From positions 744,001 to 808,000 of the forward strand of contig OZ237735.1 of NCBI GenBank assembly GCA_965178125.1: 64,000 bases of DNA, read 5' to 3'. The translations under genes and the position numbers were made by a program. Origin of the DNA: Bilabrum cf. latius. Its lineage: Eukaryota. Under the pieces are notes generated by a model that worked only from the letters and a program-made list of their open reading frames with translations, was not told the origin of the DNA and did not search any database. Below are positions 1-64,000 of the stretch, piece after piece. Positions within the stretch are counted from its first letter, which is position 1; every line of letters begins with the position of its first letter.

Positions 1-103
1 TCCAGCCAATGGTCGCAAGCGGTCGCAACCAAGTGCCCGTTGACCTCGGCCCATTTCAGCCCATAAAACAGTATACCAAGGATAAAATACACTTCCTGTC
101 ACT

Positions 104-3100
104 ATGGAAGTCATGCGATAGCTTTCAGGGGCAACTGACTTGGACAGATTGCTGCGATTTTGGACTAAACACACCCCCGAAGGCAGCGACGGTCTGCCGC
201 TTGATTTGTTTGTTCAGGCATTTCTGTACGTTTTTGAGAGAAATGGTACATTCCAGCCTAAAGATGTCCACGTCCTACGAAGTACAGATCCTTTGATCAG
301 GTCGTAGTACCCCGATAGGTGGAAATTTGTGCTGCAAGTAATAGCTGCTTTGCTTGAAGCCTTCCGAGACATTGATGTGAACGGAGACAGTCAAATCGAG
401 TGGCATGAGCTGACAGCTTATATTGCTTAGGCTGGAGTTATTGCGCTTAAGAAGACGGCCGGCGTGTACGCGCGAGGGCAATACCAGGAAAGGAATGCAG
501 AGTGGCGTGACACTGGGGTCGACCCGCATGGACGAGGTGTAGGCTCAATATTTGTAGTCGAATGGCCATTTGAGTACGAAGGCCTCCTGTACTCTCCTAC
601 ATCCAGCTACTATCCGCATTCGGGCGGGAAAGGTCCCTGCCGATTCGACGGAACGCCTGCCATTGACCCAACAGGAGCCGTGGACTAGGGCAACCAGTCT
701 GGGGACAGCACACGTCGAGCCATCGCAATGCGCCACTAGCCCATGGAATTATTTGTAGTAGAAAGTGGCAGCACTCGCCTGCGAATCCTAGATGCAGGGT
801 CCAGAGAGGCCGCCTCGGAGCGGGGCAGGGAGCCCATCGAAGGCCTGCGGTAGATGGAGAAACTGACCTCGAGCGCGCAGCCAGCCTCCAGCGGTGCAGG
901 TGGAACGATGCCCGGTACAAAAGGCACTGAATCATTGGATGCGGAAAAGGGGGAAGATGCAGTGCACAGCAGGGCTGGATTTCACGGCAGCTCTGGTGCA
1001 GCGTCTAGTGGTGACCAGGCACAGCTCGACTTTGCCAGCTCGCAGCGACAGGTCAACAGCAAGCGCACCGGCCCGTTTGCCGATGAACGTGGCAGGCGAT
1101 CTATTCGCTACCCCGGAGCCGTGATATCTGCTTGTGCTTCGCTCCGCTTCAAGTACGAGGTCAGGGCAGACAGCCCGGCCATCGAAGTGATTGCACGGCA
1201 GGAGGCCAGCCGGCCGTCCGACGTTGTGGCGCTCCGACGATCAGCCATGGCTGGAGACCCCTCGGGTAGCACTTCCTTTGGCAGCGCCGATCTGCAAATG
1301 GCCATGCTAGGTGTGGGTGGGTCCAGAGGGATCGGCATTTCCCCGAAGGTGTACATGCCCACGTTTGAAGATACCATGCGGATGCTGGCGCCGTCTGCGA
1401 ATCTAGTGGCCTCCGTCACGAGCCACGGAGCCAGGGCCGGCGGTGCAGATGGTGGCACATCCGAGCAAGGGCAGAGAGGCGGTGGGCTGATGACCGAGGC
1501 TCTGGAAGCGGCCGCACATCTGCGCAGGAGAAGGAGGCTGGAACAGCAAGGAAAATAGCTGGGGTTACTCACCGATGCTGGTGGAGACGGCATAGGAAAG
1601 AGCCGGGGTTCCAAGAAAGGCAGTCGGTCAGCCGCTGCTGCATCCAGGAAAAAGTAGCAACTCAAGTCGCTCTTGCGAGCATCGCAGACTCACAAGAGCG
1701 GGACCGGGGCGGGCTCAGGCGGCAACAGGTCCCAGGCCAAGCCTCCTCAAGCGGCCAAGACTTAGTCAGACCAGGCCAGTCCGTCCATCAACAGCGTCTG
1801 TCCGTTGGTTTTCCAGCCAAATTTGAATGCGGCCAGGATGCAGGCTGGTGTGGAGCCTGTCTCAATGGGGCCAATTGCTGCCCCCACCACCACCGCCACC
1901 TCCAAGCAGCAGCGGAAGCGCCTGCAGCAGCAACTGCCAAACATTGAGCGAGGCATCGCACTGGGACAGTCTGATGGCCGAATTACTCTATGGCGGCTCC
2001 CAAAGGGGGCCCACCTTCCCCTGAGTGATTCTGTCTTCGATCCGAAGGGGATCGACGCGGCTCGCAAATCGGCGTAGCAGGCGCAGCTCGCTTCCGAGGT
2101 GGACGACATCTTGAAGCGAGGTCATAGGACGGGTGAGGTGCTCGCCAGAGTGCGAGCACTGCCTGATGTCACTGCGAGCGGGGCCAAGGTTCCTCGGGGT
2201 GGTTCAGCAGAGCAGGACTAGGCCATCGACGACAAAGTCAGGGAGAGGACTGACGCCGCCCTGGCGCAGCTCATGCTCGATGCAGACTCGTCTGTCGACC
2301 CTGACTCGGAGCACAACATCTTGGATGGTGCGTCTGTAGCCAACTCCAAGCCGGTGTACCGGAACCCCTTCGTAGTGTTTGGCGTGATTCCGTTCCGCGG
2401 ACCTGTTGCGCATCTAGCGTCGGCTCTTGGGCTGCTGTACGCGAATGGTCCAGCCGAGCCTGGGTAGGTCTACGTGTACGATATCGCAACCAGAACCCAC
2501 ATTCACAAGATACAGGTGCATCCTGCACCAATCACGCAGATGCTCGCTTTGTCGCCGGGGCAGCTTGGAGTGCCTGGGCCAGTGAGAAACACGAGCTCAA
2601 CCGGAATGGACACGGGCGAGAACGGGGACAAGAAGAAGGGTTTCTTGGACGAGACGAAGACCATGAAGGATCTTCAGCGATCTTTGCGTGAAGTGATGTC
2701 GAAGCAGAGCTCGAGCAACAACGCTGATGTCGGTCCTGCGGCACTGGCCGAGGCCTTTCGGCACGCTGGGTCCATCAAACCGTCATTGGCAAAAACAGAC
2801 CGAGCAATCGCAGTGTCTGATCAAGATGCGGCCGGTCGCGGACTTCTCGTCACCGCAGGCCTGGATCGAACGCTGAGCATCCGCGAGCTGGCCCCATCTC
2901 TGGACGAGACGAGGCAGTTGTAGCGCAACAAGGCGAGGCACCTCGTCAGCAAAGCGAGACAGGCCCGGGCGCTTGAGCAGCAACGCGCTCGGCGGGCAGC
3001 TCGCATGGCACAAATGACACCAAAGAGTAGGGCGACCGCTGGCGATGGTACTGTGGAGGGTTTTGAAGACGACGATGATGGGCCGAGAGAGGCCGAAAGC

Positions 3101-6100
3101 GAGTTCGAGCGGGAGATGCGCCGTCAAGAGGAGGACATTGCTGTGTAGAAGGCTGCACAGTCCATTCCTCTCGTATCCAACGGGGGTCGTGAAATCGCGC
3201 GAGTCACACTACCTCGAGCATGCAGACAGGCCATCTTCGTCCCGCGCGGCAATTTGTTGTGTGTTGCTGGATTTGATACTGAGGCGTGGGCTTTCAGCCT
3301 TCCGTCCGGCAAGCTCGTGCTCTCTTTGCGCGGCCACCACTCTCCTCTTGTTGGCATTTCGGAGATGTGGCACGGGCGGGACTCGTTCGGGCTAGGGGGG
3401 GCCTCCTGGGGTCAGAGCCCGAAGCCCCTCTTCTTTGGAAAGCGATCCCAGGGTGCGGATTCAGGATCAGGGAACGATCCGACTGACATCGCGCTGCCTT
3501 CCTAGGTGGAGCCGAGAGTCGTCACTGTCGACGAAAGCGGCGCCTTCCGCATCTGGGACCTCACTCCAGTAGCCACTGGAGTTGCCCAGTGCATCCTCAC
3601 CTTCAGCGTGCAGACTGCTACGGGTTCGTCCCTTTCGCAGTTTGACCCGCGCGGGCTCGCGGCGGTCCGCCCAACTGGCGAGCTTATTGTTGCCGGATCT
3701 CGCCTGCACCATTTTCTCCCAATGACGTACGCGCGAGAAGATGCAGCGCCTGCACTCTGCCTCTTCAACCCAGTCACGAAGACATTCGTGGTTGCTGGTG
3801 GATCCGGCGAAGTGCAGGGCGCGACCGAGGGCGGCGGGGAGAATGAGGGTGAAGAGGACGTGGAGGAGAATCGCGGTGAGGACGCCGATGATGATGACGG
3901 GCAAGGCAAGGACAGTGCACACGCTGTCGAGGTCGAGGCAGTGGATGGGGGCGAAGGAAACGGCCCCAAGGATGACGATGCGTCAACCAAGACAAAGAAG
4001 GGTGGCAGCTTGCGGGTATTCTCAGCTGCGACTGGTGCCGAGCTGAAACCGCTGCGGTCAATCACTCGGACGCCTATCACTGCAATTGGAGCCGATGATC
4101 GCTTGCGAAAGCTCATTTTGGGGACGCAGGATGGGGGGATAACGGTCGTTAACGCAGCCAACGGTGCGCTCATGAAGCGAGCTGACATTGGTCACCGCAG
4201 GGGCAGCGAGGTGAGTGACTTGGCGTATACGGACCTAGACGGTGATAGAAGCTTCGTGACCGTCGGGTGGGATAAGTCGATGCGAGTGTACGATGAGTCG
4301 CCGCCGCACGCGTGTGTTTGTTTGCGAAGCGTGGTTGGGACGCACAAATCGGACGTGCTTGCAGTGGACTAGTGCAGGCACCCGCTGCGACTGGTAGCTT
4401 CAGGTGATGCGACAGGGCACGTGTACGTTCATGACCACGAGAGCCTCTCCGAAGAGGGTCGCTGTATCGGACACGAGGGCGAAATCACTGGGCTTAAGTT
4501 CATTCGACCGTTCCCACTCCTGCTCAGCACTGACGCCGGCGGTAACTTAGTCTTGTGGGGCGTTCGCGGGAGTGGAGACGGGCAGCAGGATTCCCCGTGC
4601 ATGGTATTCCGCAATCGGAGGGACGACAAAAGGGGCGATCTTGATAGACTCGTCCGAGTGGCTGAACAGCGCCAGCACTACTTGCGTGAGCAGCAGCAGC
4701 AACGCCGTCGCAAGGCGAGGCGCAAGCGCAACAAGGCGGGAGCATCCACAGCCAGATCCGAGGTAGACACTGCCAGAGCGGAAGAACCAGAAGTGTCTGC
4801 GCCAAAGAGTGTTAGCACAGAAAGTCTCATGCTGGGTCCCTCTGTTGCAGTCTGTTCAACCGCAGTGGGCTTCTGGCCCTTCCTAGATGACGGAAACGAT
4901 GGCATTGCGGCTGAAATGTAGACGACCAAAGACATCGTAGATGACCCGATCGAGCGGATGTGGTCAAGATCAGAGCACCCCATGATGACGGAGGAAGCAA
5001 AGTAGTGGGCAAAGGCGGGAATCAAAGCCGATCTTCCATCGGGGGCCGACGGATCCATGCGGAAAGACCCTTTCAAGGTGAAGGAGGACAATGGCGCGAG
5101 CAGTTCTGACTCCGACGAAGACGACGACAGCGCGAGTGGAACTGACGGGAAGCATGCCGCAGACGAACACAATGACAGTGGGTCGAGTGAGATGGCGAAG
5201 TCTGCAGCGGCTCGCTTCTCCCCGATGGCTCACGATCCCAAGAGACCGTGGAAGTCCAGATGCCGCCGTGATGCTCGACGAACCGTCGTCGTCGGTGACG
5301 AGGAAGGCCGCATCAAGGTACTGGACCTCTCGTGGATGCTTAAAGTCGTGGGATGCAGCCCTGTTTCGAGCGCAAACGACGTCATCGGGATCCGTCGCAG
5401 CTCCATGGTTGCGCTCACGGCAGGCAAGGACCTCAAAGAGCTCGTGGCTGCGTAGCTAGCGGCTCAAGGCCTCACACCACCGGAACAGAGCGGCGAGTCT
5501 AGGCCACCAGCGAGCAATGTATTGGACGAGCCTCTCGCTACACCTGGAAGGCCTTCGGCCCAGCGGCTGCCAAGTAGACCCGCTGGCACGGCCTCATCCT
5601 CAGGCCACAAAGGTCAGCTGGCTCACGAACGCCTGGCCGGCCGTCGGCGGCGGTCGCAACAGCTTCAGGAAAGCAGCATGATGGGGTCGATGGATGGCAG
5701 CGATAGCGCTGATCCGAGCGGCTTGGGCGGCAACTCGGGTTTGTTGCGCGGTGGTGGAGGAGACTTCGTGCCTGTGCAGTTTGGCGAGGACGATGAGGAG
5801 GACCTGATGGATGGGGCCGACGGAGAGTACATGACGGCGGGAGCCCGAGCCGCGCTGAGCGAAGGCGTGCGCCAGAATCGAGCTGGTAAGGGGGAGCTTG
5901 TCATGACAGGTCGCAAGACGCGAGCAAGGCAACGAGAGCGCCTCGCTGCTGGAGATGGCAGTGGCAGGGGTGGTACGAGCGCAAGCAGTCGAGAGCACGC
6001 TGCGAAGCGGAGTGCCGCTGCCCGTGCTGAGCAGGAAAAGATGGAGCGCATGCGTCACTTCATCCTTGCAGCTGACCGTACCCGCAGCGTGCCAGTGCTG

Positions 6101-9100
6101 GCTCAGTGGATGGCCCATCCTGGCTCCAGCGTAGTTCAGGTGCAGTGTATTGCGGATCCACCGGCGATTTGCAGCTGCTCTGCGGATGGATCGGTCAAGC
6201 TCTGGCGCCCAGATGGACTTCCCCTTGGGGCACTTCTGTATTCCCCACTCGAAGCGTACCAGATCAGGATTGGCACTATGCCTGCTACCCCTTGGCGATT
6301 TCAGCTAGACAAAGAGGTTGAGAGAAAGCGCAGGGAGGCCGAGGCTCGGCGGTTGCTGCGGGTCATGCGCCGGCGAGCTAGAGCCAGGTACGAGACCGCC
6401 AAGCGAGAGGCCGCCCGTGCCTCTGCCATGCATAAGGCGTCCACAGTGCTGGCAAAGAGAGTTCCGCAGAGTCCTCTGCTGGATGTTGCAAAGCGGTCGT
6501 CTGGTGTCGATCCTGGCAAGGTGGTGCAGGTAGAGGGTGACAGTCTAGTCAATGATTCAGCGGGTAAGCAGCTGCATGGGGAAGCAGGAGGTCCTCAAGA
6601 CAAGGGCCGCCCGAGCACAGCTGGCTCTGCAGATGAGCTAGCCAGATGGGAAGGTATCGCCAAAGAGGACTCTTTAAAGATCCAGGAAGAGAAGCTGGCC
6701 GTTCAGATGGAGCAGGAGCATGAACGAAAGGTGCAGAAGCAGCTGGAAGAAGATCGCGAGAAAGATGCTCGAATGGAGCAGCTCAAGATATCTGCTGGGC
6801 TCTCCAGGGCAGGTAGCACCCGCTCCATTGGCTTGGGTGGCTCTTCACCAGGAGGAGATGAGACTGCGAAGATGGAGGCGAGACTGACGCATTTCGAAGG
6901 CAGTTTCCGAGGCTTCGCCAAGGCGAGAGAAAAAGCCAAGAGCTTGATTCAAATTGACGAATCAAAGGCTATCCCAGATGGTGACGCACAAACCGTAAGC
7001 GCAGGCACGCTCTCTGTGGAGCCTGCACGCAAACAAGTCTCGTCAACAACCTCGATGCAGTCGGCGGGCAGCCGGAAGTACGAAACGCTCGGAGTCGCAT
7101 TGAAGCGGATGGGAAGCTCAAGGAAGAGCTTTCATCTGGGGAACAGGAATAAGAAGCACATTGCGGTGCAAAAAGCTCTTGGTGAGCTGGGTAGGCGTGG
7201 CAGTGATAGTGATGACGACGCCGACGGTGGGAGCGACTCGGACGAGTCGATGCAAGCAACGATGTTCTCACCCGACCACAAGGATGTCGTGGCAATATTT
7301 GCATCCAAATAGGCTGCCAAGGATTAGAGCGGTGCAGATGATGCCATCAAGCAGGAGAAGGAGCAGCAGGATCGCGCGGAGCAGGACCGCAAGGCCGCCT
7401 CAGGTGTATTTGACGAGCTGGTCGGCGGCAAGCGCGGCTCCCTGGACGAGGAAGCCAAGCAAGCCGCCGAAGCAATCAAGGCACTGGGCTCGGAGCGAGC
7501 AGCTGGAACCATGCTAATGACTCATCTCATGAGTGGCAATGCACCCGTCATCCACGAGCGGTACTACCCCCACCTCATGGACTCGATCTCAAAGCTGCCC
7601 AGCGGCGGTGCCGGACAGGGGGCGCCGTCGCAGAGATCATCAGAAGCCACTGCTTCAGCAACTCTGACCGCTGCAGAGGGTTTTGGTGGCCTACCAGTTC
7701 TCCCTGGTCGCCCTGGCATTCCTGGCATGCCGCTGCCAGCCGGGTTTCATGCCGGTGGCATCGAGATCGGAGGCAAGGCAGCAAGCAGCTCGGCCGATGA
7801 ATCGCTGGCCAGAGCTGCGCCCATGTCATCGTTTCTCAAGCTTCGTTTAGGCGAGATTAAGGGCACCAATACTCGCAGCAAGAAGAAAAAGAAGAAGAAG
7901 AGATCAGGTGCTGGCTCTCAAGACGGTGGCAGTCTAGCCTAGACTGCCCCAGCAGCGGTGCGCCAGCCTGGAGGAATGGGCAAGTCCAGGTCTCTGTTCG
8001 TCGGGAAAGAAGGCTCCCTGTCGCGCACGGGTACTCTTGGCCTTGGAATGCATGGGGTCACGCAGGTGAGCGAGGCAGGCGGCAGCTACTCTACAACTGA
8101 TGGGATTGATGACGTCCACGCCGTGCAAGGCATTCGAGGCAGCCATGCTTCACCACTGGGGCGTCGCGGCTTCAGGGGGGCCGACTCCGTACCTGCTCTC
8201 AAGAAGAACAACACCCTGGCGAGGTCGATGAAACGGAAAGGCACCATGAGTGCAGAGTAGCTGCCCGACCCCGGCCCACGGTCGGACTATGCTGTAGACA
8301 GGCAGGATGACAGATGGGCGCAGGAGATGTGGATCTTCAGCAAGTCTTCATACACGCTGGCAGCTAGTGCCATTCGACGATCGAAACGAGTAGAGTCCAG
8401 CAGAAAGCGCGTTCTGCTGCGATGGCTGGTGCAGGCGAGCGTGTCGGCAGGCGGCCGAGTTGACTCGCTGAAGGGCCTAGAGTCAGACCTGCTCACGCCT
8501 GTGAGGGACTTCCGCCGGAGCACGAATCGTCCGGACACTATGGATGCTATTCATGAGAGGCAGGATGCCGCAAAGGCAGGCTTCAAGCAGCTCAAGACCG
8601 GCTCCCTTACCCTGATCAGCTCGGGGGAGGCGGTCGCGCTGGAGACTGCAATTCGGCACGCCGCTGCTGAAGATCTTCGGTGCAGGCTAACCAGCCAGGC
8701 CAACTTTGCCTTGCATTTAAGAGGAAAACCTCCATCCTCGCGGACCAAAGGGCGATCTAGTCCCAAGCAGGGTTTGCCGAAGCCTGGCAGGCTTCCCTCC
8801 CTTGGCTCTGCCGGCCGAGGCGGTGTCTTGATCGGGGCATCACCATCTAGGAAACGATTAGATCCGTCGGGTGGCAAGCAAGCAACAGTCAGATTTGCCG
8901 GTATGGATGACAAGGCGCGTGATGCCGGGCACCCGAGTGACATGCACGATGGCAGCCACGATGCTGGCGATGAGGGCCTTAACGCAGAGGGCAAGCATTC
9001 GAGCGGCAGGTACAGAAGCCCCGAGGAGAGGATGGCAGTGTTGGAGCATGCAAGCAGAGCTGCTCGTAAGGCGCACGAGGCGATGACCAAGTCCGCGGAT

Positions 9101-9943
9101 CCGCTGCGGAAGCTCAAGGCAACGGCGTCCACGCCTGACGTCAAGGAGCCCGTCGCTAGGCGCGGCGAGCTGCCCGACAGGCACACCGGTCTGACAGACA
9201 GAGAGGTGCTTAAGGCTGCTAGAGTGGGTGGTATCCCTGTCGGAGAGCTTCAAGAAGCCTATTTGCTCTTCTCTAGACTGGACAAAGACGGCTCTGGGAC
9301 CATCGACCCGCAAGAGCTGCTGGACTCCAAGGTGTGGCTGGCCCCCAGCCAGGCCCGGGTGATTGACGAGGCTCGCGACGAGGCGGCGAGACACAGGGCA
9401 CTGGAGCATCGTATCGCGTTGGAAGACGAGCAGGCCGAGGAGGGGGAAGAGCCCAGTAGCTCTATCGGAATTAAGGATGTCTACGGCGACGCGGGGGAGC
9501 CCCCGACGGATGCATCCAGGCCGGGCATGCTCACGGCATCGTCCAGACTGGCCGAGCTCCTCTCTGCGCATGCATCGAGCATCTTCCGCTCCATGGATAC
9601 GAATGCCGACGGAGAAATCAGCCTCAAGGAGTATTTGACTGCGCTGTTCAAGTCCAAGGCGGCCCCTACGGCGGGCCCGAAGCACTCTGTGCTGGCATTC
9701 ACTGCCAAAGCCAAGGAGCGGCCAGTCGGTGGCTAGGCTAGCCCTTCTAGCCCCGCTGGGCGAGCTTCCACGAGCGGCAGGGGCTCAGCCAGCGAGAGGA
9801 AATCCAAGAAGCGACATCCGATCAGCCGCTGGGGGGGACAGCAGTCGTCGCAGCAGCGAGGCATCCGAGAGATGCTGCAGTGGGTGCGGGCGAGGCAAGC
9901 ACAGGCCTCGAAAGCAGCAAGATCTGGCATCTGGAACCAGTGA
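104..9943 (+). CDS. Large EF-hand + WD40 repeat protein (WDR49/WDR64/EFCAB8-like architecture), ~3279 aa with TAG=Gln
   Basis: One frame runs from ATG 104 to TGA 9941-9943, interrupted only by ~24 TAGs, and joins track ORFs 464, 854, 1805, 2273, 2474, 3254, 3506, 4421, 5057, 5522, 7511, 7958 and 8327. It has an N-terminal EF-hand (DIDVNGDSQIEWHEL), WD40 motifs (LRGHHSPLVG, TVDESGAFRIWD, TVGWDKSMRVYD, SCSADGSVKLW) and C-terminal EF-hands (DKDGSGTIDPQE, DTNADGEISLKE). An additional upstream exon cannot be excluded. Confidence 0.8.
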
Positions 9944-10098
9944 TGTGGCAAGAAAGCTTGCGGGGGGTTGTGTGTGGGCACAGGGGTTGATAGTCGGCGG
10001 GGCTCTTTGCGACTCGCAGAGCGATGGGGGACGTGGACCAGCCCTCGATCCCAACTATTCAGTCCTAGCAGAGCACAGTCCTATTGAAATGTTCCTAT

Positions 10099-10944
10099 TC
10101 ATGCCACGATGTGGTCGTTCGTCCAGGCCCTGCTCAAGTCCGCCAGATGGTCGTCAAAGTCCGCGAATCGGAACCGGCTAGCCTCGCTGCCGCCGGGCCC
10201 GACCGCCCCGACGCCCATAGCATCAGCGAGAAGCCGGCTACCGGCTCCTTCCTCCACGACTAGCTTGTCCTTGGGAAAGTCCCTCGGAGCTGCTCCTGCC
10301 TTGTCAACCACCGACAGTTGGAAGGCGGCTGATGTGCTGTCTGGCAGCTACTCACCGCTGGCCCCCGTTGGTGCTATACCTGAATCAATGACGCGCGCCA
10401 ATATAATCGGCTGTACCTATGAATCCTTGGGTACCATCGCCAATCCAGTACGCTTCGCGATTTTTGTGCTTTCTTCCTCTTCATCCTACACGTCTTTGGG
10501 TTCTTCGCTGGCTGCCAATCGAACACCAAGTGCCAGGGCAATTCGCTCAGCAGCATCGCGCATTGGTAGAGCTACGGAGTCAGCATAATAAACACCAACT
10601 ATGGTCTAGCCTTTACCGGTAGCCCACGCGTCAACCTGTGGTGCAGTAGGGGGGAGTTGAACGTACTTGGTGGAGGCAAAACTGAGGTGAATACGGAGCG
10701 CTTCACGGACCCATCTCACTGCAGATAAGGCTACCTCTGATATTGGTGATGAAACTGCTGTGTGAAATAGCGGGGCGCAATCGATCACCGAGGCAGCACC
10801 GCCATCAATGTTGCCAACTAGCAACCCGAGGACGCTGCCTGACGCGTGGTGCAAAGAGTGCACTATCGCCTTAGCCCATGCTACCTTAGAGAATGAACAG
10901 CTCGTTAATCTTGTTGCTCTTGCCCCTGGACCTGATCTTGCCAT
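10099..10944 (-). CDS. EMC8: ER membrane protein complex subunit 8/9 (MPN-like), ~253 aa; intron 10636-10719
   Basis: Motifs AWAKAIVHSLHH...VLGLLVG...VIDCAPLFH, IVGVYYA and C-terminal FADFDDHLADLSRAWTN match the EMC8/9 family. It has 4 in-frame TAGs, an 84 bp GTGAGA...CACAG intron and a TGA stop. Confidence 0.85.
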
Positions 10945-11096
10945 CGTAGACAGCCAATCCAGCAGGTGTAGGCTCCACTGCAATCGCCGCGCACGTTATG
11001 TTCCGCAAAACCGAGCAAGGACGGAAGGTTCTTTTTGCCTTCAGGCATTTGCTCGTAGCCAGTTTTACACCGGGGGTGGAACTTATCTTCCTAGCA

Positions 11097-13449
11097 ATGC
11101 CAACAAATGTTTAGATCATTGCTCATTTAGGAGCCTTGCTTGAGGGGAAATCCGATTCATTCAATAGTTCGGAGAATGTGAGCGCTAAACTGCGTCATTA
11201 CAGTATTCGATTCGTAGCTAGAAACTTTCGGTGTTTGAACGCGGTCGCCATTGACGCAGGACATAAGTGGTAAAGTTGATTTAAAGTAGCGGATTGCAAG
11301 ACTACCAGGAGTGCCACGCCCGGGCACAACAGTGTTAGGTCTAGAATCCGTACTCGAGCAACCTATTTCGACTGCAATTCAAAACCTTGACGGTGCCCTT
11401 GGTGGGGGCGTCTTCCCTGGAGAAGTAACAGAGATTTTTGGTGAAAGTGGGAGCGGTAAATCGCAATTCGTGTGTCAGCTCATCGCCCAAGCCAACCGAA
11501 CTGGCAAAGCAGTCGTTTTATGCCAAGGACCAGCAGCGCTAGTGCCACGACTCGCAGACATTGTTTCCAGTGATGTTCGACGCGGTATAGGATCAGGGTA
11601 TTCTCTGACAGAGATGCGGCGCAGAGGGTACTCTCACTGTCACGACCGGACACGCGAGCGGATCGAGCGCCTCGGGACAAGGCGAGACATCGAAGACAAG
11701 CAGTACGAGTGCCAGCAGCGACTAGAGGCAACGCAGCACAAGCTCGCAATCCTCCAACAACGAATTCAGAACGCCGAGTCTGAAGCTGGGGATGCAGCAG
11801 TCCTCCGGAAGCTTAGGTCCGATCACCGCAGCACGCAGCGGCAGGAGCACGCAGAGATCCGCAGGATGCAACACCTCGCGACGCAGGCCCCGCCAGCATC
11901 CGAAAGAGAGGTGGAGGTGTTGTAGTGGACCATTGATCGCATGGACGCGGGACTGTCCGACCCCTTGGATCCGGTTCAATGGGAGGTAGACAGGAGGCTG
12001 GCAGGCACGGACGTGACCAGCGCAAGGGGTTTGAGAGAGCTTGTGGATGCGCTGCAGAGCCTGTCTGCCGCCATCGACGAGGATGTAAGGAACGATTCAG
12101 CTTTATCAGGCACAGGAAAGGCTTCCCGGGCATTTTTAAAGAAGAAAAAGCTTGCTACACAGGCCAGCGCACATCCGCCCAACCCTGCTAGAGGGGCATC
12201 GCAGCAACCGATGGAACCTTCAGATGCAGCTGACCCTGCCATGGCTCGCAGCGAATCTATCGATGCTTCTGCATCTTTGGAAAACTCTCACGCTCCTGCG
12301 TCCAGATGGCCATGGGAGGCACATGGATCTTGCAATGGAACAGGCGCTGATGCTGACTCTGACCCGGTGCAGAGACTGCTGCTGTGGCCGCCAGAGCTGC
12401 CAAACCCAGCGCAGCATGCCCATACACGACCCTCAGATATCAACCTCATAGTAATTGATGGAATTGCTGCCATGGTAGCGGAGGATCTGGCCGCCACGGT
12501 GCGTTCTGGCTCGGTGCGGGGCTCTGCTGCCGCTGGAACGGGCACAGCCACGATGCGGACTCGAGAGGCATTTGGGCTCCTTGCCAGGGCGAGTGCGCTT
12601 GTGCGGCAGCTGGCAAAGTCGTACCAAGTCGCAGTTGTGATTACAAACAGTGCAGTGAGGTCTCGTCGGCACCGGGCTGGTGGCCCAGACGTGCTGCAGC
12701 CGGCCCTCGGTGCTGCCTGGGCCCATGGGATCGACACGTCTATCTAGCTGCTAGTTGACAACGTGTCCACTGATCATGACACGCGACAGAGAGTTCGGGT
12801 GGCCATGACTGGGGTCTCACTCTCGCACGTGTCGGGTGACAGGGAGGGAGGAGCCGGAACCGCACTCCAGGATCGCAAGGCGGACAAGCAGCTGCTAGCT
12901 GGCGTAGAAGGCGAGGTGCTTGAGGGAGCTGCGGTGGCTGCCTCTAGGCGGCACGGTGAGGGCGCTGGCCGAGCGGTCCTAGTATAGTAGCTTCAATCCA
13001 GGCCAAGGCTTGCCGTGGTCCGAGACTCCGGCAGGCTGCCACCGACAGCGAGCGATGTATCTGGTGGTGCCAGGGGCAGCGCGGATGTTGCGAACAGATT
13101 GGACGACTCGGAGCTCGCTTTGCCCCCAATGACGATGGCTGAGGGGGACCTCGGATCGGCAGCTGGCAGAGCTAGCGCAACTGTGCCCTCGTAGGGCCAG
13201 CCGGTGCAGGCAAGTGCATTCTTTGACGAAGACCGGCCATTCGTGAGGCTAGAACTATCCCGAGATGGTTTGCTCGATGAGCGTGGCCAGGGAGACTATG
13301 CAGGGGGCGCAGATGATATTGAAATGACAGCGTTGGCCGGTGGTAGCGACCCCGTGCCTGACTGGCTCGGGCTGCTGCCCGGTGCTGCGGCGAGCGCGGC
13401 GGCCGGTTTATCCATGCACTTGCAGCGATAGTACGATGCGAATTCGTGA
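11097..13449 (+). CDS. RAD51-paralog/RecA-family recombinase-like protein with long insertions, ~756 aa; intron 11178-11259
   Basis: ISTAIQNLDGALGGGVFPGEVTEIFGESGSGKSQ (Walker A), LIVIDGIAA (Walker B), LAKSYQVAVVITN and PALGAAWAH all lie in one frame joined across ~8 TAGs. TGA stop at 13447. The first exon is inferred from an 82 bp GTGAGC...CGCAG intron. Confidence 0.8.
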
Positions 13450-13529
13450 CTAGACTATAGCGGGTGCACTTGTGGGTTGTGATTGCAAACATGACAGCCA
13501 ATCATCCAACATGCATCTTGCAAAGAGAC

Positions 13530-15878
13530 TCATTGCAGGCCGAACGCCTGCCTCACCTTCGCCTCCACTTGCCCTCCTTTCTTGATAGCACTTCTCACAG
13601 AGGCCGGCGTGGTGGCTCCTAAACCGCGGGCCTGGCCCATCGCGAGTTTTCGGCCGCCCCCAGTCACTGGCCCGTCTGGGCGGGTCGCCAGAACTCGCCG
13701 ATTCTCGGGAGCCTTACACACCCTGGCAAGCACGTCCACGATCCCTCCCGAGGACCGCGTTCCCAGGCAGCTCGACAGGCTCCAGTCGCTGAAATCCCAC
13801 GCCTCGGCGAGAGCGAGGACCTCCCCGCGGTGCTCGGCGTCCGAGATCCCCTTCCAGTGCTCAAGCCGAGGCAGCCGTGAGACGCCTCGCGATGGGGCCA
13901 GGCTGAGCATCCAGGCGCACAGGGACCTCTCGACCGCGATAGCTCCGGCTTCTGGCAGCGACGATCGAGATCGGTCAAGATGTGACAGGCAGCAACGCAG
14001 GAAGTAAATACATGCGAATGTGGTAGCTAGTTCCACTGCGGCAGGCGCAGCGGCGTCTTGAACCTCCGGGCTGCTGGTACTCGCTGTGCTGCCGGCTGCC
14101 TCCCGCGCCTGGGACGCAAGCTTGTGCTGCCGCTGATACGCACTTTCGAACCGCTGAATGCCTGCACCAAGGATTGATGCTGCCGGTGCCGACTCAGTGG
14201 TCTTGGCAGCGGCATAGCGAGCAGGGACGGCCGGCATGAGCCCAGACCCGAATTCCACCGGTGCCTTGGCAAGCGCCCTGCCGCACTGCAGCATCATGAC
14301 GTGGTTGTCCCCTTCCCAGCTGCACATCACCGCAAAATCGTTGGCGAGGCTCGCAAGTCCAGAGTAAGACATGTAGCCGAGCCCACCGAGCTGCCGCCTG
14401 CATTCCTCGATCGCGTCGTGTGCGGACCACGTGGCCAGCGCCTTGGCGCAGGACGACAGCACGTGCATCTTCTTCAGCAGGCCCTTGAGGCGGAGCACGC
14501 CTGGCATCCCTCCGGCTGCCGCGACCAAATCTACCTTTCCCCCGTCCATCTTCGTCTCCAGGGAGGCCAGGCTCTCCTGCACCTCGGCGTGAATGCCCTT
14601 CAAGTGCGTGAACGTAGAGCGGCAGGCGAACGAGAGCCCGGCGATCGGTAGCAGTCTCATCTTCGTGACAGGATACTGGATCAAGCGTACCTCTTTGCTT
14701 AGTGCCTTGGCCTGCAGCGCTGCTTTGACCTCTGAATCACCGCCAGCTCCGCCAGATGCGCCCTCATCCTCCCCAGCGCTCGCAGCACTCCCGTCCCGAG
14801 GAGGAAACTGGCGCCTCCAGCTCGCATACCTAGCAGCGACCGTCAGTGCTGCCCCTGCACAGTATCCAGACCCGCTGACCATTAGTATTCTACCCTCCAC
14901 TATGGCTGCGAAGGCGATCTGGGACAGCTCCGAGGTGGTCGCGCGTCCGCGGTCATCGAGCTGGATGTATCTCGCGAGCAATGCGCCAGCCTCCAGCTCC
15001 ACGCTGTCGAACAGCAGTATTCCGTTGTCCAGCCCATTGCGACCGTGCTTCGCACCGGTATCAAGAATCTTGCGTCCCGGGAGCACCCTTCCAGAGGTGG
15101 GGTCCCTCAGTTGCACCATGAAGGCCTGCAGGCCGCAGTCCTGGCCCTCGGCATCCTCGAGCTGGGCGAACACGATCGCGTGTGTGCTCGTCGAGGACGC
15201 TGCACCTATCCATATTTTGGCTGCCTCTACACAGGGCGAATGAAGTACAAGAGATGGGGTAGTGCTGCTGCCGGTCGGAGGCACAACGCGGACCTTGGTC
15301 AAGACTCCTCGCGAGTAAGACCCGTGCGATAGCTCGGTCAAAGCAAATGCCCCCATCCAGCTAAATGACAAAGCCTTTGGCAACCATGCTTTCCGCTGAG
15401 TGGAGGAAGCAAGCGAGCGGATCGCAGGGACAAACAAGTCCATGTGTGTGCTGAGCCTTGAGTGAGCCGCTGGGTACGCTAGGGCCAGAGTGCTCATCAA
15501 CGCCCGCGCCGACACCTCATCGCCCCTAGCAAAGTCTGTCTGCAGCAACTAAATAACGGCTTTCGCAGCATGCGCAGTGGCTCGGCGCTCCTAGTCTCTG
15601 GATAAATCATACTTCGTGCTAGAAGCTCCACCCAGAGGTCCCACGGCCTTCAGCCCTGCAAGTCGATCAGCAGAGGACTTCAGTAGCTTTGGCAATTCTG
15701 CAGAACCATAGATCCATTCGGTGAGCCCGTCTGAACCAAACTTGGACAGGTCTCTCTCGCGATCTAAGTCCAGCGCTGCCATGCCCTCGGAGGCTACTGG
15801 AAGCTCATCAATCTGCGCAGGAAGAAAGCCAGAGGAGCAGGAAAGGTGACGCTCGACTTCACTTAGAATTCGACTCAT
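13530..15878 (-). CDS. ACX: Peroxisomal acyl-CoA oxidase, ~782 aa
   Basis: Family motifs GAFALTELSHGS, AAKIWIG, KHGRNGLDNG and ECRRQLGGLGY...CSWEGDNHVMMLQ. The N-terminus is joined through TAGs at 15549 and 15591. TGA stop. Confidence 0.9.
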
Positions 15879-16091
15879 CCTTCCTCTTGGTCTGCGAGAG
15901 TACGGGGGTGTGAAAGGCCGGGAGAACCATTTGACTTGCGCACTTTGGCTCCGGGCACATCCATGGGTCCTGGATCGTGCGTGTGTTCTTGTGCCATGAC
16001 CGCAGGCCAAGCCAGATCCTTATTTCTCGTCAAATACACATGATTCACTCTTACACGGACACAATAAATACAGCTTCGTATCCCCCCTGTT

Positions 16092-19000
16092 TCAAGAGGA
16101 ATTTCCACCAGCACCTCGCTGTCTTCGCAGCTGCTCCTTCCTCCTCGCAATCATGTCGTCCACTTCAGAGCGGGAGGCGCCCTGCCCAGGCCCTCCCACC
16201 GGCGCAGTGGCAGACAGATCTGGGTTGCGTCCGCCTCCCACGCTCGCAGCAGAAGGCGCGGGCAGTCGAGCCGACTAACCCAGCCCGCCGCGACGGGGCT
16301 CCCCTGGTGCTCTCTTGGTCGTAAACGCACTGCTCCCGCCGGCCGAAGAGCCGCCGACAATTGAGCCGACCGCGGATGCTGGTGATCTGCTAGATCTAGA
16401 CGATCTCCCGATCTGCCCACCAGCGGCAGCCGCCTACTGTCGCTAAGCACCGCTGCCACCCCCCGCATTCGCCAGTTCCAGCTCTGCCTCAAGCTCCGCC
16501 TCCTTCTGCGCGGCACGCTGGGCCTCTGCTTCTGCGTTGCGCAGGGCCGACACGCTCGCATTCACGAGCCTCTGCAGCGCCCTCGCCTCCCGGGCCGCTC
16601 GGTCCCTCACCTGCCCCAGCTCGTCCGCCGACGTGGCGTGCCCCTGGCCCAGGTAGGCCACGATGTTGTCCGCCAGAGCCTTGATCTTGTTCTCCACGAT
16701 CGTGTGGATCGCCTTGCGCTCCTTCTCGTGAGTGCTCAGCCGTGACCGAAGACTCGCCGCGACGGGGGCCGCGAGACCGGATGCTGGCCCGCCAGCACGC
16801 TCGCTCTCCTTCTGCTGCAGCCTGCGCTGGGCAACCTCGAGCTCCCCCTTGACCTGGGAGAGCTCGGCATCTCGCTGCTTGGCCTCGTGCTCCAGTCGTT
16901 GCAACTGCACCGTGGCAGCAGCCGCCGCAGTGCTAGGGTCGCTCCCCTCCTTCTGCTGCGCTGCCAGCCGTCCCTCCACCTCTGCCTGCACCAGCTTGTC
17001 TAGCCGCTCCCTTAGCAGGTACTCGAGCGAAACCTTCTCGGCCTTGACCTCTTCCACCTCCCTCGCGTGCCTCTCCTGCTCTGCCTTTGTGGCTTCCAGC
17101 GCAGCCTGCAGCTCCTGGATCTTCTCCTCGGCGCTCAGCAGCACCGGCGAGGCGGCCCCGCCCGACGACGACTGGCCCTCGCTCGAGGAGCTCGCCCTGA
17201 TCTTGTCCATGAAGACCGTCTGCTCCTCCAGCGCGCGGAACTGCTTGGCCGAGATCAGCACGCGAGTGTCCACGTTCGCCTCGCGGAGAGTGCGCTCGGC
17301 CGCTGCCTTGGCCTCTGGGCTGATGGCAGTGACCCCGCCGGGGGACTTGCCCTCTGAGTGCCCAGCCAACGAACCACCTTCAGCAGCCGCGCCACTTCCG
17401 CTGCTCAGCGTGCGACCCCGAGGCGTGGGCTTGCCAGCACCAGACGTCGCCCCACCGCTGAGTCCAAGGGCCGCGCGCAGCTCCGCGGACTTGACAGGGC
17501 TGGCTGCGGTGTGCTCCAGCGCGACCCGCTGCAGGTGAATCAGAGCGGCCGTCTTCTCGTCGAGCTTCTCCTCAAGGTCCCGCTGGTGCCTGTCGTACGC
17601 ATCCAGCTCGTCTTGAAGCGCCACGATCTGGTCATCTCTCTCGTTGAGCCTCTGTGTCAGCAGGATCATGATGTCCCGCTGCTTGAGCAGCAGCTGCTTG
17701 TATCTGTCCACCTGCGCCTTCTCCTCTTCGATTGTCTCTCGCTCCTTCTCGAGCTCACTCAACCTCTGCTCGTACTTTTGACGGATCTTTTCCTGGTGTT
17801 CCTTGAGCGCCGTGCGGAACGCCGGTGTGTCCAGCAGCTTGGCCGGAGCCCCGCTCGAGTCCTTGTCGCCACCGATGAGCATCTGTGACTGGAGGGCGGA
17901 GATTCGGTCCTCCAGCTTGCGCTTCTCCTCCTTCTCTCGCAGGAACTCCCTGGATCGCGCCTCGAGCGCTCGGATGGCGGCCATCTTGTCGAGCTCGGCG
18001 CGTCGCCTTTGCTCGTCGAGCTCGAGCAGCCTGCGCTTGTCGACCACGTTCCGGTTCCTAGTCTCGAGCTCGGAGCGGAGCCGCTTGAGCTCGCGCTCGT
18101 ACCGCCTGAGCATGGACTTGTGGTCAAGATCCTCGTTGATTTTGGCCTCGTTCTTGATATTCTTCGCGCGGTTGGCGAACTTGAGCGTGGAGAGCGACTC
18201 GACGAAAGCCTCCAGCGCGGGGCTGACCATGGCCATCATGGTCGTCTTGCAGTTCCCGCCGAGGGAGTCCTCCAGGATGCGCGTGAGCTTGGAGTCTCTG
18301 TAAGGGATGTGCTGCCTCCCCGAGGGATCTGTCAGGGCAGCGATCACATTGCCCAGGGCGCTAAGACTCTGGTTGATCTTGGAGGCCTCCTTGAGTCGTA
18401 GACCAGTCGCGCCTGACAGGCGCACCCTCTCGGACCCCGCGAGATCCACCAGGTTGAGCTTGCCGACCTTGAAGCTCTGCCGCACGTTGGTCTCGAGCGC
18501 CTTCATCCCTTCGTCCCCGTGCGCCCTCGATTTTACGAGGTGGTGGAACTACTCCGCGGTCAGCTCCTTCCCTGACTCGTCCACGTAGGTGGTCTCGCTC
18601 TGCTCAGCGATGATGATAAACACCGCGTGCGACCGGCTGGAGAGGTGGTTCATCCTGGTGGACCCAGTCGCCCTCATTTCCCCTCCCCTCTGCATGAGGC
18701 CGTAGATCTCCTGAGGCGAACGGACCACCCACTCTGACAGCCCCTCCACATAGACCCCCTTCTTCTTGTCCTCGCGGATGACCAGGTTGGTCCGATCGGG
18801 CTTGAGGAGGTCGCTGATCACCTCGTTGTAAATCTGCAGGTAGGACGCGCGCACCAGGAAGCGCATCCTGGGCGACACGCTCGAGGTGATGTGCAGGAAG
18901 ATCTGCTCGATGGCGCGGGGGATGATGCCTCGGTGCTCCTTCGAGTCGAAGCCCTCCATCGTGTACGTCTTCCCGGTTCCGGTCTGGCCGTACGCAAAAA

Positions 19001-19833
19001 TGGTCGCGTTATAGCCCTGCAAGGATGATTCGACCACAGCCTTGGCTGTCTTGGCGTACACTGTCTTCTGGTCGTCGTGCTGGTCGTGCACATGATCGAA
19101 TGTGAAGCTGTGGGTGGAGTACGGCCCCGGAGTGCTCGCCCCGCCGTCTTCCGGAGAGGACGGCGGGTTTTCGCTGATGTTGATCATTCTCGTTGTTTTG
19201 TCTACGTGCACCACGTTGCGAAACGCTTGCGGCCCGTGCAACTCCCTCGGCAGCGGGGGTCGTACCCGAACAACTACCATGAAATTCTTGCCCGAGCCTG
19301 ATCGTTCGTCCGCGTGGCTGTGACCACGGCTAGATGGCCGCATTCTATAACCTGGAGAGCGAGGGGTGCCCACTGATCGATCGTCTCCCGCGCCTGAAGC
19401 TGACCCAGGAGCTGTTTGACTGAGCATTCCAGCATGACCACCCTGCGCAGCATACCCTTCACCGAGTATGCCAGCACCCCCAGATCCGCTTATACTACTC
19501 GATGCACCAGATGCTGCACCATCTCCCGAGACTGATCTTGACGAAGGCGTGTGAGCCGCACCATAATCGCTCCTGCCGTCATCAGGACTTCCAGCGTACC
19601 CTCCAGGTGTCTAACCGAAGCCACCTCCGAACTGTCTCGAAGCCCTGCATATACTTGAAATAAAAACAACCATAAAAGTGCTGGGCGGCGACACAGTTTC
19701 TCCCTGCATGAGGCCTGGGCCTCGACTCGACTCAGCGGCAGCAAGTTCAATACTGCATACTGGCTCACCTTGAGTCAACACTTCGGGGAGTGTGACTGCC
19801 CGAATGTCTTCCTTGGTATCGTCTAGAGTCCAT
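16092..19833 (-). CDS. Kinesin motor protein with C-terminal coiled coil, ~1205 aa; intron 19645-19768
   Basis: VVVRVRP, P-loop [10 protein letters not shown], switch I SSRSH, switch [13 protein letters not shown] and [10 protein letters not shown]. The motor domain is continuous only if the TAG at 18549-18551 is read. Further TAGs at 19611, 16443, 16434 and 16275. TGA stop at 16092. Confidence 0.9.
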
Positions 19834-19989
19834 TGTCTCGATAGATAAACTATCAAGATCACTCTGCTGGGCTAGCACGCGCGCTACGCGTTGTGGCCAC
19901 AGATTGAAATGAAGTTCCGCAGATTGCGCGGCGACAAACGGCTAGTCCGACAACACCCTATTGCCGGTACAATCTGCTAGGAATTTTCC

Positions 19990-22900
19990 ATGGAGGGTAT
20001 TAGCATAAGGGAAGCTCGCCCTAGAGAAGATGTGGAGGGCGTGAGGGCTCTTCTTGCACCAGAAATGAGCCTGTACCGCAGGAGGTTTGGGGATTTCGTG
20101 ATCGAACGAATGATTAGGGAGGCTGCCGTCTTTGTTGTCGCTACTAGAAGCAGCCTGGGCGATCATGATGGTGTAGGAGAAGGCAAGGAATCGGAAGAGA
20201 ACCCTGACGAGCAAGATAGTACGCCTGTGGCGGTACTGTCTGCTTGCTTCGACCCCTGCAGCGGCGGGGGCATTCGTTCGGACGATCCAATTGCAACGAA
20301 ATTGTTCGACACTGCCAAAGCCAAATTCACTGGATGTGCCGATGCAACTGTGAGAGTATTTACCGGACTGACCAGCCCTCATCAAGCTGCACTTCGCTGT
20401 CGCTCCGCCACTTCACGTTTATATCCGGTGCCGATTCTACTTGCCCGTCTTGCGCAGCAATCTTCAACTATGTGGCTGCTCTTATTCGCAGTGTCACCAG
20501 ATTTATCAGAAAAGCAACAATGTGACGTCGCTCAAGCATTGTTTCGAAAAGCTTTTGCGATTTCAACGCGATCAGAGCGGATGTGGCTGCTCACCCCGCC
20601 GGGCGAGCCGAGCCCAGAGAAGTCTCTCACCGCGTAGATCACCACCACGTCTGGGCCAACACCAATGTGGTCACCTTGCGACGTGGTTATGCCCGATGAG
20701 GAAGGCGCTGCGGTGGAGGGAAAGTCTGGGGACGACGAGGAGCTGCAGGAGGACCCGAGGGACCCGCTGGCCGTCGTGCTGCCCATGCTGTCAGGGTGGG
20801 GCCTCGCCCAGTGCAGAACGAGCTCAGTACTGCCCAACCTGATCACTCGTCGCGCCCGCGAAGAGGACTGCGACGACGTGGCCCCTGTGTTCGAGGCCAA
20901 GAGCGACGTGACGAGGCAGTCGTTCGGCAGCTTCTTCCTCGCCGATGCCGTGAGGAGGCAGGGTGGCGGCAGGTCGGCGGTCGTGGGCTGTGACCCCTAC
21001 ACGCACAGGGCAGTTGCTCTAGCCGCCGCCAGCGACGCACCGCCGCTTCGGCTGCTGCGGGACGCCTTCGACCTGGCTCCCTTCGGGGGGCTGGTCAAGC
21101 CGTCGGAGCACGGGGCGGCGGTGTCGGCTGCTGCCGCAGTGGAGGCCAGCCGCCGCCGCAGCGACTGGCTGGCAGTGCTTCAGGAACACGGCAATGAGCT
21201 AGGTGGCGTGTTTGGAGCAGCCGCTCGCAGATCTCGCCAGCGGTTGGTCAAGGAGGTCAAGTCGCAGGTCGAGCGGGACTCAAAGACCGCTGCAGCGGAG
21301 GGGGCCGGCGGCGGGCGATCAGAGGGAGCAGACGGGCCAACGCCTGAGATGGAGGAGCAGGCCGTAATCGACAAGATGGCTGCTCTGGGCGTGTCTCCGG
21401 ACGAGGAATGGTGCTTCGCCCAGGAGCTCTGCGCTCTGCTCGACCGGAGAGGCCCTACCTGGGGCTGGCAGGGTGCGGGCAAGCTCGGCAGCGCCACTCT
21501 CTCGGCGCTGTGTTCCCCCGCGTGCACGGGCGCTCCGGACCGTGATGCGTGGCCCATCGCGAGGGAAGCGCCCTCGCACGAGCATGCCGAGGGTCTCGTC
21601 CACCTGCACATGCCCGACTCGCCTGTGGCCAGGATCGAGGGAGCGAACGATGCCGAGGCAGCGCCTGCTGACGAATCAGACAGTGTTACTGCAGGGGCAG
21701 CCGATCCGGGTGCCGGGGCAGCAAGCGGGGCTGGTGCCAGCGAGTCCAAGGAAGGCGAAGCCGGGACGGACGGAGGTGAGGCAGCGGCGGGCGCACCAGC
21801 ACCAGTGCCAGCAGCGGCACTCCCAACTCCCGAGGAGGCATCGGCCGCCGTGGTCGACAAGCTAGAAGGCGAAGTAAAGGAGCAACTGATGAAGGCAGCT
21901 GCAGACCATGAGGCGCCGCTGCCGGCCTAGCCACTGCTGGAGCTGGCCACATCCACTGCCGCTCCCAAGGCCGCCTGCAGGCTTGCAGGGGCGATTGATC
22001 CCGCGGCGATCATTCGCAGAGACGACTTGGATCGCGCTGTGGCTGAGTTTTCTGCATCTCGGCAGCGGCGGCGACGCAGGGCCCGCCTTGCTGCCCTGTG
22101 GTCATGGGGCAGAGGGGACGCAGATGAGAGGCCCGCTTCCTCGGGGTCGAGAGACGACGGTGAGGCAGTGGAAGACGGTGAAGGGGGTGATGAAAACGGC
22201 CCCGCATCGGCTCGCAAGGACGGTGGCGATGCAACCAACCCCGAGAAGAATAAGGTGTGGTCCGCAGTGGAGCGCGAGATCGGCGCTCTGGTGGAGGCCG
22301 AGCTGTAGAGCAGGCGCGAGGCCGCCGCCGCTCGTGCAGAGGCAGCCGCAGCAGAAGAGGAGGCCCGGAAAGCGCAGCAAGAGGCGGCGCGGGCCGAGGC
22401 GGCCGTCCTCGGTGATGATGAGGAGGACGAGGATGATGAAGAGGATGGTGGATTCTCGCCGCGGCCGAGCGGCGCCGACGACGACAGTGGCTCGATTGGT
22501 GGCGACGATTCCTCTCGCGTGGGCGAGCTTGACGACGTGGACTTGGACGACCTCGAGGACTAGCGGCCTGTGGTCGTGTCTCTGCGGGCGCTGGCTCAGG
22601 CCATCGATGAAGTGGCTCAGGAGGAAGCCTGGCCGTGGTCCGTGGACGATGAAGTAGACAACGACGACTAGGGCAACGAGGACGAGGAGGCCGTTCGCCC
22701 GCTGGGTCCAGGCATGGCACTGCTGCGGGAGGCCGGCGACCTGCTGGAGCAGGCTGCTGGCGCGGGCATCATCGAGGGGAGTGGGTGGGCCCCCGGTGTG
22801 CAGCTGGGCGACCAGGAGCACAGTGGCGAGGCAAGAAGGTTGATAGCCGAGAATGAGCCCATGGGCACAGTGGAGTCCATCAACGGGCAGCTGGGCCTGC

Positions 22901-25900
22901 CCGATCGCGTGCAGCTGGCCATGCGGCTGTGGGCCGGCGAGGCCGCCACAGGAGAGGCGGGTGCTCCGCGACTTCTCGTCTTCTCCAGCCGCTGGGAGCA
23001 GTCGGATCACCGCGGATCCGCAGAGGAGATCGCTTCGCAATGCCAGCAGACCGCCAGGCATGAGGCCCAAGAGCTGGCTGCGAACTATGAAGCCTTGCTA
23101 GCCAGCACCGAGGCCAGCGTGTCTCGTGCTGCTGGCTAGGCAGGCGCTGTTCCGAGCATATGCGTGGGTGAGGTTCTGGCCAAGCACGCGGCTCAGCAGA
23201 AGGAGAGGATAGAGGCCGCTGCCAAGGCAGCCGCGGAGGCTGCGGCCGCTGCCATCGCCGCCGCCGCAAAGAGCAAGGGCAAGAAGGGAAAGAAAAGCAA
23301 GAAGAAGAAGAAAGGCAAGCAAGAAAGCGAGGCGGATATCCCGCAGAGCATCGCTGATGCGGCAGCGGCGGCTGTCGATGCAGAGGAGAGTGCTGCGGCA
23401 CTCAAAGGTCCATTCGCTCCGGTCGCCCAACGGCTACGGAAATCAGACTGCCGAAAGGGGTTCGTTCTGTTCGGGCTGCCTCAAACGGAAGCTGGTCAGC
23501 GCGAACTCGCTGCCAGCATGTTGTCGTCTGGTGTTTCGCCCTCGTGCTGCCTGGTCCTTTCGAACGCTGGAGCCCAAGATGCCTCAAAGCCTGCATCTGC
23601 CGGGCGAGCCAGGCGCAAGCAACTGCCGTCGCTACCCGACGCCCCTCCCCTTACTGCCTTGGCGCCGTGCGCATACCTAGGCGACAGTGCTCTCGAACCT
23701 GCTGCCGGCGCGTCTACGTCGTGGCAGTTCGACGGGGTGCTGGCTGCCATGGTGAGAGAGGGAGCGGTGGCAGGCTGGATCGAGGCTGGCAGAACCGGAA
23801 GACCACTGACCACTGCTTCTGCGCAAGCAGCAGCAGAGCTACTGGAAGAAGAGGAGGAGGAGTGGGTCCGCAGTTGCATGCGGGCGGCGGAGAGCAATGA
23901 CACGGAGCCGGCCCACCCGAGGTGCGCGGCCGTAGCAATCACGCTGCATGCTTGTGCTCCCGAGTGGGAAGCTAGGGCCCCAGACCTGCTGCCAGCTATC
24001 TTTGAGCGGTATCCGAGCGCGGACTTCATTGTATTAACCCTTCCGCCGAGCGCTCCCAGGCCAGCCATCTCGAGGCCCTTCGTGCGGGCGCTTCCTGCCG
24101 ATGGTGCCACCGGAGGGCTGCAACAGCACCTGTGGGTATGCTCGAGGGAAGCTATCCAAGCATGCAGGCAGCTGAGCATTCGTCCGATAACCGCTGCTGA
24201 TATCCCATCCATGCAGCAGCTAGCCACTGCTGTTGCATCGTACGAAAGAAGTGCGCCCGGGTGCGGAGACGACGGCGCAGCTTCGGGTGGTAGCGCTGGC
24301 GCAGCTATCACAAGCCCGCTGCTTGCTGATGTTGTTGCCATTGCCTCTCCTGGCAACGAAGTTGCTGGTCGCCCACGTGAGGGCATCAGCTCCCTGCGCG
24401 GCTTCGTGGTCGAGGCGGGCGGGGTGGGCGTCGTGGGCTGCGTGGTGCTGTCGAGCAGGCGCTGCAAGGATGCTCCAGGCGCTGCCCTCTGCCGGTCTTT
24501 CGAACTGGAAGGATTCGAGGACCCATCGCAATCGCTTAGTGGATCACTTAGCATGATGCAGCTGCGGCACTGCTGCATGGATCCCATGCTGTGCTCGCCG
24601 GAGCCGGTTGGAGCGGTGCTTGCCATGTGCGCCGCTGAGGTAAACGCACGGATGCTGCTGTGGCGGGGCGAGGAAACCGTCGTGACACCTGTTGATGTCG
24701 ACACCAAGGTAGCACAAGCTGAGCCTGAAGATGACGAGGATGATGGTAACAGGCCCGGATGGCTTGCTGCCGGTGCCGGTGGTGGGGCATGCTTTGTCCG
24801 GCCTGCCCTGTCGCTGCTCCAGCCGGTCCCACCGAGAATGCTGGCGCCCGAGCCAAGGACTCCACTGCCGCCCCCGGGGGCAGTTGCTGAAACTGGGGTA
24901 AGCTCTGCTCCCCTGGGAGGATGGCTAGACCCACGCGCGCTGCGCCATCCTCTCTCAACTGCCACGCAAAAGGCATGCTTGAGGCCTCGTGCAGAGGCTG
25001 GTGCTCGGGTTGTATTCGTAGGGTGCAGTGATGCTGCACTTGCGGCGATCTCAGAGCTCCGTTAGGTGTACTACGCTCTGAACTGCGTGATTATCTCTCC
25101 AACTGGTCTTGCTGGTACCCCTGGGGCGGCTGGCGATGCTATGGCCGCTGACACTGCACTTGCAGGCTGCAGCATCAACGACCGTCCGGCTCGAGAGGCG
25201 AGATACGAAGGCATAGCGCAGTCTGGTGCTGATGCCGCCGGCGATGAAGAGGAGCTGTGCGAGCTCGATCGTGAGATTAGTGACTAGTGGGTAGCACCCA
25301 TGGTACCTCGAAGCAGCTTCGGGGCGCGAGAGCTGGTCAGGATCGGGCTTGGTCCAGGGTGCGTTGACGTCTGGAGAATCAGCGGATCGGCAGAGCAGCT
25401 GGATCGCGCCCGTCGAGTCGTAACACTGGCAGACAGCAGGGAAATCAACTACGATCTGCTCGTACTTGCGACTGGACTCAGAGAGTGCGGCGCAGAGCGT
25501 GCAGTCGCACGCGGAAGGAAGGGATATGGCGCCTCCGGCCGTGGAATACTCGGTGGGGCAAGTGCAGGAGAAGACAGCGAGTTCCATCGGGGCGTGCTTG
25601 CCGCGCTGAAGCCTGGAGAGGCAAAAAGAGCCACATTCGCGCCAGGAGGTGATGGTCACGCAGACGCAGGCGGCCGAAAGGCAGCACTTGACGAAGACAG
25701 CGATGCTGATGAGGACGAGCTTTCAAACGAACACAGGGCACGCCCATGGCCCGCTGGGGTACATGCCATTGCTACCCCCGAGGAAATCGCGAATCTGTGC
25801 CGTGACGTGGGGGCCCTTCTAGAAGACTGCACGAATGAGTAGGCGCACCAAGAGCTGGAACAAGCATCCGCAGCGGTACGCGACGCGCTGCACGCCGCGA

Positions 25901-28080
25901 GGAGCGCCGCGAAGGCGGCCATCGAAGCTGCAGCGGAAGTGCCAGCCGACATCGAAGACAGAGACGGTGGTAAAAGTTCCGGACATCTTGGGGGTGGGGG
26001 TGCGCGGGGTGAGGCGGACGATGACGATGACGCAGGAGCGGGAGCTGCAGCGGTCCCAGATGCGGACGAGCGTCCAAGAACCCGCGGATAGGAGTCTGTG
26101 AGCCCTCAGCAGGCAGCTGATTCTGTCCTGCAGGAGCTGAGTCCCCAAGGTACGGCCGTGCTCTGCGACGATGAGGCCTCGCGAGCCGGAGCAGAGCCTC
26201 CTCGCGAGCTGGAGACCTTGTCTGGAAGAGATGTGCTGATCTGCGGCAACGGGATCAGTGCCTTGACTGCTGCTCGGGGCCTTGTTGCGCGCGGGGTTCA
26301 TCCGAATCGCATCGCTGTTGCCTGGAAAGGCGTGCTTGCCACCGCCCTGCTTCCGTTTTCCCGCACGCAAGCCGGTGCCGATGGTCAGGGCGCTGTGGGA
26401 GACGGTGCTCACTACCCGGCACTGGCTGTGGCGCGAAGTTTGGAGGACGAGGGTGTGTGCTTGCTTCGTGGCTGGAGGCTGCAGTAGCTTCAAGAAAGTG
26501 CTTTGGGATCTCCTGGAGACGCCCAAGCTCGTTTTGCAGGCCGTAATCTACTGGTAGAGCTCCAGTCAACTTCTGAGCGAGCCAGCAACGAGGCCATTGA
26601 TCTTGCAAATGAGCTCAAAGAGGCAGGCAAGGACGCCGACGGCAACGAAGTGGACCTTAGCGACCTCGGCACCGGTACTGGCGGCGGTGGTGACGTGTTG
26701 GGGGACGAGGAGGATGATGAGCGAGAGGCAAGGCGAAGGCTGCGCCGAGAGCGTCTGCAGAGCGCCAACGCCGCAGCAGGGGCCGTTCGTGTCCTCCGTC
26801 TGCACGCTAGGCTAGTCATCTCTTCGGGTTCAACGGGTGTCGGCAGAGACGTCTTCAGGCTAGCCAATCAGAGTGGGCTGGTCTTCGATGGGCGTCTGGT
26901 CGTCGGTCACCGTTTCGAAACCGCAGACCCAGCCATTCTCGCTACTGGTCCCGCAGCTCGTTTCAGTCGCCGGTTCAGGCCAGAGCGTCCACTGGAGGGG
27001 CATGACAGTCGGGAGTGCGGTGCATAGGCTGCCCTGCGCGTTGTAGAACTGATCCAGGAAGGCTTGGAAGGATCCGGTGCGGTCGTTGGCACGGCTGCTG
27101 CGGCTTCCAGCGGGGCAGGTGCTGGTCCGGGGGGGGCAGTGCAGAGAGGCCGCACCATGCTACCCACCCTCGATGAACCGCTAACGGAGCAAGCCGTGTT
27201 GCCGGGACACTGGACATTCTCTCGAGCGCGTCTAGTTGCGTGGTAGGCCCCACCTGCTCACAAGAGACGCATTGTTGGGTACGCTGGGGATGGTGAGAAG
27301 CCGGCGCAGTCCATCGATTTGGAAGCCGCAGGTGCTCTCCCGTCCGAGCTGTGGACCACGTATACATACAAGGATGGCGACAAGCCACGCGTAGATCCGT
27401 GGCCGCTGCCTGTCGCCGCAGAGCGACACACGTGGATGGCATTCGACCAGCATGGTAGGGTGGCCGAGCTGGTTGTGTTGCAACGTGGTTTGTCTTCTGA
27501 CGGCAGTGGCAAGCCCATATCTCTGCCCCCGCCACCGATGCGAAGTCTGGTACGATTCGTTGGAAGGCACATTTCTTGGCTACGAGGTGCAGAGCGAGGT
27601 GTTGCATCCGGCCGCATCCCTTGCTTAGCAGCTCACCTGTTTGGGCCCTGGGGTGCAGCTTTGCGTCATGATCGATGCGAAGACTTGGTTGGTGCTATTC
27701 GATTCGGTCTAGTGTCGCAAGGTACAATTGCTCAGCTCTCGATGCTCGGCGCCGGGGCCTCTCGCAGCGAAGTGCAGGCAGCTGTGGAAGACATCAAGCG
27801 GAGCTTTGACGGGGACGCTCCATTCGGTCCGCAGATTGACACAAGAGCCGCCGAGGCAATGCAAAAGATGGAAGATGCAGCTGTGCAGGATCGCTCTTCT
27901 AGCGGCAAGGTAGGTGCAGAGAGTGCGAAGCGACTGGCCATGGACGCAATCGACCGTGCTGGTTTTGCTGGAGTCAATGGTGAAAGGGCATAGGAGCAAC
28001 TGCGCGAGCGCATTCAACGCGCTGTCCTGGATTTTGTGCGAGACAGGTCGCATGAGCTACCGGGGTATGTCATTCCGTGA
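19990..28080 (+). CDS. CFAP61: Cilia- and flagella-associated protein 61 with a large central insertion, ~2660 aa; probable intron 20350-20457
   Basis: Contains TRRAREEDCDDVAPVF...FGSFFLAD, ERYPSADFIVLTLP, Rossmann-like RVVFVGCSDAALAA, LDRARRVVTL...INYDLLVLATGL, GLVFDGRLVV...DPAILATGPAARFSRRF, WGAALRHDR and terminal HELPGY. One frame with ~13 TAGs, ending at TGA 28078. Confidence 0.8.
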
Positions 28081-28180
28081 TTTGCTTTCGCATTAGGTGT
28101 TGGGAGTAGGGCTAACTGCGGGGACTCACACTTGTGCTGATTTTGAATCAAAGAGAGAGTTTCACCCACAGTTTCACGCG

Positions 28181-31100
28181 TCATTCCTCCTCAGCTTCAG
28201 AATCCATGTGCTCGAACCCGTACTTCGCTGGGGCCACTCCCTCCCCCGACCAAGGCAGCGTCAAGATCGGAGCAGTGCTCCCTCGAACCAGGCGCCAAAC
28301 GGCAACCATGCCATCCTTCGCTCCGATGCTGACCACGTGGCTGCGATCGCTGTTAAATGAAACCTGCCGAACAGCGCCTACGTGGGCTGCATACGCCCTG
28401 GCCTTAGCGTCAGGATGGGAGGCTGGGCATCGCAGCAGCTTCACCTGTCCCATGCTCTCCCCCATCAGCAGCAGGTCCCGATCTTGGCTAACGTGGGCAG
28501 ACACGCAGTCGACTCCAAAGTCGGGGTGCCGCCAAGCATGTCTTGTTGCAGCCGACATGGGGCATTTTTGCTGGATCCACCTCATGTCTCGAGCCTCGGA
28601 CGGGTGCTCAAGACGCTCGCCAGTTTCAACTCGAAAGAAATGCAATTCGCCTGACTCGTCATTCACTTGCAGTAGTTGAGAGGTTTCGTCCCAGTCCAAA
28701 GCCAAGATAGGAGCACTTGCACCATCGCAGACCACCTTGAGCTCCAGAGCAGAAGAGTTTGCTCCTGCCGGACGGCCAGCCAGATCGGTACCACTACCAG
28801 TAGCAGCAGCGGATTGCGGCCCTGAACCAGCGGTCATCGCCACAATCTCATACACGTACACCTTGTAATCTCTCGAACCGCATGCTATGAATCTTCCTGA
28901 CGGGTCAAATCGCAAAGCATTCACAGGCAGTCGGGTGTCCCTGTGCTCCGCCAGAATCACAAGATCCTCAGCTCGCAGCAAAAGAACTGTCCCGTCCGTC
29001 TCCGCTGCTCCCATCGCACCACCTTCCCCATATCGACCACCTAGACCAATAATAAGCTAGCTGCCATCCGGACTCCAATCGATGCTTCGACACATACCCG
29101 CAAGCTCAACTTGCACTACTTCCTTCGCCTAACTGATAGACCACAAGCGAAGAGTGTGGTCATCACCGCAAGTGGCAAATACATCAGGGAAACTAGGGTG
29201 GCACGCCATGGCACGGCTCTCATGCCCAGCATGTCCGCAAGCAACCAGGGCCATAGGAAAGAGTTCCCGCGTCCCTCTAGCGGAGACAACGCGGCTGGAG
29301 GCCACAGCATCATTCTGAACTGCCCAGCCGCCGGAACCGCACACAGCCACGTACAACTCACATCCAAAGGTGCCAACCAGAATATACTGGTGGGAGCTAT
29401 CAGGGCTGATACATACAGACTTAATGCGGGGATCAACGGGCGGCCTTGCTTGGATCGTGTCGTCGCCACGGCCAGTGTCAGGGCCTGCTCCAAGCGTGGC
29501 GACGTCAATCGTACTCGCCCTTTTCACGCCAAAGGGTGTCCCTTTCCACAAGATGACGCGACCATCGGCACCACCAGTCACCATGTGATTACCTATACTG
29601 TGCATGCAGGTAATGGCACCTTCGTGAGCGGAAATAACCTCTTTGCAGCATCGGTCGCGCACCAGGACGATCGAACCGCCACTTGTCCCAAGGCACAGAG
29701 AGCTGCCGCATTTCGCGCCACACGTCAAGGACTACCACGGAAGCTCATTTCCAAATTGCCCTGGGACCAACTGCAGGTGTTTTAACTATGAAGAGATAGA
29801 CGCGAATGACATGAAGCCTTCGCCAAGCACGACGAAGTCAGCTCCATCATTGTGTGTCCCAGAGCAGTCAACAACTGCGAGAGGCCGGCCTGCGCCTAAC
29901 TATGTCGAGCAAACAAAGGAAGCATCATTCCATTGTCCAGTTCGACTTCGATGCACTGTCACCAGGTGCTTATCATCTTGTCCAACACAAACCAACAGCT
30001 CGTCAGTGCTGTTCTCTTCAGCCGCACTTGCTGCGCTTTGAGAAGCTGCGATTGAAACGCTTGGTTTCTTCGGAATCAATGTTTCTGACAGTGGCCCGGA
30101 GTCGGTCCTTGCATCAATTGGATCTGATGGAGCGCGGCGACCTCCCAAGAACGACATGCACGCAATCCCGCGCCTGTGAGCAGCGGCCAGTGAGTCGACC
30201 TGCTGGCAGGTTGAGCAGCGCCAAAGACGCACCCGAGGTCTCTCGTAGTCCCAACCTGATTCCACTTCAAATGCTACTGAAGCAGCGATAGCGCCACTCG
30301 AATTCACACAAAGACCGAAAACTTCTTGGGCGCCATGCGACTTAAAGTGGGACTGTGTTCCCCCGTGGAGATTCGAAACAACACCCATGCTGGCCACGTT
30401 GTATACGATGCGATCCGACCTACCAGCAAACCAAGCGTTCTAGCGCAAGCCAGTGCGTCCAGCATAGCCGCCCACCCAGCATAACCTGAGCGATGCTTCT
30501 GGCGGCTCTGCCACCGGCCTCTCAACAGCGGTGGGATCTACGGCGTCGCGTACCCACGGTCGAGGTGCAGACTTAGTCGCGGCGGCGGGATCTCTGCCTT
30601 CGAGAGGAACCAGGGTTTTGGCGCGAGAGGGACCATCGAGCCTGGCGGATGGAGGCCTGCTTGATGCCTTTGAAGTTGGCCGAGCAGAACCCTTCAAGCT
30701 AGGCCGAGCACTTTGTCCACCTTCTTCGTTCCTGTCTCTGGCACTAAGTAAGGCGGCCTCGATGCCCGGCAGGACACCTTGGGGTAGCCATTCGCCCCAG
30801 TCCATGCACCTCCTCACGGCAGATTCTGCTGCTCTGAACTTGGCTCTCGGAGCGATCATGGACGCCGTTTCTGCTTGGTCCACCACCCCAGATGCACTTT
30901 CAATGGAGTAGGTGCTCCGCATTCCGGCCTCATCGATGCTCGTGTGAATCCTCCACACGTGCAACTGGTTGTCTTCGTGGCCAATGGAAACGAAATGCGC
31001 ACCATCAAAGCACCACTTCACGTACTAGACAGGCCCATCGTGCCCAAGAATGGAAACAGGCGTCATTCCAACATCGCCAAAGTCGGTCTAGAATCGCCGG

Positions 31101-34100
31101 GGTGTCTTCAGCACGGCCGCAATCTCCTGCTCAGGTGGTTCGCTGGCGGCGCCACCGCTAGCAGCTCTATCCACTGCAGCCGTGAGGTCCGTTGCCCCGG
31201 CAGCTGTTGGAACCGCGCTCTTCATGGTTGCACTCGCGGAACCGTTCTCGTACTTTGCGGAGGGACCACCAAACGATGAATCTGGGGCGCGGCCAGCGTG
31301 AGCTGCAGCTACAGTAGCCAACTTGCTTGCGGTCGACACGCACGGGAACGGCACAAGGCGAATAAAACCGCTCGAGTCACCACAGAGATAGTACCCCCCT
31401 TGATCTGAAAAATCAGCGGCCGAAGTCTTTCCATCCGAAGCATCCCCACTAGTGCGAAGGCTGGGGTTTACTGGCTGCCTGTCGCCGCACAGGACTTGGC
31501 TTCCATCCTCCACTACCTGGTCAACTCCTTCCAGATCCCATCCCACTGGCACTGAGTGCGACTGCCACAGCACCGATTTAATGCCCTATGAGTGGCTTGC
31601 ATCCTCTGCACTTCGACTCTCGATGTAGTGCATGGTACCATCTTGGCCTAGCACTCGCATCACGACGCTATCGCAGGAAAAATCGACTGCAGACGCCCCT
31701 CCTCGCACGCCTGAATACGTACCACGGAGGTCATACTTTGCAGATATGTCAAAGAGGTATATGTTTCCCTCTACTGTGCACACAACCAAAGTGTTTCCAT
31801 CCGGAGAGTATGCGATACAGCTGCATGAGCTTGCAGTTTCTCGGCCCTCAAACACTGGTTCTAGTGTAGCCACGTCAACTACAATAACGGTGCCTTCTCG
31901 TGACATACCAGACCCGACTGGCTTGCCACCAAGCCCAATGGCAAGTTGGTCTCCGGCTGGATGGAAAGCAAGCGAAGATATTCCAGAAGCAGCACTAATT
32001 GTACCAAGTACTTTGGGAAACCTTACGTCCCAAATGGTCACAAAGCCGTCATCACCGCCAGTCGCGGCGAGCAGGCGACTCGGGTGCGTCGCTAGAGCTC
32101 GCAGCCTGCCTTGGCTGTGCCCCGCGACCGGTCTCACAGGCTTCGACACAGAGACTGTCACATCTGTTTCAAGTGCTCTACCATCCGAGCCGGAGTTGGC
32201 TCCATTGGTAGCGAGCGCTTCCTTCGTCTCGCGGTTGAACTCTATCTCGGTGATAAGCGCTTCTCCGCTTAACGTACCAGCTGCCAGGTACGTCCCTCTT
32301 GCAGACTCTGCAATTTCCAGTCCACACACACCGATAGCTTGTCCAGACGATAGGTCGCTGGCAGCAAACTCTGCCACGCAATGCATTCCATCAGTCCAGA
32401 TCCGGACAATACCGTCTAGTCCTGCGGATGAAAAGTATTGCTCGGTCTGCTTGTGGAATGTTCGCAAAGCTGTGACGCTGCCATTGTGACCACGACAAGC
32501 AAACGCCGCCTCTACGCCATCGAGCTTGATCAAAGCACCGCTGCGCATTCCGAGGACCGCTTCGCTACCGGCCCACGCCGCTGCCAGTACCTCGTCGCCC
32601 ACGATGGCTACCTCGTCCGCGAGATCCTGGCCTTCATCCAACTCATCAAATTCCAGATCACCAATCATGGAGCACGGCCTGCCAATGTCAGCATGCAGAC
32701 GGGCCTGCGGGTACTTGCCGAGTTGTACCGGGCGTCGGCATCCGTTTCGGCCATCCAGCGTCCAAAATGATACGCCGGCTTGGCTCCAACGCAAGAATCC
32801 TTCGCCTGCCATCGAGCATACTATGCCAATGGCAGCAGACAGACCGCAGCTGACTCTAGCCAAACAGGCACCACTGGACCAATTGTGAACATACACGCTT
32901 GAAGAAGCGTCATTCCAAGCACTAACCACTTCCTATCGATCAGCTAGACTGAAGTCAAGGTCCAGCACTGCCCCACCAATCCCACCAAGTGTGCACAGGG
33001 TGCTGCGCGTTGCTGCATTCCAAACGTGGATGACTCCATGTCCGTAGTACTTGGCTGAACACCTCGACCCAGAGCCGATTAACCATTCACCAGTCTCCTT
33101 GCCGGTGCAAACTGCCTTCATGCAAGTGATCGTCGAGTCATGTTCGTCATATACTGCACGCAGCCAGCCCCCGGCCTCGTGCATGGTCCCTGACTTTGGC
33201 ACGAGAACAACAGCGCGATGGCCGCTTGAGTAGGCAAACTCACCTGTACCAAGTGCCACAACCACACCAACTGTACCAAAGCCTGCTGCTCCACCTGAAC
33301 CTAACAGTTGCAAAGCAAATGGTGCCCGAGCCAGTACAGATAGGCTAGATCTGGCAATATTCGCCGAGTCAGAGCCGCCACAAATGGTTCTCCTGTGTGG
33401 CATCGCCATCTGTGCCGGTGGGACGACCGTGGATGCCATCCAAGACCGCTTGTGATCGATGTAGTTCATCAGCTCTTCTCGACCTGAACCGCCCTGCGCT
33501 GCTGATACAACCCTATCGACCAGAGTAGCCTGAATGCTCGCCACAACGTCAGAGCGAAGAGCTCTGGATACATGCAGCGCGTCCATGCCATCCTACAAAA
33601 AGCGGTGTCCATCGTCCAGCGGTAGTGCCAGACTAGGTGGGCACGGCTCCACCACCCACTGACACATGGTGCGATCTCCCTGACCAACCGATATAATTCT
33701 TCCGTCTCCTGGAGCTATATCTACGGCTACATCGGATCCGCTGCTATGAACCGCCAAGGCCAGCTCGCCACTCTCGGGGTGCTCAGCAGGGCACGAGCGA
33801 ACTCGCAGCCTGCCGAAGTTGTCAGCCGCCACCAGCCAATCCCCAGCACGGCTCACGCGGGCTACAGTTATGTCTTCATATCGGCGAACCAGTTGATCTC
33901 TTGCCACAGCGCTGTGTCTTTGCAGGTACAACTGCAACTCTTCAGCCTACAGCGGTCGAACGGCGCTTCTGGGCAGGTCAACTGGCATCCCACTTTGCTC
34001 AGATGCAAGCCCCGCAGCTGCCGTCAAGGAGGGCACAATTGGCTTTTCAACCAAGCCAGTGCTGTACTTTCCAGTACTCTTTGTGACGGGCAAATCAACG

Positions 34101-37100
34101 CCTTTCAAAGCGCCAGACAAAGACTCTTTCCAGATGATGTCAGTCCCAGCCCCGGCCCCATCCCACAGGCCCGCCGCGGACCACGCCAGCGGCGAGCAAG
34201 CGCAGTGCCACTCCAGCGAGGCAAGGATACCGTTGGCTCGAAATGGCTCTCCTGAGTCAACTTTCCAATGCATGGACTCGTAGCCTCCTTCGGCCAAAGC
34301 ACCTAGCACAGCATCTCGAGCATGCGACGCGACGTCTACAGCAAGGTCGTTCGAGACAGCCCCTGCCACTACAACCCCCTTGCTTGCTGATGAAGGCAGG
34401 AACGACGTACTCCCCGACCCATAATGCGCCTGGGCCATCTAGACTGCCGATTCCGCGGTAACGCTGCCAGCAGACCTGGAAGCAAAAGACCCGCGGTCAC
34501 ACACGGTGTCACTGCTTGCGGAACCGGAAGCAGTGCGAACAATTGAGCTATCTCTCGAAAAGTCAATGCTAAAAACCGGGGTAGTATGTCCATCCAGCTT
34601 CGTCCTTGGAGTGTACTGTCTCTCATCGTGGCCGACAGGGACACCCTCTCTCTTGAATGCGGGCAACTTTGCGGTCAGCACCAGTATGCCCACATCGTCT
34701 GAGTGTCCACCATCAAGTCCTTTCGCCTTCCGCGATGCAGCAACGGATGCTTCTTGTTCCCCTTCTGCCGTGCTAACGTGCGTATCGTACAAGTATACGC
34801 TGCGATCTGCCGACGCAACGGCAAGTGTTGAACCGTCCGGACTGTACTTGACAGATGTGATCCATTTCTTGCTGTCGCGGGCAGCGCACACCACTGACCA
34901 GTCTTCAGTCTTGAACACGACAAAGGCTCCTTCTCTATTAGCCCTCTCCGTGGCAGCGGGTTCATACAGAGCATCTGATGGACGATAGAACGCACTCCTC
35001 TCTGACCCCTCGGGACTCCCCATCCCAACGCACAGGTAGTGTCCAGATGGGTGGTAGGCTACGGCTCGTGATGCGGTTGGAAGCTTGATGCAAGCAATCA
35101 TCCGTCGGTCCAGAGAATCCCAGACTCGCAGAGTCGAGTCGTCTCCAACAGTTGCAAACTCATCCTTTGTTGGGTGCGAGCACACTGCTGCCGACATCCC
35201 GGAGCTGTGCGAATGAACCAAGGGACCCTCCAGGTGGAGGCTAGAGCCATCGTGCTCCGAGAGCTCCAGGATCTCGCCACCGTGTGTCGCAAGTAGAAAC
35301 CGTTCGGCAACATGGTCCCAGTGCAAGGACTGCACGCTGTGGCTTAGCAAGCCAAGACCCCGCAAGTCTACCGATCTCAGCCGTTCCATGCTGGGGCCGA
35401 ACACAATGACATTGCCGTCAGAGAGGCTTGCCGACACTAGTCCTGTTCCGCGACAAGTGCTGAGGACCGTGACGGGCGCGTTGGCGTGCCCAGGGACGAC
35501 ACCAACCTGGATGTTGCCAGCCCAAACTACGAGATCTCCATCCATGCGGCCGGTCACGCAAGCATCTGATCTCGTCGGATGTGGAGCAACAGCAGTCAGC
35601 ACGGATGGTCCCTGCTTGCCAAACACGCCGGGCCGAAATGTGGCGACGATTGACAGCGTCCTCGGCAGCTCGTGGACAACGTCCGAATCATCCACGCTGT
35701 CCTCCGCCGGGAGCGACGCCCCCGCACCTGATTCTGCTGTGCTGGAACCAGGCTTGTCTGACTTCACACCGGCAAGCTTTGTCTATTTTGCGGTCCGTAT
35801 GGCATCTATGCTAAGCTCCCAAAAACACTATACCCCGCAGACAACCGCTCTAGAGACCGACACGAAACCTGCCGAAAGGACTTTGCCTGGTCCAAGGCGA
35901 GAGGCCGACGTGATATCATGCAATGGACGCGGTGTGTTGTCAAGGTCATCCTGGGACGCACCTCGGTTCTGCAACCGCCTGCGCTCTCGCTTCCAAAGAG
36001 CAGTCTCTGCTGCCTCGCCGGCGGCGTGGCCCACTGTGGCATCGGCAGGATACGCAAGCTCGATGCCAAGCCCAGTGTCCTCATCTAGTCCGCACACTGG
36101 CGCCACAGACTGATCAAGGAGACACTCCGTGTGGACCAGCTCGAGCAGCCCGCTTCTGCTGCACACTGTCCACAAGCACACTGTGCGCCGAGGGTCGGTG
36201 CCAACAGACAAAAGTAACGAGCCGTCCGGACTCCAGCTCATGTGGCTAACATTCCTCCCGTGAGGACACCGCCCTTCCGCGATTAATGTGCACGCAATGG
36301 GGTCCCAAACGCATACTCGAGGCATTGGGCCTAGCTCTGCTGTGGCCACAATGCTCCAGGCACCGCTCGACGACAGGCACACTGATTGGGCTGTTATCGT
36401 GTCCATGTGTCCTTGGAAGTAGCGCTGCACGTGCTTGCCCACTCCCTCCGTTGGATCCAGCACGATTACATTCGATCCGCTCGGATACACAATCTCCCCA
36501 GTGTGCAGGTAGCCTACAGAAGCACGCAAGCCCCTGCACGAGAACCCGTAGATCCACTCCAGAGACACACATACGTCAGGAATATCCTTGCGCTCCGGCT
36601 TGCCATCTCTTGGTCGCACAAGTGGTGCCTACGACACCCAAGACCGTTGGGATCTTGTCGTGGCGGCATGCCACTGCCGGTGTCCCGGGAGGTGGGGCTG
36701 CGTGCCGTCCATGTCCACGCAGCTGGATAGCTTAAGTCTGTGGAACAAGTCTGGGTCCCTGGCCGCAATTTCTGCTGCTGATCGAGAGATCCACTAATTT
36801 TGGTCCCGAATGAACTCAAAGGCCTGTTCCTCTTCCTAATGACGGGTGATTGACGACCCCCTTGTTCCAGCATGCGCACCAGACTTTACCGGCATGTGCG
36901 TGGCATCTGGGGTCGCTGATGATGGATCGCCTGATGCAAAAGTGCCCCCGCCAACGACAGCAACTGGCCGAACCCCCCTCGGCCGCCGACTCACTTGCAC
37001 ATCTTGCTTGCTACCTGCTGCAGGCGCGGCCCCGGAAGCGGCAGCGCTAGAGGCGGCTACATGCTGTTGGGCCTGGCCTGCTGTGACAGCGGCTGACAGG

Positions 37101-38230
37101 CGTTCAAGGCTGCTTCCAACGCCGTCGTCTCCTATCTTGCTTTCTTCACCAGGGAAGGAAGACACGCGACCAACTTCTCGCGCACCCCCTGAGACAATAC
37201 CGAAACCCTCGGCTCCAGTGGGGCTGGGTTCCCTCCCGGGGTGCAGCGCGACACCAGTCGTGCCTGGCGCGTCCCAGCTCCGAAGCCACGACCCCAGCTC
37301 AGCATGCCTGTGCGCCCTGGAGGCAAAATCGTCGATGCCCAGACCTGGCGACACTCCGCGCTTAGCGCTCTACAAAGTCGGTTTATGGCTAGTACCTTCA
37401 GGTGTGCTGCACCCATCGTCAGCGAAGAGCTGTGCCACCACCCGCTCTATCTGCGAGCTGGCCGGCAGATCGCCGGGGAGAAACCGGCTGAAATCGCCGG
37501 CATTGGGGTCTTGTACAAGTGCATTGGTTGAGATCGATATCTTTGCCAGTGCGCGAGCGGTACATTCTAAAGCGAGCACAAGTTCGTCCCTGCCCAGGCT
37601 CTGCCGCTGATCAAAATCGAAGACGTGGTAGACGACTGCGGCGGAAACAAGGCAGATTGAGCGATAGGATTGTGCTGCAGCAAAGACTATTGTAGTTAGC
37701 ATGCATATTGGTTCTTGCCACTCACATCTCATTTTTTCGGTTGCTCGCATACTAGAGGCTCCAGCAAGCAGGCAGCAGAGCTCGAGGCCATCAACGACAC
37801 CACCCTGCGTTGGCAATATGACAGTGGATCGACGACATTACCCAGCGCTGAAATACGAGACAATACGTGCAGTAACTATTTTTCTGTTGTGCGCCCACCT
37901 CATCAATATCCAGAAGGCGGAATAGACGGCGAGTTGCAGACGCGACAGCTCCCCTATCATGGCCTAGCAAAGTCTGTAAACACGAGCAGATGGAAATGCA
38001 CTCCGCCTCATTGATAGAAAGTCCATCTGCTGTAGTATTAAATGCATCCCATACACCATGAACAACCTCAGTAGGTACTGCGCATGATCAAGTGTGATGC
38101 GATTCCGAACATGAGTGTTAGCAAAGTCACAGTGGAAGTTAATACAAGATTTATAAGCCGCACGGCACTAACAATTACAGAATGGCAATGCATCCTTCAC
38201 AATTTCGGGCCGTCCGAGCCGAATTCCCAT
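28181..38230 (-). CDS. EF-hand + echinoderm microtubule-associated protein-like (EML5/6-type, three HELP-WD40 modules), ~3256 aa; introns 38078-38172, 37805-37898, 37636-37725
   Basis: Splicing restores EF-hands LFRLLDIDE|GGVVDGLEL and MRF|VYHVFDFDQRQSLGRDEL. HELP-like motifs LEWIYGFSCRGLRASVGY and LRLCWVGGYAG are present, with many WD40 repeats (FATVGDDSTLRVWD, KYSPDGSTLAV, FATCGDDHTLRLWS). Thirteen track ORFs lie in one frame separated only by TAG. TGA stop. Confidence 0.85.
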
Positions 38231-38635
38231 CGTGTACAAGCAAAATTGAATTGGCCGCAACGGATTCGCACACAGGAACCTTCGCAGCGAATCGGGCGAA
38301 CCTGTTGGCGGTAGTCCACCGGTGTGCGCCATTTGAGAAAGGTCAAGATGTTGTACGAGGCGAAAACACTCATAATGCAAGTAAAACCGAGTCAACATCA
38401 TGTTGGGACCCATTCAAATCAGAAGTTAAGTGTAGGCTACGAGTCTCATCCCATGCTGGTTGCAGCCGGCTCACCTCGCCCTAGCGACACTTGCGAACGT
38501 TTTTTCTACCAATGAAACTCGCATTATACTGAAACAACCCTCAAGTGGTTACTCCAGCGTGATAACCAGCACGGCAGCGGCACAAAGACCGCCAACCAGC
38601 GATCATTCCGTGCTCATGAATACACGCCAGTGCAA

Positions 38636-39265
38636 TCACTGTAGTTGAAGGCCGAAGCCGAGTTCTTCCAACTCTGCTATCTGACTTCTCTAAAGCTCTA
38701 GCTGGTGCTGCTGCACGCACTGGGCTACTTGTAGCCGCTCAGCAGCCGACAGCTCTGACACAGATTCCTAGCCTGGGCAGCTTGCGCCATCATGAACAGC
38801 ATTATCACGACTACTGTCGCCCGAAGGTCGATCCAGACCAATTATTTGTCCCTATGGAGAAGCTGTTCGACCATCAACGAACCGCTCCAAGTTTCTCTTG
38901 GGATCCTGGGCGGACGCAGCTCGTAGCTATTCAGCTGCAGCGCTGTCTTCGCTTTTCTCTATCATATCCTTGACGGTCTATGCTGCAGCTAGTTCATCCC
39001 GTAGCATTGAACCGACGGCAGTCTTGAATTCCTTCTGGCTCCTGACACCAAGGACCGACGAGCCACCCTGCGACACCCGTGCTTGGTCCTCCGCAGCAGA
39101 CAGGACCTGCTTCTCCTAGTCAAGAGCCAGGGCTTCAGCCTTCTTTCGAATTCTGGCGCTGCGTGAACGCAATACGTACGTGATTGCTGATGCCCTGTCA
39201 GACGGCGACACCGCGACTGCAATGCTGCACAAAAAGAGCAATGCCATCACCACCTTGGCGGCCAT
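38636..39265 (-). CDS. Hypothetical secreted protein, 209 aa, absent from the ORF track
   Basis: A 630 nt frame from ATG to TGA with 6 internal TAGs. The N-terminus MAAKVVMALLFLCSIAVAVSPS looks like a signal peptide. It fills an otherwise unusually large intergenic gap. Confidence 0.65.
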
Positions 39266-39470
39266 ACCTCGACGAAAGTTCTGAGCAGTTAGCAAGTCCT
39301 CAAAATAATAACATGAGACTAGCAGACTCTTGCTATCTCCACTTCATCTCGCGGATGCGTCGTTTTGTAGCTGGCTTTCTCGGCTGGCGGAACCAACGCC
39401 GAAGGCATCGCGCGGCGCCATGCCTGTGCGCTAGCCCGGATTCAGAAGTGCAAGCAACCCATCGAACCTC

Positions 39471-40814
39471 ATGGCGGCGGTCCTTTAGGACGACGTTCTA
39501 CTTTCTACAGATGCTGGTGCATACTAGACGCGAAAGCTGGACATGACAGCAGACAGCGTCGAGTGGAATTAGTCCCAACAGATTTGCGCGGTAGGCTTGT
39601 ATCAACTTGACAAGGAGTCCAGGACCAAAACTGGAAAGATTGATCTGTTTTCACTAGATGATATATCAAAGCAGCATTCTTTGGGGGAAGACGCCGCTGA
39701 AGCTGACGCAACGAACGTGATGGCACCTAGTTGCAGTTTGGACAACGCGGCTGTGTTAGACACCAAATGGAGCGGCGGCGCGGAACCGGTACTAGGTGTG
39801 GCTGGCATGGGAGGCACTGTTCGTATCTATCGTGCTGACAGTTGTGGGTCCAGCATCACTGCCGAGCTTCTCGCATCACACGGCGATAGCTCAAATACCC
39901 ATGACGACGATGGAGGTTCGACTGACATATGCCTCTCTTTGGACTGGTCTAATAGGATTAGTGGTGGAAGTGACCCTAAACTGGTTGTTTCACACCTGCA
40001 CGGAATGGTGAGCGTGGTGCGGCTGCGAGGTGGGGGCAAGGCACCCTCAGACTCTGCCGGTCCGGCGGCCGGTGGTCTGGAGGTGGAGCACTCGTTCAAG
40101 GCACACTCCTTCGCCCCGGGATTCGCACCCGAGGTATGGATCGCGGCATGGAATTGCCACAATGACAGTGTTTTCTGCACGGGGGCAGAGGACGGCGTGC
40201 TGAAGCATTGGGACCTGCGAGCTGGGTGCACCTCCCCGGCCTGCAAGGTGGACGAGGCCCACTCTGGCAGCGGTGTCACGACGTGCCAGTGGCACCCGAC
40301 TCGGGAGCACGTGTTTGCCACTGGGGGATACGACGATCACCTGCGGCTCTGGGACAGCAGGATGCCAAAAGAAGAGACTGGCAGCTTTGATGCCGGCGGC
40401 GGGGTGTGGCGAGTGAAGTTCTGCCCGCAGTGGCTGTCAGACCCATTGGCGAAAAGTGCGGGGATCGGTGCAAAGGCGGGGGCACCACAAGACCTCCTCG
40501 CGGCTGCCTGCATGCGAGGGGGCTGTCATGTGGTTCAGACTGCAGGGTGCGCCCCTGCTGCTGCAGCCGAAGTCAGCGCGTCCTCTGGGGAGGCCAAACC
40601 TATAGTTCGCGAGGACGAGGGCGCCGGTGTGGTCCAAGTTGGCAGGTACACAGGGCATCCGTCTGAATCGTTGGCATACGGGATTGATTGGTTGCCGCCG
40701 GTGGAAGAAGGCAAGTCAGAGGAAGGAACCAGATTGAGTGCGCTCCGGTTTGGGTCTTGCAGCTTTTATGACCGAGAGTTCCACGTGTGGCACCTCGACT
40801 CGAAGGCTTGCTGA
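39471..40814 (+). CDS. DPH7: Diphthine methylesterase (WD40, diphthamide biosynthesis), ~447 aa
   Basis: The N-terminal TADSVEW...VGLYQL motif is reached only by reading 3 TAGs. Also contains CLSLDWS, EVWIAAWN, TGGYDDHLRLWD, GGGVWRVKF, AACMRGG, ESLAYGIDW and SCSFYD. TGA stop. Confidence 0.88.
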
Positions 40815-40977
40815 TCCACCAGGACTAGCACTGCATGTGCCGTTAGGACCAGTGGTGTGGCCGGTGGTAAGACTTACAGATTCGAAAAACTCCCAATACA
40901 CCATCTACGTAAAGTTTCTCGGAAAAAAAAATTGACGGCACGGTGTCATCCCCTCCTCCGCGCAACCGCAAGCCATA

Positions 40978-43946
40978 TCATGTCTACACGGACGACGCCA
41001 ACTATGGCTTGGGATCTTGCAGCAACTCGTTGCACTCATCGTGAACAGCTTCGTAGTCGATGGAGCACTCGGACATGTCCTCAAGGACCACAAGGTCCAG
41101 CTCGTCCTGCAGCTCCAGCAGCCGCACTGCCCTGTCGTGCAGGAGCTGCGCTACACTCTTGCTCCTCGAATCGGCCCCAGGGCTGCTCTTTGCGCCTGCA
41201 GATTGCTTCCGAATGTTGTTCAAACCATGGGCAGCTTCTGCAAGGCTGGCTTGAGAGAAGCCAGAAGCAAGCCCGCCATCGGAGCGGTGGTCTGAAGGCC
41301 TAGCGGTGCTGGCCCCCGTAGATACCTGCAGCTGCTTGGCCGGAGTCGCGCTTTCTGCAGACTGCACCTGGGCCATTGGCAATTGCTCATCCGCGACCTC
41401 AGCGCTGTTTGCGAGAACAGGGCTCTGCGGTATCTGCGCCTGACTTGATTGCCCAAACGCCTTGGGGCCGCTTCCGGCCGTTGGACTTAATTCTGCAAGA
41501 GGCGGCAGGCCCCCCGTTTCAGGATGCAAGCCTAGTGGAGAAGGGGGCGCGTTCCCGGGAGCTTGGGCTCGCGATCCTATTGCAATTGTTGCCTGAGGGC
41601 GCGCCGCTGGTTGAGGTGCACGCGCCTAGTCGCTTGACCTGGGTTGCGGCGGCGGTCTTGTCGGGCTCTCGTCAGAACCGAATAGTTGCGTCGCGCCCTA
41701 CGAAGTCGCTGATAGACTGGTCATACCTTGGGAAGCTGCCTGCTGGGCATGAGTTTGCGACTTCAGCTGGTGGTACAACTACCTTGCCTCTTGCTCCTAC
41801 GCAACCGACAGGTTTCTGTTCTGCTACAGCCAGCGAAGTCTATTGAGATCGACCTCAATGGGCTTCGGCAGCCGCAGGGCCTGAAATATGAGGCTAAACG
41901 CCGTCGCTGTGGGGACACTACGGTCGCAGCACCACACCAAGGAGGTTACCGGCTGCGTCAGGAGCAGCCTCGCAAGATCGAGCAGCTTCATGGAACTTAC
42001 CGACTACACCCTCTCGGCAACCCTCGTCCAGGCAGCTGCCTGCACTGCCTCGACTAGGTACGGTCGGAACGTGCGCCCATCGACTATGAAGGGCAAACTC
42101 AAAAGCTTGCACAGAACACGCTCGAGCGGCTGCTGGGCCTCATTCGCGATTACTCTCCGAGCCAGCGCCAGAAAAGAGGGATTGTTTCCCGTGTGAATCA
42201 CCAAGTCGTTCATGTCTTTCGATGCCATCGAGACCACAAGAGAATGATTCTTGTTCGCTTCCTAGAAAGCGCCGGCCAGGCTCACCAACGCTTGCGTGGC
42301 CTTCTCTAGCTGTTCCTCCTGATGCTGCTGCTGCCGCATGAGCCACGGAGTCTTCATGGTGCTGGAATGCAGCGAGAGCTGGTCTTGAATGCTTGAGACT
42401 CGTCGCTGCACCTGAAGAAACTCGGCCTGCAGTGATTGCAAGTAGCCCAAGGCGACTTGAACAGTCATGTCAGCATCTGACTGCTGCATCACGAGCTCTT
42501 CCGGGCGCACGTCCGGCGCTGCTCCTGCTACGAATGGCGCAGCTCCCGCTAATGGGTGCTGATGGCTGGAAATACTGCTCGGAGCTGCCTGGGCAGCCAA
42601 TGGTGCGCGTGCGGGGGCACGGTGCCCGTCGCTGCTGCCGGCAGAGCTGGACGAGCGACCGATGGCCGCTCCGTTGTTGCCGCCCGAGCCACCCTTGGCT
42701 GGTTTCGTCGCGCCAAGTCGCGCCCGGTCAGGCTCCGTAGAGGGAGAAGTTGAAGATAAAAAACTTACAATAGACTCGCATGCTGTGATCAGGGACGTTT
42801 CTGCGCTCATTTGCAGCAGTCGCAAGCTCCTGAGAGCATCGGCTGACTCTTCCGTTGCCATGCCATCCTGCAGGATACTCTGCATGGCTGAATATGCCAG
42901 GCATCGCAGCAGTGCGGAATCGACGACGGTAGACCCCTACGAAAGTACAAAAAGGCATATAAAATTCATATCTAGCTTCGGAGGAGGAGCACGCCATGGC
43001 TGGGGGGGGGGGGGGGTGGTACCACGGTGCTGGCGATCACCCGGTCCGATTTGGGAGGTTGCGGCCTCATCGGATCGTGCCTTCAAGCGAATGCCAATAG
43101 CCAGCCTGTCACACAAGACGCCTCTCACGATGTGAACGTCCAGAGCGTCGAGCTGGCTACTCGGAGCCATCCTGAGGAACAGCGCCGCGGTGCTCGCGTG
43201 AAAATTCCCGCCTCCGCCCCGCACGAACACGCCCACCACGTCGTCGAGCGCGCGGATCACCAGGGAATCCGACTTGTGCCTGCATCGGCTTCGCATCCAC
43301 TTGTATCTGCGTGCGAGTTAAAGAAGTTTGTATGCCAAGCTTCTCAATGGATAGCCTAGAGGGGGCACAGCCGCCGCGGCAACAGCGATGCGAGCTTACA
43401 AATCTCCGTATCCACGGGTCGCGCGTTTCACGCCATCTTGAATTATCGACAGGAGACGTTCCCAGAGCTGTGCCGACGTTTGAGCCCTAAAGCCATTGTG
43501 GTCGGGCTGCTCGTACACACTAGCCGGCATGTTAACTCTGATTGCGTCTCGAGCCGGAATCACCTGCGGCTACTTGCTCCCGGCACGCTGCCGCTTCATA
43601 CCAATGCTTGAGTTTTTCAAACCTGCAGGCTTCTTGGCCACTGGTGAAGCGCGCTTCACCTTCGGTTTTCTGCTTTTCTTCGCTTTCTTGGAAGCCTTGC
43701 TGCTGGCACTCGAGGATGCTTGCATCGCACCCTTCTCGCTTTCGGATTCAGCCAAAGTTAAATCTGCAAAACAATGTTGTAAATGTGGTCAAAATTTAAG
43801 GTCCCAAGCATTGGTTTGGCAGTCATGTGCAGATTCCTGAAAAAGTCATACTCACCGATGCACAAACTAGTGTCTGAAAGATCATCGTCGCTGACATCCA
43901 TCCTTATCCTGCGTTGCTATAAGTATGAATGTGAAGATGGCTCCAT
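40978..43946 (-). CDS. Hypothetical protein with a basic NLS-like N-terminal patch and coiled coil, ~860 aa; introns 43764-43855, 43307-43399 and probably 42937-43128
   Basis: Phase-consistent GTGAGT...GCAG and GTAAGC...CGCAG introns link the exons. The long terminal exon is open except for TAGs and ends at TGA 40978. No recognisable family motif. The third intron is uncertain. Confidence 0.6.
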
Positions 43947-44316
43947 AATTGAGGCGAAATATCGCTTTTGGATGGACTGCAGGTGCACTCTCGGACCCAG
44001 GCTTCAACCGCTGGTTTTGAAGTTGCGGCTGCACACGCAAGTTCCACCCACTGATCGACCAAACAAAGAGGTGATCAGACAAACAGCTGAATAATGTACT
44101 AGAAATGATCCGACTTACTAGCTTTTACTATCTGCTGTATGGCACAAACGGCCAAACAATGAGAGGTTGTTGCCAGATTCCGGATTGACCCACAGGCAAT
44201 GCGATGCTTGTGGCATGCTGAGTGTGTGTTGACACTGTACAGTTGTGTTTCAGCGTTTTTGGGGGGTTGAGATGGTGCTTTCAATGCTTGATAATACTGG
44301 AGCCAAATCATGCACC

Positions 44317-47300
44317 TCAGCTGGTCTTCTTGCTTCCGGAGGCGGATGCGGCTGCCGCACCTCCTCCACCGCTGCCCTTTCCGGCGGTCCCCGACTTTTC
44401 AACTCGACTAGCCTGCTTCTCGATGTCATCAATGTCCTTTCCATTCGCCTACGCCCGCTTTCTGGCCCTGTGCTCGTCAGCAGAGAGCAGCGGCTTCGCC
44501 TCCGGGACCTCCTCCCCAGGCAAAGGCACCTTCGCGTAGTCGTTGTCGTCAGGCTCGGCTGTTGCCGGATCATAGCAGTACACGTACCGGCAGTAGTAGT
44601 AGATGGGAGGACAGCAGCAACAACTGATGAATATCAGTAGCAAGATGAAGTTGGCGGGCCAGCTCAGCTCGAGTGTCCAAGTGATCAAGATGTTCAGGTA
44701 CGGCCCGCCCCACACCAGTACGGCAATGATGGCTGCAATCATGAGGATCACCGTGATGCGGCCGCACAGGGCAGGCCCTAGGAGCTCCTCTAGAAGGAAG
44801 AACGGGTTCCAGCTCCACTTCAGCCTACCTGTTGGGTCGGGCAGCTTAGGGTTGGTGTTAGGATCACCCCTGCCGTAGCCCGCAGGATACCGCTCCGTCA
44901 GCTCTGAAGGCAGAATCTCGATGGTTGTCAGGATCTCGCCAGCGAGCTCCCTGTGAGCCTTGCCGTCTTTGTACTCTGTGAACAGCGGGATCCAGCCGGC
45001 ATTCTTGGGGTGCACCTTCGTCTCCAGGCCCAGCTTGGTCCTCAGCTCGTTGACAGTGCCCTTCGCGGCCTGCCGCTCCTTCTCCTCCTCATCGTCGTCA
45101 TCGTCGGCGATGCCGAGCTCGTCCTCGTCGTCTCCGTCGTACTTGCTGGTGACAAGCCCGTCCTCATCCTCGTCGTCGTCTCCCTCGCCTATGTCGATGC
45201 CGGCGAACATGCGGTCCTCGACATCGTCGGCACCGCTGTCCTCGTCGTCATGCTCGGCAGCCTTGCGCTGGTCGCGCTTGCGGCGCTTGTCGCCGTCGTT
45301 GCCCTTGTCTGCCTTTGCAAATGCCTTCTTGAGCTCTTTTCGCCGGTTCATGGCAGTGCCTGCTGCTGCTCCGCCTTTGCCACCACCCCCCAGCGGCTTC
45401 CCGGTCGCATCCGGCGCCATCGACTTCGATTCATCGATGGGCGTCTTGTTCGCACGCTTCTCAGCCTTCTCCTGCTCCTCCTAGCGCTTCTTATTCTTGG
45501 AGTGCAGCTGCTTCGCCCGGGCCTACCTTGCCTTCTCAGTGAGGTCCTGGAACACGTGGTATCGGCCGCCCTCCCGGTAGGCCTGCTTGAAATGCGCACC
45601 TAGATTCAAGCCACCCTGCGCTAGGCAGTCGTTGTACTTGAAGAGGTCCTAGTCCCACATCTGCATCTGCAGGTAGGGGAACTTGCAAGGGTATTTCACG
45701 CGGAACTTCATGCGCCAGTTGAACGACCCTTTGCCTCCCTTGCAGCGCCAGTGCACGTCCGTGCTCTGAGGCTGCTCGCCCTCCACCCAGCTGGTGATGT
45801 AGAGGTCATTCATGTCCGAGAGGTAGTCGCCGCTGATCACACCACGGGTTCTCCACACGATCATCCTGACCTCGAACTCCTCCGGGGGGGGCGGGGCGAT
45901 GTCCACCACGGGGTATCTCTTGGCCTGGCCCTGCGTCATGATGTCTACCCACACGCGCACCATTCCCTGCTGGCTGGAGCTGTTCTTGACCCACAAGGTA
46001 CGCTCTTCGACTGGCTTGGGCCGGTACCTGTCCTGCGTTTCGAACTGCTTGCCAAGGAACCTCCACCGTGGCTCGAACCACCTGTCCTCGAGGTCCATAA
46101 CCGTTTCCCCAATGAGCTCGTCCGACGTGATCCAATCGTGGTCGTAGACCTGAAGCTCGAGCCGAGAGGCACCCGGCAGAGTCGTCGTCATCTCGTAGCA
46201 ACGGAAGAACTGCGGGTGCAGCGTCTCCGGCAAGAAGTTGCTGCGATCGCTGATTTTCTGGCCGCCGAGCTTGAGGTACATGTACGGGTCAGACGCGCCG
46301 TTTGTATCCTTCGGCATCAAGTTGCGGCCGTCCATCACGTACACCCTCACATTGAGGCTCTTTGGCTTCCTGAGCTGGGAAAGATCGATTGGGCACGGGT
46401 CGTCTGGATCATCTGGCCGCCTGACCAGCCTGATCATCCCCTTGAAGACACCGACCTGGCGCTTCTTGGCCTAAAACAAACCAAGGAAGCCACTCCTGCG
46501 ATCGCTACCCCGATACAGAGGATAAGTCTCGAATGGAGCGGACTGGAACACGTCCTCTAGGCCAGACTCATACACGCGCCTGTCTTCCAGGTACTTCCCC
46601 GCGTCGTCATGCATGGCTTCCTGCTCCATCAGCTCCAGCCCGTCCCTGTACTTGAGGTTTCGGATCGACCACTCGGGGTCCTCGTCTGGTGTCGAGCCCT
46701 CCTGAAGGTCCTCCGGCTCCAGCCCAGTGAGACCGGTGCCCAGATGCTCCTCCTCCGCCGCTTCCTCGATTGTCTCTTCGTCGATTTCTGGCGCGGCAGA
46801 TTCACCGTCGTCACCCTCGCCCTCCTTCTCCTCTTCGTCGCCGTCAGCTCCACCAGCACCGCCCCCGCCCATTGCCTTGCGCCACGCGTCGAAGTCAACT
46901 TTGCCGGTCTTGTCTCGGAGCCCAAGCACCTGATCCATGGCGCTGTGATCCGCTGCTCCCACGTCGGCAGCTTCTGCGAGATCCTCGTCGTCTTCTTCTT
47001 CCGATTCCTCCTCCGGCTCATCGAGGAGATCATCGCCAGCATCGTCGCTGTCGCTGTCGTCCTTGCGCTTGGCGCGCTTGCCACGCAGGCTGTTCAGCCC
47101 GCCTGCAGCAGTGTCAAGAATGCCACCACCGATAGAGCCGAATACGCCAAGCACAGAGCTGCCAATGCTCCCAACCCCACCCACCACGCCGTCCATGACA
47201 TCGTCGAGCTCGAACTGCTTCTGCTTCTTGTACCTGTCCTCTACACTGGGCTCCTCCTAGCTGCTTCCAGTGATGACGCTGCCCAGGCCGCCTATGGCGC

Positions 47301-50300
47301 CTCCAATGGATCCACCGATGCTTGCGATTTCGCCAAAAGCATTGGTTACCTCAGGCTTCTTGGATTCACCATCAGAGTCATCGGAATCGGCTGCCTTTCC
47401 TGCCGGTTCGTCCTCAAGCCGCGCGGTGCCTGACGCATCCGCCGGCGCAGCTGCGGCAGCTCCTCCCCCCAGGACGTCGACCGTGTCTGCGCCAGCACCA
47501 GACGCAGGTCCATCGATGGGCTTGCCGTCAGGCCCAACCGCAACAACCGACTATCCGTCCTTCAGAGATGAAACGCCAGCACCAGAGGCGTCAGCAGATC
47601 CCGCTTGCTCCTCAGGGTTGCCCTCCTCGTCAGTTTGGCCTGGAACGCTGGGTGGCGGACCCCCACTGACCGGGATAGCAGCAGTTTGAGACGCGACCGC
47701 AACGCCGCCAGCGGTAGCATTGCTCTCCCCAGACTCGTTGGAAACGTCCTCTTCCTCCTCTTCCGGAGCAGAGCTCATTATCTTTCCCTGCGGAGGCCTA
47801 TACTTGCTAGTGCCTGGGATCTTATATTCGAGGCTGACAGTGGTCGTCGCAACCACCGGGTTGCTCCACCCTCCTAGTCTGCGGTCCCTGACTGCTAGAT
47901 TGAGCGAGGGCGCAAACAGGGGGTCAGCTGGCAGGTCAACAGGGATGATCACGCGCTCGCAGAAGTTGGGATCAGTCCCGGTGGGCCGCTTGCTGTGGTT
48001 CGTTGACCTTTGCTTAGCCATCTTGTCTCTTTCACCCAGGTCGAATTCGATGCAGGGGTCCTACACAGGGACGAACTGGTAGGGCGCCAGGCTCCGGAGG
48101 CCAAGGCAGACGACTTCGACGAACCACTGCTCGGTTGGGGGCCTCAACGGCGGGGGCGGGTTCACCTTGGCATCCTTGCTGCCCTTCAGTAGCACCTGCA
48201 CCGCGAGCAGCACGCGGCCTTGCGCTCCCCGTTCGCCCGGTGTGCTGAACTCGAACCAGCGGGGCTTCGCCTTGACGGGAAAAGGGTTCGGCTGCGGCCC
48301 TCCGCCTGCCATATCCACCGCATTGATCTCAACGGCCCGGTCGGAAAGAGGGATACGGCATTGGGACAGGAACACGTATCGGTTAAACGAGTCGCTGTCG
48401 TACAGCTTCACCAGCACCGGCGGCGCGTACCGCAACGGGGGCAGTTCGCAGTGAATCTCGCGCGTTTCGTAGAATTGCGGCGAGGTAGACTTGTGCACCG
48501 TGGTGAACCGCTTCTCCTTGCCAGCCACGAGCATGCGGAGGCTGGGGTCACAGCTGCCGTCCGAGTCAGCCGCAGGCAGCTCCCGTGCGAGGTACGAGTG
48601 CACCCTGATGCAATAGTTCTTCTTCACCTTTGCCGAGTCCAGCTCGGTCTTCCATTCGGCAGTCACGGCCTCCACAATCGCATCGTTGGGTCCCATTGAT
48701 AGCCGCATCAGGATCGAGCCGGGCTCCATATCTTTGGACACCCAGCCTGTGGCGAGATCAGGCTTCAGGTGCACCCATGCAGCAGGAATCTGCTGGAAGC
48801 CTCTCCGAAGCAGATCCATGGCCCTGAGGCGAGTATAACACAGCCGGACGCGGTCTTGCTTGTTGCGGCCCATCCACAGGTATACAAACACGTCGGGCAC
48901 CATCCGTGGGTCCCGCGGCAGCCTCAGTCCGTCGTCGTAGACGTCGTCCGAAGACAGTACCTCGTGCACCTCAACCAGCCCCTTGTTGGAGGAACAAGCC
49001 TCTGAGACCAGGCTGTACCGGCCGCAGCAGACCTCCACCCCAAAGCTAGTCTTCCCGAAGACAGCACGCACGTTGGGTGCCTCCGAGACGAGCATGACCT
49101 GGGCTGCCAGCCCATACTCCTTCATCTCAGGGTACGTGCACGCAGGGGTCCATGGAAAGCTCTTCTTGTGCGGCACCTCCTCCTCTTTCTCGACGTATTC
49201 CTGGTCATCAACTACAAAGGCGCTCATGAGCACCTTGCCACGGTAGTGGGACGCCTTCTCAGGGCGCAGCGCCATCTCGTCGGCGATGGATCCCTTCTGA
49301 GCGCCCACCTTCTCCGGATCGGGGCCCCCATACAGGGAAAACCATGTCGGCGCAAAGCCGCCGACCTGGCTGATATCAGAATATCGGAAGAAAATGGTGC
49401 CAGCCGGCTCGTCCGGGGACGTTAGCCAGAAGTCGTGGTCCATGACGGTGATTCGGATCTTGTCGCTCATGCTCGGCTTCACCACAGGGAGCCACAGCTC
49501 GTTGTTGGTATTCCAACGTACCTCAAGCTCACCGCTCTTCCCTTCCGACTTGATAAAAGGCGTCGTTATCTCGGGGTTCCCCGCAAACTCGACTTTGGCG
49601 TAGGCGTCGATGCCAGCTGACTGGATGAAGCGGATCTCGCGGTCAAGAGCGACGAGGTCGCGGGCCTCGTGAAATCGAAGCACCAGGAACTCAATGCTGC
49701 GTTCTATCGAGGGAGGCATCATCAGCAACGAGTCAAGACCGGCACCCTTCTCCTTCTCCGCCTGGGCAGCCTCCTCCTTGGGGTCATAGACATGCTTCTT
49801 GTCCCCTGGCCCGAGCACTGCAACCGACAGCTTTAGGTACCCCTGCACGCCCTTGTCTGCCTTGTTCGTAGGATCGCTCAAGGCAACCCACTGGTTGTGG
49901 AGCTCATGGTGCTCTCTCAGGTACACGAAGGATGCGTCGAAGGAGTACTGCCCTACCATGGTGTTGCCGAATAGGCCTGCATCATACACGGCCACAGTCA
50001 CGACGGCCTCCTCAAGCTGGTCCTTCTCCCTGTTCTTGAAGTTCAAAAAGAGGACCTGGTCAAATACCACGTTTGTTTTGTTGGAGTGCTTCCTTGAGTA
50101 CGTCTTGGTGCCCATGCAGGAGGCCTCCACAACGGGGTCGCAGCTGCCGTTCCAGTTCTCCGGCTTGAGAGAACGCGCTTCGATGGCGTGAACTTGGATC
50201 TGGTAGTCTCCATCTTTGAATTCCATGGCCTCCAATGCTTTCTGCTGCTTCTTCTCTTCTTCCTCACGTTGCTTGGCAGCCTCGTCGCGCTCCTCCTTGC

Positions 50301-51612
50301 TCTTGCGCTCCTCGCCTGCCGGCACCTCGCCGGAGGAGGGGCCGTTCGAACCAGCTTCAGCAGCGCCACCCTCGCCCGCAATCTCGGCCGGACTTAGCTT
50401 CCTGGGTGCTTTCACCGGTTCGGGCACGGCTTCCCACGCTACCATGAGTTCCAGCTCGGCGCTGCCCGCCCCGCCCACACCGTCTGGATCAGCGCCGACG
50501 TCCTTCATCTCCTCCACGGGGCGCAGTGGGAACCAGTCCCTGCGACCATTGCCGTTCGCGTCGTTGCATTTCTCTGCGGGCAGCATGATACCTCCGATAG
50601 GGATGTTTGGAAGCAACGACCGGAAGTTCTCGAGCGTCACGATCACTGTCGTGTCTCCCTCGGGAGCGGGGAAGAGGAAAACCTCGCCGCGGATGCCCCA
50701 CGAAGGCAAGTTCTAATTGTCAATGTGCGACGACTTAAGCTCCACGGAGCCGCCAGACCCCGCCGGCTAGCTCAGTCGTACCTGCGTGCTCAGTTTCTTG
50801 TCGTCGCTCTATCCCCCAGCTCCGGTCACGAGGCCCCGCGCCTGCAGGATTGTGATACGCATCTGGTTCGGCCCCTGCTTCGCCTCGCTTCCAGTCAGCA
50901 TGCGCTGCACAGTGCCCTCGATCATTTCAGGGGGGAAGTTAAGGAGGTCGATGTTCACCCGGATCTGCCCGGCCGGCATGCGCTTCTCCACGTACCGTTT
51001 CGAGGGCCGTAGGTTGAGCCAGTAGCCCTGCCTCCACTTCGAGGCCTTCTGCTTGATCTTGCGCATGGGCAGATCTACGCTCCCAATCAAAGGGTCGTGG
51101 CCGATGAGCCTATCGTGGTACACTTCGATGGTGAGGACTGGCTCCAGCGTCACGTCATACTTTGCGCTCGGGTCGGTCTCGATGCGGCGCTGATACGCCG
51201 CCTCTGCTCCCTGCAGCGCCTTCTTACCAGAGAGAACGCCACCAGATGATGCACGACGCAAAAAACCACCGCTACTAGCGCCCCCTGCCGCTGCACCCCC
51301 TGCACCGGACCCCTTGCCGCCCTCCGAAGCCTGCCGAGACGGGTCCCGTCCTGAGTACTCCGCAATCAAGTTGTCTTGCTTCTCCTGCTCATCGATCTCG
51401 TCTGAAATAAAATAGCATTCATCTGTCCAGACTGGATCTGACGCTCGCACTGATACGCTAGAGGTGATTTGTTTGCGCCCTAGCTTGATAATTACGAAAG
51501 CTGCCGGCTGCTAGTCCAGCGTTCCTGTCCGAGGAAGGCAGTCAGCCTCAATCCCGTAAATGTGAACGTAGGGGCGCTTCTCCTCCTCTTCTTTCGGCGG
51601 GGTGAGGGACAT
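44317..51612 (-). CDS. Ferlin-family multi-C2-domain membrane protein, ~2431 aa
   Basis: Multiple C2 domains (DYQIQVHAIEARSL...CDPVV, VRVYVMDGRNLMPKDTNGASDPY, TDVHWRCKGGKGSFNWRMKF) and a ferlin C-terminus (PAGYGRGDPNTNPKLPDPTGR) followed by hydrophobic segments. One frame broken only by TAG. TGA stop at 44317. Confidence 0.88.
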
Positions 51613-51905
51613 GGCTCTAGCTGCTTCAACCCTGGTTGGATTCCGCCGACGTGCTACCTCTTGTCGTCGGTGCCGGGGATCTTTTGCAGGTCTCGTCGAT
51701 CAGCACCTTGTATCTGCAATCGGCGGGAACAGCGATACCTTCTGATTTTCTCAAAGGGTACCCTTCCGTTCAACTTGTACCGCGGGCTGATCTGCTTGGC
51801 AGAGTGCTGGAAAATTGAAGCAGTCCCTCGGCTAATTCAGAAAAACGTAGTAACTATACGTTACATAGCGTTTTCGGTGCCGTTGCGATTAAGGCTAGAT
51901 TAGCC

Positions 51906-54900
51906 ATGAGTGGTGTGCGAGACTCACTAGATCATGCAGATTAGCTACTCAAGGATATCCGTTCAGTAAATAGAATGGTAGGTCGTCATGAACGGCTTTC
52001 AACCCTCGCTGGATCGAAACTCTCTGCGTCACTCAAAGTCGACACGCTGCAGTCAAGGATCCCGATGGCACCGTGAGATATGCACGTAGATGATTCCCCC
52101 TGAATAGAAATTATTGGCAACATTGCGTGGAAACACAATTCTATTTGGCCTAACCGCAGTGTGCTTGCCCGTCGGGACACTCGAAGCCAGCTGCACAGCA
52201 GAACCAGTATCGAGAGCCGCAGCGGAAATGCTTTAGGCCTGTACGCAGGCGCAGGTGCTCACCATAGTCATCATCTTGAAAGTGGCTATGCTCGTGCATC
52301 CAGGGCTCTTGGTTCACGGGAAGTGGGTCGCCTCGGTCGGCCAGGGATTCAGTCGTCCTCCGCATCAGATCTGGTTGCCGCTGCATTAGAGGAGGTTTCA
52401 CATGCCGTCAGCCACGACAGTGGCATCGACAGAACAAGTGGACGTCGACTAGAATGGAAGTTCGGCGCATGTCTGTACTCAAAGAGCGGGCGGCAGTTCA
52501 GAGGACGCACGTTGCGGTTCGGAGCATCTCGGCTGGACCCTCCCGCTGACGTTGCTGCGGTACAGAATGCCCTCATGCATGCTGCTGAAGAGTAGGAGAC
52601 AGAATTTGCGGCCCTGTATTTGGCAAGTAACTGCCCTGATCGATTCTTGGCTCCAAGCGGCGCTGCCCGGGATTTGCTCGTGCCAGTGGGCCCGCTGGAT
52701 GTGTACTGCGTGCGGCCCGACGGCGCGATGATGAAAAAGCCCTTGTTTGATCTCCTGCCGATGAGGCAGGTAGTGGACTCGCGGGAGCACGGTCGGAACC
52801 GCAGCGCGCGCGGCGCAGGCAAGCACGAGCACGATGACAGCGGTCGTGCTGGGTCCTACCAGGCCTCCGGTCAATCAGCTGCACGTGCTGGCAGCATTGG
52901 GATGGAAGAGTCGGGGCTCATTCGTCGGGATGTCATTCCAAGCACCACAGCAGATGATCTTCGCCGAGAGAGGCAGGTGAGGCGGTGGAGAGTCGCGGAC
53001 GTGTGCGAGTACGTGAGCGAGGTGCTCGAGCTGCCAGGGCTCGCGAGCAAGTTCAGAGCCGCATCGGTGGATGGAAGATCGCTGCTATCGCTCGTTCCAC
53101 GTGAGCACTCACACTCTGGCACGTCTTCGTCTGCTGTGCCATCGGGCTTAAGCTCAAGAAGCAACCTAGATGGCGATGGCACGGACCTCGAGACCTTGCT
53201 TGGGATCGAGAATCGGCTGCACCGCAGGAAGCTTGTGCAGGCAATCCAACGGCTTCAAACCGCGGATCTGATTGAAACTGGGCTGCAGGACGGTCGAGAG
53301 GACGACTTTCTTCTCATGGCAGATGCTCGCAGGCTGAGGCTGCTTGAAAGGTGCCGGGTCTTGCACGCAGAGCTTACCGCTGGGAAGAGCGTGGAGAGCG
53401 TGAAGGAGGAGCTGGCAGGCGTCGCAAATCTCATTGGTGCCGAGGTGCGCGTTGTACAGATGGCTGCCAGGGTGTGGGTTGACGAGCAAGGGAAAGGCAG
53501 TGGTGGAGATGCTACAGGGCGGCTGGGCAAAAGCACCAGCAGTTTTGTCGATTTCCTGCTGGCGCATGTGGACTAGCAGCGCGGCAGTGCAAGCTAGGAT
53601 CGATAGCTTCCGAGTATAAGCGAGCAATTTGGAGGTCGGACTCGTCGAGCGGGTGGCACGGCCGACTCTGCCAGGCGGGGCTTGGCATACCAAGTCAGCG
53701 GGTAGGGGTACGGCGGGAGGGCGCCTCGGCCGGATGGGACCATTCCACGAACCTCTGTCCGGGGGACGCGCTTCTCCCAAGCTAGCACGAAGACAGCAAT
53801 CGCGGAGCGACCCCCAATCGAAGCTGCTCGGGATGCTATTTAGAGGGACCCGTCAGAGTCCAAGGCGGCAGAGTCAGCGGTGGGCACCGATGGCGGCAGC
53901 TCAGGTGTCCACGCGAAGCGCACACATTCCAGGCAGGGATCAGACCCGGCATACGCTTCCATCTAGCAGCGCTCAGGGATTGCCGGGCCTGGATCTGGAT
54001 CCGGACAGAAGTTCAACCTGCCATCCATGCTGCCAAGCGGACCCCTTGCTGGCACTCTGGGGCGCTGGATGGAGACCGCTACGACTGGTGCACTCGTGAC
54101 CCATCCCGGTTGCGACGACTTCGTGGACCAAGTTAGAGAGAACAGATTGCTCGGGGATAGAATCGAATTGGTTGAGGAGGAGATGAGAGCTCGCGCGCGT
54201 GCTCGAGCATTTAGGCGTGGCAAGCAAAGCAACCGAGCGAGGCGAGACGGGGCAGAGGCGGCTGCAGCTGAAGCAGAAGCACACGTCAGCGCAGTGGCTG
54301 CATTCGCAAGCCAGACGTGCTCTGTGGATGACGTGGCTGTCGCTGGCCTGTGTTCACACGCGTGCCGAGTGGGTGCGATGCCACATTTTGCTAAGCTCAA
54401 CCAGTCTGCAAAGAGCCGCACCATTGCCTTGCCAAGGGCGCGATCGCTGGAAGCAGCCATGACGGCCGTGTCAAAGGTGCAAGAAGAAGACTTGTTGTCT
54501 TGCGATGCAGAGCCAGAGCCTCATAGCCGCGCTGGCCGGCTGTTGCAGCTGCGTGTCGATGCCTGCTAGCAGCGTATCGAGGCGACGCATGCCAATCTCT
54601 GCGAGCTGATTCAAGGAGCTGTCTCTGCCGAAACTCTTGGTAGACTGGAATAGGACCAACTACTTCGATTGTTTCAAGTGTTTCGGGCCGCGTGCGAGAG
54701 GTCTGTCGCTGCCAGTAGCGACGCTGCAGTGTCTGGCACAGACGGTGACGACTCGGAGGATGCTGCCACCACTGGTCGAGAGCAACTTCTGAACCTAGTC
54801 GGCAGAATTTGCAAGCAAGCATCTCTCAAGTCAGGCACAGAAATCCTTCCCTCCAAACCTGACGGGGCCAGGGGCAGGGTTGGCCGATCTCGGAGCGCTC

Positions 54901-57900
54901 GCGGCAACCGCGAGAAGGGCAAGTCTGCGCTTCTGCAAGCCTTCAAGAAAGTAGACAGGGATCGATCAGGGAAACTAAACAGGACAGAAGTGAACAATGC
55001 CATCGAGTCTCTTGGCTACAAGCTAAAACCGTGGGAGGCCAGCCTTCTGTTGGACAGCTTGGACGCATCTGGTGATGGCCTGGTCAGCTACGCTGAGTTC
55101 GCCGATGCCCTAGTCGCCCTTGCAGCCGAGGCAAGCATCGCCGCAGCTGAAAAAGCTGCCCAGATGGCAGAATCAGTCGGTGGCGCGGGATCCACTGATT
55201 TTTCTTCGCCAGAGGATGCTGCGAACCAGCTCCTACTCACGGTCGTCGGTCGAGCGGCACGGCAGGCCCGCGAAGACCAGCAGGATGGGTCTAGCATCAA
55301 GGAGAAGTCGGCCATCCTGCGCGTCTTTAAGGAAATCGACGAAGATGGAAGCGGCAAGGTGGGGCCCAAGGAGCTCGCTCGTGCCCTGCGGCGCCTGACT
55401 GGGTACACCGTAACGCGGTGGGAGGCAGAGTCGATAGTAGATGCGATGGATGCTGACGGGGATGGCCATGTCTCGTACTCCGAGTTCGCAAATAAGCTGC
55501 TTGAAGCAGGTGCTAAAGCAGCTGATGATGTTGAGCGAATGGAAAAACAGCAGGCAGCCTTGGACAAGTTAGGAGGTTCTGCGGGGGTAGTTGCTGTGCT
55601 TGGCAACGCAAGAGAGGCGACACCTGGCGGGGCGAGCGGATCGAAGGGCCGGCTGCTGGCCGACAAAACGGCTGTTCAGTGGGGCTTGGCGTAGCTAGGA
55701 TACTCGTTCCAAGCCACAGAAGACTCGACACCATCGAGAAGCTTGACTGCCATGGCCAGCGAAGTGCAGCCCCTTGCTGCGGCAGTTGACTCCCTGTTCG
55801 TCGAAAGGGCAGTGACCGGTGATCCTGGTGAGGATACGACAGATGCTGGCAGCGAAGCATCTGCCAAGATCGGATTCGCGGATTTTTGCGACCTCGTTGC
55901 AAGCTACTGCACCTATGGAAGCCCAGCTCACCAGGCTGCGTGCCGCGAGACGTTGCAGGCAAGTAGCCCAAGCGGGCTGATTGGCGATGTGGGCCGCACG
56001 CTGGGAACGTCGTTTAGGGCTTCAAACGGTTTTCCCGCCGAGGCTTCCTTCTTGCAGCCGAGGCCTTAGGATTTGATCTTGTCTCAGTAGATGGCAGAGC
56101 TTGAGAGCCGATTCGATCAGCTGGCTGCCGCACGCGAAACGCAACTTTTCGCGCCAGGACCGGACAGCTCAATGTAGCTTCAGAACATCGAGTAGGAAAT
56201 GCTCTTCCTATAGAACCAAGCTACCACACTGCAGGCGCAGGTTGGTGCGGGAAGTACGTTTGGACAGGCAACGGACCCACGGGCAAGGATGGGTCGATGG
56301 TCGTAGCAGCAGACCCTCATGCCCCAACTCCCAAGGCGCTCTGCGGACATGCGTGAGGTACCAGTTTGTATTCGCATGCTTGACGGGTGTGGGGAGATGC
56401 CTGGCTGTGACAGATGGTACGCCGGTGGGTGTACAGGCCTAGCACAACTGCATGCCCAGGCTTTCGTCCTAGCAAGGATGCTTCTGCTGGAATGTGCAGT
56501 GCGTGCCAGTGGGAACATCGAAGCGAGTGAAGCTGTGCCATGGCGAGGTGAATCAAACACCCTTGTGACTGCGGTTCTGTCCGAACCTCAGGAGCCTATG
56601 CAGGCAGCTGTGCCTGCGTCTGTGACCCCGGATGCCATCAAGTTGCTGGATGCTCATGCGGCGACGTTGAGATCAGTTCAGGCTGCAGGAGGCGCCGCCC
56701 CCGCCCCTGTGGATGTAGAGGCAACAGAATGGTGGGCTGGCCTCGATCTGGCTCTCGCAGGTGGGCCTGCCCTCCTTGCTCTGTGTTCGCTGCTCGCGTG
56801 GTGCGAGACCACAGCGAGCTTCGCCAAACGAGCAAGCTCTGGATTGCTTGCAGCAGCCGGTGACGACATCGATATGGAGCTGCAGGCGATCAACCTGGAG
56901 TCTGCAAGCACATACGTCGGTATCGCAGCCAGTTTGCTTGGGGTGGCTGCCGGCCTCTCCCCTGCACCGATTCGCGGCTCGTCCTCCTCTGCTCGCGGTG
57001 GTCGCCCTTTTACTCACCAAGTATCATGGCCCGTGTCAGAGAATCTGGCAGAACAGCTGGTTGGAGCACAAGGGGGGAGGCCCCGCAGTCTGGCAGGACG
57101 ATTTAGACGCTTTGGGTTCGGTACGCCCTAGTCGGCATTCTAGCAGCCCCAACAACACCTCTTCGACCAAGGGCAAAGCGCTCTTGCTATGGCGGATTTT
57201 TTGGCAGCTCCAAAGCCAGACGACCCAGATCGCCTTCTTAGACTTCGGTCCGGAGAGCCGCTGTTCTCGGTGGGCGACTGGGTAGAGGCACGCACGAGTA
57301 AGCGAGGTTCTTTCGAGCCGGCCAGAATCTCTGAGGTGTACCCAGCAGAACCAGATACTGGCGAGAAATGGGCATCTGTGCACCGGTATGACGTGATATT
57401 CGACAACGGCGATGCGGTTCGACATATTCCAGAAAAAGCAGTCTTGCCAAGGGGGCATCGGCAGCGCCTGCGTGCTGCCCAGCTTGCGGCTGGCACCCGC
57501 ATGGACCGCTTTGACGATATGTACGGCCCGATGTACGATGGGGACCACAGGCGCCGACGCGGCCGGTACCATCGTCACAGCAGACGCCATGACCACCGCA
57601 GGCACCATGGACGAAGCTCGCCTGAGTCTTCTGCCTATTCCGGTCGCAGCAGGGAATCTAGCCGCAGCTCAGGCTCGAGAAGTCATGGTTCCCGCGGGCG
57701 TAGAAGCTCCCCCAGCTACAGTCGAGATCATCGCAGTAGGCATTCCTTGCAGAAAATAAGCAGTGGCGACCGAGTTGAATTCCGGCCGCCTCACCACAGC
57801 CGCTGGATGAGTGGCCGGGTTGCGAGGGTACACCACGGCTCGTTTGGCGGAGCATAGTTCGACATTGACGCTCGGGATGGTAGATCGTACGACCGAGTTC

Positions 57901-59897
57901 CAGAGGAAAGGGTCCGAAATGATCGAGACGACGATAGTCGCAGCCGTAGCCGTCACGCGCGGCGCAGACGGGGCAGCCGCGACAGTCGCAGCAGCCGCCG
58001 CAGTGGTGACCGCTCACCGAGGTCTCGCAATGGCAGCGACAGTGATCGAGACAGAGACAAACGCCGACATACCTACCACAGGCGGTCTGACCGACATCGC
58101 CAGTCACCCCGAAGCAGATTCCGCAAAGGTGATCAAGTGGAAGTCAGGCTGCCTGAGAACCTGCGTGACAGAGGTGCGTGGAGACCTGGCAAGCTGATTG
58201 ATATTCGGTCTAGGGTAGAGTCCGCGGCCCAATCCCCACGATTCGAAGTGGAGCTGGAGCGCTCAGCAGAGCGCCGCAGTGGTGGACGCGTCCGCTCTGT
58301 TGTAGTACGTCGAGAGGAGGACTTGCGATCCTCAACTGAATCCAAGGATGCTGACAAGCTGGAGTCTGTGCTAGGCCTGGGCCTCGGTCCGTCAGGACCA
58401 AGTCGGGAAGGCAAAGGCAAATAGCCTGCCAGTGCGCGAAGTAGGGGTTCAGGGGCAGGCTCCGACAACGGAAGGCCTTCGTCGAGTCAAAGCGGATCCA
58501 AGTCGAAGAAGGGGGGAGGGGATTTAGAGTCGTTGCTACTCGGAGGGAAATCAGACCGCAAAAAGGACAAGCCCACTGCCAAGAAGTCGGACAAGGAGGA
58601 CAAGCCCGACAAGGAGGACAAGCCCGCTGCCAAGAAGTCGGAAAAGGAGGACAAGCCCGACTAGGAGGACAAGCCCGCTGCCAAGAAGTCGGAAAAGGAG
58701 GACAAGCCCGACAAGGAGGACAAGCCCGCTGCCAAGAAGTCGGACAAGGAGAACAAGCCCGACAAGGAGGACAAGCCCGCTGCCAAGAAGTCGGACAAGG
58801 AGGACAAGCCCGACAAGGAGGACAAGCCCGCTGCCAAGAAGTCGGACAAGGAGAACAAGCCCGACAAGGAGGACAAGCCCGCTGCCAAGAAGTCGGACAA
58901 GGAGGACAAGCCCGACAAGGAGGACAAGCCCGCTGCCAAGAAGTCGGACAAGGAGGACAAGCCCGACAAGGAGGACAAGCCCGCTGCCAAGAAGTCGGAC
59001 AAGGAGAACAAGCCCGACAAGGAGGACAAGCCCGCTGCCAAGAAGTCGGACAAGGAGAACAAGCCCGACAAGGAGGACAAGCCCGCTGTCAAGAAGTCGG
59101 ACAAGGACGATGGATCTGACGGTTACGATGACGCCAGTTTTGATTCTGACGGCAGCATCGAGATCGATCTGCCCGATAACTCGAAGACACATGGCAAAGC
59201 ACCACAGCGAGGGGGTAGCAGCTCAAAGAAGAAGCCCGCGAAATCTCCAGCTAATCGCAAGACTTCTGCTGAGGGCTCGTCGAAAGCACAGCCCAAAAAG
59301 TCGCACTTGTCCAGCTTGTCGGACCTCCCGTCTTTGGGGCCAACCAAGCCGAAAGCGCCCGGCGAGCCCGCCGCCAAGAAACCGCAGCGCCCTTCTTCTG
59401 CAAGACGAAGGCCATCGCCTTTGTCCACGGCTTCATCAGGATCAGGATCGGGATCCGCAACTGCCAAGATAGCTGCCAGCAAGTCCTCAACGAGCGGCCC
59501 CACGCCCCCAGGAAAAGGCAAGCTTGAGGCGGTCGCTGAATCAGCCGCCTCAGAGGCCCCTTCCAGCGACTCTGAACCCGAGACGGATGAGTCGGTGGCT
59601 TCGGACGACACTCTCGACGACGACCTCGACCTGCAGGTCGGCCAGAAGGTGCGGTTCGCAGCAGGATACAAGGGGGCCCCGAAACCTAGAGCGAGCGGGA
59701 GCATCTGCGGCAGTCGGAAGAAGGCAGGGAAGGCGGGCGGCGTCCTCTACGACGTCAACGTGGTGGACGGCTCAAAGATGGAGGTAGTGCGCGGTGTGCC
59801 CCGCCACGAGCTGACCATGGTCGGGCCTAGGCTCAAAGCTGGTAAAAAGGCCAGCGCGAGCCTAGATTCGACGGACTCAGAGGCGTCCACTGACTGA
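51906..59897 (+). CDS. Large multidomain protein: SAM + four EF-hands + four Tudor/Agenet-like repeats + Lys/Asp/Glu tandem repeat, ~2634 aa; intron 52073-52159
   Basis: SAM domain (WRVADVCEYV...VDGRSLLSL...LGIENRLHRRKL). EF-hands DRDRSGKLNRTE, DASGDGLVSYAE, DEDGSGKVGPKE and DADGDGHVSYSE. Tudor-like starts FSVGDWVEAR, SSGDRVEFR, FRKGDQVEVR and LQVGQKVRF. One frame with ~20 TAGs, ending TGA-TGA. Confidence 0.75.
58563..59106 (+). repeat. Coding tandem repeat, 51 bp unit (DKEDKPAAKKSDKEDKP), about 10-11 copies
   Basis: Near-identical copies of gacaaggaggacaagcccgctgccaagaagtcggacaaggag(g/a)acaagccc are visible directly. Confidence 0.95.
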
Positions 59898-60030
59898 TGA
59901 AAAGGTGTTGTGGTTGGTGCAACTTGAATGCTTGCCGCACTCTTGCAATGGTGGGTCATATCCAATCGCACATCTCCCAACGGTCACAGCACAGCTGCCT
60001 GTTCATGCCAATTACCATACTTTGAGGAAC

Positions 60031-61017
60031 TCATTCCCGACCCTGTACAGGAGCAATGCCAATCCACGGCTCGGGCGGCCTCCCATCCCTCCAAGCTTGC
60101 TCGAAGGCAGCCTGCGCCGCCGCTGCCGCTCTCTCCCTGGCCTCCCGCCTGCTTCCCTCCACCATGGGCAGCTCGGCCTCGAGCTCTCGCAGCTGCTTTT
60201 CGCCAGATGCGATCGTGAGTTCAAGCTTGTTGAGCTTGTCCCATCCCATCAACTTGTCGGAACCACTCGCCGTGGCCCCGCCTGCAAGGTCTAGCCTCCG
60301 CCTGAGCTATGTGGCTTCCTCTCGAAGCTCCGCCAGAACAGCCCTAAGCTCATCGGCCGCTTTGCGAGATGGACGCATGACTTCCAGTGGGGAACTGATT
60401 CCAGCTAGACCGGTGGCGGCCAAGTCCTCGGCATCTCCTTTCGCCTTCACGTCAACAACTTCCCGGAACGAAACCGTACCGTCCAGCTACGCGGCTCTGT
60501 GCACCACCGAATACACACTCTCTCTACATTCTGCCTGCAAGACCACATTAGTCCCATTGGCGAATTTAACTTCGATTTCTTGACTTGATTCTGGCCTGTC
60601 CACCTTTGAGAATTCCGGCTCTACCTCACTGCCCCTGATATCTATGAACTATTCGACCAGCTTGACAACTGCAGGTGCATTCTCATCAGCCCATTCTCTC
60701 GATTCGTGGTCAAAACGTAGTTCATAAATAATTGTGGACGGGATTCCTACAAAGAGCGTAGCAAGCATCAATATACCAGCGTAGTAGTAGTCCGACTTGC
60801 CTTCGTCCTTAGGTTGCTTTGGCTATTCGCCGTCACCAGACCCGCTTTCGCTACCACCAGTACTAGCTTTGGGATCAGCTTGTGCTGGTGGTGCTAAATC
60901 ATCCCCACTTGCCTTTGATTTTTGGCTGGCCGAAACCTCAACAGCGAACCGGACTGCGCAACCGTGCAAATGATCAATTCTTGTTCTCCGGACCCCCAAA
61001 CCAACAGCCCTTATCAT
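60031..61017 (-). CDS. Hypothetical single-pass, probably mitochondrial protein, ~328 aa
   Basis: One frame from ATG 61017 to TGA 60031 with 4 TAGs. It has an Arg-rich presequence-like start (MIRAVGLGVRRTRI), a hydrophobic segment (YYYAGILMLATLFVGIPSTIIY) and a C-terminal coiled coil. Confidence 0.65.
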
Positions 61018-61253
61018 CACACGGGTACCATAAGAAGAAATTTGGCGCAAACGAGTCACTCCGTGCATTGATCGCATCGGTGTGAGCGATAATTGCTTTC
61101 GTGATGGTGGTTGCGTGTGTTTTGGGGCAATTCTGTTTTTCGAGGTTGCGCATTTGATCATATCTGCTGCAGCTTACCCAGCAGTTGCCGAGTAGATACC
61201 CGTGTGAAAGCAATAGTTCCTTTATTAAGTTAGTTTGGTGCTACCTTGAGAAA

Positions 61254-61496
61254 ATGGTTCTTCAAGGCCAGGACGCTTGGCGAAAGCACCCCTCGTTGGT
61301 CCGAGGCGTACGCGCTGCATGGTTTCGAGGACCTGAGACACTAGCCGTGATCCTTGGATTTACCGCTGTATCTTATGCTGGTAAGGCAATGGGATTGTGG
61401 GGTGATAGCCATGGACATGGACACGGGCATGGGCATGGTGGCCATGGAGCTGCACACGGTAGTTATGGCTCTAGCAGTGCAGGCGAAACCCATTGA
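61254..61496 (+). CDS. NDUFB3: NADH:ubiquinone oxidoreductase subunit B12-like, 80 aa
   Basis: The QDAWRKHP motif is followed by one TM helix and a His/Gly-rich tail, as in plant and fungal B12 subunits. TGA stop, no TAG. Confidence 0.7.
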   Translation: MVLQGQDAWRKHPSLVRGVRAAWFRGPETLAVILGFTAVSYAGKAMGLWGDSHGHGHGHGHGGHGAAHGSYGSSSAGETH

Positions 61497-61602
61497 TTTG
61501 TGCAGGATAATCAAGTTCTTCTGTTTCAATACATTTAAATTCCTTGTTTACGTCTTGCAATTGTCTTGTGTATGCATATTTAATGCCTTTCCCGGAAGGC
61601 AG

Positions 61603-61637
61603 ACATGTACCGCTAGAAATACATGTACCGCTAGAAA
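61603..61637. repeat. Short direct duplication (acatgtaccgctagaaa x2) downstream of NDUFB3
   Basis: Two adjacent 17 bp identical copies at 61603 and 61621. Confidence 0.8.
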
Positions 61638-62206
61638 AAAAACTTGCGAAATGCTGCCTTAGACTGCCAGCCACCTTGGTGGTTTTGTGGGTCGACATTC
61701 GAGAGCCACAATTGTATGGTAACTGCTTACTAGCTCTGCGTGGCTGCTTAGCTCGGCACAGCTCCTGCGAGTACCACCCCACCCCCCCCCCCACCCCGCG
61801 TATCTGCTGGTCCTGTTCTGTGCTCTGCAGCATGCCTTGCGGCCGACCCTTGCCTGGTGCTTTATCTTCGTCCTCTCCACATCCTGAAAAGCAAGGTTTC
61901 GGTTCTCGCGAGGGGTACTCCCGTCGCCCAAGCAACTCAGCACCGAGAGCGGCCCGTCCTGGCGTGCATCTGCCAAGTGGAAATTCAGCTGCTGCTGCTC
62001 CTATACCCCCATTGCGATCCGCCTTGCTGGTAGTAGGAACTGCATGACCGAAATAGCGTTGCTCAACCAGTCAATGCAGGGGGCTGTGCTTCGTCTGGCC
62101 AATCCGATTTTGTCAAACAAAAAACTACACGTTACTAAATGAATCGTGTCCGGGCAAGACTGCGGTTTTTAGCCATTGGCGCTCGTAGCGTGTCGGTAAT
62201 CTTGAA

Positions 62207-64000
62207 ATGGCGTCTGCCATCGCTGCATTTTTCGGCGGGGGAAAGAAGGGGGTCGGGTCTGACTCCAAGTACTTCTCTGCCAAGCGCAGTGAGTGCACTA
62301 ATCCAGAACCTTGAACGTGCGTCGGAACGCGACCACAGCACATTCCTGTTCTATTGCTGGTCTCAATCTGAATCGCAGGCGATCGAGAAATCGAAGAGCT
62401 CTCTAAGGAATTGATCTCTCCTAAGATCGATGAGATGAAGGAGGCGATCAAGAAGGTTATTGCGAATATCACTGTCGGCAAGGACATGTCGCCGTTGCTG
62501 CCCCAGCTTGTGAACTGCTTGCGCACCGGTGAGATTTATTTCTGCAAAGCTACACTGTATGGCCCGTGCATGCTCTCATGAACCTGTCTGAAGTCACGTC
62601 CTGCCTGACCGGATCGCAGACAATCTTGAGGCGAAAAAGCTGGTCTACCTGTACCTGATCAACTACGCAAAGACGAATCCGGAAATGACAATGATGGCAG
62701 CAAACGCGTTCGTGAAGGACACGCGCAACCCGAATCCGATGCTTCGAGCTCTCGCTTTGCGAACTATGGGAGCCATTCGCGTCGACAAGATCACGGAACA
62801 GCTGTGCACCCCACTTAAGCACGCGCTAACGAAAGAGACAGTGAGTCTAATTTCTAACTGCTGCGTGCCTTGTTGCCGGAATACTCGCGCGAAGCCATGC
62901 TCTGTACCACCTCAAAATCTGGCTACTGGGTTGCCGCCGTTTCGCCGCAGGACCCGTACGTCCGCAAGACCGCGGCCATCTGCGTGGCGAAGCTCTTTGA
63001 TACCAACCCCGAGCTCGCGCATGACCAAGGTTTCATCATCGACCTGAACAACCTCATCTCGGACCCCAACCCGACCGTGGTGGCCAACGCCGTGGCTGCC
63101 CTGGCCGAGATCCAGGAAGGCTCCAAGGACGACGTGTTCGTGATCAACACTGCCGCGCTCACCAAGCTTACCACCGCTCTGAACGAATGCAACGAGTGGG
63201 GATAGGTCTTCATCCTGGATGCCCTGGCTAGGTACGAGCCGGCCAGCGAGCGCGAGGCCGAATCGATCATCGACAGAGTGCTCCCTCGGCTCAAGCACGC
63301 CAACGCCGCCGTTGTCCTCTCCGCTGTCAAGATCGTCCTGCTCATGCTGGACCGGATCACGTCCCCGGACACGGTGACGGGCTACCTTAAGAAACTCTCC
63401 CCTCCCCTGGTGACACTTGCCCAGGCTCCCCAGCACGAGATCCAGTACGTGGCTCTGCGGAACATCTCGCTCGTGGTGCAGAAGCGGCCAGGCCTCCTCG
63501 CCAGCAAGGTCAATGTGTTCTTCTGCAAGTACAACGACCCCATCTACGTGAAGCTCGAGAAGCTCGAGCTGCTCGTGCGGCTGGTCACCGACAAGACGAT
63601 CGACGCGGTGCTCCGCGAGCTCAGGCAGTATGCCCAGGAGGTCGACGTCGAGTACGTCCGCAGGGCCGTCCGAACCGTGGGTCGGTGCGCCATTAAGCTA
63701 GAGAAGCAGGCGGAGAAGTGCATCATGGTGATGCTGCAGCTGCTAAAGACGAAGGTATCCTACGTCGTGCAGGAAGCCGTGGTTGTCACAAAGGACATAT
63801 TCCGAAGGTATCCCAACCGGTACGAGAGCGTGATTGCAGTGATGTGCAAGGCACTCGACAATCTGGACGAGCCTGAGGCCAAGGCCTCCCTGGTGTGGAT
63901 CGTGGGTGAGTACGCGGACCGCGTGGTGAACGCCGCGCAGCTGCTGGAGCTCTTCCTGAAGGGTTTCAAGGACGAGACCGCGCAGGTGCAGCTGGCCCTG
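62207..64000 (+). CDS. AP-1/AP-2 complex beta-adaptin, 3' truncated by the window; introns 62289-62378, 62529-62619, 62841-62950
   Basis: [59 protein letters not shown][TAG][23 protein letters not shown] and YVVQEAVVV. Three GTGAG...CGCAG introns are phase-consistent. Confidence 0.95.

Follow-up and report, generated by a model that had tools for sequence, protein, structure and literature searches.

The stretch of DNA analysed here (hereafter the window, 64,000 nucleotides) carries long protein-coding frames interrupted by the triplet TAG, which raises the question of how its source genome translates UAG, whether UAA and UGA share that meaning, and in which lineage such a code would be found. 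Our analysis indicates, with a probability of roughly 0.92, that genes of the source nuclear genome read UAG as glutamine throughout, that UAA has no sense meaning and that UGA ends every complete gene seen. This code matches NCBI translation table 15 ('UAG-only to Gln').

With only TAA and TGA taken as stops, the longest frames of the window extended over 3285, 3218, 2743, 2597, 2460 and 1356 aa, and those of 2,460-3,285 aa were open solely when TAG was read as sense; under the standard code the longest frame was 883 aa. In 20 mononucleotide shuffles the longest frame bounded by TAA or TGA had a mean length of 386 aa and never exceeded 529. Reading TAA as sense lengthened no frame, and reading TGA as sense (W) produced longer ORFs off-frame only. 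Fourteen gene frames, located on both strands, were delineated; three additional ORFs without a Pfam match were left out of the gene count.

86-9943, + strand: g1, WD40/EF-hand protein of 3285 aa; 24 in-frame TAGs, TGA end.
10099-10995, - strand: UPF0172/EMC8-like gene; 4 TAGs, TGA end.
11239-13449, + strand: Rad51/RecA-like ATPase gene; 7 TAGs, one of them 6 codons ahead of the TGA terminator.
13530-16019, - strand: acyl-CoA oxidase gene; 2 TAGs, TGA end.
16092-20162, - strand: kinesin gene; 8 TAGs counted stop to stop, that at 18549-18551 within the motor domain; TGA end.
19849-28080, + strand: gene for a CFAP61-like flagellar protein; 16 TAGs, TGA end.
28181-37837, - strand: EML-like protein of 3218 aa with three HELP/WD40 blocks; 19 TAGs, TGA end.
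38636-39343, - strand: small gene with no family assigned; 6 TAGs, TGA end.
39312-40814, + strand: WD40 protein gene, a putative DPH7 in an earlier reading of the sequence only, with WD40-type Pfam matches only; 4 TAGs, TGA end.
40978-43317, - strand: g8, no family assigned; 10 TAGs, two of them 8 and 2 codons ahead of the TGA.
44317-51699, - strand: ferlin (multi-C2) gene, 2460 aa; 12 TAGs, TGA end.
52104-59897, + strand: g10, EF-hand protein with a Lys/Asp/Glu-rich tandem repeat; 21 TAGs, TGA TGA end.
60031-61173, - strand: g11, no family assigned; 4 TAGs, TGA end.
62189-64000, + strand: beta-adaptin (AP-1/2 beta) gene, truncated by the window end, with Pfam and PDB matches; its exons (62189-62288, 62379-62527, 62619-62840 and 62951-64000) join into an open beta-adaptin frame.

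These frames comprise 19,765 codons and contain 138 TAG, 0 TAA and 0 TGA in frame, a few of the 138 possibly lying 5' of the real start codons since the frames were delimited stop to stop. TAG thus makes up 0.7% of codons and is present in all 14 frames, and nothing else interrupts them, with TAA, TGA and frameshifts all absent. By comparison, the remaining two frames over the same spans (12 gene frames) hold, per 19,222 codons, 62 and 63 TAA, 196 and 141 TAG, and 295 and 489 TGA. Pfam domains run across TAGs in the kinesin motor, the three EML/WD40 blocks, the ferlin C2 region and CFAP61_N, as well as in the acyl-CoA oxidase, Rad51/RecA-like, UPF0172/EMC8 and beta-adaptin families. A reading made earlier from the sequence only had described UAG as a sense codon in frames free of TAA and TGA, with the kinesin motor, EMC8, WD40 and C2 domains continuing over TAG; the counts and Pfam spans bear this out, and its example sites at 18549 and 56067-56318 were found at those positions. 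It had also reported TAG in 14 of 15 genes, and here TAG did occur in 14 of 14 frames, while the TAG-free fifteenth gene was not found.

TAG could also hold a double, context-dependent meaning in the style of Condylostoma and Blastocrithidia, being sense within genes and a terminator near mRNA 3' ends. Ambiguous stop-codon systems depend on short 3' UTRs, and a hint of these comes from the ferlin contigs of mRNA type described below, which stop 15-20 nt past the TGA; moreover, TAGs occur close to the end of g8 (8 and 2 codons before TGA) and of the Rad51-like gene (6 codons before TGA). However, TGA terminates all 13 complete genes, so that none of their frames needs TAG as a terminator, and at a TAG frequency of 0.7% of codons, chance alone would put a TAG within the last 8 codons of about one or two genes. 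These late TAGs could equally be old terminators that are now read through, and we regard a dual meaning as very improbable. The more extreme codes in which all three stops also act as sense codons (Condylostoma, Blastocrithidia or Amoebophrya type) were rejected, in-frame TGA and TAA both being 0.

The identity of the encoded amino acid was clearest in comparisons with relatives. Protein fragments from near relatives, 93-98% identical to g1, show Q at all 10 of the window TAG sites that they span:

g1 residues 201, 218, 256, 491, 524, 664, 712, 794, 946 and 1021, + strand: TAG in the window, Q in the near-relative protein fragments.
Positions 686, 737, 851, 1556, 1655, 2075, 2219, 2465, 2921 and 3146, + strand: the corresponding codon starts.

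At four further sites shared with the window, fragments produced by the same gene caller end precisely at the TAG, and hence TAG is a stop for that gene caller. The Q sites of the 93-98% identical relative would be written with CAR codons, judging from the protein fragments. At this level of protein identity, 10 TAG sites are found in the window only against at least one in the relative only, and CAG-to-TAG changes seem still to be extending TAG use in the window lineage.

A more distant relative was obtained by scanning metagenomes with protein fragment P0253; an earlier metagenome scan with the ferlin as query had found no relative. The contig recovered (L001), 65-75% identical to the window, contains a single frame of 2,469 codons that is open only with TAG as sense and holds 20 TAG, 0 TAA and 0 TGA, together with 54 CAG and 45 CAA codons; the corresponding database protein fragment stops at a TAG of the contig itself. 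In the codon alignment of the window with L001, 24 well-aligned sites have TAG in either sequence, and the partner is Q at 12 of them. Wherever the DNA could be seen, the Q codon opposite TAG was CAG or CAA, including these sites:

g1 residues 946, 1021, 1140, 1429, 1612 and 1790, + strand: TAG in the window, CAG or CAA in L001 (codon alignment).

Between the two sequences, 64% of genuine Gln codons are conserved, and no other residue faces Q in more than 5.3% of cases. The log likelihood for TAG as Q was -47.4, compared with -75.7 for the runner-up E (a gap of 28), and K, N and S were worse than Q by 43-47 units. In the beta-adaptin, alignment to AP-1 beta-1 chains places one TAG at a motif glutamine:

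63203-63205, + strand: beta-adaptin TAG codon at the Gln of the EWGQ motif, read as Q under NCBI table 15.

The proposal that UAG stands for Gln is therefore sustained by the ten near-relative sites, the L001 comparison and the adaptin EWGQ position. Furthermore, the trait is common to at least two lineages in addition to that of the window, namely the near relative (from protein fragments) and L001, and so it characterises a small clade with heterotrophic-stramenopile affinity rather than a single strain.

Distant homologues resolve the residue less sharply. Q occupies ferlin residue 1213 (TAG at 48061-48063) in 51 of 87 homologues and EML residue 2702 (TAG at 29732-29734) in 56 of 131, and ferlin residue 2017 (TAG at 45649-45651) is Q in three of the four closest homologues, while an EML relative 55-58% identical to the window protein has P, A, A, E, Q, Q and V at seven window TAG sites. 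(A word-index protein search with the EML protein scored 2,547 candidates of similar length and retained 0 at E<=1e-10; exhaustive HMMER retained 1,034.) Over 20 EML and ferlin TAG columns, the top scores, T (3.2-3.7), S, K and Q, were closely bunched. When the columns were analysed without masking, TAG resembled no residue, with z of -3 to -4 even for Q, because the alignment favours the real query residues; we therefore adopted as the fair control one in which query residues were masked ahead of alignment. Under this control, the share of real-residue sets at or below the observed value was 0.16-0.17 for Q, 0.08-0.15 for T and 0.08-0.10 for S, but at most 0.01 for K, R and N, and the remaining residues were rejected, Leu with z of -6.7 to -7.2. 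Taken alone, distant-homologue columns do not separate Q from S or T. The consistent residue at TAG sites is thus Q against the near relatives and L001, and the distant columns fit Q, S and T about equally.

This distant-column pattern is one ground on which UAG might denote a different polar residue (Ser, Thr, Glu or Lys), or several ambiguously, since S and T fit about as well as Q; in addition, TCG, GAG and AAG are each one step from TAG, and in the tandem repeat of g10 one TAG stands where nine other copies show AAG (Lys). The ten repeat units are otherwise identical, and the one with TAG differs by a single A-to-T change, which could equally be a K-to-Q substitution. Against these points, near relatives have Q at every site they span, Q leads both E and K, N and S in the L001 comparison by the log-likelihood gaps given above, and the adaptin site agrees with Q, which makes a residue other than glutamine, or an ambiguous reading, highly improbable.

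Reassignment of UAG together with UAA, both as Gln (the ciliate/Hexamita code, NCBI table 6), was also weighed. UGA was the sole terminator seen (13 of 13 complete genes), as in organisms that use table 6, and the gene frames have a GC3 of 0.64, so a sense TAA might be rare simply through high G+C. CAA is nevertheless common (210 against 478 CAG in the window, 45 against 54 in L001), and if TAA were to TAG as CAA is to CAG, the window should contain about 61 in-frame TAAs and L001 about 17, whereas 0 were observed in both. TAA does occur in the off-frame counts given above, and 7 of 11 frames have it as their upstream in-frame limit. UAA does not act as a sense codon, and the sequence-only reading of a UAG-only change is upheld by the absence of in-frame TAA over 19,765 plus 2,469 codons; a table 6 code is correspondingly a highly doubtful option. 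TAA is assumed here to be a stop, one never seen as terminator in the 13 complete genes, a small sample.

Public sequencing runs were searched for the ferlin stretch, and 7 of the 17 runs listed (X1-X7, from 3 of 11 studies) contain at least three quarters of its sampled words. No listed run is recorded as RNA, and X5 is automatically marked 'probably DNA'; the RNA status of X5 and X6, which come from two studies, was assigned from contigs with three GT..AG introns spliced out and from a depth strongly uneven among genes. The introns are those of the beta-adaptin gene:

62289-62378, 62528-62618 and 62841-62950, + strand: GT..AG introns, spliced in X5 and X6 and unspliced in the DNA run X1.

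Within 44001-64000, the listed contig pieces of X5 cover 19 and those of X6 cover 15 of the 38 TAG sites, with 0 differing letters, so that mRNA carrying CAG at TAG sites, an outcome raised in the sequence-only reading, was not seen at the sites covered. RNA-type contigs at 44302-47208 and 47193-51796 carry all 12 ferlin TAGs intact with 0 other letters, and all four TAGs of g11 are unchanged in contigs of this type. The DNA run X1 shows no differing letters at the TAG sites that it covers, and four runs checked show other letters at TAG sites in none. The TAGs are unaltered in spliced contigs of RNA type from both studies, which excludes editing and assembly error at the covered sites. That there is no code change at all, the TAGs reflecting assembly or sequencing errors, pseudogene decay or mRNA editing to CAG, is therefore vanishingly improbable: we found no evidence supporting it, X1, X5 and X6 lack other letters at covered TAG sites, the frames are broken by TAG only and never by TAA, TGA or a frameshift, and the independent contig L001 shows the same pattern. 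Local recoding of the selenocysteine or pyrrolysine type was tried separately and ruled out, the 138 sites having no common context.

UAG-only assignment to Gln is a code type already known from Iotanema and some ciliates. The fornicate Iotanema spirale reads UAG as Gln and uses UAA and UGA as stops, UAA being the primary one, and has a reported T32G change in eRF1 (Panek et al. 2017, PMC5304391). It resembles the window organism in that UAG alone passed to Gln, decoupled from UAA, with a predicted tRNA-Gln(CUA) and an altered eRF1; however, it is an anaerobic metamonad that terminates mainly at UAA, whereas the window has stramenopile affinity, acyl-CoA oxidase and flagellar genes, and UGA as the only terminator (13 of 13). 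Among ciliates, UAG-only Gln codes are described for Protocruzia tuzeti and for two lineages of phyllopharyngeans (McGowan et al. 2024, PMC11687900), whose codon table is identical to that proposed here (NCBI table 15), but the window differs from them in its ordinary chromosomal order (14 genes in 64 kb, on both strands), GT..AG introns and stramenopile-like proteins. Table 6, in which UAR is Gln, is listed for many ciliates, Hexamita, Streblomastix, some ulvophytes and Amoeboaphelidium (PMC11687900); Gln has likewise captured a stop codon in these codes and UGA is the working terminator, yet UAA is sense in them and not in the window, with 0 TAAs against about 61 expected. Other described UAG-only changes affect the rhizarian exLh (Leu), Scotinosphaera (Ser) and a phyllopharyngean MAG (Leu) (PMC5304391, PMC11687900), in all of which UAG is decoupled from UAA. 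The Leu codes differ from ours in that Leu is rejected in the window columns and falls outside the eight best-fitting residues in the L001 comparison, and the Ser code in that Ser lies 47 ln units below Gln there.

By analogy with other UAG = Gln lineages (PMC5304391), UAG, but not UAA, would be decoded by a tRNA-Gln that carries the anticodon CUA and arose from tRNA-Gln(CUG), and eRF1 would recognise UAG poorly or no longer, with its response to UGA, and perhaps to UAA, retained. The window has no tRNA gene (tRNA scan), no Rfam match and no eRF1 gene.

Placement of the organism draws on two single-gene signals. In the ferlin search, named matches were nearly all stramenopiles, and in the ferlin tree (83 rows) the window sequence belongs to a clade of 12 rows (SH-aLRT 98) in which Cafeteria roenbergensis alone is named; oomycetes and ochrophytes are in the clade next to it. 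Of the best 10 EML matches, 6 are named to organism, 5 of them stramenopiles, with Cantina marsupialis second best overall. Together, these signals indicate that the organism lies among stramenopiles, near Cafeteria and Cantina, and by the same sequences it is not a fornicate, rhizarian or ciliate. An origin independent of the known UAG-only lineages, as had been supposed before any database search, is therefore the natural reading, one supported by the stramenopile grouping of ferlin and EML. A search of full-text literature, covering main texts and few subscription journals, found no nuclear code variant in a stramenopile. We suggest tentatively, at somewhat less than even odds, that this may be the first nuclear stop-codon reassignment in stramenopiles, an independent origin of the rare UAG-only-to-Gln code in a small heterotrophic flagellate clade close to the bicosoecid/placidozoan region of the tree, with at least three sampled lineages, UGA as the sole terminator seen and TAG use apparently expanding.

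To our knowledge, reassignment of UAG without UAA was long considered blocked, and few nuclear lineages with it are known. Each independent origin constitutes a test of how eRF1 and a tRNA with a CUA anticodon separate UAG from UAA, and the present case offers an assembly at genome scale, public runs with RNA data, and relatives sharing about 95% and about 65% protein identity, from which one could reconstruct in what order the tRNA was gained, eRF1 changed, TAG terminators were lost and TAG spread into genes. Current gene callers shred the genes of this organism, and both annotation and phylogenomics require table 15; in public protein collections its proteins are present only as TAG-cut fragments.

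Under the standard code, the longest reading frame in the window (59% G+C) measures 883 aa. With only TAA and TGA as stops, frames of 3285, 3218, 2743, 2597, 2460 and 1356 aa were recovered on both strands, and TAA/TGA-bounded frames reached at most 529 aa in 20 mononucleotide-shuffled versions of the window. Reading TAA as sense lengthened no frame in the window, and the gains obtained by reading TGA as sense were confined to off-frame ORFs, as expected for G+C-rich DNA. The following genes are referred to by name:

86 to 9943, plus strand: g1, a 3285-aa WD40/EF-hand frame
11239 to 13449, plus strand: Rad51-like gene
28181 to 37837, minus strand: EML-like gene
40978 to 43317, minus strand: g8, a gene of unknown family
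44317 to 51699, minus strand: ferlin
52104 to 59897, plus strand: g10, an EF-hand protein frame
62189 to 64000, plus strand: beta-adaptin

The 14 gene frames, with 19,765 codons, contain 138 TAG, 0 TAA and 0 TGA in frame, these frames being measured from stop to stop, so that a few of the 138 TAGs possibly lie 5' of true starts. The counts in the two alternative frames of 12 of the 14 gene spans were 62/63 for TAA and 295/489 for TGA. Pfam matches cross TAG codons in the kinesin motor, ferlin, CFAP61_N, acyl-CoA oxidase, beta-adaptin, the Rad51/RecA-like ATPase, UPF0172 (EMC8), the EF-hand proteins and the protein with three EML-type HELP/WD40 blocks. Both the abundance of in-frame TAG and the continuation of domains through it, as described in the sequence-only reading, are therefore borne out.

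TAA is not a sense codon, since it is absent in frame yet present off frame and at upstream in-frame boundaries (7 of 11 frames). Gln codons number 210 CAA and 478 CAG in the window, and 45 CAA and 54 CAG in L001, a metagenome contig related to g1; assuming that the TAA:CAA ratio mirrors TAG:CAG, the window should hold about 61 in-frame TAA and L001 about 17; neither has any. All 13 genes with a complete 3' end terminate at TGA, unlike Iotanema, for which UAA is given as the main stop in an excerpt of PMC5304391. TAG also occurs 8 and 2 codons ahead of the TGA terminator of g8 (40978-41004), and 6 codons ahead of that of the Rad51-like gene (13429-13449); these late TAGs could be former terminators, with translation now continuing to the following TGA, and their count is near chance expectation.

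Assembly error and UAG-to-CAG editing were confronted with public sequencing runs. The ferlin stretch is listed in 17 runs, of which X1 to X7, belonging to three of the 11 studies represented, contain at least three quarters of the sampled words; contigs from four runs were compared with 44001-64000. X1 is DNA-like, with even depth (about 15-20) and splice joints absent. In X5 and X6, which belong to two studies other than that of X1, depth varies up to a hundredfold from gene to gene, and the adaptin introns of 90, 91 and 110 nt (GT..AG) are spliced out of the contigs, the joined exons giving a continuous beta-adaptin frame; the RNA nature of both runs is our reading from spliced contigs and uneven depth, as their records do not state RNA, the automatic guess for the runs being 'RNA?', with X5 additionally marked 'probably DNA'. 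Of the 38 in-frame TAG sites between 44001 and 64000, 19 lie within the X5 pieces listed, among them all 12 of ferlin, and 15 within those of X6. None of these sites shows another letter, and no alternative letter was reported for any of the four runs. Assembly error is thus excluded at the covered sites, and so is editing, because TAG stands unchanged in the spliced-type contigs. RNA-type contigs of two runs stop 15-20 nt past the ferlin TGA (44297-44319), a weak hint, since it comes from contig ends, of very short 3' UTRs.

Regarding the residue, the sequence-only reading favoured Gln, and this is supported by near relatives, by codon exchange with L001 and by a conserved adaptin site. Searching with residues 1-1700 of g1 yielded 6 short relatives, and cluster look-ups gave more. 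Wherever fragments 93-98% identical to g1 span a window TAG site (10 sites), they carry Q. Their ends coincide exactly with four further window TAG sites and, in one case, with a window CAG, which indicates that the gene caller took TAG as a stop, and hence that the Q of the relative represents ordinary Gln codons. EML fragments 89-94% identical also end exactly ahead of window TAG sites, at residues 2466, 2646 and 2903. L001 (7,408 nt, 55.6% G+C), a 75% identical relative in the part of g1 searched, stays open over 2,469 codons in one frame only with TAG as sense (20 TAG, 0 TAA, 0 TGA); read with the standard code, it has no ORF beyond 438 aa, and the one of that length stops at TAG. In a codon alignment with g1 (2,426 aligned positions, 65.5% identity), 6 of the 10 well-aligned window TAGs face CAG/CAA of L001, and 6 of the 14 L001 TAGs lie opposite window CAG/CAA, the pooled partners (n=24) being 12 Q, 3 A, 2 S, 2 E and one each of M, V, H, K and D. 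Real Gln is conserved at 64% in this alignment, with other residues opposite Q at no more than 5.3%; under the empirical matrix, Q explains TAG best (ln L -47.4), followed by E (-75.7), all others scoring -90 or worse. The EML fragments of a 55-58% identical relative, with P, A, A, E, Q, Q and V at 7 TAG sites, are weaker evidence, compatible with Q.

The C-terminal 1200 aa of the EML-like protein yielded 150 distant homologues in an exhaustive HMMER search, and the C-terminal region of ferlin 94 in a word-index search; the homologue columns beneath each query codon were then scored. This method assigned the standard meaning to every sense codon with at least 5 columns (61 of 61). For the 20 usable TAG columns no residue stands out with pseudocounts (T 3.5, R 1.0, Q -1.2), and T, S, K, Q and N fall inside one unit with BLOSUM smoothing. 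An initial goodness-of-fit result, that TAG was unlike every residue, was discarded as biased: a real residue in the query influences how the alignment forms, an X does not. In the corrected control, with every residue type masked ahead of alignment, the fraction of real-residue sets scoring at or below the observed value was 0.16-0.17 for Q, 0.08-0.15 for T, 0.08-0.10 for S, and at most 0.01 for K, R and N; A, E, and hydrophobic, aromatic, acidic, Gly, Pro or Cys identities were rejected. The distant columns thus limit TAG to a small polar residue, without deciding which one. Single well-conserved sites point to Q: in adaptin the TAG aligns to the EWGQ glutamine of AP-1 beta chains; at ferlin residue 1213, 51 of 87 homologues have Q, at ferlin residue 2017 three of the four closest do, and at EML residue 2702, 56 of 131 do. 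Judged by all these comparisons taken together, TAG is glutamine, and we assign a probability of about 0.92 to the joint claim that UAG encodes Gln and that UAA is not a sense codon.

UAG is decoded well enough to maintain and express genes carrying up to 24 UAGs. An excerpt of PMC5304391 states that UAG can be read without UAA by a CUA anticodon alone; as only CUA separates the two codons, a tRNA-Gln(CUA), one mutation away from tRNA-Gln(CUG), would be expected by analogy, along with a predicted glutaminyl-tRNA synthetase accepting the CUA anticodon and a predicted eRF1 with weaker UAG recognition. A tRNA gene scan of the 64-kb window found none.

Two single-gene signals suggest a stramenopile placement, paralogy being possible. 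The named ferlin matches are nearly all stramenopile (oomycetes, Cafeteria, Triparma, Ectocarpus, pelagophytes). In a ferlin tree of 83 rows and 501 columns (LG+G4, quick search, SH-aLRT support only, eleven further peronosporalean rows left out), the window falls inside a 12-row clade with support 98, whose sole named member is Cafeteria roenbergensis; the adjoining clade comprises oomycetes and ochrophytes. Among the best 10 EML matches 6 are named, five of them stramenopile and the sixth Diphylleia, and Cantina marsupialis is the second-best match. No rRNA was found in the 64-kb window with Rfam. The acyl-CoA oxidase and flagellar genes of the window argue against an anaerobic metamonad like Iotanema.

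Excerpts of PMC11687900 and PMC5304391 describe UAG-only reassignment to Gln in Iotanema spirale, Protocruzia tuzeti and two phyllopharyngean ciliate lineages, and to Leu or Ser in a rhizarian, a ciliate MAG and Scotinosphaera. The window is correctly read by NCBI table 15. No stramenopile nuclear variant code turned up in the full texts searched, a scope outside which most subscription journals and supplements lie; the code type is already known, and the odds that the case itself is undescribed are roughly even. Overall, the original observation is confirmed and its interpretation supported: a rare and mechanistically informative code change, apparently in a new major lineage for which usable relatives exist, and not a new kind of code. 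Proteins of this lineage are present in public collections only as TAG-cut pieces from standard-code gene callers (P0020, P0021, P0063, P0245-P0250), leaving it under-represented in homology searches and phylogenomic sets unless retranslated with table 15.

Along g1 residues 201-1021 (686-3148), the window's lineage is far richer in TAG than its 93-98% identical relative, with 10 sites of window TAG and relative Q versus one of window CAG and relative stop, about 450 aa between the relative's fragments being unseen. L001 has CAG/CAA at two of these ten sites, so TAG is derived there; the imbalance may reflect ongoing CAG-to-TAG drift, or loss of TAG by the relative.

The window is densely coding, with 14 genes on both strands and about 59 kb of stop-to-stop frames per 64 kb, several unbroken frames extending over 7-10 kb. 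Introns are proven in the adaptin gene only (three, of 90-110 nt, GT..AG). The terminator of g10 is a tandem TGA TGA (59895-59900), and residues 2167-2327 of this protein (58600-59100) form a 17-aa Lys/Asp/Glu/Pro-rich tandem repeat, with the same core codons in ten copies, where one copy has TAG and the nine others AAG at the same place; contigs of the DNA runs break at this repeat.
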